The position numbers and the translations under genes are program-made. The notes under the pieces are model-generated. The model was given only the letters and a program-made list of their open reading frames with translations. It had not been told where the DNA came from and did no database searches. Below are positions 1 to 64,000 of a stretch of 64,000 nucleotides of DNA, piece by piece. This DNA is from an uncultured delta proteobacterium (lineage in GTDB: Bacteria > Desulfobacterota > RBG-13-43-22): the NCBI GenBank assembly GCA_963843145.1, contig CAWJJC010000019.1, forward strand, positions 38,652 to 102,651. The letters run 5' to 3'. Position 1 is the first letter of the stretch. Each line of letters opens with the position of its first letter.

Positions 1-782
1 CGCAGGCGGTTTTGTTTTTGTTCCAGCCAGGAGGAATAGTTGCCCTTCCAGGGGATGCCCTCGCCCCGGTCCAGTTCCAGGATCCAGCCGGCCACGTTGT
101 CCAGAAAATAGCGGTCGTGCGTTACGGCAATCACGGTGCCGGCATAGCGCCGCAGGTGGCTCTCCAGCCAGGCTACGGATTCGGCATCGAGATGGTTGGT
201 GGGTTCGTCCAGGAGAAGGATGTCCGGTTTCTGCAGCAGGAGACGGCAGAGGGCCACCCGCCTCCTTTCGCCGCCGGAAAGGATCTTGACCGGCGTATCC
301 CCGGGAGGGCAACGCAGGGCCTCCATGGCCAGGTCCAGTCGGGAATCCAGGTCCCAGGCATCCAGGGCGTCCAACTGCTCCTGAACCTGTCCCTGGCGTT
401 CGATGAGTTGATCCATTTCCTCAGCGGACAGAGGCTCGGCAAACTGCTCGTTGATGCGGTTAAACTCGTTGAGCAGGTCCACGGTGGCTTGGGCCCCTTG
501 TTCCACGATTTCCTTCACGGTCCGGGTGTCATCCAAGTGGGGTTCCTGCTCCAGGAAGCCCACGGTATACCCGGGGGAGAGGATGGTCTGGCCGTTGAAA
601 TCCGGATCGACCCCGGCCAGGATCCGCAGCAGGGAACTCTTGCCCGACCCGTTCAAACCCAGGACTCCGATCTTGGCGCCGTAAAAATAGGACAAGGAGA
701 TGTCCTTCAATATCGGTTTCTTGTCATAATATTTGCTCACTCGGATCATGGTGTAGATGACTTTATTCGGTTCGCTGGCCAT
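1..782 (-). CDS. ettA: ABC-F family energy-dependent translational throttle protein EttA (5' part; runs off window)
   Basis: Own translation from ATG at 782: MASEPNKVIYTMIRVSKYYDKKPILKDISLSYFYGAKIGVLGLNGSGKSSLL, with LSGGE signature and LLLDEPTNHLD. SD AAGGAG upstream. Not in the ORF track because it lacks a stop in the window. Confidence 0.9.
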   Translation of the reverse strand, partial: MASEPNKVIYTMIRVSKYYDKKPILKDISLSYFYGAKIGVLGLNGSGKSSLLRILAGVDPDFNGQTILSPGYTVGFLEQEPHLDDTRTVKEIVEQGAQATVDLLNEFNRINEQFAEPLSAEEMDQLIERQGQVQEQLDALDAWDLDSRLDLAMEALRCPPGDTPVKILSGGERRRVALCRLLLQKPDILLLDEPTNHLDAESVAWLESHLRRYAGTVIAVTHDRYFLDNVAGWILELDRGEGIPWKGNYSSWLEQKQNRL

Positions 783-866
783 GGGGCGGTTTTTCTCCTT
801 TATCGGATATTTCTTCGTGTTAGATTCGATTATTGACTATTCGGCGGCCAATAAGCAAATAGAAAT

Positions 867-900
867 AAAAAAGGAGCCGCCCCGCAGGGGCAAACTCCTT
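867..900 (-). terminator. Intrinsic terminator downstream of tRNA-Lys
   Basis: Minus strand AAGGAG...CTCCTT GC-rich stem followed by a T tract. Confidence 0.6.
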
Positions 901-908
901 GGAATTTG

Positions 909-984
909 TGGTGGGCCGTCCCGGGCTCGAACCGGGAACCTACTGATTAAGAGTCAGTTGCTCTACCAGTTGAGCTAACGGCCC
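909..984 (-). tRNA. tRNA-Lys(CTT)
   Basis: Reverse complement GGGCCGTTAGCTCAACTGGTAGAGCAACTGACT-CTT-AATCAGTAGGTTCCCGGTTCGAGCCCGGGACGGCCCACCA; cloverleaf, TTCGA loop, encoded CCA. Confidence 0.97.
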
Positions 985-1139
985 GAAAAATAATTTTTTT
1001 AGCATAAGTCCTAAAAAATTACAAGAAAAAATATTTTGGGAGAAATAGGGGGGAGGGGCGAAGAGAGAGGGAAGAAAGAAGATGGAAGATGGAAGAAAAA
1101 AGAAGGGAGAGGGGCGAAGTTAGAAAAAAAGGCTTTGAA

Positions 1140-1403
1140 TTAGGGGAGTTTATTCTTCTGAATTCCCTCTATACAGGCGAAGATCCTTTCCAGGCGGCTC
1201 TGAGGTAACCCGCCAAAGGTTTCCTGGAGGACTTCCGGGGGAAAGTTTTCCTTCAAAAAAGTCCCCACCTCCATCCGGGTTTCCCAGCAATTTATGAAAT
1301 TGCGACAGGGGAGGTCAGACTGGACCCGGCGGCAGTAATTGAAAGTCATCATGGTTCCCATTTGGGGGCAATAGATTTCCAGAAGATCGTGTTTGTCAAG
1401 CAT
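1140..1403 (-). CDS. Small Cys-containing hypothetical protein
   Basis: 87 aa ORF, SD GAGG upstream, C-x11-C-x7-C-x5-CW pattern. Confidence 0.65.
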   Translation of the reverse strand: MLDKHDLLEIYCPQMGTMMTFNYCRRVQSDLPCRNFINCWETRMEVGTFLKENFPPEVLQETFGGLPQSRLERIFACIEGIQKNKLP

Positions 1404-1436
1404 ACGTACCTCGCCAAAAGCTCCTCAGAGCGTGCT

Positions 1437-1473
1437 TGTCATTCCGAGCGCACGCGAAGGGCTCAGGATGACA
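1437..1473. repeat. GTCAT-type palindromic (REP/RPE-like) element, short copy
   Basis: TGTCATTCCGAGC...GCTCAGGATGACA inverted ends; related copies at ~7750, ~20012, ~23991. Confidence 0.55.
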
Positions 1474-1519
1474 GTTTGGAGTTTGTTGCGAAACCGCCAA
1501 GAATAACGCCGAGTCATCT

Positions 1520-1551
1520 GGGATAGCCGGTCAAAAGCGACCGGCTATCCC
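1520..1551. terminator. Stem-loop just downstream of trpB2
   Basis: GGGATAGCCGGTC-6nt-GACCGGCTATCCC, perfect 13-bp stem; weak U tract. Confidence 0.5.
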
Positions 1552-1563
1552 TTAATTTAACAG

Positions 1564-2934
1564 TTATCTAGGTGGGCATTTGGGGAAATTCTCCAGAGCC
1601 AACAAGGACTGTTGAATCTCATCATCGGGCATTTCATAATCGGAAAGTTTTCCTTCAAAATAGGCATTATAGGCCATCAGGTCCACCAGACCGTGACCGC
1701 TCCAGTTGACCAGAATGGTCTTGGCTTTGCCTTCTTCCTTGCACTTCTTGGCCTCCTGAATAACCGCGGCCAGGGCGTGGTTGGTTTCCGGGGCCGGGAT
1801 AAAGCCTTCGGTCCGGGCCCAGGTGACCCCGGCGGCAAAGGTCTCCATTTGGAGTACCGCCCGCGGTTCGATCATCTTATCGAGGATTAACTGGGATACA
1901 ATGGGGGCCATGCCGTGGTAACGAAGCCCGCCGGCATGGATGGGGGCCGGTACAAAGGCATGTCCCAAACTGTGCATGGGCAGCAGAGGGGTCATCTGAA
2001 CGGTATCGCCGAAATCATAGACAAAGGGCCCCTTGGTCATGGTCGGGCAGGAGGCCGGTTCCACGGCAATCACCTGGACCTGTTTGCCGTTGATTTTATC
2101 CAGAATGAAGGGCAGGGCCAGTCCGGCGAAATTACTTCCCCCGCCGCAGCAGGCGATGACGATGTCGGGATATTCCCCGATTTTTTTCATCTGCTTCTGG
2201 GCCTCTAGACCGATGATGGTCTGGTGCAGCATCACATGGTTTAAGACGCTGCCCAGGGAATACTTGGTGTCCGGGGTGGTCACAGCGTCTTCCACGGCTT
2301 CGCTGATGGCGATGCCCAGGCTGCCCGGGGTATCGGGATTCTGCTCCAGGATCTTCCGTCCGGCATTGGTGTCCGGGCTGGGGCTGGGCACACAGGTGGC
2401 CCCCCAGGTGTTCATCATCAGGCGACGGTAGGGTTTCTGGTCGAAGCTGATCCGCACCATATAGACCTTGACTTCCAGACCATAGAGTGCCCCGGCAAAG
2501 CTCATGGCGCTGCCCCACTGTCCGGCGCCGGTTTCAGTGGAGATCCGCTTGGTGCCGAAGACCTTGTTGTAATACGCCTGGGGAATAGCTGTATTGGGCT
2601 TGTGGCTGCCCGGGGGGCTGACCCCCTCATTCTTGAAATAGATCTTGGCCGGGGTCTGGAGAAATTGTTCCAGACCGTAGGCCCGCCCCAGGGGGCTGGG
2701 CCGGTAGATGGCGTATTTTTCCAGGACCGCTTCCGGGATGTCGATCCAGCGCTGGGGGCTGACCTCCTGTTCGATCAGGTTCATGGGGAAGATGGGAGCC
2801 AGATCATCCGGGCCCACCGGCTGTCCGGTGCCGGGATGCAGGGGAGGGAGCATCCCATTGGGCATGTCGGGTAGGATGTTGTACCACTGCCTGGGCATTT
2901 CGTCTTCGGTCAAAAGCACTTTTTTTTGCAACAT
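1564..2934 (-). CDS. trpB2: TrpB-like PLP-dependent enzyme (tryptophan synthase beta type 2)
   Basis: [11 protein letters not shown] lysine motif, [28 protein letters not shown]. Confidence 0.93.
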
Positions 2935-3282
2935 GGTTCCTCCTTGAAGTAGTTAATAATATTAATAAACCACTGGGACGGCGTTTATTCTGCCGATTCA
3001 CCTCCTTTCAATATATTGAACCAAGCTAAAAAGCATGCCCTAAAAATAAAAAGCGCCTCAGTTTCCTCCTAACCCGAGACCTATGAATCCAATCCTAATG
3101 GTACGCTCTAATACGCCTAAACAACTATATACAAGGTTCTGAAGGCCTGTCAATTTTTTTTGATTTGGGATATTTTCTCGGCCATTGCTTTTTCTGAATA
3201 TAGAGGCTATAAAAAACATATTAAACCCCCAGGCCCGGGACGGGCACTCGCGAAGGATAAAAATATGCCAGGTTTTCGTTTT

Positions 3283-3411
3283 TCGTAGGGCAGGCGACCT
3301 CGCCTGCCGGCTGGGCGAGGAATACGGGTCACTCGACATCCAAGGTAAGGCTAAGGCGACGGTGGTCAAATTCAGCTCCGGTTTGGGCGGCGGGGTCGCC
3401 GCCCCTACGAA
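3283..3411. repeat. GTAG-type REP doublet
   Basis: CGTAGGGCAGGCGACCTCGCCTGCC ... GGGCGGCGGGGTCGCCGCCCCTACG; inverted copy of the right half at 11177-11233. Confidence 0.65.
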
Positions 3412-3479
3412 AAACCACTTTGTCCTTCGAGATCGGGTTCGATATTCGAAATTCATTTTTATTTTCTTATTAACCGACC

Positions 3480-4073
3480 ATGTCCCCTTTCTCTCTTATA
3501 TTAGCCTCGGAGTCCCCGAGGCGGCAGGCCTTGCTGAACGATCTGGGAATACCTTTCCGAGTAGTTGCGCCCCGGGTAGAGGAGATTCCCAGGGCGGGTG
3601 AGCAGCCGGCCGTTTTTTCGAAGCGCCTGGCCCAGGAAAAGGCCAGAACGGTTTCACAACAATACCCCGAAGATTGGGTTTTAGGGGCCGATACGGTGGT
3701 CAGTCTGGGAAAGCGCCTTTTGGGGAAACCGGATTCGCTCCGGGAGGCCAAGAAATTTTTGGAGGCTTTAAACAACCGGACCCACGAAGTGATCACCAGT
3801 TTCTGTTTGATCAACCAATCGCTCAAGAAGGCCCTGGCCCGGAGCGTCTATACCCGGGTAACCTTTAAGCATTTTTCCCGTCGGGAGATCGACTGGTATC
3901 TGCAGACCGGGGAACCCCTGGATAAGGCCGGGGCCTATGCCATCCAGGGGCGGGGATCGTTTTTGGTCCGAGAGATTAAAGGGTCTTACACCAACGTGGT
4001 CGGTTTGCCTTTGACGGAAGTCCTGGAGACGCTGGAGAAAAATGCCGGGTTTAGACTGGGGGAAGTGAAATAG
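3480..4073 (+). CDS. maf: Maf family nucleoside triphosphate pyrophosphatase
   Basis: LASESPRR, GADTVV, DKAGAYAIQG, NVVGLP motifs. Confidence 0.93.
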   Translation: MSPFSLILASESPRRQALLNDLGIPFRVVAPRVEEIPRAGEQPAVFSKRLAQEKARTVSQQYPEDWVLGADTVVSLGKRLLGKPDSLREAKKFLEALNNRTHEVITSFCLINQSLKKALARSVYTRVTFKHFSRREIDWYLQTGEPLDKAGAYAIQGRGSFLVREIKGSYTNVVGLPLTEVLETLEKNAGFRLGEVK

Positions 4074-4757
4074 ATGAGCGGGATCAATGACAATATCCAG
4101 CGGGTCCGGGAGCGCATGGAGCGGGCCTGCTCCCGTTCAGGACGTCGACTGGACGAGGTTTTGTTGGTGGCCGTATCTAAGACCATGCCGGCCGAGCGAA
4201 TCCGGGAAGCCCTGGATGCCGGGCTGACCCATTTCGGAGAAAATTATATTCAGGAGGCCCAGAAAAAAATTGGAGAACTCCACGGAGGGGCCTGGCATTT
4301 TATCGGCCACCTTCAGCGGAACAAGGCGCGGACGGCGGTCAAACTTTTTTCGATGATCGAAACCGTAGACCGACTCCCTCTGGCCGAGGAATTGGACCGT
4401 CAGGCCCGGGAGGCGGGAAAAGTCCTGGAAGTCCTCATTCAGGTCAACGAAGCGGAAGAGGAAAGCAAATCCGGGCTCCCGCCCGACAAGGTCCCGGCGT
4501 TGCTGGAAGCCGTCTTTTCATTGTCCGCTCTGCGGATCCGGGGCCTAATGGCCATTCCGCCTTATGACCCGGACCCGGAGAGTTCGCGCCCCTGGTTTCG
4601 GTCTCTTTATCGATGGCGGGAGAAGTGGCAAAATCAGTATCCCTCTTTGGACCTGTCGCAGCTTTCCCTGGGCATGTCCCATGATTTTGAAACAGCTATT
4701 GAAGAGGGGGCCACGCTGATCCGAGTGGGCACTGCCCTTTTCGGGGCCCGAGGGTGA
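4074..4757 (+). CDS. yggS: YggS family PLP homeostasis protein
   Basis: AVSKT, FGENYIQE, WHFIGHLQRNK, LSLGMSHDF, RVGTALFG. Confidence 0.95.
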   Translation: MSGINDNIQRVRERMERACSRSGRRLDEVLLVAVSKTMPAERIREALDAGLTHFGENYIQEAQKKIGELHGGAWHFIGHLQRNKARTAVKLFSMIETVDRLPLAEELDRQAREAGKVLEVLIQVNEAEEESKSGLPPDKVPALLEAVFSLSALRIRGLMAIPPYDPDPESSRPWFRSLYRWREKWQNQYPSLDLSQLSLGMSHDFETAIEEGATLIRVGTALFGARG

Positions 4758-4804
4758 AATTCTCCGGCGGAGTAGATTCTCGGGTCCCTTGTCAAAAACA
4801 AAAT

Positions 4805-4862
4805 TGTCAATAATCAACGGTTAATTATTAATTAAGAATTAAACATTGATTATTGATTATTG
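4805..4862. repeat. AT-rich heptamer (ATTGATT) inverted array
   Basis: CAATAATCAA ... ATTGATTATTGATTATTG; related arrays at 11236-11268 and 13065-13100. Confidence 0.5.
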
Positions 4863-5006
4863 CCTTAGCAAGAGGACATCAGGACTATTTTTGTAAAAAC
4901 GGTTTTAACCTGTCCCTCTTTATCTTTTCCGGGTTTATGGTTTACAACGGCCACGGTTTATGGCATAAAATTGGATTATTTTAAAATCGACAGGAGCTGA
5001 AAGCTT

Positions 5007-6359
5007 ATGGCCATCCTTGCCCCCTTTCGCGGGTTGATTTATAATCCCGAAAAAATCACCGACCTTTCCAGGGTCATCACCCCTCCCTACGATGTCATTT
5101 CCCCCCAGCAACAGGAGGCCTTATACGCCCGGCACCCCTATAACATGATCCAATTGGACCTGGGGAAGAACCTTCCCGGAGACAGCCCTACCTACAATCA
5201 GTATACCCGGGCCGCCCAACTTTTAAAGAAATGGCAAAAGGAAAAAGTGCTGGTTCGAGAACCGAAGCCGGCCATTTATCTGTACCGGATTCATTATCCT
5301 TTCCCGGGGCAGGGACTACGTCAACGCACCGGCTTTATCGCTCTCTTGGGCTTGGAACCCTTCGACTCCGGCATGGTCCGTCCCCATGAAAAGACTTTTT
5401 CGGGAATCAAGGTCGATCGCTTCCACTTGCTGGACCATTGCCAGGCCCAGTTCTGCCCGATTTTTTCCTTTTATTCGGACCCGGAAAATCAGGTGGTGGA
5501 ACTGCTCACTTCCCGGGCCCATCCTGAACCGTTTATTGACTATCAGGATGACGACGGCATCCGGCACCAACTCTGGCGGGTGACCGATAAGGCGGTTCTG
5601 AAAAAGGTTCAAAAGGATTTTCAGGAAAAATTCGTCTACATTGCCGATGGGCACCATCGCTATGAAACCGGCCTGGCCTATAAGCAGGCCATGCAAGAGC
5701 GCTATCCCGACAGCCCTCCGGGCGCACCCTTCAACTTCACCCTCATGTTTCTCTGTAATATGCACGACCCCGGGTTGACCATCCTCCCCACCCATCGCGT
5801 TCTCTGCCAGTTTCCCGAGGAACGATTGGCTCATTTTGAAAAGGATATCGCCGAGGACTTCCTGGTGGAAAGGTTTCCCTTTGAGAAGGCGAACCGGAAA
5901 AAAGTGAAGCAGGCGTTTTTAACCCGAATGAAGGAGAAAGCCCGGGAGGGGCATGTGCTGGGAGTTTTTTCTGCCGCCCCCTCAACCCTCTATCTGCTGA
6001 CTCTGAAAAAGGCTTGCTTGGAAGGGGTCTGCGCGGAAGACCTCCATCCGATCCTCCGGAAGTTGGACGTGATGATCCTGAGCCGCCTGGTTTTGCAGAA
6101 AGTGCTCGGGATCAAACCCGAAGAACTGGATCGGGAAAACCTGATCGAATACCGCCATGATACCCGGGAGGCCATGGCCTTAGTGGAATCAGGGTGCTGC
6201 CGGATGGCCCTTTTGTTAAATCCCCCGCCCATCCAGCGGATCCAGGAAGTGGCCGAAGCCGGCTTGGTCATGCCTCGCAAATCCACCTTTTTTTACCCCA
6301 AAACTCCCACCGGGTTGGTGATCAATATCATGAAACCCAATGAAACCATCATGGTCTGA
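5007..6359 (+). CDS. DUF1015 family protein
   Basis: PPYDVIS, RPHEKT, YIADGHHRYET, MPRKSTFFYPK. Confidence 0.9.
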   Translation: MAILAPFRGLIYNPEKITDLSRVITPPYDVISPQQQEALYARHPYNMIQLDLGKNLPGDSPTYNQYTRAAQLLKKWQKEKVLVREPKPAIYLYRIHYPFPGQGLRQRTGFIALLGLEPFDSGMVRPHEKTFSGIKVDRFHLLDHCQAQFCPIFSFYSDPENQVVELLTSRAHPEPFIDYQDDDGIRHQLWRVTDKAVLKKVQKDFQEKFVYIADGHHRYETGLAYKQAMQERYPDSPPGAPFNFTLMFLCNMHDPGLTILPTHRVLCQFPEERLAHFEKDIAEDFLVERFPFEKANRKKVKQAFLTRMKEKAREGHVLGVFSAAPSTLYLLTLKKACLEGVCAEDLHPILRKLDVMILSRLVLQKVLGIKPEELDRENLIEYRHDTREAMALVESGCCRMALLLNPPPIQRIQEVAEAGLVMPRKSTFFYPKTPTGLVINIMKPNETIMV

Positions 6360-7098
6360 GATAGCCGGCGGTTCAGGGGAGGATGAAACCTTAGACGTCT
6401 GGGCCCCGGCGGATCTTCGGCTGATCCAGAAGAAACGCGGCTATCGTTTCGCTCTCGATTCCCTGCTTCTTTCCGATTTTACCCGTTTGAAATCCAAGGA
6501 TCGCGTTCTGGAGTTAGGGATCGGCTGCGGGATTGTCTCTTTAGGGCTTTTCCGAAAATATCCGGAAATTTACCTGGTAGGTCTGGAACTCCAGGCCGGG
6601 TTCGTTGAGCTGGCTCGCCGTAACCTGGGTTTGAATCAAGCGGAGGATCGTATTTCCCTGGTCCGGGGGGATATTCGTTCCCTGCCTTATCTCTTTCGGC
6701 CGGGCTCCTTTGACGCCGTGGTGACCAATCCCCCCTACCGACCGCTCCGCACCGGTCGAATCAATCCCCACTCTGAGAAGGCCCTGGCTCGGCACGAGAT
6801 AGCAATCAATTTGGAGCACCTCCTGACCGCCAGTCGACAGGTTTTGAAAAAAGGAGGGAGATTTTTTCTGATTTACCCGGTCCGAAGGATGCCCGCTCTT
6901 TTAGCCCTGGCCCGGCAAAATCACCTGGAACCCAAGCGTCTGCGCCTGGTGCACCCCCTGGCCGACCGGGAAGCCGATTGGGTGCTGCTGGAAGCGGTTA
7001 AGGAAGGGGGCGAAGAACTCAAGGTTCTGCCTGTTTTGGTGGTTTACGAGAAGCTTGGGATTTACTCGCCCGAGGTTCGGGATCTGCTGGGGCGCTGA
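6340..7098 (+). CDS. tRNA1(Val) (adenine37-N6)-methyltransferase family SAM methyltransferase
   Basis: GYRFALDSLLL, LELGIGCG, NPPY, ARHE. Confidence 0.85.
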   Translation: MKPSWSEIAGGSGEDETLDVWAPADLRLIQKKRGYRFALDSLLLSDFTRLKSKDRVLELGIGCGIVSLGLFRKYPEIYLVGLELQAGFVELARRNLGLNQAEDRISLVRGDIRSLPYLFRPGSFDAVVTNPPYRPLRTGRINPHSEKALARHEIAINLEHLLTASRQVLKKGGRFFLIYPVRRMPALLALARQNHLEPKRLRLVHPLADREADWVLLEAVKEGGEELKVLPVLVVYEKLGIYSPEVRDLLGR

Positions 7099-7564
7099 AG
7101 CGAAGGCTTTTTTCCATCAAGGATTGGACCCTATCCCGTAGTTCAGGGTTTTTAATATCCTGGGACATTCGGTGGATGGATTTTTTCTCTTTTCGGGAGA
7201 GGGTCCGAGGGGTTCCAGGCAGGTTTTTTTTCGTCTCGTTCCAGCCCTGTTCCTGTGGCGGGAGGTCCCCGGTTTTGAGGCGTACCTCATTAATAAGGGT
7301 TTGATTCAGGCGTCGATTGATTTCCTGCCGGAGGGGTTCTTTTAAAAACTGGAATTGCTGGGCGGCGGCCGGGTTGGAAACCACGACCTGAAGAGTCCCT
7401 TCCTTGAGTCCTTCCAGACAAGTGTAGGGCCGCAAGGCCTCGGGGATCATTTCCGACCAGAGTTCGATCACCTGCGGGATGACCGGATCAATCGGCAGCC
7501 CCCCGCCGTTGATGAGCCCCTGGAGAATCGTTCCCAGGGACTGTATTTTATTATCCTTTTTCAT
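7019..7564 (-). CDS. DUF721/DciA-family protein
   Basis: IQSLGTIL...W...GTLQVVVSNPAAAQQFQFLKEPLRQEINRRL pattern; C-terminus overlaps the convergent gene. Confidence 0.65.
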   Translation of the reverse strand: MKKDNKIQSLGTILQGLINGGGLPIDPVIPQVIELWSEMIPEALRPYTCLEGLKEGTLQVVVSNPAAAQQFQFLKEPLRQEINRRLNQTLINEVRLKTGDLPPQEQGWNETKKNLPGTPRTLSRKEKKSIHRMSQDIKNPELRDRVQSLMEKSLRFSAPADPEPRASKSQASRKPPKQAEP

Positions 7565-7581
7565 TATCTTTTCCCTTTAAG

Positions 7582-7613
7582 CATTCGATGTTGGGCGTTC
7601 GATGCTCGATGTT
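7582..7613. repeat. TTCGATG heptamer array (single arm)
   Basis: CATTCGATGTTGGGCGTTCGATGCTCGATGTT; complementary to 8750-8781. Confidence 0.7.
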
Positions 7614-7748
7614 TGGCTAATCAGTAACTCTTCCACAGTCTCTTAATTTTTTAATTTTCATTTTGAAATCTGTTTACATACTAAACCACCATGCCCCACG
7701 GGGAACCCGCGAAGCATAAAAATAGGCTTCAAAGGGGTAGAGTCAGCT

Positions 7749-7839
7749 CGTCATTCCGGACAAGCGAAGCGCGATCCGGAATCCAGGCCTCAGTTAAGCC
7801 TCAAAGGACCTGGATGCCGGATCGAGTCCGGCATGACGG
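7749..7839. repeat. GTCAT-type palindromic element
   Basis: GTCATTCCGGAC...CCGGAATCCAGG...CCTGGATGCCGGATCGAGTCCGGCATGAC. Confidence 0.7.
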
Positions 7840-7896
7840 CAAATAACTGAGTCCTGAAAAGCGCTGGTCTATCCCGTTTTCGTAGTAAACGATTTG

Positions 7897-8712
7897 TCAC
7901 CATGTTACCTTTCTGAAGGCGCGACAGGTATTTTGGTAAAGAATCGGAGCCAGTTCCGCCACAGGAATTCCCCTGATTTCCGCCAATCGTTCGGCCGTGT
8001 GTACCACGTAGGCGGGTTCGTTTCGTTTCCCCCGGAACGGGTGGGGGGCTAGAAAAGGCGCGTCGGTTTCCAGGAGGAGTGACTCAAGGGGAGCCCGGCG
8101 GACGACTTCTTCCAGGGAAGAGCCTTTCTTATAGGTCAAGGCGCCGGTTACGGATAGGAAAAAATTCCAATCCAGGCAGCGCCGGGCCATGGCCCAATCC
8201 CCGGAAAAACAGTGGAAAAGACCGCCGACCTCCCAGGCCTTTTCCTCGGCCAAGATTTGCAGGGTCTCCTCATGGGCCTCGCGGTCATGAATCACGATCG
8301 GCAAGGAAACTTCCCGGGCCAATTGCAGGCATCGTCGGAAGCAGGCCTTTTGGTGTTCCCTGGGGGAGTAATTTCGAAAAAAATCCAACCCGATCTCGCC
8401 GATAGCCACTACCTTGGGATCTCCGGCCAGGACCCGTAATTCCGAAAGGGCCGGTTCATCAGCGGCTGAGGCTTCATGGGGATGAAGCCCGACGGTGGCC
8501 CAGATATGGGGGTCGGTCTTGGCCAAGACCAGGGCCCGCCGGCTGCTTTCTAAATCGATCCCGATGGTGATTATGGCGGCCAAACTCCGTTCCCAGGCCC
8601 TTTCCAGCACCTTCGGGCGATCCGCATCAAAGTCCCCCATATCCAAATGGGCATGGGTGTCGATCCAGATGGGAGGGGTGAGCGCTTTTTGAGAATTGGT
8701 TTTTTCAGTCAT
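7897..8712 (-). CDS. tatD: TatD family hydrolase
   Basis: DTHAHL, GLHPH, GEIGLD, IHDREA, HCFSG, ETDAPFL. Confidence 0.95.
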   Translation of the reverse strand: MTEKTNSQKALTPPIWIDTHAHLDMGDFDADRPKVLERAWERSLAAIITIGIDLESSRRALVLAKTDPHIWATVGLHPHEASAADEPALSELRVLAGDPKVVAIGEIGLDFFRNYSPREHQKACFRRCLQLAREVSLPIVIHDREAHEETLQILAEEKAWEVGGLFHCFSGDWAMARRCLDWNFFLSVTGALTYKKGSSLEEVVRRAPLESLLLETDAPFLAPHPFRGKRNEPAYVVHTAERLAEIRGIPVAELAPILYQNTCRAFRKVTW

Positions 8713-8740
8713 TTTATACTAAACCCACTTACGTACTAAA

Positions 8741-8838
8741 TGAACATCGAACATTCAACATCGAACGCCCAACCTCGAATGAAAAACAAACTCTCTCATT
8801 ACGACATTCGATGTTGGAAGTTCGATGTTCGATGTTCA
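8741..8838. repeat. Heptamer (CATCGAA/TTCGATG) inverted-array hairpin
   Basis: Left arm TGAACATCGAACATTCAACATCGAACGCCCAACCTCGAATG, right arm CATTCGATGTTGGAAGTTCGATGTTCGATGTTCA. Confidence 0.85.
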
Positions 8839-9004
8839 CCTTTTCACCGCCCCTTCCGCAGTCCATTGGACTAGATGGGATGTCCGGAAGGTCAAGTCTA
8901 TATTCTAATTAAATATTGCACTTTGCATTACTCTTACTCTCTTTCTTCTTCTTTTCTCTTCTTCCCTCTTCTATCTTCTATCTCCCCCCCGCCCCGCACC
9001 CACC

Positions 9005-11074
9005 CTAGCGGCCCGGTTTTTGCCGGTACATGTTGAGATCCGCCTGGCGCAGGATCTGATCATAATCTTGGCAGTCCGAATGATCTCCCAGAGAAACCGT
9101 CAAATAACGGGTTTGGTTGTTTTGGTCTAAGACGCTCAAGTTTTTCAGGGTGACTACCAGCCGTTCCCGCACAAAGGCCAGTTGCTCCGGGTCGGTCCGG
9201 GGCAGGATTACCACGAATTCGTCCCCTCCGAAGCGGGCCACGATATCCGTGGTCCGCAGGCAGCTCTTGATGATTTCGGCGGTCTTTTTTAAGACCTGAT
9301 CTCCCACTAAATGCCCATAGCGATCATTCACTTCCTTGAACCGATCAATATCCAGCAGAATCATACTAAGATGATCCCGGTAACGGCGGGCCTTGGTGAC
9401 CTCTTCTTCCAGTCTTTTTTCCAGGTATTGGCGATTATAGACCCCGGTGAGACCATCCATGGTGGCCAGTTCGGAAAGCTTGGCCTCGAGGGCTTTATGC
9501 TCGCTTAGATCCTGGATGGACTCGATGGCCCCCCATAGTTCACCCGCCTGATCATAGATGGGGGCAGACCTGAAATGCAGATAGCGGTCTTTTCCCCCCA
9601 GGGATTCAAAAAATTCCTCGGCTTCAAAGCCCCCCGTCAACAAGGGATAAGCCCGCAATTTCTTATCCCCGTAGAGGCGGCCTAAGAGGGCCAGGTTCTG
9701 AGACAGGATAAGGTTGGCCAGGACCGGGCGTTCGACCGGATAAAAGGGCTTCCAGATATCCCGGCTGCCCGTTATTTCTTCTCCTAAAACGCCGGTCAAC
9801 TCGACACAGGCCCGATTCCAAAAAACCACCCGGTGGTCCCGGTCCAGGACGAAGGTCGGGATGGGACTGCCGTTGACCAGTTCCTCCATGATCGCCTTTT
9901 CCCGGGTTAAAACGGCCTCCAGGGTCTTTTGCTGGGTCAAGTCATGGAAAAAACCCACACTGCCGATTTCCCGGTCCCCTTCATAGAGCAGACTTCCGGA
10001 AAGACGCATGAGCAGCGCCGTGCCGTCCTTGGTCAGCAATTTCGTCCGGTAATCCATCAGCTTGCCGACCCCCCCGAAGTCCGGGCTGCGCAAGGCCTCT
10101 TTTACCTCGTGGGCTTTGCCGGGAGGATACAGCCGGGTAACATGGATCCGGCCAATGACTTCTTCCGGGGCATAGCCGATAATCTTGCCCGCCCCCTCAT
10201 TGAAAGTTATGACCTCGCCTCGCGGATCCACCGAGATAATCCCGTCCATGGAGCTTTGGATCAACGATTGCTCAAAGTCCAGACTGCGGCGCAGTTCCTT
10301 CTCCAGGTTTCTCTTACCCGTCACATCCCGGAGCATGACCGTGATCCCGGCCTGGGTTCCCCCTTCGTCCAGGTAACGAAAGGAAGTCAGGCTGATGTTC
10401 AAAAGGGCCTCCGATTTGGTCAAGCGGATGGTTTCAAAATCCTGGAGCACTTCGCCTCCCAGGACTTTCCGGATGCCCTCCCGCGTGGCCTCCATTTCGG
10501 ATTCAGGGACAAAGGGGATTTTTTGCCCGGAGAGTTCCGGCAACGTCCAGCCAAAGGTCTGTTCGAAGGCCGGATTAAGATAACGAACCGTCCCCTCAAA
10601 GTTGTAAATCACCAAAGGGATAGGGCAAGTCCTCAAAAAGGACTGGAAGGTTTCCTCCAGCTTCAGCAGTTTTATTTCCTTGGTGATATCCCGGGCGATC
10701 CCCACCAGGCCGGCCACGCGGCCGTTTTGAACGAAAGGCGCTTCGTTCACCTCCAACAGCAGTCGCCGGCCGTTTTTATGGTGAATTTCGACCGGGTAGG
10801 GCGGACATTTTTTCCCTTTTTCCAGGGCCTCCCGGGTCAAGACATGGACCCGCTCATTCAGGGGATTGGAGGTCATGAAAGTGCTGTAATGGACCTTCCA
10901 TTCCTCCTGGCTGTAGCCGGTGATCTTACTGACTCCCGGGGAGACATGCAGAAAGCGCCCTTCAGCATTATGGAGGTACACAAAGGCCTCAGAGGACTCG
11001 TTCAGGAGCTGGAGGACTTCCAGAAAGGGGAGGCCATCCTCTGACGGCAAGGGGGGTTCGCTGTGCTTATCCAC
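9005..11074 (-). CDS. Multi-PAS diguanylate cyclase
   Basis: Four PAS-like repeats, then DGLTGVYNR, RTTD I-site and intact GGDEF. Confidence 0.92.
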   Translation of the reverse strand: MDKHSEPPLPSEDGLPFLEVLQLLNESSEAFVYLHNAEGRFLHVSPGVSKITGYSQEEWKVHYSTFMTSNPLNERVHVLTREALEKGKKCPPYPVEIHHKNGRRLLLEVNEAPFVQNGRVAGLVGIARDITKEIKLLKLEETFQSFLRTCPIPLVIYNFEGTVRYLNPAFEQTFGWTLPELSGQKIPFVPESEMEATREGIRKVLGGEVLQDFETIRLTKSEALLNISLTSFRYLDEGGTQAGITVMLRDVTGKRNLEKELRRSLDFEQSLIQSSMDGIISVDPRGEVITFNEGAGKIIGYAPEEVIGRIHVTRLYPPGKAHEVKEALRSPDFGGVGKLMDYRTKLLTKDGTALLMRLSGSLLYEGDREIGSVGFFHDLTQQKTLEAVLTREKAIMEELVNGSPIPTFVLDRDHRVVFWNRACVELTGVLGEEITGSRDIWKPFYPVERPVLANLILSQNLALLGRLYGDKKLRAYPLLTGGFEAEEFFESLGGKDRYLHFRSAPIYDQAGELWGAIESIQDLSEHKALEAKLSELATMDGLTGVYNRQYLEKRLEEEVTKARRYRDHLSMILLDIDRFKEVNDRYGHLVGDQVLKKTAEIIKSCLRTTDIVARFGGDEFVVILPRTDPEQLAFVRERLVVTLKNLSVLDQNNQTRYLTVSLGDHSDCQDYDQILRQADLNMYRQKPGR

Positions 11075-11176
11075 GGATTCTTCCTTTTCAGGGCACGTTA
11101 GCTTTTACATGGTAATACGAAAATAAAAACGAATACCGAATATCGAACACCGAAATTCGAATGACGAAGTGGTCTT

Positions 11177-11233
11177 TCGTAGGGACGGCGACCCCGCCGC
11201 CCAAACCTGGGCCGGATTAGACCACCTTCGCCT
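11177..11233. repeat. GTAG-type REP copy
   Basis: TCGTAGGGACGGCGACCCCGCCGCCCAAACC..., reverse complement of ~3353-3411. Confidence 0.65.
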
Positions 11234-11304
11234 GTTAATTAGGAATTAGGAATTGATTATTGATTATTGGGTTCGTATCTCCTGCCGTTGTTCGTTATGG
11301 GGTT

Positions 11305-12438
11305 CTAATCTGAATTATAAAATGGGGCTTCCCGGTTCAATAATCGGCTTGTAGGCTCTCCAATGACCACCATGTTCTCCAGGCGGACGCCGCCCCAGCC
11401 CGGAAGATAGATCCCCGGTTCGATAGTCACCACCATGCCCGATTCCAGGAGGGCCGGTTTGACCGGGCTTAGACTGGGGGGCTCATGGGTGGCCAAACCC
11501 ACTCCATGGCCCAAAGAATGGTTGAAATGCCGTCCGTAGCCCCCTCGAACGATGACCGACCGGGCCAGGGTATCAGCCTCCCGCGTGTCCAGGCCGGCCC
11601 GTATTCCTTTTTCCGCTTTTTTCTGGGCCAGACGGACCAGACCATATACTTCGAGGAAGCGGTCATTGGGCCGACCCAGAAGAATCGTTCGGGAGAGGTC
11701 GGAACAATATCCGTCGACCTTGGCGCCAAAGTCAAAAATGATGGGTTCGCCTTTTTGAATCGGCCGGTCCGTGGGTTCGGCATGGGGTTGGCTGGCATTG
11801 GGCCCGGAGGCGACAATCGGTTCAAAGGCGATCGCCTCCCCCCCCTTTTGATGGATCAAGGTCTTTATTTTCCAGGCGATGGACCTTTCGGTCTGGCCGG
11901 GACGCAGGGTTGCGGCTATTTCCAGAAAAACCGCTTCAGTGACGGCCAGGGACCTCCGAATGGCCTTAATTTCTCCGGGATCCTTCCGGGCCCGTAACCC
12001 TTCGACCAGATTTTGAGTGGGGGTCAATCGAATCGAGGCTTTCGATTTTCGGATAATTTTCTTTAGCCGTTGATAAAAGTGGTAAGTAAGCCCCCCGCTC
12101 TCAAATCCCAATCGGTTCATCCCTTGAAGCCTTGCGCTTATCTCAGACCAGGAACCCTCCAGACCTTTACTATAAATAAAAGGAGTGTATCCGGGGGCTT
12201 CCCGCCGGGCCTCGATTTCATACCGGGGATCGGTTGCCAGGATGGCTAAAGAATCGCCGACAATCAGGAACCCGGCCGATTCATTTATTTGGGGGTCCGC
12301 CGGTTTAAACCCGCTTAAGTAGCGCCGGTTTTCCGGTTGGGTGACCAGCAGGGCCGAAAGACCTTGAGCCTTCAGGGGTTCTTGAAGCATTTCCAGCCGG
12401 CGTTTTTGGGCTGGATACGGGGTGCTGCGGGCAGCCAT
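11305..12438 (-). CDS. Xaa-Pro peptidase (M24 family)
   Basis: Creatinase-N domain, DFGA..GYCSDLSRT, HSLGHGVGL..HE, TIEPGIY, GVRLEN. Confidence 0.93.
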   Translation of the reverse strand: MAARSTPYPAQKRRLEMLQEPLKAQGLSALLVTQPENRRYLSGFKPADPQINESAGFLIVGDSLAILATDPRYEIEARREAPGYTPFIYSKGLEGSWSEISARLQGMNRLGFESGGLTYHFYQRLKKIIRKSKASIRLTPTQNLVEGLRARKDPGEIKAIRRSLAVTEAVFLEIAATLRPGQTERSIAWKIKTLIHQKGGEAIAFEPIVASGPNASQPHAEPTDRPIQKGEPIIFDFGAKVDGYCSDLSRTILLGRPNDRFLEVYGLVRLAQKKAEKGIRAGLDTREADTLARSVIVRGGYGRHFNHSLGHGVGLATHEPPSLSPVKPALLESGMVVTIEPGIYLPGWGGVRLENMVVIGEPTSRLLNREAPFYNSD

Positions 12439-12524
12439 GTCTCCTCCTAAATGTTTCTTTAACTTGACTTTTTTCTAAGAAAGCTTATATTTTAAACATA
12501 AAATGTTCAATTATATAGACGGTC

Positions 12525-13067
12525 ATGAAGCAAGGCTTTTCCCAAAATGATATTTTAATGGTAGACCGGGCGTTGGAAATCGCGGAAGACGCTGCGTGTA
12601 ATCATTATCATATTTCCGGCAGTAATTGGAAGAATTATGGCTTTGAGGTTTCCCCGCTGGCCCAATTACAGGAGGAGGAAATAACCGACCAGGGACTGGC
12701 TCAGATCAGTCGCTATGTTTTTGCCCCCTATCAATGGATGCCGGCCCCCTGTCTGAGGGATTATTACCGGGTTTGCCTTCAGGATCATAATATTCTTAAG
12801 GTGGTGGAGCGGGGCGAGGGATTGGAGTTATTCCCCCTGATGATCTATATTTTAACCCATGAACTGGTCCATATTATCCGGTTCAGGAAATTTTTTCAGC
12901 GTTTTGATGTAAGAAGCGAGGAGCGGGAGATCGAGGAAAGCAAGGTCCATTCGACCACCTTTGATATTCTCAGGCCTATAAAAAAAATTGATTTGCAGCC
13001 GATATTTGATTCTTATTTGGGGCATCGTTGCCCCGGTGTAGGGGCGGGTTCCTACACCCATAGTTAA
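12525..13067 (+). CDS. Hypothetical protein with HExxH zincin-like motif
   Basis: 180 aa ORF, THELVH followed by a downstream EE. Confidence 0.7.
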
Positions 13068-13197
13068 TAGTTAATTATTATCAATTGATTATTAATTATT
13101 TAGGTCAACCTGTTAGAATTATGTCGCCCCCTTTGTTTTTAGCTTTGCGGGTGTCCACCCCGGGCATGGGGGTTTAATAAAAGGAGGAGATTGAGAA

Positions 13198-13485
13198 ATG
13201 CCCATTTACGAGTACCAATGTCAAAAATGCCGGGAAGTGACGGAGGCCATGCAGAAGTTTTCGGATTCCCCTTTGACCCAATGCCCTGCCTGCCAGGGGG
13301 AGTTGAAGAAGATGATTTCCCATAGCAGCTTCCACCTGAAAGGCAGCGGCTGGTATGTGACCGATTACGCCCACAAAGGATCTTCGGCACCGGAAGTGAA
13401 AAAAAGCGCCCCCGCGGATAAACCCGCTGCTGCGGTGGAAAGCGGCACCTCGGCCGCGCCTGCTCCTAAGACCGACCCGGCTTAA
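13198..13485 (+). CDS. FmdB family zinc-ribbon protein
   Basis: MPIYEYQCQKC...CPAC...FHLKGSGWYVTDY; SD AGGAGG. Confidence 0.9.
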   Translation: MPIYEYQCQKCREVTEAMQKFSDSPLTQCPACQGELKKMISHSSFHLKGSGWYVTDYAHKGSSAPEVKKSAPADKPAAAVESGTSAAPAPKTDPA

Positions 13486-13519
13486 GGGCTTTAAATTCGC
13501 CCCTAGCAATTTAACCCCC

Positions 13520-13557
13520 AAAAACCATGGTGCCCGTTTAGGCCATGGTTTTTTTTT
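13520..13557 (+). terminator. Intrinsic terminator after the FmdB-family gene
   Basis: AAAACCATGG...CCATGGTTTTTTTTT. Confidence 0.55.
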
Positions 13558-13569
13558 GCCCGGAAGGCC

Positions 13570-16012
13570 ATGAGCAATAAAAACAACCCCCACCATTATG
13601 TGTGCATCCATGGTCATTTTTACCAGCCTCCCCGGGAAAATCCTTGGCTGGGGGCGGTGGAGCGGGAGGAAGGCGCCGCTCCCTATCAGGACTGGAACGA
13701 ACGGATAACGGCCGAATGCTATGCCCCGAACGCCCGCTCCCGGATTCTGAATGACCAGGGAAAAGTGGCCCGGATCAGTAATAATTATGAGAAAATCAGC
13801 TTCAATTTCGGGCCTACCCTCCTTTCCTGGATCGCGGAAAAGGCGCCAGCCGTTTTCAGGGGATTAAAGATCGCCGACAATCGATCCCGGGCCGTTCGGG
13901 GAGGGCATGGCAATGCCTTGGCCCAACCCTACACCCACGTCATCCTGCCTTTGACCGAGACCCGTGATCTCCTCACCCAGATCCGCTGGGGGATAGCGGC
14001 CTTCAGGCATACCTGGGGGCGGTCCCCGGAAGGAATGTGGCTTCCTGAGACGGCTGTCGATGTAAAGACTCTGGAGGCCCTGGCTCTGGAGGAGGTGGGG
14101 TTTACCATTCTGGCGCCCCATCAGGTCAGGCGATTTCGCCCGGCGGGTAAAAAGGAATGGCAGGAATTTAAAACAGGGGTTAATCCCCGTCGGGCCTATT
14201 GGTGTCCTCTGCCCTCGGGGAAAAAGATCGCCCTCTTCTTTTATGACGGCGCCCTGTCCCATGGCATCGCCTTCCAGGATACCCTTGCTGACGGGGGGGG
14301 CTACGCCCGGCGCCTAATGGAGTCCTTTGATCCCTTGGACCCGTCTCCGCAACTGGTGCAGGTGGCCACCGACGGAGAGTCCTATGGGCACCACCGGCCT
14401 TTTGGGGATATGGCCCTGGCCTATGCCCTTTATCGCTTGGAAAACGATTCGCGGGTTCGGTTGACCAATTACGGCCAATTTCTGGAACTATTCCCCCCCC
14501 AATTTGAAGTGGAGATCCGGGAAAATACTTCCTGGAGTTGCGCCCACGGTATCGGACGCTGGCAGGAGGATTGCGGGTGCCGGGCCGGCGGTCAGGAGCA
14601 GCATCAGCAGTGGCGGAAGCCACTTCGGGAAGGATTGAACCGGCTGAAGAAGGAGCTGGATATCCTTTTCGAGGAACAGGGTTCGATCGGATTAAAGGAC
14701 CCCTGGCAGGCCCGGGACTCTTATGTGCAAGTAGTGCTCAACCGTTCGGCCAATACGATTAACCGGTTTTTCCGGGAACAGGCCCGTCAGAAAAGACTCT
14801 CTCTCGATGATCGGGTCAAGACCTTGAAACTCTTGGAGATGCAACATAACAGCCTGCTCATGTTCACCAGTTGCGGCTGGTTTTTCGATGAGATCAGCGG
14901 CCTGGAGACCAGACAGATCCTCAAATACGCCTGCCGGGCCATCCAATTGGCCCGGGATTTCGACCGGGACCTGGAGCCTCTGCTCCTTTCTTATTTGTCG
15001 CGGGCCCCCAGCAATCTGGAGGAATACCGGGACGGCCGGGGGGTGTGGGAGCGGCTCATCCGGCCGTTGGCCGTGGATTTAAACCAGGTCTTGGCCCACC
15101 AGGCCATCGCTTCCCTGTATCGGGCCCCCGAGGAACGTTCCGCGGTCTATTGTTATGACCTGAAAAATCCCGATCAGGAAGTGCAGCGCCAGAACGGCAC
15201 CCAGTTGGCCGTCGGCCGGCTCCAGGTGCATTCCCGCCTGACCGGGGAAGAGCGGGAAATGATCTATGCCGTCCTTCATTTCGGGGGGCTGGATTTTTAT
15301 TGCCGCCTGAAGGCCTATCAACAAGCCGAAAGTCTACCAAACCTTTAAGGCTGAACTTCAGGAACTCTACCAGACCGCCTCGCTGGGGGAAGTATATGAT
15401 CACATCAGAGAATTCTGCGGTGGGCGACATTATTATCTCAAGGATCTTTTTTTGGAGGAGCGTCGTCACCTGATTGACCTGATTCTAGAGGACCGGTTGA
15501 AGGAATATTACCAGCAGATGGGCGAATGGGTCCGGGTCGATGAAGGGGTGATGAAAAAATTGCTGCATTGGGGAGTTCCCCTTCCCCCGCCCATGGGCTG
15601 GGCTTTGCGCCAGTCTTTAAAAAAGGCCTGGGACCAGGCCCTGGAGGAAGGCCCGGTCGACACTCGGAAATGGGAGGCCTTGAGTAGCCTATTGGAAAGG
15701 ATGCAAAAGCTGGAATTCCCCATTGACAAAAACCAGATGGCGGAGACTTTTCAGCAAAAGGCGACGCAGTGGATGAAGGGTCTGGCTCAAGCCCCGGAAC
15801 CTTCCTCCGTCTTCGGCCGAGTTAGAGAACTCCTGGCGGGGGCCGGGAAGTTGGGCCTAGCGGTCAATCTCTGGCCCGTGCAGAACAGTTTTCTGGACGC
15901 CTGCCTGCTGGTCTCGGATTTATCCCCCCGGGGATTGAACGAGTATCGGGCTTTTGCCGAAGAACTGGAATTGCCGGTTTCCGTGGTTCCCGAGAGGGCA
16001 GCAAGTAGATAA
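13570..16012 (+). CDS. Glycoside hydrolase family 57 / DUF3536 protein (one apparent frameshift ~15330)
   Basis: HGHFYQPPRENPW, WLPETA, ATDGESYGHH, MFTSCGWFFD; reading continues in another frame into the 15452..16012 ORF. Confidence 0.88.
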
Positions 16013-16061
16013 CGCCCGCCTTTAACCTCTCTGCCCGAGTCGGCCTGCAACGAGACCTGTC

Positions 16062-16125
16062 GGCGAGCCCTTCGACAGGCTCAGGGCCTTGAGCTTGCCG
16101 AAAAGGCTCAGGATGAGCTGCTCCG
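16062..16125. repeat. CCCTTCGACAGGCTCAGG-type palindromic repeat
   Basis: Shares GAGCCCTTCG and TTGAGCTTGYCGAAAAGGCTCAGG with 27390-27466. Confidence 0.6.
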
Positions 16126-16409
16126 GCGAGTCGGAGAAGGTCAGGGTGTGAGAAATATCCTTTCAAGGCAGCTCCCCACTTATTTCCATAGAAACCAAAC
16201 GAATACACTTGAGCGTAGGACCTGGTGGCTAAAACAATTAGCCTGCGGCCTAAAGAAGATGTGTATAAGCTAGTTGTCGAGGCGGCCTAGGCCGAAAACC
16301 GGCTCTTTCCCGGCTTCGGGAGAGGCAATTCGTAGGCCGGAAGAACTGGACGGCATTTTGTCCGATTTAGGGTAATCGGGGCTGTTTTCTCTGTGTAACG
16401 GGTTGTTGG

Positions 16410-16832
16410 TTACCCTTTGTTAAGATATCCCCGGATAAGCCTCATAAAAACCAGAAAGTCCTCCAGCCGATAACGGACGAATTCGATCAGCATTTCCAGG
16501 TCGACCCTCAGGTAATCATGAACCAGGATGTTCCGCAGGCCGGCCATTCCTTTGATTTCTTCCGCGAAATCGGAAGGGATCACGCGGTGGACCCCAAGTT
16601 TTCGTATGATTTGTGAGTAATCATCCCAATCATTCTTAAAGCCGCCCGCCAATATATGGGCACCGATATCCAAAAGATTCTGGATCAGCACCTGAAGACC
16701 TTTCTCCAGGATCCACTGCAGGCCGAGGTCGGAATTTAGGGCTTCCGGAGAGAGATCCTGATACATTTTCAACCGGGCCAAGGCCTCTTCCATTTTTTGC
16801 AGATGCTCCTCGATCAGTTCCCGATCAATCAT
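16410..16832 (-). CDS. HEPN/DUF86 RNase toxin (HepT-like)
   Basis: RNILVH (RxxxxH) motif; overlaps the upstream nucleotidyltransferase gene. Confidence 0.88.
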   Translation of the reverse strand: MIDRELIEEHLQKMEEALARLKMYQDLSPEALNSDLGLQWILEKGLQVLIQNLLDIGAHILAGGFKNDWDDYSQIIRKLGVHRVIPSDFAEEIKGMAGLRNILVHDYLRVDLEMLIEFVRYRLEDFLVFMRLIRGYLNKG

Positions 16833-17286
16833 AAGCGGATAATCCTATGGCGATCCGCTTCTCGGAATAGGTTCGCTTAATGCGGCGCAGGTATCGGGTG
16901 TCGGCGTGTCGCTTTAGGGCCGATATTTCGAATTCGTGCCTGATTTCTTCGGAGCGACTGAAGATCAACCGTCCGGTATGGATGACCTGATAGGTCAGCA
17001 CCGGGGAAGCACGGTGCAGCAGGGTGAGATCGACCCGGTTGATTTTCAAATGGGCCATGATAGCGGTATTTAGCTCCGCCGGGTAGCCGTAAGGCGCTTC
17101 ACGATCCATGGTTTCAAGTCGGTCCGAATTAACCAGGACGGCCAGGTCCAGATCTCGGGGAATCCTGGTCGAGGTAGTGAGTAATGAGCCGAAGAGATAG
17201 GCCAGAAGGATTTCCGGTCGGTCCCTGAAAAATGTATAGAGCCGAGCCTCGACCACTTCCACCGATAATTTGGGTAACGATTCCAT
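16825..17286 (-). CDS. Minimal nucleotidyltransferase antitoxin (MntA-like)
   Basis: AYLFGS-x10-DLD, VDL motif; start could lie up to 17307. Confidence 0.85.
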   Translation of the reverse strand: MESLPKLSVEVVEARLYTFFRDRPEILLAYLFGSLLTTSTRIPRDLDLAVLVNSDRLETMDREAPYGYPAELNTAIMAHLKINRVDLTLLHRASPVLTYQVIHTGRLIFSRSEEIRHEFEISALKRHADTRYLRRIKRTYSEKRIAIGLSAYD

Positions 17287-17343
17287 GATGATCATAATAT
17301 ATACCATATTGAACAGGATAGAAAATTAATTAGTCTCCCTGGA

Positions 17344-17412
17344 TCAGGCCAAAAAATGCACCCCGAGGCGGATATCGCTCTCAGCGGAGACGGACCCAGC
17401 GGACTTCGGAGC
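17344..17412 (-). pseudogene. 3' remnant of a third PilZ paralogue
   Basis: Allowing one extra G it reads SEVRWSVSAESDIRLGVHFLA*, matching the C-termini of the two adjacent PilZ genes. Confidence 0.5.
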
Positions 17413-17482
17413 CTAAATATACATAGAATCCAACAGCCCTTCTAATCCAGGGGCGAGTCTCTTCGTTTCACACAGAATGAAT

Positions 17483-17782
17483 TTAAAATAGAAATTTCAA
17501 GCCGAGGCGGCAGCGACCCTTTTCTGTCCCGGACCAGCGGACTTCGGAAGTAGTTGGAATTATAGTGTTTGAATCTCCGAGGGGAATGTAAAGTTTTACG
17601 ACATCCCCCGGGGACAATAACCGGTCGGTAAGGATACCGATCCCACTGGAACTGATATCAAGGCCGCGTCCTTCAATCCGCATGGTGTTGGAAGGACCTG
17701 ATTTCGTACCATAAATTTCGAAAAGGACGGGGTAGGAAAAAGAGGCGCGATCCAGCTTCCTTTTTTCTATATTCGGTTCCAT
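17483..17782 (-). CDS. PilZ domain protein
   Basis: RKLDR (RxxxR) and DISSSG (DxSxxG), EVRW...LGLKF. Confidence 0.88.
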   Translation of the reverse strand: MEPNIEKRKLDRASFSYPVLFEIYGTKSGPSNTMRIEGRGLDISSSGIGILTDRLLSPGDVVKLYIPLGDSNTIIPTTSEVRWSGTEKGRCRLGLKFLF

Positions 17783-17849
17783 AATAGCCCTTTCTTATAC
17801 GCAAATAGTAGACCAAGGGAATCGTTTTTATTTGGGTGCCTGCTTTTTT

Positions 17850-18149
17850 CTATACTAGGAAATGAAGCCCCATCCGGTAATTTCCCCCTGATTTCCTTGT
17901 CCAGCGCACCTCCGAAAAAGTCGGGATCATCGTTTTCGGCTCCCCGAGAGGGAGATATAATTTTACCACCCCGCCCGGATTTATCGGTTTTTCGTTCAAG
18001 ATCCCGATTCCATTCGAATTGATATCGACTCCGTCCGCTCGGAGCTGAACAGAGTCGAAACATCCGAGCTCCGGATCATTGCATTCAAGGAGAACAGGAT
18101 AGGGGAAGGCAGTGCGTTCCAGTTGTCTTTTGTCCGGTGTTTTTTTCAT
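17850..18149 (-). CDS. PilZ domain protein
   Basis: RQLER and DINSNG, EVRW...MGLHF; paralogue of the neighbour. Confidence 0.85.
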   Translation of the reverse strand: MKKTPDKRQLERTAFPYPVLLECNDPELGCFDSVQLRADGVDINSNGIGILNEKPINPGGVVKLYLPLGEPKTMIPTFSEVRWTRKSGGNYRMGLHFLV

Positions 18150-18422
18150 AAGTCGGCCTTATTTTAGATTCGAGGATATCGAGGACAAAATCCTTCTAAG
18201 AACCTGCAAATTTTGATAAAAATTCTATTCCGTTTCATGAATAAAACAATCCCTCAAAAGTGGGGATTTTGGGGTTGCAAACCGTCCATATGGTTTTATA
18301 ATAGTTTCTCCTAACAAGGAAACGATACAAACCAAACATATTTGGCGAACTAAATATTCAAGTTTCCTTGACATTCGACGATATCAAGAAGAAAATGGAT
18401 AGAATGCTTCGGGGGAGATTTC

Positions 18423-18965
18423 TTGGACCAGTTAGCTAAAATCATCAACCAGCGCGCCATCCCCGGGACCTTGATTTTTGACCTCAACAATCGACTTCTT
18501 TTTATTAACAATGAAGCCGTGGCCCTGCTTCCTGAAAAAAAATCGGAAATCCCCCAGGAAATTTATTCTCTCTGCGAACGGCTCAAGGAAGGCCCCTCTT
18601 CAGAAGATCTATCCGAAATTAATAATCAAAACGGTATAATACTTCAAAATGAAACGGGCTTTCATTATTCGGCCCGTGCCTTCCTGATCAGCCGCCGAAT
18701 GGCCGAGGGAGAGGTTTCCCATATTATGGTCTTGTTGGAGCGGGTAGCGGAAAAGCATTCCCTCAATTACGAAAGCGTGGCCGAACGGTTTGCCTTAAGC
18801 AAGAGGGAAGTAGAGGTCGTCCGCTTGATCTGCGAAGGCTTCAACAACCGGGAAATTGGGCAGAAATTATATATCAGCGAGCATACGGTCAAGGATCATA
18901 TCAAAAATATCATGCGAAAGATGGAAGTGGCCTCCAGGAACGAACTGGTGGCGGTCCTGCTTTAA
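18423..18965 (+). CDS. LuxR-type HTH regulator with PAS-like N-terminus
   Basis: LSKREVEVVRLICEGFNNREIGQKLYISEHTVKDHIKNIMRK. Confidence 0.88.
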   Translation: MDQLAKIINQRAIPGTLIFDLNNRLLFINNEAVALLPEKKSEIPQEIYSLCERLKEGPSSEDLSEINNQNGIILQNETGFHYSARAFLISRRMAEGEVSHIMVLLERVAEKHSLNYESVAERFALSKREVEVVRLICEGFNNREIGQKLYISEHTVKDHIKNIMRKMEVASRNELVAVLL

Positions 18966-18985
18966 GGCCCGGAGCGCCGGTGAGG

Positions 18986-19066
18986 GGTTAGGGTGCAGGG
19001 GATAGGGGGCAGTGTTGAAGATTAAATCTTTTCCCCAACACCCTATACCCCATACCCTAAACCCTG
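18986..19066. repeat. Heptamer (TAGGGT/ACCCTA-type) inverted-array hairpin
   Basis: GGTTAGGGTGCAGGGGATAGGGGG ... CCCCAACACCCTATACCCCATACCCTAAACCCTG. Confidence 0.7.
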
Positions 19067-19074
19067 AATTTTAA

Positions 19075-19929
19075 ATGAACCAAAAAAACCAAAAGAACGA
19101 AATCAACCAATTACGTTTGGCTTGGTTCACCACCGCCCGGGACCGGGCGGCTTGGGACCTGCTCCAGGCGGCCTGGAACAAGAAGAAGGAAGGATTTTAT
19201 AACCTGTCCATTCCAGTGGTGTTCGTCAGCCGGGAGCGGGGAGAGAGCCCGGCCAGTGACCTTTTCATGGATTGGGCGGAAGCACAGGGTTTGAAAATAG
19301 AGGCCATTTCCGCCCGCCGATTCCTGCCGGAGCTTCGAGAAAAGGATTCCGGCGCTTGGCGGGAGGCATACGACCAAGAAATCGGGCATTTATTAAAAAG
19401 ATACCAATTCGACTGGGTCTTTCTGGCCGGGTACATGTGGATCGTCAGCCCTTTTCTCATCCGCCGGTATCGGATCATCAATCTCCACCCAGCGCCGCCG
19501 GGCGGTCCCAAAGGGACCTGGCAGGAAGTGATCTGGGAAACCTTACGGAAGCGCCTCACCGAGGCCGGGGCTCAGATCCACCTGGTCACGGAAGCGCTCG
19601 ATGAGGGGCCTCCCTTGACCTATGTGACTTTCCCTTTAAATACAACTGAATGGGCTCCCTGGTGGCGTGATTTGAAAGAAAAAGTAAATCGGAAAGGTTG
19701 GCCCGCCATTCAGAAAGAAGAGGGGGAGGGGGGACCTCTTTTCACCAAAGTTCGGGCCAGGGAACTCGATTTGGAATTTCCATTGATCCTCTGGACCCTG
19801 AAAACCCTACAATCCGGGAGGCTGAAGGTGGAAGGAGGCCGAGTGATCTGGGACAAGAAATGGCTTCGGGGGGGGTATTGTTTGAACAGGGAGGTCCTGG
19901 GCGAAAAAGGAGAAAGGCTGTTGGCCTAA
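19075..19929 (+). CDS. Formyltransferase, PurN (GAR transformylase)-like long form
   Basis: LAGYMWIV, INLHPA, HLVTEALDEGP. Confidence 0.8.
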   Translation: MNQKNQKNEINQLRLAWFTTARDRAAWDLLQAAWNKKKEGFYNLSIPVVFVSRERGESPASDLFMDWAEAQGLKIEAISARRFLPELREKDSGAWREAYDQEIGHLLKRYQFDWVFLAGYMWIVSPFLIRRYRIINLHPAPPGGPKGTWQEVIWETLRKRLTEAGAQIHLVTEALDEGPPLTYVTFPLNTTEWAPWWRDLKEKVNRKGWPAIQKEEGEGGPLFTKVRARELDLEFPLILWTLKTLQSGRLKVEGGRVIWDKKWLRGGYCLNREVLGEKGERLLA

Positions 19930-20010
19930 AAGACGATAGGCGTTTTAGTCGCGAACACTACAGATAACGGCGGATAAAAGGTGGGGGAAAACATATGAGC
20001 CTTGCCGGTG

Positions 20011-20122
20011 TGTCATCCTCAGCCTGGCGAAGGATCCCCCTATCAGCCTATGTCCCGTGCTTCGCCAGCCTCAAAAGCCGGACAGGGGGATTCTTCAGTC
20101 GTTTCACTTCTTCAGAATGACG
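20011..20122. repeat. GTCAT-type palindromic element between convergent genes
   Basis: TGTCATCCTCAGC...GAAGGATCCCCC...GGGGGATTCTTC...CTTCAGAATGACG. Confidence 0.6.
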
Positions 20123-20153
20123 GGTTGGCCTTCCCTCCTTTTCCTTGATGTAT

Positions 20154-21239
20154 CTATCCTAATTCTCCAATCAATTCTCCTCGCACTACCTTACGGAATT
20201 GAGAGCTCTTCCGAATGACCTCGGGCCGGTTTTCGGAGGAAAGGACGAAAAGCTCTGCAGGGAAGGACTGGCCCGGGGAAAACAGGTCAGCTACCCAATC
20301 CTTCCCGATCCCCATCTCAATGAGCCGATTCCGGGTCCAGTTTTCTGCCAGGTTCACGCACCCCCCTGTCCCTTCACGATCGAAGATCTCGGCTAGAACG
20401 GCCATGGGCAGGGTCGTGCCGGAGAGGCAGGCCATTTGAGCCTCTCTGACGGCATAGGCATTGCCGTTGATCGCCAGGGTTAAGCCGCCGGCGCGGTTGA
20501 CCTCCTGAAAAACCTGAACGTCCGTAATGCTGTCTCCGGCATAAAAAGCTTGAGACAGCGGCAGGCTATGGATGGCGGAAATCCTTTTAAGAGCCAGGGC
20601 CTTTTCCTCCCCGCCGACTGGGGTAATTTCGGTCAAAAGCCGGCCTATCCCCCAGGAGGAGATATCTTCCCAGAAAATCCGGTTTAGCCGTTCAATACAC
20701 TTTCGGTCACGGGCCTCGAGATCGTCCAGGCTCCCGGCTGCCTCCGACCAATCAAACGGCGGCAGGCCGGCGATTTCCTCTTCCAATTCTTTCAGTTTTC
20801 CTTTTTCCAAAGATGAAATAGGAAATTGATCCAGGGGCGCGGCCGTGGAGAAGGCCCTCTCTTCCGGATGGCCGATGGCCCGGCAGAGGGCGCGAATGTA
20901 CGGAGAATAGCTGGTGCTGATAATATAACAGGGCATCAGGTTGGAGATAAAGGCCAAGGTCTCCTGGGCTCGGGGTAGAAGGAGGATATGGTCTCGGGAA
21001 AACTCTTCCATGTCTTTTTCGGTCACCCCAAAGGCCTTGAAAAAAGGAAGGATCAGCTTCAGGGTATCCCCGGCCCGATAGCCCGGGCGCTTTTCCACAT
21101 CGGCTAAAAAATCATCATATTTGCTCACCCGGGAAAAGAAAAGCTCACCCCGAGGCAGGAAGTGGCCGGCCAATTCCATGGCGTTGTCATTTTTTGAGAT
21201 GGGACCTTCACAATCGGTGGCAAAAAATCGGTTCGGCAT
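20154..21239 (-). CDS. HAD-superfamily hydrolase-like protein (EhaR/COG4030-like)
   Basis: TDCEGP motif I, ISTSY motif II, YAGDSITD motif IV. Confidence 0.75.
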   Translation of the reverse strand: MPNRFFATDCEGPISKNDNAMELAGHFLPRGELFFSRVSKYDDFLADVEKRPGYRAGDTLKLILPFFKAFGVTEKDMEEFSRDHILLLPRAQETLAFISNLMPCYIISTSYSPYIRALCRAIGHPEERAFSTAAPLDQFPISSLEKGKLKELEEEIAGLPPFDWSEAAGSLDDLEARDRKCIERLNRIFWEDISSWGIGRLLTEITPVGGEEKALALKRISAIHSLPLSQAFYAGDSITDVQVFQEVNRAGGLTLAINGNAYAVREAQMACLSGTTLPMAVLAEIFDREGTGGCVNLAENWTRNRLIEMGIGKDWVADLFSPGQSFPAELFVLSSENRPEVIRKSSQFRKVVRGELIGELG

Positions 21240-21557
21240 GGTAAGATATCCCTGTGGAGGGTTCAGAGTTCGGAGTTCCGGGTTCAATAAAATCTAAATA
21301 AAAAGTATCTCTTAAGATTATATAAAATATTCGCTTGCGTTGGGAATAAAATTTATTTTTTTCCAGCAATTTGGTATGGTTTCAATTTAACAAAGTAATT
21401 GAATTTTTGTTTTGATCATTTGGGTTTTGGACCTTCGTGCTTGTTTCGAATTTCGTGCTTCGAATTTCGGATTTATAAGCCTTTTTGTTCAAATGGGAAC
21501 AATGAAAAATCCTCAGATTAAAACAATGCCAGCAACTATTCTTGCGAGGAGGATCCT

Positions 21558-22154
21558 TTGAGTCCGGAAAACGAAGCCCCTGAGAATATGGAAAATGTTG
21601 TCCCCCGAAAACAACGATTCAAACCCTCGATGCTGGAAGTAATGATCGGGAGTCTAATATTGTTGGGAATTTTTTATCTGGCCTACCTGGTCCTGAATAA
21701 GGATTCGGGCGATACCCGGGGAATGGAGGCCAGAGTCAAAGCCCTGGAAGCCAGGATTGATCAAAGGGGACTGGCGCTGGAGAAGGGGTTTGAAGGGATT
21801 AAAGAATCTTCCCGGCAAATGGAAGCCCGTATAAAGGCCTTGGAGGAACACCGGAAACAGGTGGACTCCCGGGTGGAGGGTCTGGCGGCTAAAGCGGCCC
21901 CCGCCCCGCCTAAAGTCGCGTCAGAGGATAAGAGACCCCCCGCCCCGGCTAAAGCCGGGACGGAAGATAAGAAACCCGCCGTATCCGGCCCCGGGAAGGA
22001 AAAAATAACCCATAAGGTCAAAAAGGGGGAAACCCTGGGCTTCATCGCGAGGAAATACCGGGTTAGTACCCAGGACATCGTCCAGTGGAATAAACTGCCC
22101 CACGGCAGGGCCATTAGGCCGGATGATAAATTGATCATCTATGTCAAAAAGTAA
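21558..22154 (+). CDS. Membrane-anchored coiled-coil protein with C-terminal LysM domain
   Basis: TM helix, coiled coil, HKVKKGETLGFIARKYRVS...WNKL...IRPDDKL. Confidence 0.88.
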   Translation: MSPENEAPENMENVVPRKQRFKPSMLEVMIGSLILLGIFYLAYLVLNKDSGDTRGMEARVKALEARIDQRGLALEKGFEGIKESSRQMEARIKALEEHRKQVDSRVEGLAAKAAPAPPKVASEDKRPPAPAKAGTEDKKPAVSGPGKEKITHKVKKGETLGFIARKYRVSTQDIVQWNKLPHGRAIRPDDKLIIYVKK

Positions 22155-22240
22155 CCAAAGCCCCATGCCCGGGGGGTATCCTGAAGATCGAACGTCCAAC
22201 CTCGAATGAAAAACCAACCTCCATTCGGCAAACCAATACG

Positions 22241-22450
22241 ATGCCTCAGCCGACTGATCCCAAAAGATTAAGAAGAAGACCCCGGCGATCCTTTCAGTGC
22301 CATTGTTGCGGGAAAGGAGAGGAATTTTGCTGGGTCTGCCCCTGCGGTTTTCAGATCTGCCGCGGGTGCCTTAATGAAAACGCCTGGGGACTGACTTGCA
22401 ACGGCATAACCTGGACCTGTCCGGATTGTGGGGCGGACCGAGGATTTTGA
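22241..22450 (+). CDS. Small Cys-rich (zinc-finger-like) protein
   Basis: CHCC, CxCGFxxCxxC, CNGITWTCPDCG in 69 aa. Confidence 0.65.
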   Translation: MPQPTDPKRLRRRPRRSFQCHCCGKGEEFCWVCPCGFQICRGCLNENAWGLTCNGITWTCPDCGADRGF

Positions 22451-22452
22451 AT

Positions 22453-22511
22453 CGTTTATTTGGTTCATTTGGTTTGTTTGGTTGAACCCAAAAGATCAAA
22501 CCAAATGAACG
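22453..22511. repeat. 9-mer (GTTTATTTG/CAAATAAAC-type) inverted-array hairpin
   Basis: CGTTTATTTGGTTCATTTGGTTTGTTTGGTT ... AAACCAAATGAACG, starting 2 nt after the stop codon. Confidence 0.75.
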
Positions 22512-22630
22512 GCCGGTCTTTATCTTCTTTTTGTAGCATTCATACTCCCACAAATCGCATAGAAATTGGTTGACTTGTTCAGGTTTCTGAATACAATGGG
22601 GACCTATACGCTACAGGTTGCAATTTTTTT

Positions 22631-22843
22631 TCTCGCCCGTTCCCTTCGGTCACTCGAGTTCGCAGAGATCGCAGAGAAAGGCGAAATTTTAATTAAAAAT
22701 CGGTGAGAGACCGATTTTTAATAACACCTCAGGCCTCCGGCCGTTGGTGCGCGACAGCGCCGAGCCTGTTTTTTATTGCCGGCCCCTCACCGGCAATAAA
22801 AGAATGTCGTTTCTCTGCGTCCTCTGCGCGCTCTGTGAGAGAT
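22631..22843 (-). mobile_element. ~210-bp twin-hairpin element with 9-bp-periodic terminal arms (MITE-like), empty copy
   Basis: Colinear reverse complement of 40452-40659: same arms, same two hairpins, same GGAGGC(G/C)TGAG core. Confidence 0.7.
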
Positions 22844-22879
22844 TGTCTTTAGGATTAGCGTTTATTGGAAAAGGGCGAT

Positions 22880-23960
22880 ATGAACCAAGGGATCCTGATC
22901 ATCGACGATGATCTTAACTACACCCAAATCGTAAAGAAATTTTTGGAGGACCAGGGTTTTCGAGTTACTATTGGGGTCGATGGGGCCTCGGCCCTCCTGA
23001 TACTAAAGGCGGAGGTCCCCGAGTTAATCCTTTTAGACCTCAATCTGCCGGATACCTCCGGAGAGGAATTGCTGGCCAAGATCAGGGAAACCCATCCCGA
23101 TTGCGCGATCATCGTGATAACTGGTTACGGCGGCGAACAAGTGGCCGTAGAGATGATGAAGGCCGGGGCCATCGATTTCCTCTCCAAGCCCATTGAACTG
23201 AAGACCCTCCTGGAGTCTATTCACAACACCCTGAAATTGCGGAAAGCGCGACTTGAAGAACGGGTCGATGAAAGTTTGCCCACCTTAGAAAATTTTTTCC
23301 CCTTCCTGGCCCACGAGATCCGCAACCCCTTGCATGCCATCGGCGGGGCTTTGGCCGTGATCCAACGGCGCTCCGATTTAAAGGATGAACCTTTAGCGCA
23401 ATCCATCCGCATTATCAAGGAAGAGGTACACCATCTCAGTGAATTCGTTCAGGAATGCCTGGACTTCGTCCGTCCGCCCAATAAGAAACATTATACCGAA
23501 ATCGATATTAACGAAGTCCTGTCGCTGGTATTGAATATCGTTCAGCATATTTACGAGGAATACTCGTCCAAAATCAAGATTTGCCGTACGGCAACCCCGC
23601 AATTACCCAAGATCCTGGCCAATTATGAAGAGATCAAGCAGGCGCTGCTGAATATTGTGAAAAATAGTTATGAAGCCATGCTTGAAGAAGGGGGCGAATT
23701 GGAGGTTCAAACCTGTTTTCAGCCGGAGGACGGCGGGTGGGTTAAGGTCTTGTTTATCGACCAGGGCCAGGGGATCAAAAAGGAAAACCTGAAACACCTG
23801 TTCACCCCATTTTTTACGACTAAATTGAAAGGTACCGGACTGGGGTTGCCCATCTGTCATCGGATTATCGTGGATCGCCATCAGGGGCAAATTGCGCATT
23901 GAAAGTCAGGAAGGTCATGGTACCCGAGTAGAAGTCCGCCTGCCGATACGGCAGGCGTAG
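22880..23960 (+). CDS. REC-HisKA-HATPase hybrid histidine kinase (frameshift ~23890)
   Basis: N-terminal receiver domain, AHEIRNPL, N box, FTPFFTTK..GTGLGL; C-terminal ESQEGHGTRVEVRLP in a shifted frame. Confidence 0.88.
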
Positions 23961-23990
23961 CTATTGATAGCTCCGCAAAAAGGCCGAAAC

Positions 23991-24037
23991 TGTCATCCTG
24001 AGCCCCGCTTGGTCATCCTGAGCAAAGCGAAGGATCT
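23991..24037. repeat. GTCAT-type palindromic element
   Basis: TGTCATCCTGAGC twice, then AAAGCGAAGGATCTC. Confidence 0.55.
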
Positions 24038-24096
24038 CTGTCTTCTGCGCGGGGTAGACTCCGCGCAGGAATTTTTGCGAGCACAATATCACTAGA

Positions 24097-25483
24097 ATGA
24101 AGCCGACCCTATTAGTTGTCGATGACGATCCTAACGCCCTTTTCGGGATCAGCCAACTGCTGATCGGACGAGGGCTATCAGGTGCTTTCGGCGAACAATG
24201 GCCGGAAGGCCTTGGAGATCTTGAAGAACTCGCCGATCGATGTGGTGGTAACAGACGAGAAGATGCCGGATCTTACCGGCATGGGACTCCTCTCCCGGAT
24301 GCAGCAGGGGGAAAGAAAGCCCCCGGTCATCTTGATCACCGCTTACGGTTCGGTTTCGCTGGCCGTAGAGGCTCTGAAGAAGGGGGCCTTTTACTTCTTT
24401 GAAAAGCCTATATTCAACAACTTAGACCAGTTTTTAGCTATTGTTCGCCAGGCCGTAAAGTCCCAGGCCATGGCCCGGGAACTGGCCTCCCTCCGGCGGG
24501 AGGTGATCGAAAAATATTCCTTTCCGAACATTATCGGACGGCATCCTCTAATGCAGGAACTCTTCGAGGTCGTCGGCCGAGTGGCCCAAACCGAAAAGTC
24601 GGTACTGATCGAAGGAGAGAGCGGGACCGGCAAGGACTTGATCGCCCGGACTATTCATTTCAACAGCCTGAGGCGTGACCAGCCCTTGGTCTCGGTGAAC
24701 TGCGGGGCCTTGACCGAGACCTTGTTTACCAGTGAACTTTTCGGGCATACCAAGGGGGCTTTTACGGGGGCGGTCAAGGATTCCATCGGTCGGTTTCAGG
24801 CCGCCGAAGGGGGCACGCTCATCTTCGAGGAGATAGGAGAAATTCCTTATAACCTTCAAAAAACCTTACTTCGGGTACTGGAAGAAAAAGAGTACGAGCG
24901 GGTGGGCAGCAGCCAGCCGATCAAAATGGAGGCGCGTATCCTCTCGACCACCAACCGCAGCCTCCGGGAAGAGGTGGCTAAGGGAAATTTTCGGGAGGAC
25001 CTTTATTACCGGATCAGCGTGGTCCCATTGAGAATCCCGCCTTTGAGGGAAAGGGCTTCCGATATCCCTTTATTGGTCCATTATCTCTTGAAAAAGTTTC
25101 AGGAAAAGGAGGAAACGGTCAGGGTTGAGCCGGTCGTATTAGAAAAACTGAAAGGCTACCCCTGGCCGGGCAATGTGCGGGAACTGGCCAATGTGGTCCA
25201 GCACATGATGGTTTTTTGTCGGGAAAACATTATTTCCTTAGAAGATCTGCCGCCTTACCTGACCTCAGGAGAGGCCGCTGATTTGGAGCCGGCTGCCGGA
25301 AAAATTCAACTGATGAAGATGGTTTCCGAATTGGAACGGAGATGGATCCTTTCGAAGTTGAAGGAATCCAATTGGAATAAGGAGAAGGCCGCGCAGCTTC
25401 TCGGCTTGACCCGCAAGATGCTCATGAACCGGATGGCCAAACATAAAATTAAGAATCCCACGGAGGCTCGTCCCCGGGCGTAA
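24097..25483 (+). CDS. NtrC-family sigma54-dependent response regulator (frameshift ~24160)
   Basis: REC domain (MKPTLLVVDDD), GESGTGKD, GAFTGA, FREDLYYR, WPGNVREL, C-terminal Fis HTH. Confidence 0.92.
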
Positions 25484-25486
25484 TCC

Positions 25487-25502
25487 TGGCAATAAAATTG
25501 CA
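25487..25502 (+). promoter_or_regulatory. Sigma54 (-24/-12) promoter candidate
   Basis: TGGCAATAAAATTGCA, GG-N10-GC. Confidence 0.6.
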
Positions 25503-25625
25503 TATTTTTTTATGTTAGACACTTATTTCCGGAGCGGCGCCTCGAAGCATGAGATGATTAGTTTTGTACTTAATTAGCCCATTGGGGAATTTTTCCAGGG
25601 GTATATTTCCCGAAGGGCGGAGTGG

Positions 25626-25696
25626 TTTTGTGTTGCGGGTACCTCCCCGCAACGCAAAAAAATTCTTCTCTGTGATCTCTGAGTCTCTGTGGTGAA
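25626..25696 (+). repeat. Right half of twin-hairpin/9-mer element
   Basis: TTTGTGTTGCGG-GTACCTCC-CCGCAACGCAAA hairpin, then TTCTCTGTGATCTCTGAGTCTCTGTGGTGAA. Confidence 0.6.
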
Positions 25697-25741
25697 GGTG
25701 CTAATAAAATGTTTTTAACTATCCTTTGAAGGTGTCGACCG

Positions 25742-26611
25742 TTGATCCAGTCCGAAAATTCTCTGTTGCTGGTTGATCCTTACAAAAACCTCCTCCATGC
25801 CTACCGGATTCTATTTGAGCAGGTCGGCCTGCTGGTGGAAACAGCGGTAAATCTGGAAGAGGCTCGGAGGAGCCTGAAGGATAAGGAGTATGCCCTGATT
25901 ATGGCGGACTTGTTCCTCCCGGATTTTGAGGGGTTGAATTTCTGGGAGGAAATAAAAAAAGGCCATCCCGAAACCTATCTTATCCTGATGACCGATACTT
26001 CGGTGGACGAAGAGGGATATGAGCGCATCTTAAACTCCGGCGTCGATGAACTAATTATCAAACCTTTTTCCCCGGAAAAGCTCCTGGTCCATATCCGCCG
26101 GGGATTGCAGCACCGGGCTTCGATCCTCAAGCAGAAAAAAATGGCCCTGTTGGATCCGATCTGCGAATCCCCGGATTTGTCCGTTCTAAACCAGGATTAC
26201 TTCAAAAAGTGTTTTCGCCAGGAATTAAAACGGGCTCGCAGGCATCAGGATCCCCTTTCCTTGGTGATTATCAAGGCCAATACCTTTGATACGGAACGGG
26301 ATGGAAAAAAGGATTTTCTGAAGGAGTTGGCCCAATTGTTAAGGTCATCTACCCGGGAGGAAGATGTCATTGGCCGGGAAAACGGCGGATTCGGGATCCT
26401 TTTATATAAAACCGGCCACGAGGGGTCCCGGGTTCTAGAACAGCGACTAGCCAATCTTATTCAAAATCATCGCCCTTTCCAGTCGGAGAGGCTCCAGTCC
26501 CTGGTTGAGAATTTGGAGATTCAATCATTTACCTACCCGGAGCTGTGGAAAATCCCCGAACCCTTCTCCCGGATCGCCAGCGACCTGAACCAGGGAATTC
26601 CATTCCATTAA
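25742..26611 (+). CDS. Receiver domain plus degenerate GGDEF domain protein
   Basis: REC-like N-terminus (..KPFS), ELKRARRHQDPLSLV, REED I-site, RENGGF in place of GGDEF. Confidence 0.75.
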   Translation: MIQSENSLLLVDPYKNLLHAYRILFEQVGLLVETAVNLEEARRSLKDKEYALIMADLFLPDFEGLNFWEEIKKGHPETYLILMTDTSVDEEGYERILNSGVDELIIKPFSPEKLLVHIRRGLQHRASILKQKKMALLDPICESPDLSVLNQDYFKKCFRQELKRARRHQDPLSLVIIKANTFDTERDGKKDFLKELAQLLRSSTREEDVIGRENGGFGILLYKTGHEGSRVLEQRLANLIQNHRPFQSERLQSLVENLEIQSFTYPELWKIPEPFSRIASDLNQGIPFH

Positions 26612-26859
26612 TACATAGGGTTCAGGGTGTCGGGTGTAGAGGGTAGTTGCTTCCCTCTTCCATCTTCTCTCCCTTTTGGTACATCTATTTAACAAGTTGT
26701 TATAATTTAATTTTTTTATCACCCTGTCCCTTTTTGTCATTTCTTTGACCCCTGTGGGCTGGAGACTCCCACTATTTGGCCGGGATATTAATGCTGCAAT
26801 AAAAATAACACTAAATAAATTCAGTTAGATAAATACAATAGAGGCCAGGTTTGTCGAGT

Positions 26860-26875
26860 TGGCATATCTTTCGCA
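26860..26875 (+). promoter_or_regulatory. Sigma54 (-24/-12) promoter candidate
   Basis: TGGCATATCTTTCGCA, GG-N10-GC, ~55 nt before the 26930 ATG. Confidence 0.5.
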
Positions 26876-26929
26876 TGCCACAATTAGTTGTGCTATTTTT
26901 TGGAATAATTCCCGAAAAATGAGGCTTTT

Positions 26930-27313
26930 ATGAACCACAGTGCCAAAGCCATCCTCATTCTGGACGATGAAGCGCCTGTTTCCTGGGCGCTCAAGTCAAT
27001 ACTGGGCATGGAAAATTACCAGGTCTTCACCGCCTCGACCCTGGAGGAAGCCGGTCCTATTTTACATGGGGAGGCCCTCTCCGGCGTGATCACCGAATAC
27101 CGGCTGGATCGAGATTATACCGTTGAAACCATAAAGAAATTGAAGGAAACCCTGCCGGATCTCTATGTCATGATGCTCACCAATAACGAGGTCGGTGAGC
27201 GGGAATACGAGGAGATAATCCGCGCCGGTGTGGATGATTATTTTTTAAAACCTTTCTCCTTCAACCGGATTTTACTTCACCTGGAAAAGGGACTGAAAAG
27301 GATGACTTGTTGA
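26930..27313 (+). CDS. Single-domain response regulator (phosphoacceptor Asp apparently replaced by Glu)
   Basis: ILILDDE, VITEY at the acceptor position, MLT, KPF. Confidence 0.8.
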   Translation: MNHSAKAILILDDEAPVSWALKSILGMENYQVFTASTLEEAGPILHGEALSGVITEYRLDRDYTVETIKKLKETLPDLYVMMLTNNEVGEREYEEIIRAGVDDYFLKPFSFNRILLHLEKGLKRMTC

Positions 27314-27641
27314 TATTAATACGAAAATAGGTATCAAGGCGTATGGCATACGGTACAAGGTATAAGGTGCAAGGTGCGGGAGGGGACTTCGGCGTGAGCC
27401 CTTCGGCAGTGACCTCTTCGGCTTTGAGCTTGTCGAAAAGGCTCAGGTCGAACTGCTCAGTCGAACGATTGAGGGGTGGGGGGACTCGGAATTTTTGTGC
27501 TTCCCGGGTGCCGGAGGGCCATGGGGAAAAAGATGAAGAAACAGAAATAGGTGTTCTCTGCTCGGCAAGGGAGGGTTTTTCATTCGAGGTTGGACGTTCG
27601 AGGTTCAATGTTCATTTATTAGTTATAAGGAGAGGTTAACC

Positions 27642-28256
27642 ATGAAATGTTGGAAAAGGAAATTCATCGGGTTCTTACTCCTATCGCTGTTGACTTTGCC
27701 GGTTTATGCCCAGGGACCCCAACCCGGACCCCCGGCGCCGCCCGGCCAGGGGCAGCCGTTGGTAGACAGCGACAGCTATGTGATTGGACCGGAAGATGTG
27801 CTGGATATTTTTGTCTGGAAGGAAACCGAACTCTCCCGCAAGGTCCCGGTCCGGATGGACGGTAAGATTACCCTTCCCCTGGTCGGGGAAATGAAAGCCG
27901 CCGGCCTGACCCCGCTAAAGTTAAAGGCGGAATTGATCGATAAGCTAAAAGCGTACGTGGATGTACCGAATGTCACGGTGACCGTGATGGAGGTCAACAG
28001 CTTTAAGGTGTACATTTCCGGCCAGGTGGCCAAGCCCGGGGTGTACCCGCTGAGATCCGAGACCACCATTTTACAATTTATTTCTTTGGCCGGCGGGTTT
28101 ACCGAGTGGGCCAACCAGCGCAAGATCCTCCTGATCCGCAAGGAACAGGGGAAAGAAAAGCGTTTTACCATCAATTATAAAAATATCGTTTCCGGCGACG
28201 ATCTCAGTCAGAATTTAGTCCTTAAGCCGGGGGACACGATCATTGTGCCGGATTAG
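27642..28256 (+). CDS. Polysaccharide export protein (Wza/GumB-like, Poly_export + SLBB)
   Basis: YVIGPEDVLDIFVW, VRMDGKITLPLVG, GQVAKPG, LKPGDTIIVP. Confidence 0.92.
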   Translation: MKCWKRKFIGFLLLSLLTLPVYAQGPQPGPPAPPGQGQPLVDSDSYVIGPEDVLDIFVWKETELSRKVPVRMDGKITLPLVGEMKAAGLTPLKLKAELIDKLKAYVDVPNVTVTVMEVNSFKVYISGQVAKPGVYPLRSETTILQFISLAGGFTEWANQRKILLIRKEQGKEKRFTINYKNIVSGDDLSQNLVLKPGDTIIVPD

Positions 28257-28326
28257 GCGTACTGCGCAGAGCGCAGATGGAAGAGGGAAGAAGAAACAAT
28301 GCAAAATCCAAAAAAGGGGGGAGAGC

Positions 28327-29742
28327 ATGATCGATCAAAATAAAAGTGTAGCCCCATATTTCTTTCGCCTAGTACTTAGCGCTCTACGCTTGGCGCTTCG
28401 CGCCCCGCGCTTCCATCTTCCATCTTCCATCTTCCATCTCCTCCCCCCCCCCCGCGCTCTGCGCTCTGCGCTCTGCGCTATAACCCTCGGGCTATTTCTG
28501 GGAACGGGCTTCTTGCCGGCCTACGGAGATATGAAGGACCAGCTTTCAAACCTCCACCCCTATATCACCCTCCAAGGACAATATGACGACAACCTTTATC
28601 TAACCCAGGATAATAAAACCAGCGACTTCATTACTACTATTTCCCCGGGATTGAAGTACAAGACCGAGGGGCCGGCCTATAAATTCGACCTGGGGTTCGA
28701 TCTGGGGATGAATTTTTACGCCTCCAATTCCGAGCTCAATTATATAAGCTATAACGGGCGCCTGGACACATCTTACTCCTTCACCCCGCGCTGGACCGTC
28801 AAATTGTATGATACCATTACCCGTTCCCGGGACAACCTGCAGAATTATTCGGTTCCTTCCCCCGGCGGACCGCAGACCTTTACGACCTCCAGCAGCGGGC
28901 AGGGGCTTTACCTTCGCAATACTTTCCAGCCGGCGCTCGAATATAAATTCGGGCGGGAAAATGTGGCTGCTTTGAGTTACAGGAACATGATCTACCGGAC
29001 GGAGGGCAGCAGCAGTTCCGGGGACAGCACGGAAAACGCCGTCACACCCCGCCTTGACCTATTGGTTCAACATCCGCAATGGGATTGCTTTGGACTATAC
29101 CTACACCAAGGCCGAATTCGAGGATCAGCCCGATTGGGTTGGCAGCAGTCCTGGGGGGCCGCTATCTCTACCGGTTCAACTCCCCGGACCACCGCGTTTG
29201 GGGACTATCGCTATACCCTTCGGGACTTCGATCCCCCCGGCCGAGACTATTCGGTCCACTCCCCCAGCCTGGGTGTGGATCACGCCTTCAGCCCCCGGCT
29301 GAACGGCCATGCCCAGTTCGGCTGGTTTTGGGAACTGGTCGATGCCGGTCCTTCCTTCAATGGGCCGGTCATTAACCTTTCGATCACTCACCGCGTCACA
29401 GAAAGGACGAGTTACACCCTGACTTTTGATAGCGGATACCGGGAGAACTACTTTACCACCGACAACCTGGGGTTTTCCAAGTATTACCAGGTCACCGCTT
29501 CGGTCACCCACCAGCTCCGGGAGCGTCTGAGCATCGGCCTGACCGGCAGCCTGAGCCGTGACGAATACACACAGCCGGACTATATCAGTTATCTCTATAA
29601 CGTTACCGCCAACCTGGCCTACCAGCCCTTGAAATGGCTGAAAACCTCCCTGGAAGCCGGCAACTACGGCCGAGAGTCGGAACTGAACGGCGATAGTTAT
29701 AGGGATAATAGGGTGATGCTGAAACTGACGGCGGAATACTAA
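28327..29742 (+). CDS. EPS-associated outer-membrane beta-barrel protein (compensating frameshifts ~29055-29160)
   Basis: YDDNLYL..SDFITTISPG, alternating beta strands, C-terminal Y; located after wza. Confidence 0.8.
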   Translation: MIDQNKSVAPYFFRLVLSALRLALRAPRFHLPSSIFHLLPPPRALRSALCAITLGLFLGTGFLPAYGDMKDQLSNLHPYITLQGQYDDNLYLTQDNKTSDFITTISPGLKYKTEGPAYKFDLGFDLGMNFYASNSELNYISYNGRLDTSYSFTPRWTVKLYDTITRSRDNLQNYSVPSPGGPQTFTTSSSGQGLYLRNTFQPALEYKFGRENVAALSYRNMIYRTEGSSSSGDSTENAVTPRLDLLVQHPQWDCFGLYLHQGRIRGSARLGWQQSWGAAISTGSTPRTTAFGDYRYTLRDFDPPGRDYSVHSPSLGVDHAFSPRLNGHAQFGWFWELVDAGPSFNGPVINLSITHRVTERTSYTLTFDSGYRENYFTTDNLGFSKYYQVTASVTHQLRERLSIGLTGSLSRDEYTQPDYISYLYNVTANLAYQPLKWLKTSLEAGNYGRESELNGDSYRDNRVMLKLTAEY

Positions 29743-29745
29743 GGG

Positions 29746-29876
29746 CCGTTTATATCGTTCATTTCGTTTGTTTGGTTTGTATCGTTCCAGAAACCAAAAG
29801 AACGAGGAGAACCAAAGGATCCGAATAAACCCAACAACGAAACGAACGTAATCCACCAAATAAACCAAACAAACGA
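29746..29876. repeat. 9-mer inverted-array hairpin filling the intergenic spacer
   Basis: T-rich CGTTTATATCGTTCATTTCGTTTGTTTGGTTTG arm, then A-rich (AAACCAAAY/AAACGAAAY)n arm. Confidence 0.85.
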
Positions 29877-29896
29877 AAAAGACGGAGTCTTTTGAA

Positions 29897-31378
29897 ATGA
29901 TCAATTCCCAAAAATCCTTCAACCTGAATGACTATCTGGATGTCTTTTTGCGGCGGATCTGGTATTTCCTGATCCCATTGGTGATCGTCCTGGCCGGAAC
30001 GGTGTTTTACGCCTCCATAGCCCCCAGGTGGTACCGGTCCAGCACTTTGGTCCTGGTTTCGCCCCAGAAAATTCCGGAGAATTACGTGAAGTCTACGATC
30101 ACCTCCGGGATCGAAGAGCGATTGATCTCCATTTCCCAGGAAATCTTGAGCCGCACCCGACTGGAACAGGTCATCAAGGATTTGAATCTCTACCCGGATA
30201 AGGTGAAATCCCAGCCCATGGAATCGGTAGTGGAAGCCATGCGGAAGGATATTGAGATTGAGATTCCCAAACAGGACAAGGAGAAGAACCACTTCACCAT
30301 TTCGTACGTGGGAAAAGACCCTAAACTGGTAGCTGTGGTTACAAATAAACTGTCCTCTCTGTTTATCGAGGAGAACCTGAAGATCCGGGAGCAGCAGGCC
30401 CAGGGCACCTCGGAATTCCTGGATGCGGAACTGAAAATGAAGCGGGAACAGGTGGACCGGGCACAGCAATTGGTCACCAATTTTAAAATGCAGTTCATCA
30501 ACCAGTTGCCTGAAAACCGGGATGCAAACCTAAAGGTCCTGGAGCAGCTCAATCTCCAGAGTCAGAAAATAAATGAAGGCATCAAAAGCGCAGAAGACCG
30601 AAGGGTCATTATCCAAAATCAATTGGCCAACATGACTTTTCACAGTTTCGATAACGCTGGAGAAGGCAAAGGATCTGCTTCAACAGTCAGACCCCCGATG
30701 GTGGTCCAGTTGAGCCAATTGAAAGGGACCCTGGAAGAACTCCAGGCTAAATATACGGATAACCATCCGGATATCGTTGTTACTAAAAAGAAAATCGCTG
30801 ACTTGGAAAAGAGGCTGGCCGACTCCCAAACGGTCTCAGCCGGACCGGAGGCCTCCAAGAAAGGAAAGAACGCGGATCCGGTTCAGGAGCAATACAACAT
30901 TTTCCAGGCCGAGCGTAAAACCCAATTGGGCCTGATCGATAGGGAGATCGCCCGCCTTAAGAAAGAGGATGAAAAGGTCCGGGCCCAGATTGCCCAATAT
31001 CAGGGTCGGATTGAGAGCACGCCTATCCGGGAATTGACCTTGAGCAACCTGACCCGTGAGTTTAATAACTTGAATGAAACCTATCAATCATTACTCAAGA
31101 AATCGGCGGAAGCCCAGCAGGCCGAAAACCTGGAGCGCCGGCAGAAAGGGGAGCAGTTCCGGATCGTGGACCCGGCCCGGGTCCCGGTAAAGCCTTTTAA
31201 ACCGGACATCCCCAAGGTGTTGCTCATCGGGTTGGTCCTCGCCATCGGCTCTGGCCTAGGCCTGACCTTCGTCCGCGAGCAGATGGACCATTCGTTCCGC
31301 GATGCCGAAGACTTGGAAGTGACCCTGGGCCTGCGGGTTCTGGCTAATATTCCTAAAGCAGAAAGGAAAGCCGCATAG
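29897..31378 (+). CDS. Polysaccharide chain-length determinant (Wzz/GumC-like)
   Basis: N- and C-terminal TM helices, coiled coil, YTDNHPD, FRIVDPARVPVKPFKP. Confidence 0.9.
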   Translation: MINSQKSFNLNDYLDVFLRRIWYFLIPLVIVLAGTVFYASIAPRWYRSSTLVLVSPQKIPENYVKSTITSGIEERLISISQEILSRTRLEQVIKDLNLYPDKVKSQPMESVVEAMRKDIEIEIPKQDKEKNHFTISYVGKDPKLVAVVTNKLSSLFIEENLKIREQQAQGTSEFLDAELKMKREQVDRAQQLVTNFKMQFINQLPENRDANLKVLEQLNLQSQKINEGIKSAEDRRVIIQNQLANMTFHSFDNAGEGKGSASTVRPPMVVQLSQLKGTLEELQAKYTDNHPDIVVTKKKIADLEKRLADSQTVSAGPEASKKGKNADPVQEQYNIFQAERKTQLGLIDREIARLKKEDEKVRAQIAQYQGRIESTPIRELTLSNLTREFNNLNETYQSLLKKSAEAQQAENLERRQKGEQFRIVDPARVPVKPFKPDIPKVLLIGLVLAIGSGLGLTFVREQMDHSFRDAEDLEVTLGLRVLANIPKAERKAA

Positions 31379-31386
31379 CGCGGCTC

Positions 31387-31513
31387 GTTAATATCGTTCA
31401 TTTCGTTTGTTTGGTTTGTTTCGTTTTGAAAACCATAAAAACCAAGGTAACCAAATAACCATACAAGCCAGATAACCAAATCAACGAAATCAACGAAATA
31501 ACTAAACAAACGA
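31387..31513. repeat. 9-mer inverted-array hairpin filling the intergenic spacer
   Basis: CGTTAATATCGTTCATTTCGTTTGTTTGGTTTGTTTCGTT ... AAACAAACGAAA directly before ATG. Confidence 0.85.
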
Positions 31514-31515
31514 AA

Positions 31516-32445
31516 ATGTATCGACATTTTTATGGTTTAAAAGAAAAGCCTTTCGAGATCACCCCGGACCCGAATTTTCTTTATTTGAGTCCAGGGCATC
31601 AAGAGGCCCTGGCTCATTTAACCTATGCCGTGCGGGAACGGGTGGGGTTCACGGTGATCACCGGCGAAGTAGGGACTGGCAAAACGACGTTGGTCCAGTC
31701 GCTGCTCAGCCAACTGAACGGTCGGACCAAGACGGCCTATCTATTCAATCCTAATCTAAATACCCTGGATTTCCTGGAATATATCTGCGAGGACCTGGGG
31801 CTCAAGGTATTGCGACGATCCAAAGGCCATTATATCAGCCAGTTGTACCAATTGCTTCTGGATTATTATGCCCAGGGGATCAACGTGGTGCTGATCATCG
31901 ATGAGGCCCATCGTCTGCGGGCGGACCTTCTTGAGGAAGTCCGTCTCCTGACCAACCTGGAAACCCCCAAGGGCAAGTTGCTTCAGGTGGTCCTTATGGG
32001 CCAGCCGGAACTCAACGGCATCCTGGATCGCCATGAATTTCGGCAGCTTAAGCAGCGGGTCAGCCTCCGGTATCACTTGCGGGCACTGACCAGGCCCGAG
32101 ACCGAGCAATATATTCAAAGCCGCCTGCAGAAAGCCGGTTTGGTGAATCCCCGGATCTTTTCGCCCAAGGCCCTGTCCCTGATTTATCAGTATTCACAGG
32201 GCCTTCCTAGGCTGATCAACATCCTTTGCGATAACGCCCTGATCTCGGGCTATGCCGCTGACCGCCAGATCATCGACCGCAAGACCATCCGGGAGGTCAT
32301 CGGCAGCCGGGAAGGGCCGACCTTTAAGGAGAAGCGGAGATGGACGGTTCCGGCCCTGATTCTGGCCCTCTTGGTCCTGATCGCCCTCCTGGCCCTCTGG
32401 CAGTTCGGGCCGGGAAATTATTTATTTAAATTTAATTGGTTATGA
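31516..32445 (+). CDS. ExeA-like AAA ATPase (type found in PEP-CTERM/EPS loci)
   Basis: FYGLKEKPFEITPDP, GEVGTGKT, IIDEAH, GQPEL, GLPRLINILCDNAL. Confidence 0.9.
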   Translation: MYRHFYGLKEKPFEITPDPNFLYLSPGHQEALAHLTYAVRERVGFTVITGEVGTGKTTLVQSLLSQLNGRTKTAYLFNPNLNTLDFLEYICEDLGLKVLRRSKGHYISQLYQLLLDYYAQGINVVLIIDEAHRLRADLLEEVRLLTNLETPKGKLLQVVLMGQPELNGILDRHEFRQLKQRVSLRYHLRALTRPETEQYIQSRLQKAGLVNPRIFSPKALSLIYQYSQGLPRLINILCDNALISGYAADRQIIDRKTIREVIGSREGPTFKEKRRWTVPALILALLVLIALLALWQFGPGNYLFKFNWL

Positions 32446-32463
32446 GACGATAACTAAAGAGAA

Positions 32464-32600
32464 CGTTTATTTCGTTGATGTGGTTTTTTCCTTTTTAAGA
32501 CCAAATAAACCAAAGGAACCAAACAAACCATATCAACGATATAAACGAAATAAACCAAACAAACGAGACAACCAAATGAACGAAATAAACCAAATAAACG
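32464..32600. repeat. 9-mer inverted-array hairpin filling the intergenic spacer
   Basis: CGTTTATTTCGTTGATGTGGTT ... about 11 A-rich units ending AACCAAATAAACG. Confidence 0.85.
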
Positions 32601-32609
32601 GTACTTCTC

Positions 32610-33518
32610 ATGAGTAAAATTCACTTGGCCCTGGAAAAAGCGGAAAAAGAACGGGTCGAAGAACTAATGAAAAAAACTGTTCGGACGCCAGCCTGGGAAG
32701 AAGCCGCGCGTCCCCATCCGGGTCCGGCTATCCCGGTGGTACACTTCGAGAACCTGAAGGGCGATGAGTCCTTGGTTTCCCTCTACCAGCCCCGGTCGCT
32801 TATCTCGGAGCAGTTCCGCAAACTGCGGACGCAGCTCCTGCGATTCAACCTGTCCAAGCCGGTGAAGACCATCCTGGTCACCAGCGCCCTCCAGGGAGAA
32901 GGAAAATCCTTTGTAGCGGCCAATCTCGCCATCGGCATCGCCCATGACCTGCAACTCCACGCCCTTCTGGTGGACTGTGATCTGCGCGATCCTTCCATGG
33001 CCCCCATGTTCGGCTATGACGGTGTCCAGGGAATCGCCGATTACCTTAAGGGCCAAGGAGAGATCTCCAACTTTCTAGTCAAGACCGAGCTGGAAAAATT
33101 GTCCCTCCTCCCAGGTGGGACCCTTCCTGAAAACCCCACGGAAATCATCGGCTCCCAGCGCATGGCCGCCCTGGTGGAAGAGTTGAAAACCCGATACGAC
33201 GACCGGTTCATTATCCTGGATTCCACCCCGCTCCTGGCTACGGCCGAGCCGGATGTGCTGGCAAAGCTGGTCGACGGGGTTTTGATCGTCGTGCGGGCCG
33301 GGATGACACCCCGGGAAACGGTCAAGCAAGCCCTGTCCTTTCTGGATAAGGATAAGATCCTGGGGGTGGTCCTCAATGATGTTAATTTTAAATACTCAGC
33401 CCTGGGCGCCCGCTACTTCGGGGGGAGTGGGTATAGTTATGGATACGGCTACGGGTACGGCAAACCCAAAAAAACAGAAAAGACATTCTTGAGGAAGCTT
33501 TTTCGCTCTAAAACGTAG
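32610..33518 (+). CDS. CpsD/CapB family BY-kinase (tyrosine autokinase)
   Basis: EQFRKLRT, GEGKS, DCDLR, DSTP, Tyr-rich tail YSYGYGYGY. Confidence 0.93.
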   Translation: MSKIHLALEKAEKERVEELMKKTVRTPAWEEAARPHPGPAIPVVHFENLKGDESLVSLYQPRSLISEQFRKLRTQLLRFNLSKPVKTILVTSALQGEGKSFVAANLAIGIAHDLQLHALLVDCDLRDPSMAPMFGYDGVQGIADYLKGQGEISNFLVKTELEKLSLLPGGTLPENPTEIIGSQRMAALVEELKTRYDDRFIILDSTPLLATAEPDVLAKLVDGVLIVVRAGMTPRETVKQALSFLDKDKILGVVLNDVNFKYSALGARYFGGSGYSYGYGYGYGKPKKTEKTFLRKLFRSKT

Positions 33519-33520
33519 GG

Positions 33521-33866
33521 CGTTTATTTGGTTGATATGGTTTATTTGGTTTATTTCGTTAACCAAAAACACCAAATAAACGAAAAAACGGGGTTGTATG
33601 GATTATTTCGTTAACCAAATAAACGAAACAAACCAAACAGACGAAATAAACCCCCTTGGTCGGAGCCGAAACGGACCCGAGATGGCGGTAGCCCGTCAAA
33701 ATGCGGAGATGGAAGAAGGAAGATAGAAGAGGGAAGCAATAAAAAGAAGAGAGAGGGGAGAAAAGAGAAGAGAGTAAAAGAGTGAAAACGTCTTTCTCCC
33801 TCGCAATAAACGCGAAGAACGCGATAAACTATATAAACGAAAAAAACGATATAAACCAAACAAACG
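33521..33866. repeat. Nested 9-mer hairpins plus purine heptamer tract
   Basis: GCGTTTATTTGGTT at the start pairs with AACCAAACAAACGC at the end; internal 9-mer hairpins and a GATGGAA/GAGGGAA tract. Confidence 0.8.
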
Positions 33867-33875
33867 CTGTCCCCT

Positions 33876-35051
33876 ATGCCTGAGGTTAGAAAAATGAAAT
33901 CCATGTCCGCTGCTTTGGAGGGTCTAGACCGTCTGCCCGAGGCGGTCCAATCCGCCTTGGACCTTTCCGCCCAGGGAGTTAGGGAGGGCGCCGCCCCGAT
34001 ATACATGGAAGGGATTCTTTCCAAGGGGGAGTTCCTGGAACAGATGCGGTTTGAAAAACGGCGGGTCGATCGTTCGCAGGCTCCCCTGTCCATGGCCCTC
34101 TTCGTACTGGGAGAGGAATTGCTGCGAGACGCTAAAAAGCTCCGTGGATTCCTGGTCAATCTGAAACAGGGCACCCGGGAGACGGATATCAAAGGCTGGA
34201 TCAGCTCTCGAGTCCTGGGCCTGCTTCTTCCGGATACCGATGGACCGGGCGCGGAACGCTGCGTGGAGTTATTGAAAAACGGCAGCCGCCAACAGGCCTG
34301 CACCGTGGTGACCGGGACTTACCCGGATCAGTTGTTTCAGGAGGTTTTGGAAAAGACCGAAGATCAGTCGAAAATTTTTACCTTGGACCTCGAAGGGGAC
34401 GGGGCCCGAAGCGTCCAGTTGGCCCTGAAACGCCTGCTGGACCTGCTGGGCTCCATCATCGGTCTGGTGCTCTTTTCGCCTTTGATGTTGATCATCGCCC
34501 TGGCCGTCAAGTTCACTTCCCCCGGTCCGATTATTTTCCGGCAGACCCGGTTGGGCAAGCGGGGAAACCCTTTCTCCTTTTATAAGTTTCGTTCCATGGT
34601 AGCCGGCAATGACGACCGGGTCCACCGGGAGTACGTCTGCAAACTGATCAATGGGGAAAACGATCAGATCAATCAAGGCGAGAAAGACCGGCCGCTCTAT
34701 AAACTGAAAAACGACTGTCGAATCACCAAGGTGGGCCGGATCATTCGCAAACTAAGCCTAGACGAGCTTCCCCAGCTTTTCAATGTCCTCAAAGGAGATA
34801 TGAGTCTGGTCGGCCCCCGCCCCCCCATCCCCTACGAGGTGGAAAAATACAAGTCCTGGCACCTGCGGCGGATCTTGGAAGTCAAGCCCGGAATCACCGG
34901 CCTCTGGCAGGTGGAAGGCCGCAGCAAAACCTCTTTCGATGAAATGGTCCGACTGGATATTCGCTATGTTCAAAATTGTTCCCTCTGGCTGGACATAAAA
35001 ATCCTGCTCCGTACGGTCCGGGAAGTGATTATGCCGAAGGGAGGACTTTGA
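33876..35051 (+). CDS. Priming glycosyl-phosphate transferase (bacterial sugar transferase) with N-terminal GGDEF-like domain
   Basis: [44 protein letters not shown]. Confidence 0.92.
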
Positions 35052-35096
35052 TAAGTCAGGAGTGAGGGGTAAAAAGTGAGGAGTGAGGAGGGGGAG

Positions 35097-35354
35097 ATGG
35101 ACAAACCGCATAAGAAGATGAAGGTCTGGCAGGAGGCTATGAGGGCAGTTCGGGAAATGTACCGACTGACCAATTTGCTGCCCAGCGAGGAGAAATTCGG
35201 TTTAATTTCGCAAATGCGTAGGGCGGCAGTCAGCATCCCCTGTAATATCGCTGAAGGGGCGGCCCGAAGAGGGAAGAAAGAGTTCAAAAATTTCCTAAGC
35301 ATCGCTCAAGGTTCGTTGAGCGAGTTAGATACCCTACTAAAGGAGTCTTTATAA
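35097..35354 (+). pseudogene. Four-helix-bundle (23S rRNA IVS/Avd-like) protein, C-terminally truncated
   Basis: VWQEAM..LP.EEKFGLISQMRRAAVSIPCNIAEG..R..KEF..FL.IA.GSLSELDT, then stops; last helix missing. Confidence 0.8.
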
Positions 35355-36457
35355 TGAAAATCGCCGTTATCGGTTGTGGTTATTGGGGGCCGAACTTGAT
35401 CCGCAATCTGGTCCAGTCCAAAAAGGTGCGGGAAGTGGTCTGCTGCGACCTTTCGGAATCCCGTCTGCAGCGGATGAAAACCCTTTACCCCTCGGTAATA
35501 ATCAAGACCGATTACCGCGAACTCCTCAAGGAGAATGACCTGAAGGGGGTGGTGATCGCCACCCCGGTGGGGCATCATTTTCCTATAGCCCGAGATTTTC
35601 TGGCCCAGGGCAAGCACGTGATGATCGAGAAGCCCCTGACCCATTCCTTTGACAGCGGCCTGGAACTAGTGCGACTGGCCGAGGAAAAGGAACGGATCCT
35701 CATGGTCGGCCATACCTTCGAGTATACCGGGGCGGTCCACAAGATCAAGGAGATCATCCAGAGCGGTGAATTGGGGAAGATCCTGTACGTGAGCAGCATT
35801 CGGGTCAACCTGGGGCTTTTCCAGCAGGACATCAATGTGGTTTGGGACCTGGCCCCGCATGATATTTCCATTCTTCTCTATGTGCTCGGAGAAACGCCGG
35901 TGTCGGTCAGCAGCCAAGGCATGGCCCATTACAAATCCGGAATCGAGGACGTGGCCATCACTACCCTGAATTTCAAGGACGGATTGATCGCTTTTCTTCA
36001 CAACAGTTGGCTGGACCCCAAGAAAATCAGGAAATTCACCATCGTCGGCACCCGGAAGATGCTGGTCTATGACGACATCGAGACCCAGGAAAAGATCAAG
36101 ATCTATGACAAAGGTCTGGAAGTACCTCCCTATTACGACACCTTTGCCGAATTCCACTTCGCCTATCGCAGCGGCGACATCCACAGCCCCAAGGTGGACG
36201 AATACGAACCGCTGAAGCTGGAAATCGACTGTTTTCTGGAGAGCATCAAGTCCGGCCGTACTCCGCCGACCGACGGCTACAACGGCCTGCGGGTGGTGTC
36301 GGTGCTGGAAGGGTCCAGTAAGTCCCTGAAAAACGGGGGAAAGTCCGTGCCCATCCCCGGCTTGAAAATATTACAAAAAAACAAGGCCATGGCGAACAAG
36401 GGCACCGGGGGAAGCCGCCCGAGTCAATACGAATCCGTCCAGCAGGTGAGCCCCTGA
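35354..36457 (+). CDS. Gfo/Idh/MocA oxidoreductase (nucleotide-sugar dehydrogenase, WbpB-like)
   Basis: GCGYWG, EKP, VGHTF, WDLAPHD. Confidence 0.88.
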   Translation: MKIAVIGCGYWGPNLIRNLVQSKKVREVVCCDLSESRLQRMKTLYPSVIIKTDYRELLKENDLKGVVIATPVGHHFPIARDFLAQGKHVMIEKPLTHSFDSGLELVRLAEEKERILMVGHTFEYTGAVHKIKEIIQSGELGKILYVSSIRVNLGLFQQDINVVWDLAPHDISILLYVLGETPVSVSSQGMAHYKSGIEDVAITTLNFKDGLIAFLHNSWLDPKKIRKFTIVGTRKMLVYDDIETQEKIKIYDKGLEVPPYYDTFAEFHFAYRSGDIHSPKVDEYEPLKLEIDCFLESIKSGRTPPTDGYNGLRVVSVLEGSSKSLKNGGKSVPIPGLKILQKNKAMANKGTGGSRPSQYESVQQVSP

Positions 36458-36539
36458 TAAAAAGAGGGGAGATAGAAGATGGAAGAGGGAAGGAAGTAAA
36501 AGAAGGGAATAGTGCAGATTCGAAATGTCTTTACTCTTT

Positions 36540-36703
36540 TCGCCTAACGCTCCGTGTTTCGCCACTGGCGCCGCAGGCCGGAGGGTTTCCTAAAATCGGC
36601 ATCTCCCGATTTTAGGAAAATATAGTTCTCTGTGCTCTCTGTGTCTCCGTGGTGAATATTCTTTTGTCTATCTTTGCATGCTTAGCGCCTTTGCGGTGAA
36701 TAA
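36540..36703 (+). repeat. Twin-hairpin/9-mer element subfamily 2 (right part)
   Basis: ~160-bp direct repeat of 42219-42378, including AAAATCGGCATCTCCCGATTT and CTCTGTGCTCTC..GTGGTGAA. Confidence 0.75.
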
Positions 36704-36780
36704 TTTTTGTAACCCTGTCTAACGAACCCAACCAAATAAACGAAACCAACCAAACTAACCAATTTAAACGAAACAAACCA

Positions 36781-37308
36781 ATGAACGAGAAAACCTGCAT
36801 CATCACCCCCGACGTCAAACTGGGGGAAAACGTTCAGATCTATAATTTTGTCAACCTCTACGGCTGCGAGATCGGCGACCAGACCCGGATCGGGGCCTTT
36901 GTGGAGATTCAGAAAAACGCCCGCGTCGGGAAGCACTGCAAGATCTCCAGCCATACCTTTATCTGCGAAGGCGTTTTCATCGAGGATGAGGTCTTTGTCG
37001 GCCACGGGGTCATGTTCATCAACGACAGCTTTCCCAGGGCCACGGCCGGCGGACGCCTCCAGACCGAGGCCGACTGGGCCGTGGAACCCATCGTGGTGAA
37101 AAAGGGCGCCTCCATCGGCTCCAACGCCACCATCCTGGCTAACGTGACTATCGGGGAACGGGCCATCATCGGCGCCGGCAGCGTGGTCACCCGAGACGTC
37201 CCCGCCGATACCATCGTCGCCGGTAATCCTGCGAGGGTTTTGAGAAAAATAAAAGAGGATAACGGTTTGAGGATCGAGGAGCGAGGACCGAGGTGCGAGG
37301 TCCAATGA
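36781..37308 (+). CDS. Hexapeptide-repeat N-acetyltransferase (WbpD-like)
   Basis: KISSHTFICEGV.IED.VFVGHGVMFIND, GASIGSNATIL, GAGSVVT, GNPAR. Confidence 0.9.
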   Translation: MNEKTCIITPDVKLGENVQIYNFVNLYGCEIGDQTRIGAFVEIQKNARVGKHCKISSHTFICEGVFIEDEVFVGHGVMFINDSFPRATAGGRLQTEADWAVEPIVVKKGASIGSNATILANVTIGERAIIGAGSVVTRDVPADTIVAGNPARVLRKIKEDNGLRIEERGPRCEVQ

Positions 37309-37335
37309 TAAGATATCAGGGAGAAAGGAAAACAA

Positions 37336-37704
37336 ATGGATTTTGAAGACTTGGAGGTTTGGAAAAGATCGACACGATTAAGCGCGACAATCTACAAAAA
37401 TCTAGCCATGCTGAAAGATTATAGTTTTCGTGATCAAATAACTCGATCGGGACTATCTGTGCCTAGTAATATCGCGGAAGGTTTTGAACGGGAATCACAA
37501 AAAGAATGTTTGGTTTTCCTGTCTTATGCCAAAGGTTCCTCCGGGGAATTAAGAACTCAGATCTACATTGGAATGGAAATCGGGTATATTGATGATGAAA
37601 TCGGAAAAGGATGGATAAAAGAGGTTAAAGAACTTTCTTCAATGCTAGGCGGGCTCATTAAAACGAAAAGAAATTTTATTCAAAACCAAGTAAAGAAGAA
37701 GTAA
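37336..37704 (+). CDS. Four-helix-bundle (23S rRNA IVS/Avd-like) protein
   Basis: FEDLEVWK, DQITRSGLSVPSNIAEGFER, FLSYAKGSSGELRTQ. Confidence 0.92.
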   Translation: MDFEDLEVWKRSTRLSATIYKNLAMLKDYSFRDQITRSGLSVPSNIAEGFERESQKECLVFLSYAKGSSGELRTQIYIGMEIGYIDDEIGKGWIKEVKELSSMLGGLIKTKRNFIQNQVKKK

Positions 37705-37771
37705 AAGCTTTTTTTCCTTGATCCTTAATCCTAGAACCTCGATCCTCGTTTCTGATAAAGGAGTTATTTAT

Positions 37772-39061
37772 ATGCAAGTTCCTTTTCTGGATCTGAAAGC
37801 CCAATACGAAGCCATTAAACCCGAAATCCATTCCGCCCTGCAAGCGGTGATCGACAAAACCGCTTTTGCCGGGGGGCCGTTTGTGGAGAAGTTCGAAAAG
37901 GACTTCGCCCTTTTCTGCGGCTGCCCGGAAGCCATCGGGGTGGGCAGCGGCACGGAGGCCCTCTGGATGGCCCTGCTGGCCCTGGGCGTCGGGCCGGGAG
38001 ACGAGGTCATCACCGTGCCCAACACCTTCATCGCCACCGCCGAGGCCATCTCCTTCTGCGGCGCCACCCCGGTTTTTGTGGATGTGGACGAGCACACCGC
38101 CACGATGGACCCGGGGAAGCTTGAAGAACTTCTTAAGCGCAGAGCGCTGAGCGCGAAGCGCGGAGCGGAGATGGAAGAGGGAAGAGGGAAGATGGAAGCA
38201 AAGACCCCTATCCCCTATCCCCTGCCCCCTAGACCCTCCCAAGAAGAGGGAAGAGGGAAGAGGGAAGAGGGAAGCGGCCAACCTTTTTCTCGCTCCTCGC
38301 TCCTCGCTCCTCACTCCTCACCCCCTAACGGTAGTCTAAAAGCCATAATTCCTGTCCACCTCTACGGCCAAACCGCCGATATGGACCCCATTCTGGACTT
38401 GGCGGAGAAATACGGCCTGGTTGTTGTGGAAGACGCCTGCCAGGCCCATGGGGCGGAGTATAAGGGAAAGCGGGCCGGGTCGCTCGGGGCGGCCGGGGCC
38501 TTCAGCTTTTACCCAGGTAAAAACCTGGGGGCCTACGGAGAGGCCGGGGCCATTGTCACCCGGGATAAAACCCTGGCCGATCGGCTGCGGGTCTTTCGGG
38601 ACCACGGCCAGGCCCGCCGTTACTATCATGATGTGGTCGGTTGGAACGGGCGCATGGACGGCTTCCAGGGGGCGGTCCTGGGAGCGAAGTTGAAGTACTT
38701 GGAAGAATGGAATAATGGAAGATTGGAAAATGCCAAACGATACCGGAAGCACCTGGCGGGGGTCGAGGGGGTCGTGTTGCCGGGGCAAGCGGACTATGCG
38801 CGGCACGTGTACCATTTGTTCCCGGTGCGGGTCAAGAACCGGGACGCCGTGCTCCAGGCATTAACCGAGCAGGGAATAGGCTGCGGCATCCACTATCCGG
38901 TACCGATCCACCTCCAGAAGGCCTATGAATTTCTGGGTCATCAAACGGGGGATTTCCCGGTCTCCGAAAAGATCGCTTCCGAACTGATCTCCCTGCCCAT
39001 GTTCCCCGAGCTGACCGAGGAACAGGTGGCCTACGTCGCCGAAGCCCTGAAGGATGCGTGA
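37772..39061 (+). CDS. DegT/DnrJ/EryC1/StrS aminotransferase with in-frame repeat-derived insertion
   Basis: SD AAGGAG; VPFLDL, NTFIATAEAI, PVHLYGQ, EDACQAHG, SFYPGKNLGAYGEAG. Confidence 0.93.
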   Translation: MQVPFLDLKAQYEAIKPEIHSALQAVIDKTAFAGGPFVEKFEKDFALFCGCPEAIGVGSGTEALWMALLALGVGPGDEVITVPNTFIATAEAISFCGATPVFVDVDEHTATMDPGKLEELLKRRALSAKRGAEMEEGRGKMEAKTPIPYPLPPRPSQEEGRGKREEGSGQPFSRSSLLAPHSSPPNGSLKAIIPVHLYGQTADMDPILDLAEKYGLVVVEDACQAHGAEYKGKRAGSLGAAGAFSFYPGKNLGAYGEAGAIVTRDKTLADRLRVFRDHGQARRYYHDVVGWNGRMDGFQGAVLGAKLKYLEEWNNGRLENAKRYRKHLAGVEGVVLPGQADYARHVYHLFPVRVKNRDAVLQALTEQGIGCGIHYPVPIHLQKAYEFLGHQTGDFPVSEKIASELISLPMFPELTEEQVAYVAEALKDA

Positions 39062-39171
39062 AGACGCGGGGCGCATAGCGCTGAGCGCAGAGGGAAGATG
39101 GAAGAAATAAAAAGAAGAGAGAGGGAGAGAAGAGAGAAAAAGAAGGAAAAAACAGGGGAAAAAGGAATCTT

Positions 39172-39335
39172 GGCCGCAGGCCCGACAGATTTTTTTGGGT
39201 GACCCGCAGTTCAGGGGCAGCCAAAAAAATCTTTCTCAGCGCCCTCAGCGAGACTCGAGGCGAAGCGGGCGAGAGGCAAAAGGATTTTCCGTCATTGACC
39301 CTCACGCCCTCGCTCCTCACACTTTGACGGCTCTA
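39172..39335 (+). repeat. Element right half plus partial ~120-bp cassette-boundary repeat
   Basis: AGATTTTTTGG...CCAAAAAAATCT hairpin, TTCTCAGCGCCCTCAGCG, CGAAGCGGGCGAGAG, CCTCACGCCCTCGC. Confidence 0.6.
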
Positions 39336-39379
39336 ATCTTCTGCATATTCTTCGCTTTAATTTTAGTAAGCTTCACTAG

Positions 39380-40445
<1,066 letters not shown>

Positions 40446-40451
40446 AACGAA

Positions 40452-40659
40452 TCTCTCACAGAGCGCACAGAGATCACAGAGAAAAAATAATTTTTGATTG
40501 CCGCTGAGGGGCCGGCAATCAAAAAAAATCTCCCGCTCCGCGAACGAAACCCCGCCGGAGGCGTGAGTTGTTTTGAAAAATCGGCCTCTCATCGATTTTT
40601 CAAAAAAAGAATCGTCTTTCTCTGCGCCCTCCGGGAACTCGAGCGAAGCGGGCGAGAGA
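40452..40659 (+). mobile_element. ~210-bp twin-hairpin element with 9-bp-periodic arms, upstream of the GxxExxY gene
   Basis: CTCACAGAGCGCACAGAGATCACAGAGAAA ... two hairpins ... TTTCTCTGCGCCCTC..GAACTCGAGCGAAGCGGGCGAGAGA. Confidence 0.75.
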
Positions 40660-40669
40660 TAATAAACTC

Positions 40670-41074
40670 ATGGATCTAAACCAACTTTCCTCTGACATCA
40701 TCAAGGCGGCTATAAATGTTCACAAGGAACTCGGGCCAGGATTACTGGAAAGCGTCTATCAGGTTATGCATGGCCAAGGAATTATCGATCGATGGGGAAA
40801 AAACTCGCAGACAGAGGTGCCGTTTCCCCATTTATTACAAAGAGGAAATAGTCCAGCAATGAAGGCTTTCGTCTGGATCTCTTAATCGAAGAGACCATGA
40901 TCGTTGAATTGAAATCAGTTGGTCAAATCCAGGAGATTCATAAAAAACAATTATCTAACCTATCTCCGCCTGGCCAAGAAACCACTGGGATTACTTATAA
41001 ATTTTAATGAAGTCCTTATCAGAGACGGCATAACCCGGATTGTTAATTCACCTCTGGAGGATGGCCGGCAATAA
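40670..41074 (+). CDS. GxxExxY protein (PD-(D/E)XK nuclease-like), frameshifted
   Basis: IIKAAINVHKELGPGLLESVYQ; in other frames FRLDLLIEETMIVELKSV, TYLRL, GLLINF, ITRIVN. Confidence 0.88.
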
Positions 41075-41216
41075 AGAACCAATCCGGCGCAACCTCGCAC
41101 CCCCGCCGGAGGCGTGAGGCGGTTTTAAAGAATGCCGTCCCTCTCAACGGCAGTTTTTAAAAAATAATTCGTCTTTCTCTGCGCCCTCTGTGAACTCGAG
41201 CGAAGCGGGCGAGAGA
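41055..41216 (+). mobile_element. Second copy (right ~160 bp) of the twin-hairpin element, overlapping the GxxExxY 3' end
   Basis: GGCCGGCAATAAA, CCCCGCCGGAGGCGTGAG, hairpin with CTCTC loop, TCGTCTTTCTCTGCGCCCTC..GAACTCGAGCGAAGCGGGCGAGAGA. Confidence 0.75.
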
Positions 41217-41326
41217 AAAGACATCCCTGGTGAAGAAAATCATCTAAGAGTCTTTTCGGGCTGACTTAGTCCCTTGACTTAGTTTATTACCTTATGGTAA
41301 AGTTATTGCCTTAATAGGGAGATTCT

Positions 41327-41551
41327 ATGCCGGATATCGTTAATGTACATGAAGCCAAGACACATTTATCCAGTCTTCTGGAAAAAGTCAAGGGAGGACA
41401 GGTTATCATCCTGGCGAAGGCCGGGCGTCCGATTGCCCGTTTGGTGCTCTATGACGAAGTAAATCCGCGAGCAGGGGGATTTGTCGAGGGCACTTTTGAC
41501 GAATCCTTTTTTGATCCTTTGCCGGAGGAGGAACTCTCCGCCTGGGGGTAA
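41327..41551 (+). CDS. Phd/YefM family antitoxin
   Basis: VNVHEAKTHLSSLLEKV..G..IILAKAGRPIARL. Confidence 0.92.
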   Translation: MPDIVNVHEAKTHLSSLLEKVKGGQVIILAKAGRPIARLVLYDEVNPRAGGFVEGTFDESFFDPLPEEELSAWG

Positions 41552-41559
41552 TAGAATGA

Positions 41560-41958
41560 ATGAAGGCGAGATTCTTGCTTGATACCCATGTTCTTTTATG
41601 GTGGTTTTTTGGAGACCGGCGCCTTTCGGAAAAAGCCTCGGAAACCATTAAAGATCCGGACCACGCGATTCTTGTCAGCTGCGCTTCAGCTTGGGAAATT
41701 TCCACTAAATTCCGGTTGAGGAAACTTCCCCAGGCCGGAACGGTTGTGAGGAATTTCTCCGCTCTGATTAGGCAGGCTAGTCTGGAAGAACTGCCTATTT
41801 CCATCGATCAAGCGTTGGAGGCGGGTGGGCTTCCTCGGGACCCCACCGAGATCCCTTTGATCGGATGCTGATCACGCACAGGCCCGTCTGGAAGGTATTC
41901 CCCTCGATTGGTCTGACCCGGTTTTTGGACAATTGACCCAGTTTCCATCGTCTGGTAA
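41560..41958 (+). CDS. VapC/PIN domain toxin (frameshifts near 3' end)
   Basis: LLDTHVLLW, SAWEI, HRDPFDRML in a shifted frame. Confidence 0.88.
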
Positions 41959-42070
41959 CCAGTACGGACAGAGAGAAGCGGAAAAACGAGATGGAAAATA
42001 GAAGAGGGAAGAGTGTAGAACAGACGCCCTCGGCTGTGTACCGGCTGCGTTGGAAATTCAGAAAAGACGA

Positions 42071-42378
42071 TTCACCACAGACACAGAGAACACAGAGTGA
42101 ATATTTTTTTCCTTTGGCGGGATCCCGCCGCCGGCGGGAGCGCCAAAGGAAAACAGCTCAGCCGCTCTGCGAGCATGAATTTTGTTGCTAGTGAACTGGA
42201 TATGAATCGTCACGCTCTGCGCCCAACGCTCCGCGCTCCGCGTCTAGCGCCGCAGGCTGGGGGGGTCTAAAATCGGCATCTCCCGATTTCAGGGAAAAAT
42301 ATCAATCTCTGTGCTCTCCGTGCCTCTGTGGTGAAAACGTCTTCTTCTTTGCGTCCTTGGCGCTTTTGCGGTGAATAT
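42071..42378 (+). mobile_element. Twin-hairpin/9-mer element subfamily 2, full copy
   Basis: TTCACCACAGACACAGAGAACACAGAG left arm; TTTCCTTTGGCG..CGCCAAAGGAAA and AAATCGG-CATCTC-CCGATTT hairpins; CTCTGTGCTCTCCGTGCCTCTGTGGTGAA right arm. Confidence 0.7.
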
Positions 42379-42392
42379 TTTGTCTTCCTCAG

Positions 42393-42515
42393 CGAACTCG
42401 AGCGAAGCGGGCTAGAGATATGAAGGTTTTTCTGTCTTTTTCAACTCCTCACGCCCTCGCGCCTTACAGCCATCATTTTGATATGATTGTCACTTGTCAA
42501 GACCTGACACCAGAA
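42393..42515 (+). repeat. ~120-bp cassette-boundary direct repeat, copy A
   Basis: CGAACTCGAGCGAAGCGGGC...CTCCTCACGCCCTCGCGCCTTAC...ATTGTCACTTGTCAAGACCTGACACCAGAA. Confidence 0.85.
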
Positions 42516-42556
42516 ACTTTGTTGACCGCTGTTAAACAGTAGGATCGATCCGACTC

Positions 42557-42742
42557 ATGCATCCCGAGCAGACAAAAATCTATAAACGATTGTCCCCGAC
42601 GGAGAAACTTCGAATAGCCGGAGAGCTGTACGCGACCAGTCGGAAGTTGAAAACGGCCGCTGTGCGAAGGCAGCATCCAGACTGGTCCGCGCTGGAAGTG
42701 GAAAAAAAAGTCCGGGAGATATTCTTGTATGCCCGAACCTGA
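42557..42742 (+). CDS. Small helical protein, probable partner of the downstream nucleotidyltransferase
   Basis: 61 aa, RLSPTEKL...RRQHPDWS; overlaps the next gene. Confidence 0.7.
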   Translation: MHPEQTKIYKRLSPTEKLRIAGELYATSRKLKTAAVRRQHPDWSALEVEKKVREIFLYART

Positions 42743-43299
42743 TTTTTCCAAGCTATTCATCTCGAAATTTAACCGGATTGGGGTCAATTACTTCATTACC
42801 GGTTCGATAGCCAGCATCCTTTACGGAGAGCCGCGACTGACCCACGATATCGACTTAGTGATCTCTCTAGACCGCCAGGATATAGAAAGATTTATTGAGG
42901 CCTTTCCGGAAGACGAATATTATTGCCCCCCGGAAGATATCATGCGCATTGAATTGAAGCGAACCTCCCGGGGCGCGTTTAACCTGATCCATCTGCCGAC
43001 GGGTTATAAGGCTGATGTTTATTTGATGGGGGAAGATGCCCTGCACCAATGGGCCATGGTTAATAAGCGGTCGTTTGAGGTGGAAGGCGAAACCTTATGG
43101 GTAGCTCCCCCGGAATATGTCATCCTCCGGAAATTGGAATTTTATCGGGAAGGCGGGTCCGATAAGCATTTGACGGGATATCGCCGGAATGCTGGCCAAT
43201 TCTTCTGAGCTGATCGACTTTTCATTCCTTTCAAACCAAATGAAATTGCTGGGCCTCGAGCAGGAATGGGAAAAAGCCAAGGGCTTTTCCGCCTCCTAA
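42729..43299 (+). CDS. Nucleotidyltransferase-fold protein (frameshift ~43170)
   Basis: ITGSIASILYGEPRLTHDIDLV, PEYVILRKL..Y..GGSDKH; continues DIAGML..WEKA in another frame. Confidence 0.8.
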
Positions 43300-43428
43300 C
43301 TCAAGCGAAGCGGGCGAGAAAATGAAGGTTTTCTGTCTTTTTCAACTCCTCACGCCCTCGCGCCTTACGCCTCACGGTCTATAATTTTGATTTAATTGTC
43401 ACATGTCAAGACCTGGCACCAGAAGCTG
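43298..43428 (+). repeat. ~120-bp cassette-boundary direct repeat, copy B
   Basis: Near-identical to copy A; begins at the stop codon of the preceding gene. Confidence 0.85.
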
Positions 43429-43474
43429 TTCCGAGCGAAGTGGGCGAGAGATAAAGGGTCTATCTTTCACTACA

Positions 43475-43896
43475 ATGATTAAATTCAAAAAAATTCCTCC
43501 AAACATTGAGGAGCTTCTTCCCGGGGCGGCCCGTTATCTGAAAAATCAACCGGAAGTCCGATTTGTCTATCTTTTTGGGGGATTGGCGGTTGGTCGACGG
43601 GGCCCTTAAGTGATATTGATCTGGCTGTTTATTTAGCTGACGAGAGGAAGACACCCTGGATCAAAATAGAATTATTGAATCATTTAATCGATCTGCTGCG
43701 GACCGAGGAAATTGATCTGGTCATTTTAAACACGGCCCCTTTGCCTTTGGCCTATCGAATCCTAAAGAATAAAAGAATTCTGGTTGACCGGGCCCCCTTC
43801 CTTCGCCATCGCTATGAATCGCTGATCATCAGGGAATATCTGGATTTTTCCGTGGCGGAAAGCCGGATTTTCGAGAGAAGGTACCTCCATGGTTGA
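43475..43896 (+). CDS. Minimal nucleotidyltransferase antitoxin (MntA-like), frameshifted
   Basis: VYLFGG...SDIDLAV...EIDLVILNTAPL. Confidence 0.8.
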
Positions 43897-44323
43897 CCGG
43901 GGTCTGGTGCTGCGAAAATTGGCGGAACTGGAGGGATATCAAAACCAGCTCCTGGAATTCAAAGGAATGACGGTCAAGCAATACCGTGATGATTGGAAGA
44001 CCCAGCGGATTGTCGAGCGTACCCTGCAGATGATGATCGAAACCTGCCTGGATATGGCCAATCACCTTGTTTCGGATCAGGGCTACCGGATGCCGGTAAG
44101 TTATGCGGACATCTTCAAAGTCCTCGGTGAAAATAAAGTTTTGGAAAAAAAACTGGTCGTTCGCCTGGAAAAGATGGCCAAGTTCCGGAATGTCCTGGTG
44201 CACCAATATGAAAAGATCGATCCCGAAATCATCCTCGGCCTCCTAAAAAAGAATTTGGGGGATTTCGGCCAATTTAGAAAAGCTGTGGTAGGGTTTGTTC
44301 AAAACCGTCAGAACCTCGAGTGA
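43889..44323 (+). CDS. HEPN/DUF86 RNase toxin (HepT-like)
   Basis: VERTLQ..IE..LD.ANH, FRNVLVHQY. Confidence 0.9.
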   Translation: MVDRGLVLRKLAELEGYQNQLLEFKGMTVKQYRDDWKTQRIVERTLQMMIETCLDMANHLVSDQGYRMPVSYADIFKVLGENKVLEKKLVVRLEKMAKFRNVLVHQYEKIDPEIILGLLKKNLGDFGQFRKAVVGFVQNRQNLE

Positions 44324-44389
44324 CCGAAGAAGGCGGACGAGGGACAAAAGGCCTATCTCTAAATAATTCGTCTTTCTCTGAGATCTCCG

Positions 44390-44512
44390 CGAACTCGAGC
44401 GAAGCGGGCAAGAGAAAAAGGCCTTCCGTTTTACACCGCCTCGCGCCCTCGTGCCTCACGGTCTATAATTTTGTTATGATTGTCACTTGTCAAGACCTGA
44501 CACTAGAAGCTG
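44390..44512 (+). repeat. ~120-bp cassette-boundary direct repeat, copy C
   Basis: CGAACTCGAGCGAAGCGGGC...GCCTCACGGTCTATAATTTTG..ATTGTCACTTGTCAAGACCTGACACTAGAAGCTG. Confidence 0.85.
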
Positions 44513-44577
44513 AAGGACAAGATGGAAGATGGAAGCAACTGCGATGACCCCTTCTTCGAAGGGGCGGAGATCAGGTG

Positions 44578-44961
44578 GTGACGGAACGTATTAAAACAGT
44601 CAGGGATCTGGTCGTTTACAAGAAAGCATTTGTTGCGGCAATGTCCATTTTCGAAATATCGAAGACTTTTCCCAATGAGGAAAAATATTCGTTGACCGAT
44701 CAGATCCGTCGATCCTCGAGATCAGTGTGCACAAATATCGCCGAGGCGTGGTGAAAAAGGAAATACAAGGCCGTCTTCGTCAACAAGCTTTCGGACTCCG
44801 GTCAAGAGGCTGCGGAAACTCAAACCTGGCTGGAATTCGCCCTTGCCTGTCGATATATCAATGCCCAGATTTACGAAGATTTGTTCGCAGAATACGAACA
44901 AATCTTCGCCATGCTCCATGCTATGGGGGAGAAAGCTTCAGCTTTCTGCAATAAAGGTTAA
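44578..44961 (+). CDS. Four-helix-bundle (23S rRNA IVS/Avd-like) protein with in-frame TGA at 44752 (read error or pseudogene)
   Basis: Own translation: RDLVVYKKAF..FPNEEKYSLTDQIRRSSRSVCTNIAEAW*KRKY..F..KLSDS..EAAETQTWLEFA. Confidence 0.85.
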
Positions 44962-45031
44962 TGGTAGTTGCTTCCATCTTCTCTCCCAACCCAGTGCAGC
45001 TTAACCTAATTTATTGTCTAGTGAGGTGAAC

Positions 45032-47765
<2,734 letters not shown>

Positions 47766-47916
47766 TCACGCACGAATCTCCTCAAAGTGGAGTTTCAAAA
47801 CGAATCAAGTGGTCCGATCCTGGATATGAACACGACATCGACGACTCTCGGTGGCAGGATGATCTCTGCACTAGTCGACGGATCGATCTCCCAAGTTGTT
47901 CGATCGCAGACGATGC

Positions 47917-51650
<3,734 letters not shown>

Positions 51651-52070
51651 ACGGAGCCCTGCCTTCGCTGAAGAGATCACAAGACGCGAGTCTGACAAAA
51701 CTCGCGATCAATAAACATACCTGAGACAAACACCATCCACTTAGTCACTGACATCTGCCCGGGACGCAGATGCTCAGCCGGTTCTGACCCCAAATTACGG
51801 CCACATCAGACAATTCGACCAAACGGTGCGCGACGAAAGGCACCTGTCGATCAACTCGACAGCTGCCTGCTTCTCTGAGCCATCCACATCAAATTCAGAA
51901 ACGCCGGACGCTCGCTGGACACCAAGTGCCGAGCCTTCATTCACTAACGGATAAGTGCCTCAAGAGGCAACTGAATCCAAACCACTGGCATTTGCCACCG
52001 CCGGGGGCGATCAACGATCGCCCCGGCCAGTGCCAACGAAAAGCTCTGTCACAGAGTCTGCAACAATCAA

Positions 52071-52476
52071 TTACTTGATGTCGCAGGTACCGCCAGCCGC
52101 AACAACTTCGGCCTTCAGCTTCTCTGCATCTTCCTTGGAAACACCTTCCTTCAAAGGCTTTGGGACGCCTTCGACAAGGTCTTTTGCTTCCTTCAGACCA
52201 AGGCCCGTTACGGCGCGGACAACCTTGATGACAGCGATCTTGTTTTCGCCAAAACCTGTCAGAACGACGGTGAATTCCGTCTGTTCAACGGCAGCTTCAG
52301 CGGCAGCAGCCTGGCGCAGCAGCGATCATCATCGCACCGCCACCTGCTGGCTCAATGCCGTGAACTTCCTTCAGGTAATCTACGACCCGCTTGGCCTCCA
52401 GCAGGGTCAAACCAACAATCTTATCGCCAAGCTCTTTCGTCTTGCTGTCAAATTCAGTGGCTGCTTCTGCAGACAT
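52071..52476 (-). CDS. rplL: 50S ribosomal protein L7/L12 (frameshift ~52310)
   Basis: [30 protein letters not shown]. Confidence 0.95.
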
Positions 52477-52552
52477 TGCCAACACCTTTCTCTTTCGGTA
52501 ACACGCTTTTCGTTAACAACAAATCACATCAGCAGAACACCAAGCCGCTGAA

Positions 52553-53074
52553 TCACTCAGAAATTTCTTTTTCAGACAACGTCTTCAACTGGCCAGCCAA
52601 CTGACCACCTGGACTCTGCAGACAACCTGCCAACTGCCTTCCGGGAGCCAGCATCAATCCGGCAATCTGACCGATCGTTTCGACGCGGCCAGCACTCTTG
52701 CTGAGACTATCGACAGCAGCCGCATTCAGAGTCTGACCCTCAACGCTGCCACCCTTGATTTCAAGCTTCGGCATCTCCTTCGCGTACTTCGTCACCGCTT
52801 TGGACAAAGCAACAACGTCATCACCACCCCAAACCAACGTCGAAGGCCCCGCCAGAACGGTGTCCAGCCCTTCGATACCCTTTTTCTTCAAGGCATTTGC
52901 CGCGATAGAATTTTTGACCGTCAACGCCGTGATCTGATCTTTCCGCAGATCCAGCCGCCAGCGATTCGCAGTGACCGCATCGATCTTTGAACAGTCGACG
53001 ACGATGAAATCCTTCACATCGCCAATCCGCGACTGGATATCCGAAATCACCATGTCTTTAACGTGACGACCCAT
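52553..53074 (-). CDS. rplJ: 50S ribosomal protein L10
   Basis: VKNSIA, LAGPSTLVWG; position between rplA and rplL. Confidence 0.92.
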   Translation of the reverse strand: MGRHVKDMVISDIQSRIGDVKDFIVVDCSKIDAVTANRWRLDLRKDQITALTVKNSIAANALKKKGIEGLDTVLAGPSTLVWGGDDVVALSKAVTKYAKEMPKLEIKGGSVEGQTLNAAAVDSLSKSAGRVETIGQIAGLMLAPGRQLAGCLQSPGGQLAGQLKTLSEKEISE

Positions 53075-53140
53075 TGCTGACAACTCACCGCAAAAACAAA
53101 TTCTAGTCAACCCAAGCAACCCGACGCAACAGCCCGCAGC

Positions 53141-53846
53141 CTAAACGGCGACCAGAATCGCAGGCATCATTGTCGCCGAAACCACTACTCCGCGAACATA
53201 AACGCCTTTTGAAGCATTCGGCTTCAGACTGCGAATAAAACTCAGCAGCGATTCAATGTTTTCCGTCAACTTATCAGCATCAAATGACATGCGACCAACA
53301 ACGCAATGCACGTTGGAGCCATTATCGACTCGAAACTCCACTTTACCCGCCTTGTATTCCCGCACAGCCGTAGCAACATCCTGAGTCACCGTACCGGCAC
53401 GCGGACTTGGCATCAAACCACGCGGACCAAGCACCCGGCCCAGCGGCCCAACGACACCCATCATGTCGGGCGTCGCGATGGCAACATCAAATTCCAGCCA
53501 TCCGTCCTTAATCTTGTCGGCCAGACTCTTTACCACCAACAATATCGGCACCTGCCGCCTGAGCGATCTTGACGTTCTCACCCTGAGCGAACACAATCAC
53601 ACGCTGCGATTTGCCGATCCCGTGCGGCAGCACGATGGAGCCACGCACAATCTGATCGGCCTGCCGAGGATCAACACCCAGCCGCACGGCAATCTCAACC
53701 GTCTGGTCGAAACCAATTCGCTTAATCGCCTTTGGCATCGCCTCCTCAAGACCCTTCAGAGCCTTCACAGCCTCCGGCAACTGCATAACACCAAGCCCAG
53801 CCGCCTTCTTGGACAGTGCCTTCATTCGCTTCGACTGACCTGCCAT
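53141..53846 (-). CDS. rplA: 50S ribosomal protein L1 (frameshift ~53540)
   Basis: [30 protein letters not shown]. Confidence 0.95.
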
Positions 53847-53906
53847 TTTTCACACCCAAATCTGTCAACCAGAACCACTAAAAACACACATCCACACGCA
53901 CAGGAA

Positions 53907-54337
53907 CTAATCAATCACTTCGATTCCCATGCTGCGAGCCGTCCCGGCAATCATCTTGCGAGCCTGCTCAAGCGAAGATGCATTCAAATCTTCGTACTTC
54001 TGCTTTGCGATCTGCTCCAGCTGCGCCGTCGTCACACTGCCGACTTTGGTCCGCAGCGGATTCCCGGAACCCTTCGCGATCCCGGCAACCTTCTTCAGCA
54101 GCACGGCGGCCGGAGGGCTCTTCAGAACAAACTCAAACGTGCGGTCATTGTAAACCGTGATGACACAGGGAATCGTGATCCCCATCATGTCACGAGTTTT
54201 CTCATTGAACTGCTGAACAAACTGCCCGATGTTCACGCCATGCGGACCAATGCAGTACCAACCGGCGGAGCCGGCGTTGCCTGACCCCCCGTAACCTGCA
54301 CTTTGATCTGTGCCGTCACCGCACGCTTCTTACCCAT
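53907..54337 (-). CDS. rplK: 50S ribosomal protein L11 (frameshift ~54245)
   Basis: [28 protein letters not shown]. Confidence 0.95.
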
Positions 54338-54397
54338 GACCGATCAACCCAACTCGCTAAACAAAACAAGCAATAAGACACCGCAATCAATATCAAC

Positions 54398-54968
54398 TCA
54401 GACCGACTCAACCTGCCAATGATCCAATTCAACCGGAGTTGATCGCCCGAAAATCTCAATCAAAACCGAAACTTTACCGTTGTGCTCATCCACACCCTCG
54501 ACGGTCCCCTCGAAATTCTCGAAAGTCCCTTCGCGAATCTTCACAATGTCACCCGATGAAAACTGAATTCGCACTTTCGGAGCCGCGGTCGCCTGCTGCT
54601 CCGCACGACCCAGCATCCTGTCCACCTCATGCTGCTCCATCGGCATCGGCTTGCCAGCCGCACCCGCAAAGTCACCTACGCCACCAGTATCACGAACCAG
54701 ATACCACGTGTCATCGTTCAAGCACCATCTGAATCATGATGTAACCAGGAAACAATTTCCGATCATGCTCTTTTGGAGCTCCACCGCGAGTATCAACAAC
54801 CTTCTCTGAAGGAATCACAATCTCGCCAAAAAACTCTTCCAGACCTTCAAGCTTCACCTTCTTCAGCAACGCTTCGCGAATTGTTCGCTCACGATTTGTC
54901 TGAACTTTCAGCACGAACCAGAGCATGTCGCTGGCCGCAGAACTGGTACTCACTGCGTCTTTGGCCAT
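54398..54968 (-). CDS. nusG: Transcription factor NusG (frameshift ~54720)
   Basis: WFVLKVQ, KLFPGYI, KOW motif, [10 protein letters not shown]. Confidence 0.95.
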
Positions 54969-55087
54969 GAAGACAAACCTCCTGAACAACCCCGGCAAAA
55001 AAATCGAAACCGCGTATGCTGATGACCGGAAAGCCAAATTGCAACCGCTGAGCCAAACCGTTTGAAAACTTGCCGACAGACACCAAG

Positions 55088-55531
55088 TCAACTCTTGGAC
55101 TTGTATTCCGTAAATCCGATGAAGCTGAACAGCCAGGTCCAGACCAAATCGATCAGGAACAGAAACAACCCCAGAAAAAACATCGTACACAACACCACAA
55201 CGGTCGCCTGAAGCACTTCCTGCCGACCCGGCCAGGTCACTTTCTCCAATTCCGATTCCACGGAAACAAGAAAATCGGCAAACCGCGGGAAGTTCACAAC
55301 TCGAAACGCAACCCAGCAGCAGAACAGCCCAAACTGCCACCGGGACACCAACCTGAATACCTTCGCATACGACATCAGCGGCCCATTTGCGAGCGTAATA
55401 CACCCAAACGCAGCCACGACGGCGATCGCAAAAAACGTAAACTGGCGAACCATCCGCCCCTGATTTGACTTATAAATGCCAAATCGGAACAGCTCTGGCA
55501 GCAGTGAGGCACCCGCACTCTTGCTCGACAT
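55088..55531 (-). CDS. secE: Preprotein translocase SecE (long form)
   Basis: FLVSVESELEKVTWP, TM helices; IYKSNQGRMVRQ N-terminus. Confidence 0.9.
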   Translation of the reverse strand: MSSKSAGASLLPELFRFGIYKSNQGRMVRQFTFFAIAVVAAFGCITLANGPLMSYAKVFRLVSRWQFGLFCCWVAFRVVNFPRFADFLVSVESELEKVTWPGRQEVLQATVVVLCTMFFLGLFLFLIDLVWTWLFSFIGFTEYKSKS

Positions 55532-55607
55532 CTGACACTCGACAAAAAACTGAACCAGAAGAACGAGAAACCCACGAGACCACAACCCATGACAGCCAAC
55601 ACCAAAG

Positions 55608-55680
55608 CACGGGCGGAGGGAGTCGAACCCCCAACCGCCGGATTTGGAATCCGGTGCTCTGCCAATTGAGCTACACCCGT
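55608..55680 (-). tRNA. tRNA-Trp(CCA)
   Basis: ACGGGTGTAGCTCAATTGGCAGAGCACCGGATT-CCA-AATCCGGCGGTTGGGGGTTCGACTCCCTCCGCCCGTG; 3' CCA not encoded. Confidence 0.95.
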
Positions 55681-55703
55681 TCAGACCGTGACGACACACT
55701 CGC

Positions 55704-55856
55704 CTATTTCTTACGCGATTCTTTATGGAGCGTATGCTTTCGAAGTTTTGGGCAATACTTCATCAGCTCCAGCCGCTCCGTCCCGCGAGTTTCCTTGATC
55801 ACGCGGTAGTTCCGCTGCCCGGACTCCGTGCATTCAAGCCACACATACTCACGCAT
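55704..55856 (-). CDS. rpmG: 50S ribosomal protein L33
   Basis: MREYVWLECTESGQRNY...LELMKYCPKLRKHTLHKE. Confidence 0.95.
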   Translation of the reverse strand: MREYVWLECTESGQRNYRVIKETRGTERLELMKYCPKLRKHTLHKESRKK

Positions 55857-55909
55857 GACAAAAACCTTCTTACCAGAAACCTGAAACCACTCAGGAACCA
55901 ACGCGGCTC

Positions 55910-55950
55910 AAAAAGCAAAACTGCCTGCCGACACAACCGCCGGCAGGCAG
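55910..55950 (-). terminator. Stem-loop after tuf
   Basis: CTGCCTGCCG...CGGCAGGCAG followed by TTTTGCTTTTT on the minus strand. Confidence 0.5.
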
Positions 55951-55972
55951 CCAGAATTCACTGACACGGAGA

Positions 55973-56227
55973 CTACTTCAGAATCTTGGTCACAACGCCG
56001 GAACCCACCGTCTTGCCGCCTTCGCGAATCGCGAAAGCGACTCTGCTCTTCCATAGCGATCGGCTTACCAAGCTCAACTTCAACCTTGACATTGTCGCCA
56101 GGCATACACATTTCTGCACCACCCAGCAATTTGGTCGAACCCGTCACGTCCGTCGTGCGGAAATAGAACTGAGGACGATAGCCGGTGAAGAACGGCGTAT
56201 GACGACCTCCTTCTTCTTTGCTCAACA
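55973..56227 (-). CDS. tuf: Elongation factor Tu (3' end only)
   Basis: [38 protein letters not shown]. Confidence 0.97.
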
Positions 56228-56278
56228 AGCAATACTAAGACTGTTCAGGCGTAAGCGTTACACATAACCAATATTGCT
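56228..56278. other. Chimeric junction / nanopore adapter remnant
   Basis: AGCAATAC...TATTGCT back-to-back adapter ends; abrupt jump to very high GC. Confidence 0.85.
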
Positions 56279-57842
56279 TGGCCGATGTCCGCCGGCACAA
56301 CGCGGGCATCCAGGTGACCGAGGGCGTCGGCGCCGCGAACCCGACGCCGTCGTCGAGTACTTCTCCGCGGCGCTCTACGCCTCGACGGCGTGGCCCGAGG
56401 GCTTCCCGCGCCAGGTGGCGGCGGCCTACGACCCGGCGGCCCGGCAGCTGGTGCTGGACTGGGAGCTGCCCGGCTACGACGTCGTCCCGGAGGCCAAGTC
56501 GGTGCGGTACATGCCCAGCGCGGACCAGGACAAGGAGACCGCCCGGCCGGTGGCGCAGCGCCGGGCCGCTGTACCGGGAAGTGCTCGCGCAGTGCGTGCT
56601 GCTGGTCCTGCGCGAGCTCTTCGCCGCCGACGAGTTCGGCGCGCTGGAGTCGGTGGCGCTGAACGGCTTCGTGGACGACGCACGACCCGGCGACCGGCCG
56701 GCGGGGCCAGATCTTCCTGGCGACCGTCATGGCGCCGCGCGCCGCCTTCGGCGGGCTGCACCTGGCGCAGGTGCACGCCGTGGAGCTGCCTGGCCGACGC
56801 GCTGCGCGGGCAGCTCTCCGCCCGGCCCGACCAGCTCACCGCGGTGCGGCCCGGCCGCCGTGCCGCAGGACGTCGGCGACCGCGTCGTCGCCGCACGGCG
56901 GCGACGAGGAACCCGGACCTGTTCGACGATGGATCCGATCGCCTTCGAGGACCTGGTCGCCGAGCTGTTCCGGGCCATGGGGATGCAGGCGGTGACCACC
57001 CAGCGCTCCAACGACGGCGGGGTGGACGTCGACGCGCTGGACCCGACGCCGATCCGCGGCGGCAAGATCGTCGTGCAGGTGAAGCGCTACCGCAACACGG
57101 TGCCGCCGACCGCCGTCCGCGACCTGTACGGCACCGTGCAGGACGCGGGCGCCAACAAGGGCGTCCTGGTGACGACATCGGGGTTCGGCCCGGGCTCGCA
57201 CACCTTCGCCAACGGCAAGCCGCTGGAGCTGATCTCCGGCGCCGAACTCGTCGATCTGCTGCACCGGCACGGGCTGCGCGGGCGGCTGGGCGAGGGCGCC
57301 CGGCGGTCCGCGCAGCGAGCCGGCACCGACCGGGCCCGGACGACCCGACTGCCCGACGACTACAACGTCCTGGGCATGTCGTGGACCGGCGAGCGTCGCC
57401 CTGGACGTGTGCGCGCTCGTCTGCCACGGCGACCGCGTCCTCAGCGACGATCACTTCGTCTTCTTCAACAACCCGCAGACGCCGGACGGTTCGGTCCGCG
57501 CGCTGCCGCCGGCCGCCCCGGACAAGGCGGCGATCTGCGTCGCCTTCGACGCGCTGCCGGCGAGACGCCGACCGGTTCGTGCTGGTGGCCGCGATCGACC
57601 CGGAGGTCAACCCGGACGCCGACCTGTCCGGCTTCACCGACGCCCACATCCGGCTGCTCGACCCGAGGCGGGCCGAGCTGGGCCGGCTCGAGGTCTCCGA
57701 CGGCCGCGCCGGCGAGACCGCCTTGGTGCTCGGCTCCTTCCGCCGCAGGTCGAACGGCGACTGGGACTTCGTGATCGGCGGCAAGGGCTACGCGGGCGGC
57801 CTGGAGCAGCTCGTTCAGGACTTCGGCATCGAGGTGGAGTAG
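56279..57842 (+). CDS. Mrr-like restriction endonuclease domain fused to C-terminal TerD domain (partial, frameshifted)
   Basis: FEDLVAELF..MG, SNDGGVD, VQVKRY, VRDLYG, LELISG; DDHFVFFNN..PDG and WDFVIGGKGY. Confidence 0.8.
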
Positions 57843-58006
57843 CTGAAGCACGGCTCGGGCCGGGGGCCGAGCCGCGCCCCAGGGCGTGACGGCGCCCGGA
57901 CCCGGGAGGCGCTGGCGTTGCGTATCTGCGTGGGTCCCGGTCGCGGACGTACCGTCGTGCACGTCAGGGCCAGACTCACGTCTCACCGAAACGGCAGGAA
58001 CGCTCC

Positions 58007-59415
<1,409 letters not shown>

Positions 59416-59484
59416 CGGTCGTCCGGGTGGCGCCTCCTCCGGCAGCCACGCCTCCTCGGTCAGGTACCGATCAACGCCCGGCCG

Positions 59485-59903
59485 TCACGCGGTCGCGAGC
59501 GAGACCTCGGTCGACTTGATCAGGGCCACGACGGAGGTGCCGGGGGCCAGGGCCAGGTCGGTGACGGCGTCCTTGGTGATGGCGGACGTCAGTTCGCCAC
59601 CCGGGACGCTGACCTTGACGGAGGCCATGGCGCCGCCCGTGGCGATGTCGTCGACCGTTCCGGCGAGCTGGTTGCGGATGGACAGCCCCTCGCCGTGCCG
59701 GTGGCGAGGGAGACCTCCGTGGACTTGACCAGGGCGCGCACGGCGGAGCCCTCGGCGAGGCCGAGTTCCTTGACGGCATCCAGGGTGATCGCCGCGGTGA
59801 TGTCCTGGCCGCCGTCGAGGCGGACCTTGACCGTCGCCATGGCTTCACCCGCGGTGATGCCCGTAACGCTGCCGGGAAGCTGATTGCGGATGCTCAGGCT
59901 CAT
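59485..59903 (-). CDS. Double-TOBE molybdate-binding (Mop-like) protein (frameshifted)
   Basis: Two LSIRNQL..G....AIT..AV..LGL repeats. Confidence 0.88.
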
Positions 59904-60107
59904 GCGGAACGCCTCACAGGAAAGGTATGGAATGTCAGGCTTTGGGCCTGCATAGGCCTCACCGTAGCCGGGCTGGACGTGGCTGGTGTGAGGCGCGTCG
60001 CATCTGCGAGGTGAAGGGGAATGGGTGCCTGCAGGCCGGAGTCGCCAAAGTGTGCTGCGGGATGCCGGGGCGCTCTTGTCGCGGATCCAAGGGGGCCGAG
60101 TGCGGCG

Positions 60108-61263
60108 TCAGGCCGGATACGCGTGCGTCTGCGTCGCCTTGACCGTGGCCCAGACCGCCGCGCCCGGGTGCAGGTCCAGTTCGGCGGCGGCGACCGTCGT
60201 CAGGTCGGCGGCGAGCGGGAGTTCACCGGTGAGGTCCGCGCGGATCTGGTCGCCGTGCGTCTCCAGCCCGGCGACCTGGCACCGCCACAGGTTGCGGGCG
60301 CTGGCGCCGGTGGGCCGGTCCCGGTGCAGGGTCACCGCGCTCGGCGGGAAGGCCACGAAGGCGGGCCCCGACAGGTCCTCGCTGGTGGCGATGTCCGGCC
60401 CGGAGCCGACCCGGACGATGTGCCCGTCGGCCTGCCCCTGGTAGAGGTTGAGGCCGACCAGCCGGGCGACGTAGTCGGTACGCGGGTGGCGGGCGATCTC
60501 GGCCGGCGTGCCGTCCTGGACGACGCGGCCGTCCTCGATGACCACGAGCCGGTCGGCCAGCACCATCGCGTCCAGCGGGTCGTGCGTGACCAGTACGGCG
60601 ACGGCCTCGAACGCGGCCAGGTGGCGGCGCAGGTCGGCCCGCACGTCGAGCCGGGTGCGCGCGTCGAGCGCGGCGAGCGGCTCGTCGAGCAGCAGCAGCC
60701 GGGGGCGGTGGCCAGGGCGCGGGCGAGCGCGACCCGCTGGGCCTGGCCGCCGGACAGCCGGCGCGGCTGGCGCCGCGCGTGGTCGGCGAGGCCCATGCGC
60801 TCCAGCCACTCGGCGGCCTGCGCGCGCGCCTCCGCCTTGGGCACGCCGTGGCAGCGCGGCCCGAACGCGACGTTGTCCAGCGCGGTCAGGTGCGGGAAGA
60901 GCAGGTAGTCCTGGAAGACCACGCCGACCGGCGCGGGACTCGGGCGGCCGTGCGGTCCACGCGTGCGCCGTCCAGCCGCAGATGGCCGCCGGTGAGCGGG
61001 ACCAGCCCGGCCAGCGCGCGCAGCGCCGTGGTCTTGCCCGCGCCGTTCGGGCCGAGCAGCGCGACCACCTCGCCGGGGGCGGCGCGTCAGCGCGACGTCC
61101 AGGCGGAAGGCGCCGCGGTCGACGACCAGATGGGCGTCGAGGCCGCGGCGCGCATGCCGTCGGCCGGGGCGCCGCCGATGACGTGGTCGATGTGCGTCTG
61201 AGGCGGTCCTCCGGCGGTCGGTCGGTCCGGCGAGGGCCGTGTGGGGTCGGCGGGGCCGGTCAT
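60108..61263 (-). CDS. modC: Molybdate ABC transporter ATP-binding protein (frameshifted)
   Basis: [30 protein letters not shown]-terminal TOBE. Confidence 0.88.
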
Positions 61264-62145
61264 GCCGCCGTCATCCAGCGGTCCCGCAGCCCGGCCAGCA
61301 CCGCGACGGAGACCGCGAGCAGCACCAGGCTCAGGGCGATCGCGGCGTCCGGGTCGTTCTGCAGCGCCAGGTAGACCGCCAGCGGCATGGTCTGCGTGCG
61401 GCCGGGGAAGTTGCCGGCGAAGGTGATCGTCGCGCCGAACTCGCCGAGCGCCCGCGCCCAGGCCAGCACGGCGCCCGCCGCGATGCCCGGCGCGATCAGC
61501 GGCAGCGTGACCCGGCGGAACGCGGTGAAGCGCGAGGCGCCCAGCGTCGCGGCGGCCTCCTCGTAGCGCGGATCGGCGGCGCGCAGCGTGCCCTCGACGC
61601 TGATCACCAGGAACGGCATCGCCACGAACGCCTCGGCGACCACCACCCCGGCCGTGGTGAACGGCAGCGTGATGCCGAACCACGAGTCCAGCCACTGCCC
61701 GACCAGGCCGTTGCGGCCGAGCGCCAGCAGCAGCGCCACACCGCCGACCACCGGCGGCAGCACCAGCGGCAGCGTCACCAGCGCCCGGACGAAGCCGCCG
61801 GCCGGGGAAGTCGGTGCGGGCCAGCAGCCAGGCCAGCGGCACGCCGAGCACCAGGCAGACCGCCGTGGCCGGCGTGGCGCAGACTGCAGCGACAGCCGCA
61901 GCGCCTGCCAGACCTCCGGGCTGGTCAGCTGGTCCGGCAGGCTGCGCCAGGGCGCCCGGACCAGCAGGGCGATCAGCGGCAGCAGCAGGAAGGCCAGCCC
62001 GACCAGGGCGGGCAGCAGCAGCGGCAGCGGCACGCCGCGGCCCCGGGCGCCCGGCCGGGCACGCCGACGCCGCGGCCCGGCCCCACGGGTGTCGCCACCC
62101 GTGCAGGACCTCGGCCGCGGCGCCGGACGGGTCGGGCTCGGTCAC
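61260..62145 (-). CDS. modB: Molybdate ABC transporter permease (frameshifted)
   Basis: [31 protein letters not shown]. Confidence 0.9.
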
Positions 62146-62967
62146 GGCTTGAGGAACCCGGCCTCGGTCAGCACCTTCTGGCCCTCGGCGGACTGCACCA
62201 GCGCGATGAACGCCTGCGCGGCCGCGGCGTTCGGCGCGTCCTTCAGCGCCACGATCGGGTAGTCGTTGATGGCCTCGGCCGACTCGGGGAACTCCACGCC
62301 GTCCACCTTGCCGCCCGCGGCCTTCACGTCGGTCTGGTAGACCACGGCCGCGTCGACCTCCTTCAGCTCCACCTTCGTCAGGGCGGACTTGACGTCCTGC
62401 TCGTAGGAGACCGGGGTGAGCTTCAGGTTGCTGGCGGTCAGCGCCTTCTGCGCGGCGGCGCCGCACGGCACGGTCTTGGCGCACAGCGCGACCTTGAGGC
62501 CGGGCTTGGTGAGGTCCTTGAGGGTGGCGATTGTCGGGTTGCCGGGCAGGGTGGCGATCTCCAGCTGGTTGCGCACGAAGGTGGCCGGGGTGCCGGCCGC
62601 GTCCTTGGCGTCGGTGACCGTCTTCATGGTCTTCGGGCTGGCGGCGGCGAAGACGTCGGCCGGGGCGCCGCCGGTGATGCTCGCCGCGAGGGTGTCGCTG
62701 CCGCCGAAGTTGAAGGTCACCTTCGTGCCCGGGTACGCCTTCTCGAACTCCTTGCCCAGCGTCGTGAAGCTCTCCTTCAGCGACGCCGCGGCGAAGACCA
62801 TGACCGTCCCCGTGACCTTCTGGCGAGGCCGTGGACGCCGAGGAGCGGAGCCCGCTAGGACGACGAGTCCGGCCGGAGGAGCAGGCGCTCAGCGCCAGCA
62901 GCGCGGCGACGCCCGCGCCGGTCACCTGCATGGTCCGGCGGGTCCGGCGCGCGCAACGGGTCATCAC
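62142..62967 (-). CDS. modA: Molybdate ABC transporter substrate-binding lipoprotein (frameshifted)
   Basis: LSAC lipobox, FAAASL, GGSDTL, VPCG, VYQTD. Confidence 0.9.
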
Positions 62968-63034
62968 GGGTTTACTCCCTAAGGCTCACCTGAGAAGAAT
63001 CGGGCTGATTCTCCGGAAGCGTCCGGCGGACACT

Positions 63035-63419
63035 TCAAGGACTTTCGACGACCACATGGGTCGACTTGATCAGGGCGGCCGCAGGAACACCGGGCTCCAG
63101 CCGAAATTCCCGGCCGACCCCCGGCTCACCATGGCCACCACCGGGAACGGCCCGGCCTGGATCTCCACCCGCGCCGACACATCTCCGGGGACCACCTCGG
63201 TGAAGACGCCGGAAAGGCGGTTGCGGGCCGAGGAGCCGTTGTTCTTCCGCTCGGTGCCGCGCAGCTGCCGGGCGAAGCACGCCAGGGCCGGCCCGGAGAG
63301 GATCCGGCGGCCCACCGCGTCACCTTCGGCAGGCAGTCTCCCGGTGTCGACCAGCGCCTAATAGTGTCGGCGCGGACGCCGATCAGGGCGGCCGCGTCCG
63401 GGATCCGGTAGGTGTGCAT
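63035..63419 (-). CDS. HTH-TOBE molybdenum-responsive regulator (frameshifted)
   Basis: YRIPDAAALIGV..DTIRRW; SSARNRL, IKSTHVVVE. Confidence 0.75.
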
Positions 63420-63567
63420 GCATTGATCATACTGCCGCAGATGCAAGGCGGAAGTCTCTTGTTGCATCGCATGAGCTGGATCATGTGCAGACAGGGGTAG
63501 GCATGTGCGTTTGTATGAGAGTGCTGCGGCCGAGGCCCGGGTACGGTCATTCGGGAGGTGGTAGTCC

Positions 63568-64000
63568 GTGCGTCAATCCCTTACGGCCGCCGATCCGGTG
63601 GCAGAGTCCGCCCTGACCGGCGATGTCGCGCGCCCGGCCCGGCTGACGGTGCCCGATCTGCTCGACTGGCCCCAGCACACGGCGCGGGTCAGCTTCGAGT
63701 GCGCCACCAGCGGCGTCCAGGAGCACAGCTTCGCGGGCCCGCTGCTGCACGACGTCCTGCATGACGCCGGGCCCGGCTTCGACCCCGCCCGCCGCAAGGA
63801 CCGGCTGCGGTTCCTGATCGCGGTGACCGGAGCGGACGGCCATCACGCCCTGCTGTCCTGGGCGGAGATCGACCCGGACTTCGGGCAGGCCCCCGTCCTG
63901 CTCGCCGTCACCATCGACGACTCGCCTCTCGACCGGGCCGGACCCCAGCTCGTCCTGCCCCAGGACCGCTGCGGGGCGCGGCACATCAGCGGCATCAACG
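63568..64000 (+). CDS. Molybdopterin-dependent oxidoreductase-like protein (runs off window)
   Basis: LTGDVARP..LTVPDL, GPLLHDVL, GADGHHALLSWAEIDPDFG, PQLVLPQDRCGAR. Confidence 0.7.
   Translation, partial: MRQSLTAADPVAESALTGDVARPARLTVPDLLDWPQHTARVSFECATSGVQEHSFAGPLLHDVLHDAGPGFDPARRKDRLRFLIAVTGADGHHALLSWAEIDPDFGQAPVLLAVTIDDSPLDRAGPQLVLPQDRCGARHISGIN

Follow-up and report, generated by a model that had tools for sequence, protein, structure and literature searches.

Organization of the locus

The window, that is, the whole stretch of 64,000 nucleotides of DNA from an uncultured delta proteobacterium analysed here, carries in its first 45 kb a collection of degenerate tandem arrays of 7-nt or 9-nt units. 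These occur alone, as gene-less hairpins, once inside a coding gene, or as the two arms of small genes encoding either a four-helix-bundle (4HB) protein or a GxxExxY protein (Table 1). In particular, a lag scan (at least 16/21 self-matches at the lag, the lag being the best period, with low complexity filtered out) counts 39 arrays in the window, 38 of them in 1-45000; the remaining one, in 45001-64000, is a period-9 stretch within coding sequence, in agreement with the initial annotation, which had seen no arrays beyond the first of its three segments. Tandem Repeats Finder also places many period-7 and period-9 arrays where that annotation had read them. The dispersed element at 36568..36656 has 80-86% identical copies at several sites in three genomes of the same genus, unlike the genes of these genomes, which give no DNA-level match. 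The insert in the DegT-type aminotransferase gene adds 64 residues between the positions aligned to 151 and 152 of 7b0d. The contig itself is noisy, with rpoB and rpoC split into many open reading frames and several frameshifted genes in segment 1, so that part of the cargo that looks decayed may be assembly error.

Table 1. Periodic arrays, hairpins and cargo genes of the window
Feature	Position	Strand	Remarks
Solo purine-rich heptamer array, GAAGAKG class	1065..1106	+	adjoins tRNA-Lys (909-984)
Gene-less hairpin, AATTGAT/AATAATC class	4802..4865	.	partner score 17; MFE z -3.4
Gene-less hairpin, CGAACAT class	8749..8840	.	score 22; z -6.7; unit as in 4HB cassettes C28:509035 and C3:115297
Gene-less hairpin, GGGTGCAG / ACCCTAY	18983..19069	.	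z -2.3
Composite gene-less hairpin	28258..28486	.	outer AGCGCAG/CTGCGCT, inner GATGGAA/TTCCATC; z -3.7, stem nested in MFE structure
9-nt operon-spacer hairpin	29747..29886	+	GTTTRTTTS arm post-stop, AAACSAAAY arm pre-start; z -3.8
9-nt hairpin, GTTTRTTTS/AAACSAAAY class, following spacer	31385..31507	+	z -4.2
Long AAACCAAAY 9-nt array	32498..32603	+	immediately upstream of tyrosine autokinase gene (32610)
9-nt hairpin (33521-33651), GATGGAA array (33707-33736), further 9-nt arrays to start codon 33876	33521..33865	+	z -4.5
GTGAGGA heptamer array, left arm of decayed cassette	35055..35095	+	right arm absent
Truncated 4HB gene	35098..35354	+	PF05635 positions 1-77 of 106; stop overlaps ATG of next gene
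GAAGAKG heptamer array	36463..36492	+	in 323-nt dehydrogenase/acetyltransferase spacer
Dispersed element: small stem-loop and CTCTGTG 9-nt arm	36568..36656	+	
AAACCAAAY 9-nt array	36730..36769	+	ends at acetyltransferase start codon
Left arm, CGAGGAN heptamers, intact 4HB cassette	37263..37305	+	
Intact 4HB gene	37336..37704	+	PF05635 (E 4.6e-31), TIGR02436, PDB 2gsc XCC0516 (E 4e-12)
Right arm, NTCCTCG heptamers, intact 4HB cassette	37715..37748	+	29 bp with opposite end, fold 37255-37760
In-frame 192-nt insert, DegT-type aminotransferase gene	38144..38335	+	arrays AGCGCNG, GAAGAGG, CCCCTAT, GAAGAGG, CTCGCTC
Composite array, AGCGCAG and GAAGATG	39071..39106	+	right behind aminotransferase stop codon
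AAACSAAAY 9-nt array	39379..39414	+	at epimerase gene start
CACAGAGNN 9-nt left arm, GxxExxY cassette	40457..40482	+	
GxxExxY gene (TIGR04256 / PF13366)	40670..41074	+	frameshifts and stops; between CACAGAG and CTCTGYG arms
Right-arm module TCTCTGCGCCCTCTGTGAA..., GxxExxY cassette	41168..41216	+	near-identical copy upstream at 40610-40660
Left arm, AGATGGA x2 and AGCAACT, third 4HB cassette	44519..44545	+	
4HB gene with in-frame TGA at 44752	44575..44961	+	between GATGGAA arms
Right arm AGTTGCTTCCATCTTC, third 4HB cassette	44963..44985	+	35 bp with opposite end, fold 44500-45010

Complementary arms and their cargo genes

In the whole genome (5.35 Mb) the scan finds 397 arrays of period 7, 93 of period 9 and 68 of period 6, against 11-24 for periods 5, 8, 10 and 11, and a Markov (dinucleotide-like) shuffle of the genome yields nine period-7 and three period-9 arrays. 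Period-7 arrays lie mostly (299/397) outside crude long ORFs, which make up 84% of the genome. Within 1.5 kb, 166 of the 397 have a reverse-complement partner at a score of at least 16, versus 16 in the reverse-only and 12 in the complement-only null, and 231 have no partner at this score. For period-9 arms a clear excess appears only at a score of at least 24 (11/93 vs 0), the nulls being poor because the unit is nearly identical when reversed. Arm pairs are commonly spaced by less than 150 nt (60/100), and 4HB genes occupy gaps of 360-600 nt; moreover, variant units of the 5′ arm are mirrored in the 3′ arm. Long-range pairs with ordinary genes as apparent cargo were rejected, being adjacent spacers each with its own hairpin.

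Arrays stand on both flanks of 7/12 good 4HB genes of this genome, compared with 28/4836 other crude ORFs. Complementary arms (score at least 16) accompany 21/28 4HB loci from 20 related genomes (reverse null 1/28) and 46 of the 77 usable loci drawn from GTDB species across many phyla (reverse null 3/77, shifted controls 2/290), while 31 of these 77 have no score-16 arms. Likewise, 8-9-nt complementary arms are found at 19/28 GxxExxY loci (null 0/28, shifted controls 4/107), and score-16 arms are missing at nine. The initial annotation had proposed that such arms accompany both gene families, and this flank comparison is strongly positive. Its further claim, that each family has its own arm period, is supported as well. 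In the GTDB set, 4HB flanks with at least 16/21 self-matches have a best period of 7 in 70 cases, 8 in eight, 9 in eight and 4 in two, and GxxExxY arms have units of 8-9 nt. One correction concerns the 9-nt AAACCAAAY class, which does not go with GxxExxY; its partner gene at C28:783068, elsewhere in this genome, belongs to the 4HB family. Plasmid-borne 4HB genes (Nostoc, Anabaena, Calothrix, Riemerella) also have arms of this kind in four of six cases, and one of the armed genes sits between cas6 and cas4.

Such repeats could in principle derive from neutral replication slippage or from an error-prone assembly, with a coincidental link to small genes, as the noise of the contig and the strain-to-strain variation of repeat copy number described in part of the literature on the Coxiella intervening sequence (IVS) might suggest. 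This explanation gives no reason for the excess of period 7 and accounts neither for the mirrored arms nor for the low control counts; in addition, independent assemblies, among them complete genomes and plasmids of cultured strains, show this anatomy at more than 100 loci. It is thus already contradicted and hardly credible. Accordingly, the arrays are confirmed as real rather than a product of noisy assembly, and they extend far beyond the window.

Gene and arms as one unit, and their gene-less relatives

Among pairs of 4HB proteins, the mean arm-unit distance rises from 1.1 at an identity of 70% or more (n=7) to 2.7 in the 55-70% class (n=101) and to about 3.1-3.3 in less similar pairs. The period-9 label is clustered on the 4HB protein tree (3 changes, matched by 0/500 shuffles), and this tree intermixes phyla. 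In other words, the arms are co-inherited with the 4HB gene, and the two pass jointly from one phylum to another. Gene-less derivatives, both hairpins and solo arrays, are numerous in every cassette family; they lie in intergenic spacers and, once, in frame in a coding gene. An exact unit match to a resident 4HB cassette is observed for 78/367 gene-less arrays, versus 5.6 on average and 26 at most with arm units from foreign genomes, which bears out the earlier view that gene-carrying and empty forms are one element class. Furthermore, array density follows 4HB copy number among 17 related genomes (Spearman 0.68; 4/17 sampled on contigs picked for family matches), with 5-24 period-7 arrays per 100 kb in the 7 genomes having at least 4 4HB genes and 0-4 in the 10 having at most 2. 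Two genomes (G115 and G119) have two 4HB genes each, yet 0 arrays in 100 kb, and one (G044) has a single true array and no 4HB match.

An orthologous pair of filled and empty sites, of the kind that the initial annotation had envisaged, is offered by the relative G007, which keeps the dehydrogenase-acetyltransferase-aminotransferase synteny, with an aminotransferase 76% identical. Its syntenic stretch lacks any 4HB gene as well as the aminotransferase insert, and its array count is 0, versus 12 in the equivalent stretch of the window; the dehydrogenase and acetyltransferase ORFs overlap in G007 and are separated by 323 nt here. In genome G006, different heptamers are inserted at the same aminotransferase codon. 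What is shown for the cassettes is their anatomy, the joint inheritance of gene and arms, their grouping into families and their presence or absence at an orthologous site. Their mobility, proposed at the outset, is indirectly supported by the dispersed families, the one presence/absence site and the cross-phylum sharing of gene and arms; on the opposite side, neither a target-site duplication nor a transposition intermediate was seen, and no mobility enzyme was found.

These comparisons also bear on the possibility that the arrays are host spacer elements, such as translation leaders, attenuators, processing sites or binding sites for a host factor (e.g., a cold-shock protein), into which 4HB and GxxExxY genes merely insert or in which they stay retained. 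Kindred proposals exist for cyanobacterial and Beggiatoaceae heptamer repeats: sections of PMC4679880 and of bioRxiv 10.1101/2022.06.06.494920 suggest that heptamer repeats act in regulation and have a binding partner not yet identified, and a section of the former describes one CspB protein bound per heptamer. In the present genome arrays exceed 4HB genes by about 30:1, 56 period-7 and 17 period-9 arrays end no more than 40 nt before a start codon (of the latter, 11 are >70% A+C on the mRNA strand), and no spacer of the EPS operon (29.7 to 33.9 kb) is without an array. A target preference, however, does not predict the same unit on related 4HB proteins across phyla, and neither the mirroring of 5′ variant units in the 3′ arm nor an array density that tracks 4HB copy number is expected from it; moreover, the syntenic operon of G007 does without arrays altogether, and one array set lies inside coding sequence. 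On balance, the arrays are rather unlikely to be host spacer elements of this kind.

Action at the RNA or at the DNA level

The gene-less hairpins of the window have MFE z-scores of -2.3 to -6.7; the entire-cassette fold 37255-37760 reaches just -1.4 and the DegT insert -0.5. If a stem in the sense RNA were under selection, G-U mismatches would be expected to exceed A-C mismatches. No G-U excess is found on the sense strand of the arms at 75 4HB loci, where 121 G-U stand against 204 A-C mismatches (binomial p 5e-6), and a tally by locus puts 15 loci on the G-U side and 39 on the A-C side; GxxExxY arms have no mismatch bias (28 G-U vs 27 A-C). This pattern is better fitted by a DNA-level or antisense role, or by a bias toward purines and A in the 5′ arm, than by a simple sense-RNA stem. 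The initial annotation had the element hide in operons by looping itself out of the mRNA, an idea to which the mismatch counts give no support.

Action on DNA has to be weighed as well. The inverted subterminal arrays could resemble the multiple protein-binding sites at some transposon ends or fold into hairpins of single-stranded DNA, in the manner of IS200/IS605 or REP-RAYT systems. The repeats would then be bound by the 4HB or GxxExxY protein, which would synapse the ends or mark them; cutting would fall to a host enzyme or to the PD-(D/E)XK-like protein, and the RNA hairpin would be a by-product. Besides the mismatch pattern, several observations agree with such a scheme, namely the period that tracks protein lineage, the co-inheritance of units and gene, the units common to resident cassettes and gene-less families, the in-frame insert with other heptamers at the same codon in G006, and the match of the GxxExxY protein to a nuclease superfamily (PF13366, PD-(D/E)XK-like). 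PF05635, however, has no known catalytic domain, and the missing target-site duplication speaks against the scheme as well. In addition, cassettes lie mostly in sense orientation in co-directional gene strings, the 4HB gene being co-directional with both neighbours at 76/105 loci, and hairpins are depleted in divergent spacers (5/64 vs 20% of background spacers), two features that fit a dependence on host transcription. Finally, the rRNA IVS, the one characterised relative, undergoes processing as RNA. A DNA-level mode of action is, on these grounds, unlikely, if still deserving of attention.

A proposed model of selfish stem-loop cassettes

The best explanation, to which we assign a probability of about 0.6, is that these elements are selfish stem-loop cassettes of the IVS type, located outside rRNA in this case and accompanied by gene-less derivatives that resemble MITEs. 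A full cassette consists of a small gene between two degenerate tandem arrays, with the 3′ arm repeating the 5′ arm in reverse complement. The cargo is usually a PF05635/TIGR02436 4HB gene, with the PD-(D/E)XK-like GxxExxY as a second class, and arm units measure 7 nt in most 4HB lineages, 8 or 9 in some, and 8-9 nt in GxxExxY cassettes. Once transcribed, the arms would pair into a long duplex that, by analogy with rRNA IVSs, RNase III may cut to release the loop; a gene for this enzyme is encoded in the genome. A single arm, being short of one base of the G-C pair, would not fold on itself, and the arms would tolerate slippage because they are tandem repeats. The encoded protein probably recognises its own repeats, as period follows protein lineage. 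Protein-repeat binding, RNA cleavage and the way in which copies spread are the parts of the model that we infer.

The 23S rRNA IVS, excised by RNase III, is the closest known system, the difference being that the cassettes described here lie outside rRNA, in operon spacers. For the Coxiella 23S IVS, sections of PMC4990558 describe an S23p ORF in the loop, a stem made of terminal inverted repeats, RNase III cleavage within this stem and 3-4 tandem GACAGAT heptamers by the ORF, that is, heptamers beside the same kind of ORF as in the 4HB cassettes. The gene-less forms, in turn, relate to the cassettes as MITEs do to transposons, except that no transposase is involved. Heptamer-armed 4HB cassettes tie together two old puzzles, the intervening sequences of rRNA and the heptamer repeats of bacteria.

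Periodic repeat arrays in the window and in the source genome

The window spans 38652-102651 of contig C19. Its positions 1-45000 correspond to an XrtA/PEP-CTERM exopolysaccharide locus, in which Tandem Repeats Finder detects numerous arrays of period 7 and period 9. The initial annotation had described periodic arrays with mirrored arms in this region, and the description is borne out by this program, by an array scan of our own and by reading of the sequence. Specifically, our scan, which requires at least 16 of 21 self-matches at a lag equal to the best period and masks out low complexity, returns 38 arrays in this region and a single one in 45001-64000, the latter being a period-9 stretch within coding sequence. 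In the whole genome (5.35 Mb, 32 contigs), the same scan finds 397 arrays of period 7, 93 of period 9, 68 of period 6 and 11-24 for periods 5, 8, 10 and 11, against 9 period-7 and 3 period-9 arrays in a Markov shuffle of the genome. Under a stricter scan, 159 period-7 arrays are observed and none is found in the shuffle.

Most period-7 arrays (299/397) lie mostly outside crude long ORFs, though such ORFs make up 84% of the genome. The repeat units recur in families of 14-45 arrays apiece, with AATAATT (45 period-7 arrays), AACATCG (43), AAATTCG (25), AAGAGGG (23) and AAATCCG (19) among them. There are 25 arrays at least 90 nt deep in 14 crude ORFs of at least 200 aa, and only the aminotransferase case described below is verified as an in-gene insert; most of the others were rejected as such, the ORFs appearing spurious or over-extended. 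Purine-rich GAAGAGG arrays also match at dozens of places in three genomes of the same genus.

Cargo genes and their flanking arms

The genome contains 16 matches to TIGR02436, 12 of them strong, that is, genes of the four-helix-bundle (4HB) family PF05635, and two loci of the GxxExxY family (TIGR04256/PF13366). Inspection of the flanks shows that almost all 4HB genes are enclosed by inverted arrays whose unit differs from gene to gene, and that variant units of the 5′ arm are mirrored in the 3′ arm. In the array catalogue, arrays occur on both sides of 7 of the 12 strong 4HB genes; for the 4836 other crude ORFs the number is 28, and 431 of them have at least one flanking array. We refer to a gene enclosed by two such arms as a cassette.

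Features of the window (positions within the window) and of other contigs of the source genome (contig C-number first)
Feature	Position	Remarks
Nested gene-less hairpin	28258-28486	left arm AGCGCAG + GATGGAA; right arm TTCCATC + CTGCGCT
TIGR03016-type outer-membrane gene	28243-29742	apparently frameshifted, several ORFs
Truncated 4HB gene	35098-35354	ends at profile position 77/106; left arm only
Short element	36568-36656	about 90 nt; small stem-loop + CTCTGTG arm
Left arm of intact cassette	37263-37305	CGAGGAN array
Intact 4HB gene	37336-37704	122 residues; PF05635 E 4.6e-31; TIGR02436 103 bits; PDB 2gsc E 4e-12
Right arm of intact cassette	37715-37748	reverse complement of left arm
Period-8 repeat	38698-38732	TGGAAGAA-like; in conserved part of aminotransferase gene; may be chance or coding
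Epimerase gene	39395-40445	apparently frameshifted, several ORFs
Frameshifted GxxExxY gene	40670-41074	52.1 bits only when frameshifted pieces are summed
Toxin-antitoxin genes	41327-41871, 43889-44323	Phd-like antitoxin, PIN-domain, HepT-family; between GxxExxY and third 4HB cassette
4HB gene with in-frame TGA	44575-44961	
tRNA-Trp	55607-55680	at GC boundary of about 56 kb
Two 4HB genes	C4:3052-3960, C4:6466-7100	93% identical, 3 kb apart; very long GATGACR/AAGACCA arrays
4HB gene	C20:128257-129342	GGATTGT arrays; directly upstream of HsdM-like (type I restriction-modification) N-terminal ORF
Heptamer hairpin	C22:352695-352781	AAAGCTS arm + complement; about 70 nt upstream of 23S rRNA gene
Intact GxxExxY gene	C27:220214	147 bits; above the family-model cut-off

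Only one intact cargo gene of either family is present within the window. Part of the decay of the others may be assembly error, because other genes on the same contig are also broken; the split epimerase and TIGR03016-type genes suggest assembly indel errors or real decay. The contig is heterogeneous, with a genome contamination estimate of 6.9%. Between 45 and 56 kb, rpoC, rpoB and nusG are present as pieces fragmented into numerous short ORFs and the GC skew is strongly negative, and from about 56 kb the GC content passes from about 0.53 to 0.69-0.76, with ORFs for TerD-domain and pyridine-nucleotide-disulphide-oxidoreductase proteins. Such a boundary may mark an island, or else a join that is noisy or chimeric.

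Elsewhere in the genome, one crude ORF at the duplicated 4HB genes of contig C4 crosses about 200 nt of arrays and thereby encodes a 7-residue peptide repeat; the orthologue of these genes in the related genome G003 is 92-94% identical and has GATGACR/AAGACCA units too. Two loci of relatives (L017 and L028) resemble the arrangement of 4HB gene and HsdM-like ORF on contig C20.

Arm pairs, hairpins and predicted folds

Within 1.5 kb, 166 of the 397 period-7 arrays have a reverse-complement match scoring at least 16, while the reverse-only and complement-only nulls give 16 and 12. For period-9 arms, for which the complementarity nulls are poor, an excess is clear only at scores of at least 24 (11/93 versus 0). 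The gap between paired arms is below 150 nt in 60 of 100 left-arm pairs, and gaps of 360-600 nt contain 4HB genes. Apparent pairs with gaps of 700-1400 nt were considered as further cargo families and rejected, the enclosed genes being ordinary ones located between two hairpin-bearing spacers (ABC ATPase, polysaccharide export protein, nitroreductase, PAP2, flavodoxin-like protein, iron repressor, creatininase, glycosyltransferases, SSB and GcvH).

Once overlaps are merged, gene-less hairpins whose arms are less than 250 nt apart number 64, lying in 46 co-directional, 13 convergent and 5 divergent spacers (background 61%, 18% and 20%). Predicted folds of gene-less hairpins have z-scores from -2.3 to -6.7 with a conservative shuffle, and those of two complete cassettes comprise 29 and 35 end-to-end base pairs. 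Two small ORFs in loops have no Pfam match. Copies of the short element of about 90 nt, 80-86% identical, are found at several places in three same-genus genomes (L031-L035), unlike the protein genes of these genomes, which have no DNA-level match. The 75 4HB loci compared, from many genomes, have 5′ arms rich in purines and poor in C (14%), and mismatches containing A dominate (A-C 140, A-A 111, G-A 81, G-T 77).

Generality across bacterial phyla

The association of cargo genes with complementary arms proved to be general. Among 28 4HB loci of 20 related genomes, complementary arms with a score of at least 16 occur at 21, and at 1/28 in the reverse null; the units are of 7 nt, at some loci of 8 or 9 nt, and vary by locus. 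A wider set of 80 4HB loci was fetched from GTDB species of many phyla (Pseudomonadota, Planctomycetota, Verrucomicrobiota, Bacteroidota, Bacillota, Nitrospirota, Brocadia and others), of which 77 were usable: 46/77 have such arms, against 3/77 in the reverse null and 2/290 at shifted positions. Similarly, such arms occur at 19 of 28 GxxExxY loci drawn from 120 genomes within the phylum (reverse null 0/28, shifted 4/107). Arm complementarity exceeds the controls for both gene families in this comparison, which the initial annotation had proposed, and its observation is confirmed and generalised.

In the many-phyla set, flanks with at least 16/21 self-matches have a best period of 7 in 31 upstream and 39 downstream cases, of 8 in 4 and 4, of 9 in 4 and 4, and of 4 in 2 upstream cases. 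The GxxExxY arms consist of 2-3 units of 9 or 8 nt, for example CACAGAGNN, CGCAAAGNN and CACGGAWNN. A 4HB relative is also found in 24 plasmid records, mostly cyanobacterial. Of six plasmid loci read, four have inverted heptamer arms (score at least 23, nulls at most 13), Nostoc punctiforme being among them; on an Anabaena sp. 90 plasmid the armed 4HB gene is located between cas6 and cas4, and in Nostoc PCC 7120 the downstream array alone remains, with a transposase gene upstream.

Genes, arms and gene-less arrays as one element family

Genes and repeats form one heritable unit in many phyla. The distance between arm units is on average 1.1 for protein pairs of at least 70% identity (n=7), 2.7 for pairs of 55-70% (n=101) and 3.1-3.3 for the remaining 2077 of 2185 pairs, below 55%; in some pairs the same unit occurs with 4HB proteins of two different phyla. 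Mapped on a quick maximum-likelihood tree built from 113 4HB proteins, the period-9 label requires 3 changes, a value reached by 0 of 500 shuffles, while the period-8 label shows no clustering (8 changes, reached by 500/500). Phyla are intermixed on this tree, and the intact gene of the window groups with Thiobacillus, Caldithrix and gammaproteobacterial sequences.

A share of the gene-less arrays carries the units of the resident cassettes: 78 of the 367 period-7 arrays that do not adjoin a 4HB gene have the exact unit of a resident cassette arm, versus 5.6 on average and at most 26 when arm units of other genomes are used in sets of equal size; within one mismatch, the figures are 182/367 and 79.6 +/- 28.6. 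Moreover, period-7 arrays number 5-24 per 100 kb in 7 genomes with at least four 4HB genes and 0-4 in 10 genomes with at most two. Across these 17 genomes of the phylum, which are related and four of which were sampled on contigs chosen for family hits, array density follows 4HB copy number (Spearman 0.68, Mann-Whitney p 3e-4). Exceptions are G115 and G119, with two 4HB genes and no arrays, and G044, with no 4HB gene and one true array. The interpretation advanced in the initial annotation, namely full and empty forms of one mobile element class that loops itself out of the mRNA, is partly supported: the resident-unit matches support the single class, mobility of the cassettes is considered likely, and looping-out would be a hypothetical step.

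Gain and loss at orthologous loci

Filled and empty sites, whose comparison had been proposed, can be recognized at orthologous loci. In G007, a genome of the same family and another genus, the aminotransferase is 76% identical to that of the window and the order dehydrogenase, acetyltransferase, aminotransferase is kept in 3.7 kb with no arrays; the acetyltransferase-aminotransferase spacer measures 115 nt and has no 4HB gene. In the window, 12 arrays are found in the corresponding 4.1 kb. In addition, the window aminotransferase contains a clean in-frame insert of 64 residues (192 nt), made of five heptamer arrays and separating two residues that are neighbours in PDB 7b0d. At this site G007 has just a short loop. 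The aminotransferase of another relative, G006, is 75% identical and carries at the same codon a different insert, about 38 residues long and made of other heptamers, as well as a repeat array of its own immediately before the ATG. Arrays thus turn over fast, with the period kept.

In DNA-level comparison with three same-genus genomes, repeat elements match and genes do not. Four regions fetched from these genomes after a DNA-level match were discarded as paralogues (31-39% identity), orthologues being found only by protein search. No target-site duplication is evident in the flanks read, and the filled and empty spacers at the orthologous site have diverged beyond alignment.

Relation to known elements

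The closest parallel is offered by the ORF-bearing intervening sequences (IVS) of 23S rRNA of the Leptospira, Coxiella and Xanthomonas type, whose ORF belongs to PF05635 as well. Excerpts of PMC4990558 describe the Coxiella IVS as a 28-bp stem of paired terminal inverted repeats whose loop contains the S23p ORF, with 3-4 tandem GACAGAT heptamers, strain-variable in number, preceding the ORF; RNase III cleaves the stem, and an older proposal cited there regards the IVS as a mobile element. The cassettes likewise have an ORF between terminal inverted repeats capable of forming a stem, with heptamers adjoining it. However, they are located in mRNA operon spacers, between protein genes; their arms are long degenerate arrays with a lineage-dependent unit; they are accompanied by large gene-less families and by a second cargo family, GxxExxY, with 8-9-nt arms; and RNase III cleavage, a feature of the Coxiella IVS, would be a putative step for the cassettes. 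A blastn search with the 23S gene of the genome (contig C22) found no 23S-like DNA in about 140 fetched 4HB and GxxExxY loci. Being outside rRNA, the system is best filed as IVS-like and distinct from rRNA IVS. The 23S gene of this genome measures 3023 nt against a model of 2925 nt. In CPR bacteria, PF05635 genes have also been reported from insertions at several positions in rRNA (PMC11270868), and an excerpt of PMC3936711 notes them inside cas loci.

A second parallel is with bacterial heptamer repeats, the cyanobacterial ones being classically named STRR. Like them, the arrays are tandem 7-nt units of recurring types, chiefly intergenic; unlike them, they form inverted arm pairs and show a genetic link to 4HB genes, which extends to Nostoc and Anabaena plasmids. 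Passages of PMC4679880 and bioRxiv 10.1101/2022.06.06.494920 describe direct repeats that are mostly intergenic, frequently precede start codons at short distance, comprise several unit types in one genome and occur sporadically over the phylogeny, and treat them as regulatory sites whose partner is unidentified; those of PMC4679880 cover Beggiatoaceae, Cyanobacteria and Bacteroidetes and include the unit TAACTGA. Inverted partner arrays, PF05635 genes and IVS go unmentioned in these passages, and a search of the PMC4679880 text gives no hit for "intervening sequence" or "S23". A general association of heptamers with PF05635 was unstated in the full-text literature searched, although papers beyond the searched library could state one; the single-species precedent found is that of the Coxiella IVS, in the excerpts of PMC4990558.

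The gene-less forms resemble MITEs and REP/BIME elements in being short, non-coding, hairpin-forming, intergenic and dispersed in many copies, with inverted ends common to a gene-bearing cognate. The difference is that the cognate cassettes encode only PF05635 proteins, helical and of 120 residues, or PF13366 proteins, with no transposase or RAYT, and that the ends are fixed-period tandem arrays instead of a unique inverted repeat. Rickettsia palindromic elements are inserted in frame in protein genes, and the aminotransferase insert is similar in occupying a loop of a conserved enzyme and leaving the frame open; it differs in that it is a mosaic of five heptamer arrays, with a predicted translation product, and in that the G006 orthologue has other heptamers at the same codon. 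Finally, the 4HB fold is homologous to that of the Avd proteins of diversity-generating retroelements (DGR), the relation of BPP-1 Avd to PF05635 being noted in an excerpt of PMC10053308. The three 4HB cassettes of the window have no adjacent reverse transcriptase or template/variable repeats, and their neighbours are glycosyl-phosphotransferase, dehydrogenase, acetyltransferase, aminotransferase and toxin-antitoxin genes.

Possible mechanism and significance

Because the anatomy matches that of an rRNA IVS, the most likely working is that the arms would form a duplex within the transcript of the host, from which RNase III would then free the loop. The genome has an RNase III gene, and 4HB cassettes are in sense with both neighbours at 76 of 105 loci. 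A search of sequencing runs for the locus returned no RNA run, and the DNA runs that matched share at most 0.11 of its words. A wobble-pair test for an RNA stem fails, the sense strand of the 4HB arms having 121 G-U against 204 A-C mismatches (p 5e-6) and that of the GxxExxY arms 28 against 27. The base composition of the 5′ arm (A 35%, G 28%, T 23%, C 14%), mirrored in the 3′ arm, implies that neither arm folds on itself and may explain the mismatch bias. A serious rival is a role at the DNA level, in which the arrays would act as protein-binding ends or as single-strand DNA hairpins. The encoded protein may read its own repeats, as suggested chiefly by the period, which follows protein lineage: 7 nt for most 4HB proteins, 9 nt for one 4HB clade and 8-9 nt for GxxExxY.

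A tentative, bolder reading, to which we assign a probability of about 0.3, is that bacterial heptamer repeats have their missing partner in the PF05635 proteins (the "S23p" of rRNA IVS, relatives of Avd). In each lineage the protein would recognise its own 7-nt unit (9-nt in one clade) and maintain or spread arrays of it genome-wide, and gene plus arms would constitute pan-bacterial, transposase-less selfish cassettes. Classical 23S rRNA IVS, cyanobacterial heptamer repeats and 4HB genes in cas, restriction-modification or polysaccharide operons would be manifestations of these, and GxxExxY cassettes would follow the same plan independently, as a second class whose ruler measures 8-9 nt.

To our knowledge, neither the widespread PF05635 proteins, named after rRNA IVS, nor the GxxExxY proteins nor bacterial heptamer repeats have an agreed function or origin. 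The present data connect all three, and carriers include cultured strains of Nostoc, Anabaena and Pseudoalteromonas. The 4HB genes in polysaccharide operons or in cas loci, the latter as described in the excerpt of PMC3936711, are likely hitch-hikers and not components of these pathways, and spacer arrays and in-frame inserts become recognisable as element debris.

Follow-up and report, generated by a model that had tools for sequence, protein, structure and literature searches.

A dispersed palindromic DNA repeat of Desulfobacterota, probably mobile, and its association with a GxxExxY nuclease gene

The window, that is, the whole stretch of 64,000 nucleotides that was analysed, carries a same-strand array of repeats between small accessory cassettes in a polysaccharide cluster. 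The repeats share an end box, E, which consists of CTCGAG, a variable mini-hairpin and CGGGCGAGAG. E is found seven times in the window, always on the + strand and between 39.2 and 44.4 kb, against 0.03 expected copies, and none of 100 shuffles reached seven. In the features listed below, H is the hairpin with the loop CCTCTCA, R1 is a hairpin model, and L-numbers denote comparison loci, all selected for containing E and covering about 12 kb around each copy (some 0.7-0.76 Mb in total).

22626..22852, - strand: full twin-hairpin element without a gene, with a variant E (CTCGAG TGACCGAAGGGAA CGGGCGAGAA) (self-blast, R1)
25620..25700, + strand: subfamily-2 half module; hairpin with loop TACCTCC, three 9-mers and GGTGAA
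36575..36660, + strand: subfamily-2 half module; GGCCGGAGGG box, hairpin with loop CATCTCC (R1 hit 36587-36618), three 9-mers and GGTGAA
39187..39275, + strand: degenerate module of hairpin, right arm and E (39257-39275), between DegT and epimerase genes
40437..40665, + strand: copy 1, full twin-hairpin element (self-blast, R1 hits, fold, homology limits against L089 and L041); its parts, read from the sequence, follow
40455-40481: left arm of copy 1, three 9-mers
40494-40522: hairpin 1 of copy 1, an inverted H with loop CTGAGGGGC
40555-40567: box of copy 1, CCGGAGGCGTGAG
40576-40600: hairpin 2 of copy 1, an H with loop CCTCTCA
40620-40637: right arm of copy 1
40638-40658, + strand: end box E of copy 1
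40670..41074, + strand: GxxExxY / PDDEXK_3 gene (Pfam PF13366 on both fragments; tblastn with the intact L080 protein)
41058..41219, + strand: copy 2, 5'-truncated element (sequence, self-blast)
41063-41074: remnant of the hairpin-1 right arm of copy 2, beginning GGCCGGCAATAA
41106-41118: box of copy 2
41133-41152: hairpin 2 of copy 2, stem TGCCGT/ACGGCA, loop CCCTCTCA
41195-41215, + strand: E of copy 2, preceded by its right arm
42070..42417, + strand: subfamily-2 element; TTCACC and three 9-mers, a hairpin, a hairpin with loop CATCTCC, three 9-mers and GGTGAA, with an extra arm and E (42397-42417) downstream
43300..43450, + strand: two E boxes (43300-43320 and 43430-43450) around a gene-less 'post' module
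44316..44414, + strand: variant E (44316-44345), then a right arm and canonical E (44394-44414), after a HepT gene

The initial annotation described a GxxExxY gene between two copies of a structured element, and each arm, hairpin, box and end box of the layout that it proposed was found at its position. The first of the two copies is full, whereas the second is partial, with neither a 9-mer arm nor the left side of hairpin 1; it matches positions 51-223 of copy 1 at 76.5% identity (self-blast). The reading frame was thought to end within hairpin 1 of the second copy. Its stop codon (TAA, 41072-41074) does lie in the hairpin-1 remnant, because copy 2 starts in the right arm of that hairpin, which holds the stop, but no whole hairpin is present there. 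In hairpin 2 of copy 2 the changed stem beneath an unchanged loop is confirmed, as is the inverted, empty full copy about 18 kb away (76% identity over 231 nt, E 2.9e-41 by self-blast). The left E is gone from the window's copies. The fold of copy 1 is better than those of its shuffles, with z scores of -5.3 as DNA and -3.4 as RNA, and both of its hairpins are present in the minimum-energy fold. Hairpin 1 is a copy of hairpin 2 in inverted orientation, as R1 hits on opposite strands indicate (40572-40604 on + and 40492-40524 on -; likewise 22691-22723 on - and 22770-22802 on + in the empty element). Homology between copy 1 and the copies of other genomes spans 40437-40665.

The GxxExxY gene begins with an ATG 11 nt past E, a distance that is 6 nt in L080 and about 4 nt in L120. 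Its reading frame contains at least three frameshifts: residues 1-31 and 94-133 lie in one frame and residues 61-93 in another, and residues 32-60 are garbled. Since rpoB and rpoC in the same window are likewise split into many ORFs, these frameshifts may be assembly indels; the window's own gene may also be a pseudogene. The family assignment rests on scores of 29.7 and 23.8 bits for the two fragments against Pfam PF13366 (cut-off 22) and of 141 bits for the intact L080 relative against TIGR04256 (cut-off 35). Residues E27, D68, E78 and K80 are invariant across 50 homologues, and the AF2 model (pLDDT 86.6) shows a PD-(D/E)XK fold with alpha-beta-beta-beta-alpha-beta order. Its nearest structural neighbours in the PDB, Cas4, lambda exonuclease and Hjc, match weakly (E about 2e-3, TM 0.4-0.5), and a sequence search of the PDB with the intact protein returned nothing at E<=0.01. 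Homologues with organism names all come from Desulfobacterota, with at least three paralogues in D. alkanivorans, and many lie on contigs of 0.5-2 kb, in line with repeat-flanked genes. The family is large: 7997 of the best 8000 candidates score E<=1e-10.

Comparison with the E-containing loci shows that the twin-hairpin sequence belongs to a palindromic DNA repeat that is widespread in sulfate-reducer-type bacteria and probably mobile. From the outside inwards, a full unit comprises E, two to three tandem 9-mers (CNCAGAGNN), an A/T spacer and a hairpin, followed by the mirror image of these parts. The variable position of the 9-mer gives no strand information. The hairpin combines a free stem with a fixed 7-nt loop, CCTCTCA, often with GCCGGAGGCNTGAG just before it. 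A contig scan with the 21-mer of E found at least 121 stretches in about 50 assemblies, and 114 of 121 titles among the matches listed are of Desulfobacterota type. The motif is present, among others, in Desulfosarcina alkanivorans (NZ_AP021874.1), D. variabilis (NZ_CP159846.1) and a MAG chromosome (OY771548.1). With up to three substitutions allowed, the non-redundant loci and the window together hold 174 copies of E, whose mini-hairpin is variable yet always a hairpin (CGAAG in 143, TCCCGGAACGGGA in five, others). We further note 18 symmetric E'..E units of 188-452 nt, with inverted ends of about 40 nt that extend 10-30 nt past E. A text search of a literature library for the string GCGAAGCGGGCGAG found no paper, its literature on GxxExxY or PDDEXK_3 included none about repeats, and a search on repeats of these taxa listed no specific paper. 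A distant-mode search of a plasmid collection with copy 1 gave no match.

Of the 45 YTCTCA hexamers located 20-70 nt upstream of E, 33 top a stem of 7 bp or longer, compared with 38 of 706 elsewhere, and unrelated stems are found beneath the same loop in 32 non-redundant copies. Ten copies, picked for having a stem of 7 bp or longer, were aligned without gaps over 33 nt. Pairing holds in 95.5% of the cells, and all 11 pairs change on both sides; the covariation score was reached by none of 500 shuffles. The ungapped alignment was used for these counts because MAFFT on 30 full modules broke the stems. Stem covariation, noted earlier from copies within the window, is also seen among these copies. 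Stem pairs are Watson-Crick in 666 of 703 cases, and the remainder includes 10 G.T and 11 A.C pairs, with no strand bias.

Such hairpins could also act at the level of RNA, as a 3'-UTR or intercistronic terminator, a stabiliser, an RNase III site or a small RNA gene. In keeping with this, the elements are intergenic and lie mostly where genes end: of 36 contexts in which a long ORF is present on each side, 17 are convergent and 3 divergent. Hairpin 2 of copy 2 is scored as terminator-like in both directions, and by inspection the loop CCUCUCA is complementary to the box GGAGG...UGAG, so that a pseudoknot could form. Most hairpins, however, are without a U tract, the stems show no excess of G.U over A.C, and in co-directional contexts the elements occur in both orientations (11 versus 5). 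Rfam reports only two tRNAs at the gathering threshold across the whole window, and relaxing the cut-off to E<=5 on 38900-44700 adds a single chance miRNA match of 19.7 bits. Near-identical copies in unrelated contexts further indicate spread as DNA. An RNA function is, on this evidence, improbable, and the suggestion of a new ncRNA motif finds no support. The repeat is best read instead as dispersed, modular, long-palindrome DNA of the MITE/REPIN type, abundant in Desulfobacterota.

This reading is supported by the distribution and make-up of the copies. In one MAG, five copies of 210-212 nt on five contigs are 88-96% identical, with flanks at background identity, and copy 1 shares 83-91% identity with copies in L089, L041, L044 and L033, the homology ending at the element. 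Modules are gained or lost as blocks; for example, a 108-nt block of box and hairpin present in L075 is missing from L050, which is otherwise 91% identical, and this internal indel is flanked by CTC. A search for empty sites among the loci gave three candidates, two of which represent interior replacement or an indel and not whole-element insertion. No fixed direct repeat was seen at the element ends, which fade gradually; the inverted repeat tails off over the 10-30 nt outside E, so that no target-site duplication can be defined. An interval of 3.5 kb in L046, considered as an autonomous element, resolved into two separate small elements. Elements also occupy orthologous sites, at a DUF169 locus in L012, L024 and L077, and L004 likewise has a DUF169 neighbour; because they are kept at such sites, they could be old and functional instead of selfish. 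Taken together, the copies, folds and covarying stems bear out the initial annotation's description of a non-autonomous, structured, multi-copy element.

Correia/NEMIS and ERIC are bacterial MITEs with terminal inverted repeats, 100-450 bp long, non-coding and with no known autonomous parent. The present repeat resembles them in its terminal inverted repeats, length, lack of coding capacity and dispersal between, and sometimes inside, genes. Terminal inverted repeats surround a short non-coding unit in the 18 E'..E units, and near-identical copies occur in unrelated contexts, as expected of MITEs. None of these 18 pairs, all shorter than 460 nt, encloses a gene that might represent an autonomous parent. 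The repeat differs from these MITEs in its nested hairpin-in-hairpin structure, its block-wise gain and loss, the lack of a definable target-site duplication, and the conservation of its 21-nt box across several orders.

REP/BIME/REPIN sequences are short intergenic palindromes in many copies that also form inverted doublets, and their RAYT gene, an HUH Y1 type, is embedded in its own repeats. The parallels are close: many intergenic palindromes, inverted doublets forming a larger hairpin, a modular mosaic, similar copies within a genome, and a nuclease-type gene embedded in its own repeats. Inverted, convergent hairpin pairs number at least 15, in 14 of 100 loci searched, and two more lie in the window. 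In contrast to REPINs, however, the loop and the E box are conserved while the stems vary freely, each unit is longer, at 190-450 nt, and contains layers of tandem 9-mers, and the partner is a PD-(D/E)XK protein flanked by direct repeats, not an HUH Y1 protein. No Y1 (HUH) RAYT gene appeared among 122 E-adjacent ORFs or 17 cluster representatives submitted to Pfam.

The arrays invite comparison with integron attC sites and CALINs, in which imperfect inverted repeats with a variable centre lie 3' of small same-strand cassettes, many of them toxin-antitoxin (TA) pairs. By analogy, arm and E would be a recombination site 3' of small cassettes (GxxExxY, TA pairs, MNT/HEPN), served by a site-specific recombinase. 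Same-strand arrays do separate small accessory cassettes, including many TA pairs, both in the window and in a Desulfosarcina MAG (L013 and L072), where 13 distinct E matches, all on one strand, lie between small cassettes in a polysaccharide cluster; the site is also an inverted repeat with a variable centre. By inspection, however, the attC core triplets (RYYYAAC/GTTRRRY) are absent, Pfam found no integrase among 58 ORFs of the window or 39 ORFs of the array, and the TA cassettes carry promoter-like sites of their own. Moreover, most copies of E are single and lie outside arrays, flanking housekeeping genes without any GxxExxY. We regard an integron-like system as very improbable.

The tandem 9-mers have a further parallel in the class 2 sites of Geobacter metallireducens, 21 pairs in which tandem triplets of the 9-mer TCTCCGTS[Y] lie on opposite strands with variable spacing. 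They were named 'predicted global regulator binding sites' (Aklujkar et al. 2009, PMC2700814). The two share the triplicate 9-mers with cores CTCCGTG / CTCTGTG, inverted pairing at variable distance, intergenic location and tens of copies, and judged against Additional file 8 of that paper the arms of the window (CTCACAGAG three times, CTCTGNGNN two to three times) are 9-mers of the class 2 kind, their core being similar but not identical and their flanking ends different. The Geobacter arms listed in Additional file 8 terminate in GTTATT, and its entries show no E box; the account of these sites in PMC2700814 describes neither a CCTCTCA hairpin nor a link to GxxExxY; subfamily 2 of the window, which ends in GGTGAA, is the closer analogue. 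This shared architecture of paired sites raises an alternative in which the inverted 9-mers bind a nucleoid-associated or global regulator protein, although regulator binding is presented in PMC2700814 as a hypothesis only. Whatever lies between the arms can be exchanged freely (L030 versus L054), as protein-binding arrays would allow, but the covarying hairpins, the mini-hairpin of E and the link to GxxExxY would be left unexplained. In addition, sites repeated every 9 bp do not all fall on the same side of the helix. We consider binding arrays an improbable explanation, slightly more so than an RNA function.

The dispersed, modular DNA repeat has a specific genic partner. All eight GxxExxY genes in about 0.76 Mb of E-containing DNA, three of them in long loci and every locus E-selected, lie within 130 nt of a same-strand E, and the distance from stop codon to E is 26-120 nt. 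Control genes encoding four-helix bundles lie within 150 nt of E in two of nine cases. One further candidate, L035, was dropped, its match being a translated repeat common to L117. The co-occurrence proposed earlier is thus seen as specific co-location in seven further genomes and is not shared by the control family. The repeats flanking GxxExxY are direct, not inverted, and in L080 the repeats of H, arm and E on either side of the gene are nearly identical. In the window the two flanking repeats belong to different subfamilies, as their hairpin-2 stems differ, which fits a cassette that brings its own 3' repeat and not a simple target duplication. This GxxExxY subfamily is a genuine partner of the repeat, placed at the E end of units and flanked by direct repeats of arm and E.

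Whether co-location extends to mobilisation, as the initial annotation suggested, is a separate matter. As a mobiliser acting in trans, like RAYT for REP/REPIN, GxxExxY would recognise the loop or the E box. The gene is always embedded in repeats, the conserved subfamily shares its clade with the repeats, its catalytic residues are intact, and the E'..E pairs are devoid of genes. No other recurrent transposase or recombinase family was found in about 0.7 Mb around the elements, at some 12 kb per copy; the recurrent neighbours are kinases, ABC transporters, epimerases and the like. However, this covers a small part of each genome, so that a true transposase may be encoded elsewhere. Direct flanking repeats also set GxxExxY apart from RAYT genes, which sit between inverted ones, and we know of no strand-joining activity in a minimal PD-(D/E)XK nuclease. 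The structural neighbours, weak as their scores are, are exonucleases and resolvases, and genomes carry several GxxExxY paralogues. Together with the many copies that lack GxxExxY, these points make a mobilising role unlikely, while the co-location itself stands. The dependency may be reversed, the gene using the repeat as a landing site.

Free-standing homing endonuclease genes, which include PD-(D/E)XK types, offer a model for such a dependency. The likeness lies in a small nuclease gene without its own promoter at a fixed distance from a conserved sequence on both sides; the difference is that the target would be a dispersed repeat in place of a host gene present once, and that cleavage is putative. 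Our preferred, still tentative reading, to which we give nearly even chances, is a mobile palindromic repeat accompanied by a repeat-targeting nuclease cassette, with candidate roles for each. The repeat family would spread and reshuffle as DNA, module by module, through a trans-acting enzyme that may recognise the fixed loop and E in hairpins that are extruded or single-stranded. GxxExxY would be a selfish nuclease cassette that targets the repeats, cutting at or beside E, and could be copied into other E sites by host recombination in a homing-like manner, with flanking arm and E as homology. TA and other small cassettes in the same arrays might use the same portable homology. A stronger version is possible but doubtful, namely that GxxExxY proteins are sequence- and structure-specific nucleases with the hairpin/E-box repeats as natural substrates, the two together forming a hitherto unrecognised selfish system. 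It would be either an equivalent of RAYT-REPIN built on a PD-(D/E)XK enzyme or a 'repeat-homing' endonuclease that moves between the copies of a dispersed repeat.

If true, this would provide the very large orphan family GxxExxY (TIGR04256), whose role is unassigned, with a function and a defined DNA target, and would explain the build-up of small cassettes (TA, MNT/HEPN) in polysaccharide-cluster arrays. It would also bear on the small palindromic repeats for which no mobiliser is known, a long-standing puzzle of bacterial genomics. The conserved 21-nt box and fixed hairpin loop are synthesisable substrates, the nuclease gene, intact in L080, starts 4-11 nt from E in three genomes, its position at E in eight genomes gives the family a testable DNA target, and Desulfosarcina provides cultured members of the clade in which cleavage, mobility and transcription can be studied. 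Since the repeats also interrupt assemblies and introduce in-frame insertions into genes, recognising them helps the annotation of Desulfobacterota MAGs.

Every piece that the initial annotation assigned to the twin-hairpin element upstream of the GxxExxY gene (arms, hairpins 1 and 2, and boxes) is found in the window sequence. This element (copy 1) spans 40437-40665, limits set by homology to copies elsewhere, and is laid out as follows.

40455-40481 (+): left arm, three tandem 9-mers CTCACAGAG CGCACAGAG ATCACAGAG
40494-40522: hairpin 1, loop CTGAGGGGC
40555-40567: box CCGGAGGCGTGAG
40576-40600: hairpin 2, loop CCTCTCA
40620-40637: right arm, units of CTCTGNGNN
40638-40658 (+): end box E, CTCGAGCGAAGCGGGCGAGAG

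Copy 1 folds much better than its shuffles, and the minimum-energy fold contains both hairpins. The full inverted copy claimed 18 kb away is present at 22626-22852 (76% identity over 231 nt). Repeats do lie on either side of the gene, as claimed, but the second copy is 5'-truncated, beginning only within hairpin 1's right arm (41063-41074); the ORF ends there too, its stop codon falling within 41063-41074, where only that arm of hairpin 1 remains. The different hairpin-2 stem described for this downstream repeat is confirmed, and its type is also seen in two other loci (L023 and L032). A second subfamily, with loops CATCTCC or TACCTCC and three 9-mers ending GGTGAA, is found in the window at three places.

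25620-25700: second-subfamily repeat
36575-36660: second-subfamily repeat
42070-42340: second-subfamily repeat

E is a clamp, CTCGAG ... CGGGCGAGAG, that encloses a small replaceable hairpin. This hairpin is CGAAG in 143 matches out of 189; the other forms include TCCCGGAACGGGA, xGACCGAAGGGAx and TCCGCCTCAAGTGGA. It occurs seven times in the window, always on the + strand between 39257 and 44414, where 0.03 occurrences are expected. An exact-pattern scan of one genome per GTDB species with a slightly degenerate E 21-mer matched at least 121 stretches, against a rough chance estimate of about 7. The 121 stretches listed come from about 50 assemblies, and 114 have Desulfobacterota-type record titles; taxa among these matches include Syntrophorhabdus, Desulfosarcina, Syntrophobacterales and 'Deltaproteobacteria/Thermodesulfobacteriota bacterium' MAGs. 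Of the other seven, one is L050 (see below) and four are read as chance matches: E lies within long ORFs in L002 and L037, an ORF spans it in L083, and a re-scan of L103 gave no match.

The 141 unique instances share one grammar: a CNCAGAG 9-mer array, a variable interior of 25-330 nt carrying 0, 1 or 2 hairpins, a CTCTGNG 9-mer array at -18 to -2 relative to E, and E itself. Symmetric units with an inverted E also at the left end (n=18) span 188-452 nt, and the inverted repeat runs on for 10-30 nt outside E. In 32 non-redundant copies, unrelated stems stand beneath the loop YC(C/T)TCTCA. An ungapped alignment of ten of these, preselected to have stems of 7 bp or longer, has 95.5% of cells paired and all 11 pairs varying on both sides, with no shuffle or slid register coming close; the stems covary under a fixed loop. 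Because of the preselection, a background comparison is the fairer test: a stem of at least 7 bp is present in 33 of 45 unique hairpins 20-70 nt upstream of E and at 38 of 706 other YTCTCA hexamers in the same DNA. A model built for this hairpin matches the two hairpins in each full window copy, one on each strand, so that hairpin 1 is an inverted hairpin 2. Among the 100 loci searched it has 64 matches, including at least 15 convergent pairs, which indicates that the twin-hairpin layout is a general form of the family. We further note CCCGC(N4-6)GCGGG mini-hairpins nested in the conserved loops of some element hairpins (L085 versus L017; also L041, L044 and L091); such loops apparently serve as places of insertion or extension.

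One MAG holds five copies of 210-212 nt on five contigs, 88-96% identical, while the DNA 20-120 nt outside them is at background. Similarly, copy 1 is 83-91% identical to copies in four other assemblies, homology stopping at the element edge and the neighbouring genes being unrelated. Two contigs that are 91% identical (L050 and L075) differ by a 108-nt block, flanked by CTC, that corresponds to one module of box, hairpin and spacer, and two others (83% identical) keep arms and E around a wholly different interior. L012, L024 and L077 have all retained the element beside a DUF169 gene, which indicates that copies can be old; L004 also has a DUF169 gene adjoining E. The proposal of a non-autonomous, structured multi-copy element is supported: the family is modular and palindromic and is dispersed across unrelated contexts, with a conserved loop and E and free stems. 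L050 is binned as 'Methanobacteriota archaeon' yet bears this bacterial repeat, and L075 is a Syntrophorhabdaceae contig; L050 is probably mis-binned.

The annotation's alternative of a new ncRNA motif finds little support, and an RNA-level element is a less likely reading. Rfam returned nothing relevant for the element sequence. Watson-Crick pairs fill 666 of 703 stem cells, and the exceptions include 10 G.T and 11 A.C, a split that leaves neither strand resembling a selected RNA. Where long ORFs flank the element on both sides (36 cases), 17 contexts are convergent, 11 and 5 are co-directional in the two orientations, and 3 are divergent; the elements avoid promoter regions and have no tie to one transcript strand.

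GxxExxY genes were sought with an iteratively built HMM in the loci and the window; all eight true genes (two confirmed by Pfam, that of L080 by NCBIfam) have a same-strand E no more than 130 nt away, the loci all having been selected for E. A ninth match, in L035, was dropped as a translated repeat. The distances are as follows.

window: E to ATG 11 nt; stop to E 120 nt
L080: E to ATG 6 nt
L120: E to ATG about 4 nt
L028 (N-terminally short): E to ATG about 40 nt
L117 (gene within the element interior): E to ATG 127 nt
L107: stop to E 26 nt
L104: stop to E 62 nt
L087: stop to E 65 nt

The co-occurrence is supported, and among nine control four-helix-bundle (23S_rRNA_IVP) genes, 12-5730 nt from the nearest E, only two fall within 150 nt. 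A conserved nuclease gene is docked at E, and in L080 it is bracketed by nearly identical repeats of hairpin, arm and E. The converse fails: E mostly has no GxxExxY beside it, and the 122 ORFs adjoining E are almost all ordinary metabolic, transport or signalling genes. The four-helix-bundle genes (23S rRNA IVS protein, TIGR02436), untied to E unlike GxxExxY, are wedged amid EPS biosynthesis genes in the window and L080.

window 35076-35354: four-helix-bundle gene
window 37336-37704: four-helix-bundle gene
window 44548-44961: four-helix-bundle gene
L080 4637-4999: four-helix-bundle gene
L080 8530-8745: four-helix-bundle gene

The window GxxExxY frame has at least three breaks, which may be assembly indels since many separate ORFs likewise make up rpoB and rpoC in this window. 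These essential genes are split across 45353-51000, and frameshifts also affect an epimerase (39395-40445), an ORF pair upstream of HepT (43403-43896) and the four-helix-bundle gene at 44548-44961; with an assembly so rich in indels, 'pseudogene' calls in the window are unreliable. A search with the L080 protein gave at least 7997 homologues with E-values of 1e-10 or below among 8000 candidates scored. The best 120 are 64-89% identical to it, and many lie on very short contigs; those with an organism name belong without exception to the Desulfobacterota, D. alkanivorans having three paralogues or more. Residues E27, D68, E78 and K80 do not vary across 50 homologues. The AF2 model (pLDDT 86.6) has a minimal PD-(D/E)XK fold with weak structural matches to Cas4, lambda exonuclease and Hjc; a PDB sequence search with intact GxxExxY returned nothing.

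We infer that the repeats are moved or copied as DNA by a trans-acting enzyme, which would recognise the loop and E where hairpins are extruded or single-stranded. The favoured reading of GxxExxY is a repeat-targeting selfish nuclease cassette that would cut E or the DNA next to it. Once any E site is broken, repair could proceed from a donor carrying the gene between two arm and E repeats, which would produce direct-repeat flanks, a constant distance from E to ATG and more than one copy in a genome. The reverse model of the initial annotation, in which the GxxExxY nuclease mobilises the repeats, carries about half the weight of the selfish-cassette reading.

The window E boxes also partition a series of units at the end of the exopolysaccharide cluster, adjoining rpoC.

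unit: GxxExxY
unit: Phd/PIN pair
unit: Rv0078B-like antitoxin and 159-aa ORF
unit: gene-less
unit: HepT and a frameshifted ORF pair upstream (no Pfam match; MNT-like by position)
unit: four-helix-bundle gene

Similarly, a Desulfosarcina MAG (OY771548.1, 7.31-7.33 Mb; L013 and L072) has 13 distinct same-strand E matches between PIN/Phd, HicAB, ParDE, MazEF-type and other small cassettes within a Wzy/flippase/RmlD cluster. An integron-like cassette system is less likely, as Pfam found no integrase in either array and the consensus attC core is absent. The Desulfosarcina run includes tandem 254-nt gene-less units whose post-E sequence begins ATGGAYCTNAAC, resembling a GxxExxY start. Three E boxes in the window are followed by a 'post' module, which was found in none of the 121 listed loci.

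42420-42518: 'post' module
43321-43430: 'post' module
44439-44512: 'post' module

The minus strand of this module carries a conserved promoter-like site (TTGACA, 17 nt, AATTAT; 10/12) aimed back into E, and the module also includes the palindrome TGTCA-N5-TGACA.

The nearest known kinds we take to be REP/REPIN-RAYT, Correia/ERIC-type MITEs, attC sites and free-standing homing endonucleases. The literature searched mentions neither the E box nor a link between GxxExxY and repeats. The family is real and widespread, apparently without earlier description, a new form of the REP/MITE kind, and it brings a specific, testable link to an orphan nuclease family. The 9-mer arms share their architecture, and nearly their sequence, with the 'class 2 predicted global regulator binding sites' of G. 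metallireducens, three tandem TCTCCGTS[Y] units in 21 inverted pairs that were proposed, without test, to bind IHF/HU-type proteins (PMC2700814). The Geobacter arms end GTTATT, with no E box visible in Additional file 8 (PMC2700814), and arrays of regulator sites are a less likely reading of the family. The G. bemidjiensis genome is described as having further unnamed multicopy families (PMC2996986). L058, the window's closest relative (84-89% identical where the two share the EPS region), carries an IS110-family transposase ORF (727-1495, minus strand) that begins about 170 nt downstream of a same-strand E; this IS may target the repeat, as is reported of ISGme8/9, which adjoin Geobacter class 1 sites (PMC2700814).

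Beyond the family, the window shows a jump in G+C near 56 kb, from about 53% to 69-76% (56000-64000). The genes of the tail (TerD, pyridine nucleotide-disulphide oxidoreductase) are unrelated and high in GC, and the window appears to be a chimera or a junction of two organisms. A second tandem 9-mer family, AAACNAAAY with complement CGTTYATTT, occupies intergenic gaps of the EPS cluster, often as adjacent inverted arrays.

22444-22483, 29747-29884, 31386-31513, 32464-32609, 33521-33866, 36699-36796, 39370-39446: AAACNAAAY 9-mer arrays
1039-1132, 28255-28320, 33688-33786, 36457-36520, 39069-39152: GAAGAKG 7-mer runs

A DegT aminotransferase ORF contains an insertion of about 65 codons of intergenic-type short repeats (38136-38335), comprising GCGCAGAGCGCTGAGCGCGAAGCGCGGAGCGGAG, a run of the 7-mer GAAGAGG and, mirrored, a run of CTCCTCGCTCCTCAC. 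The insertion introduces no stop codon, and the protein's Pfam match is divided in two, with one part on either side of it; the DegT protein of L028 is similarly over-long, at 573 aa.
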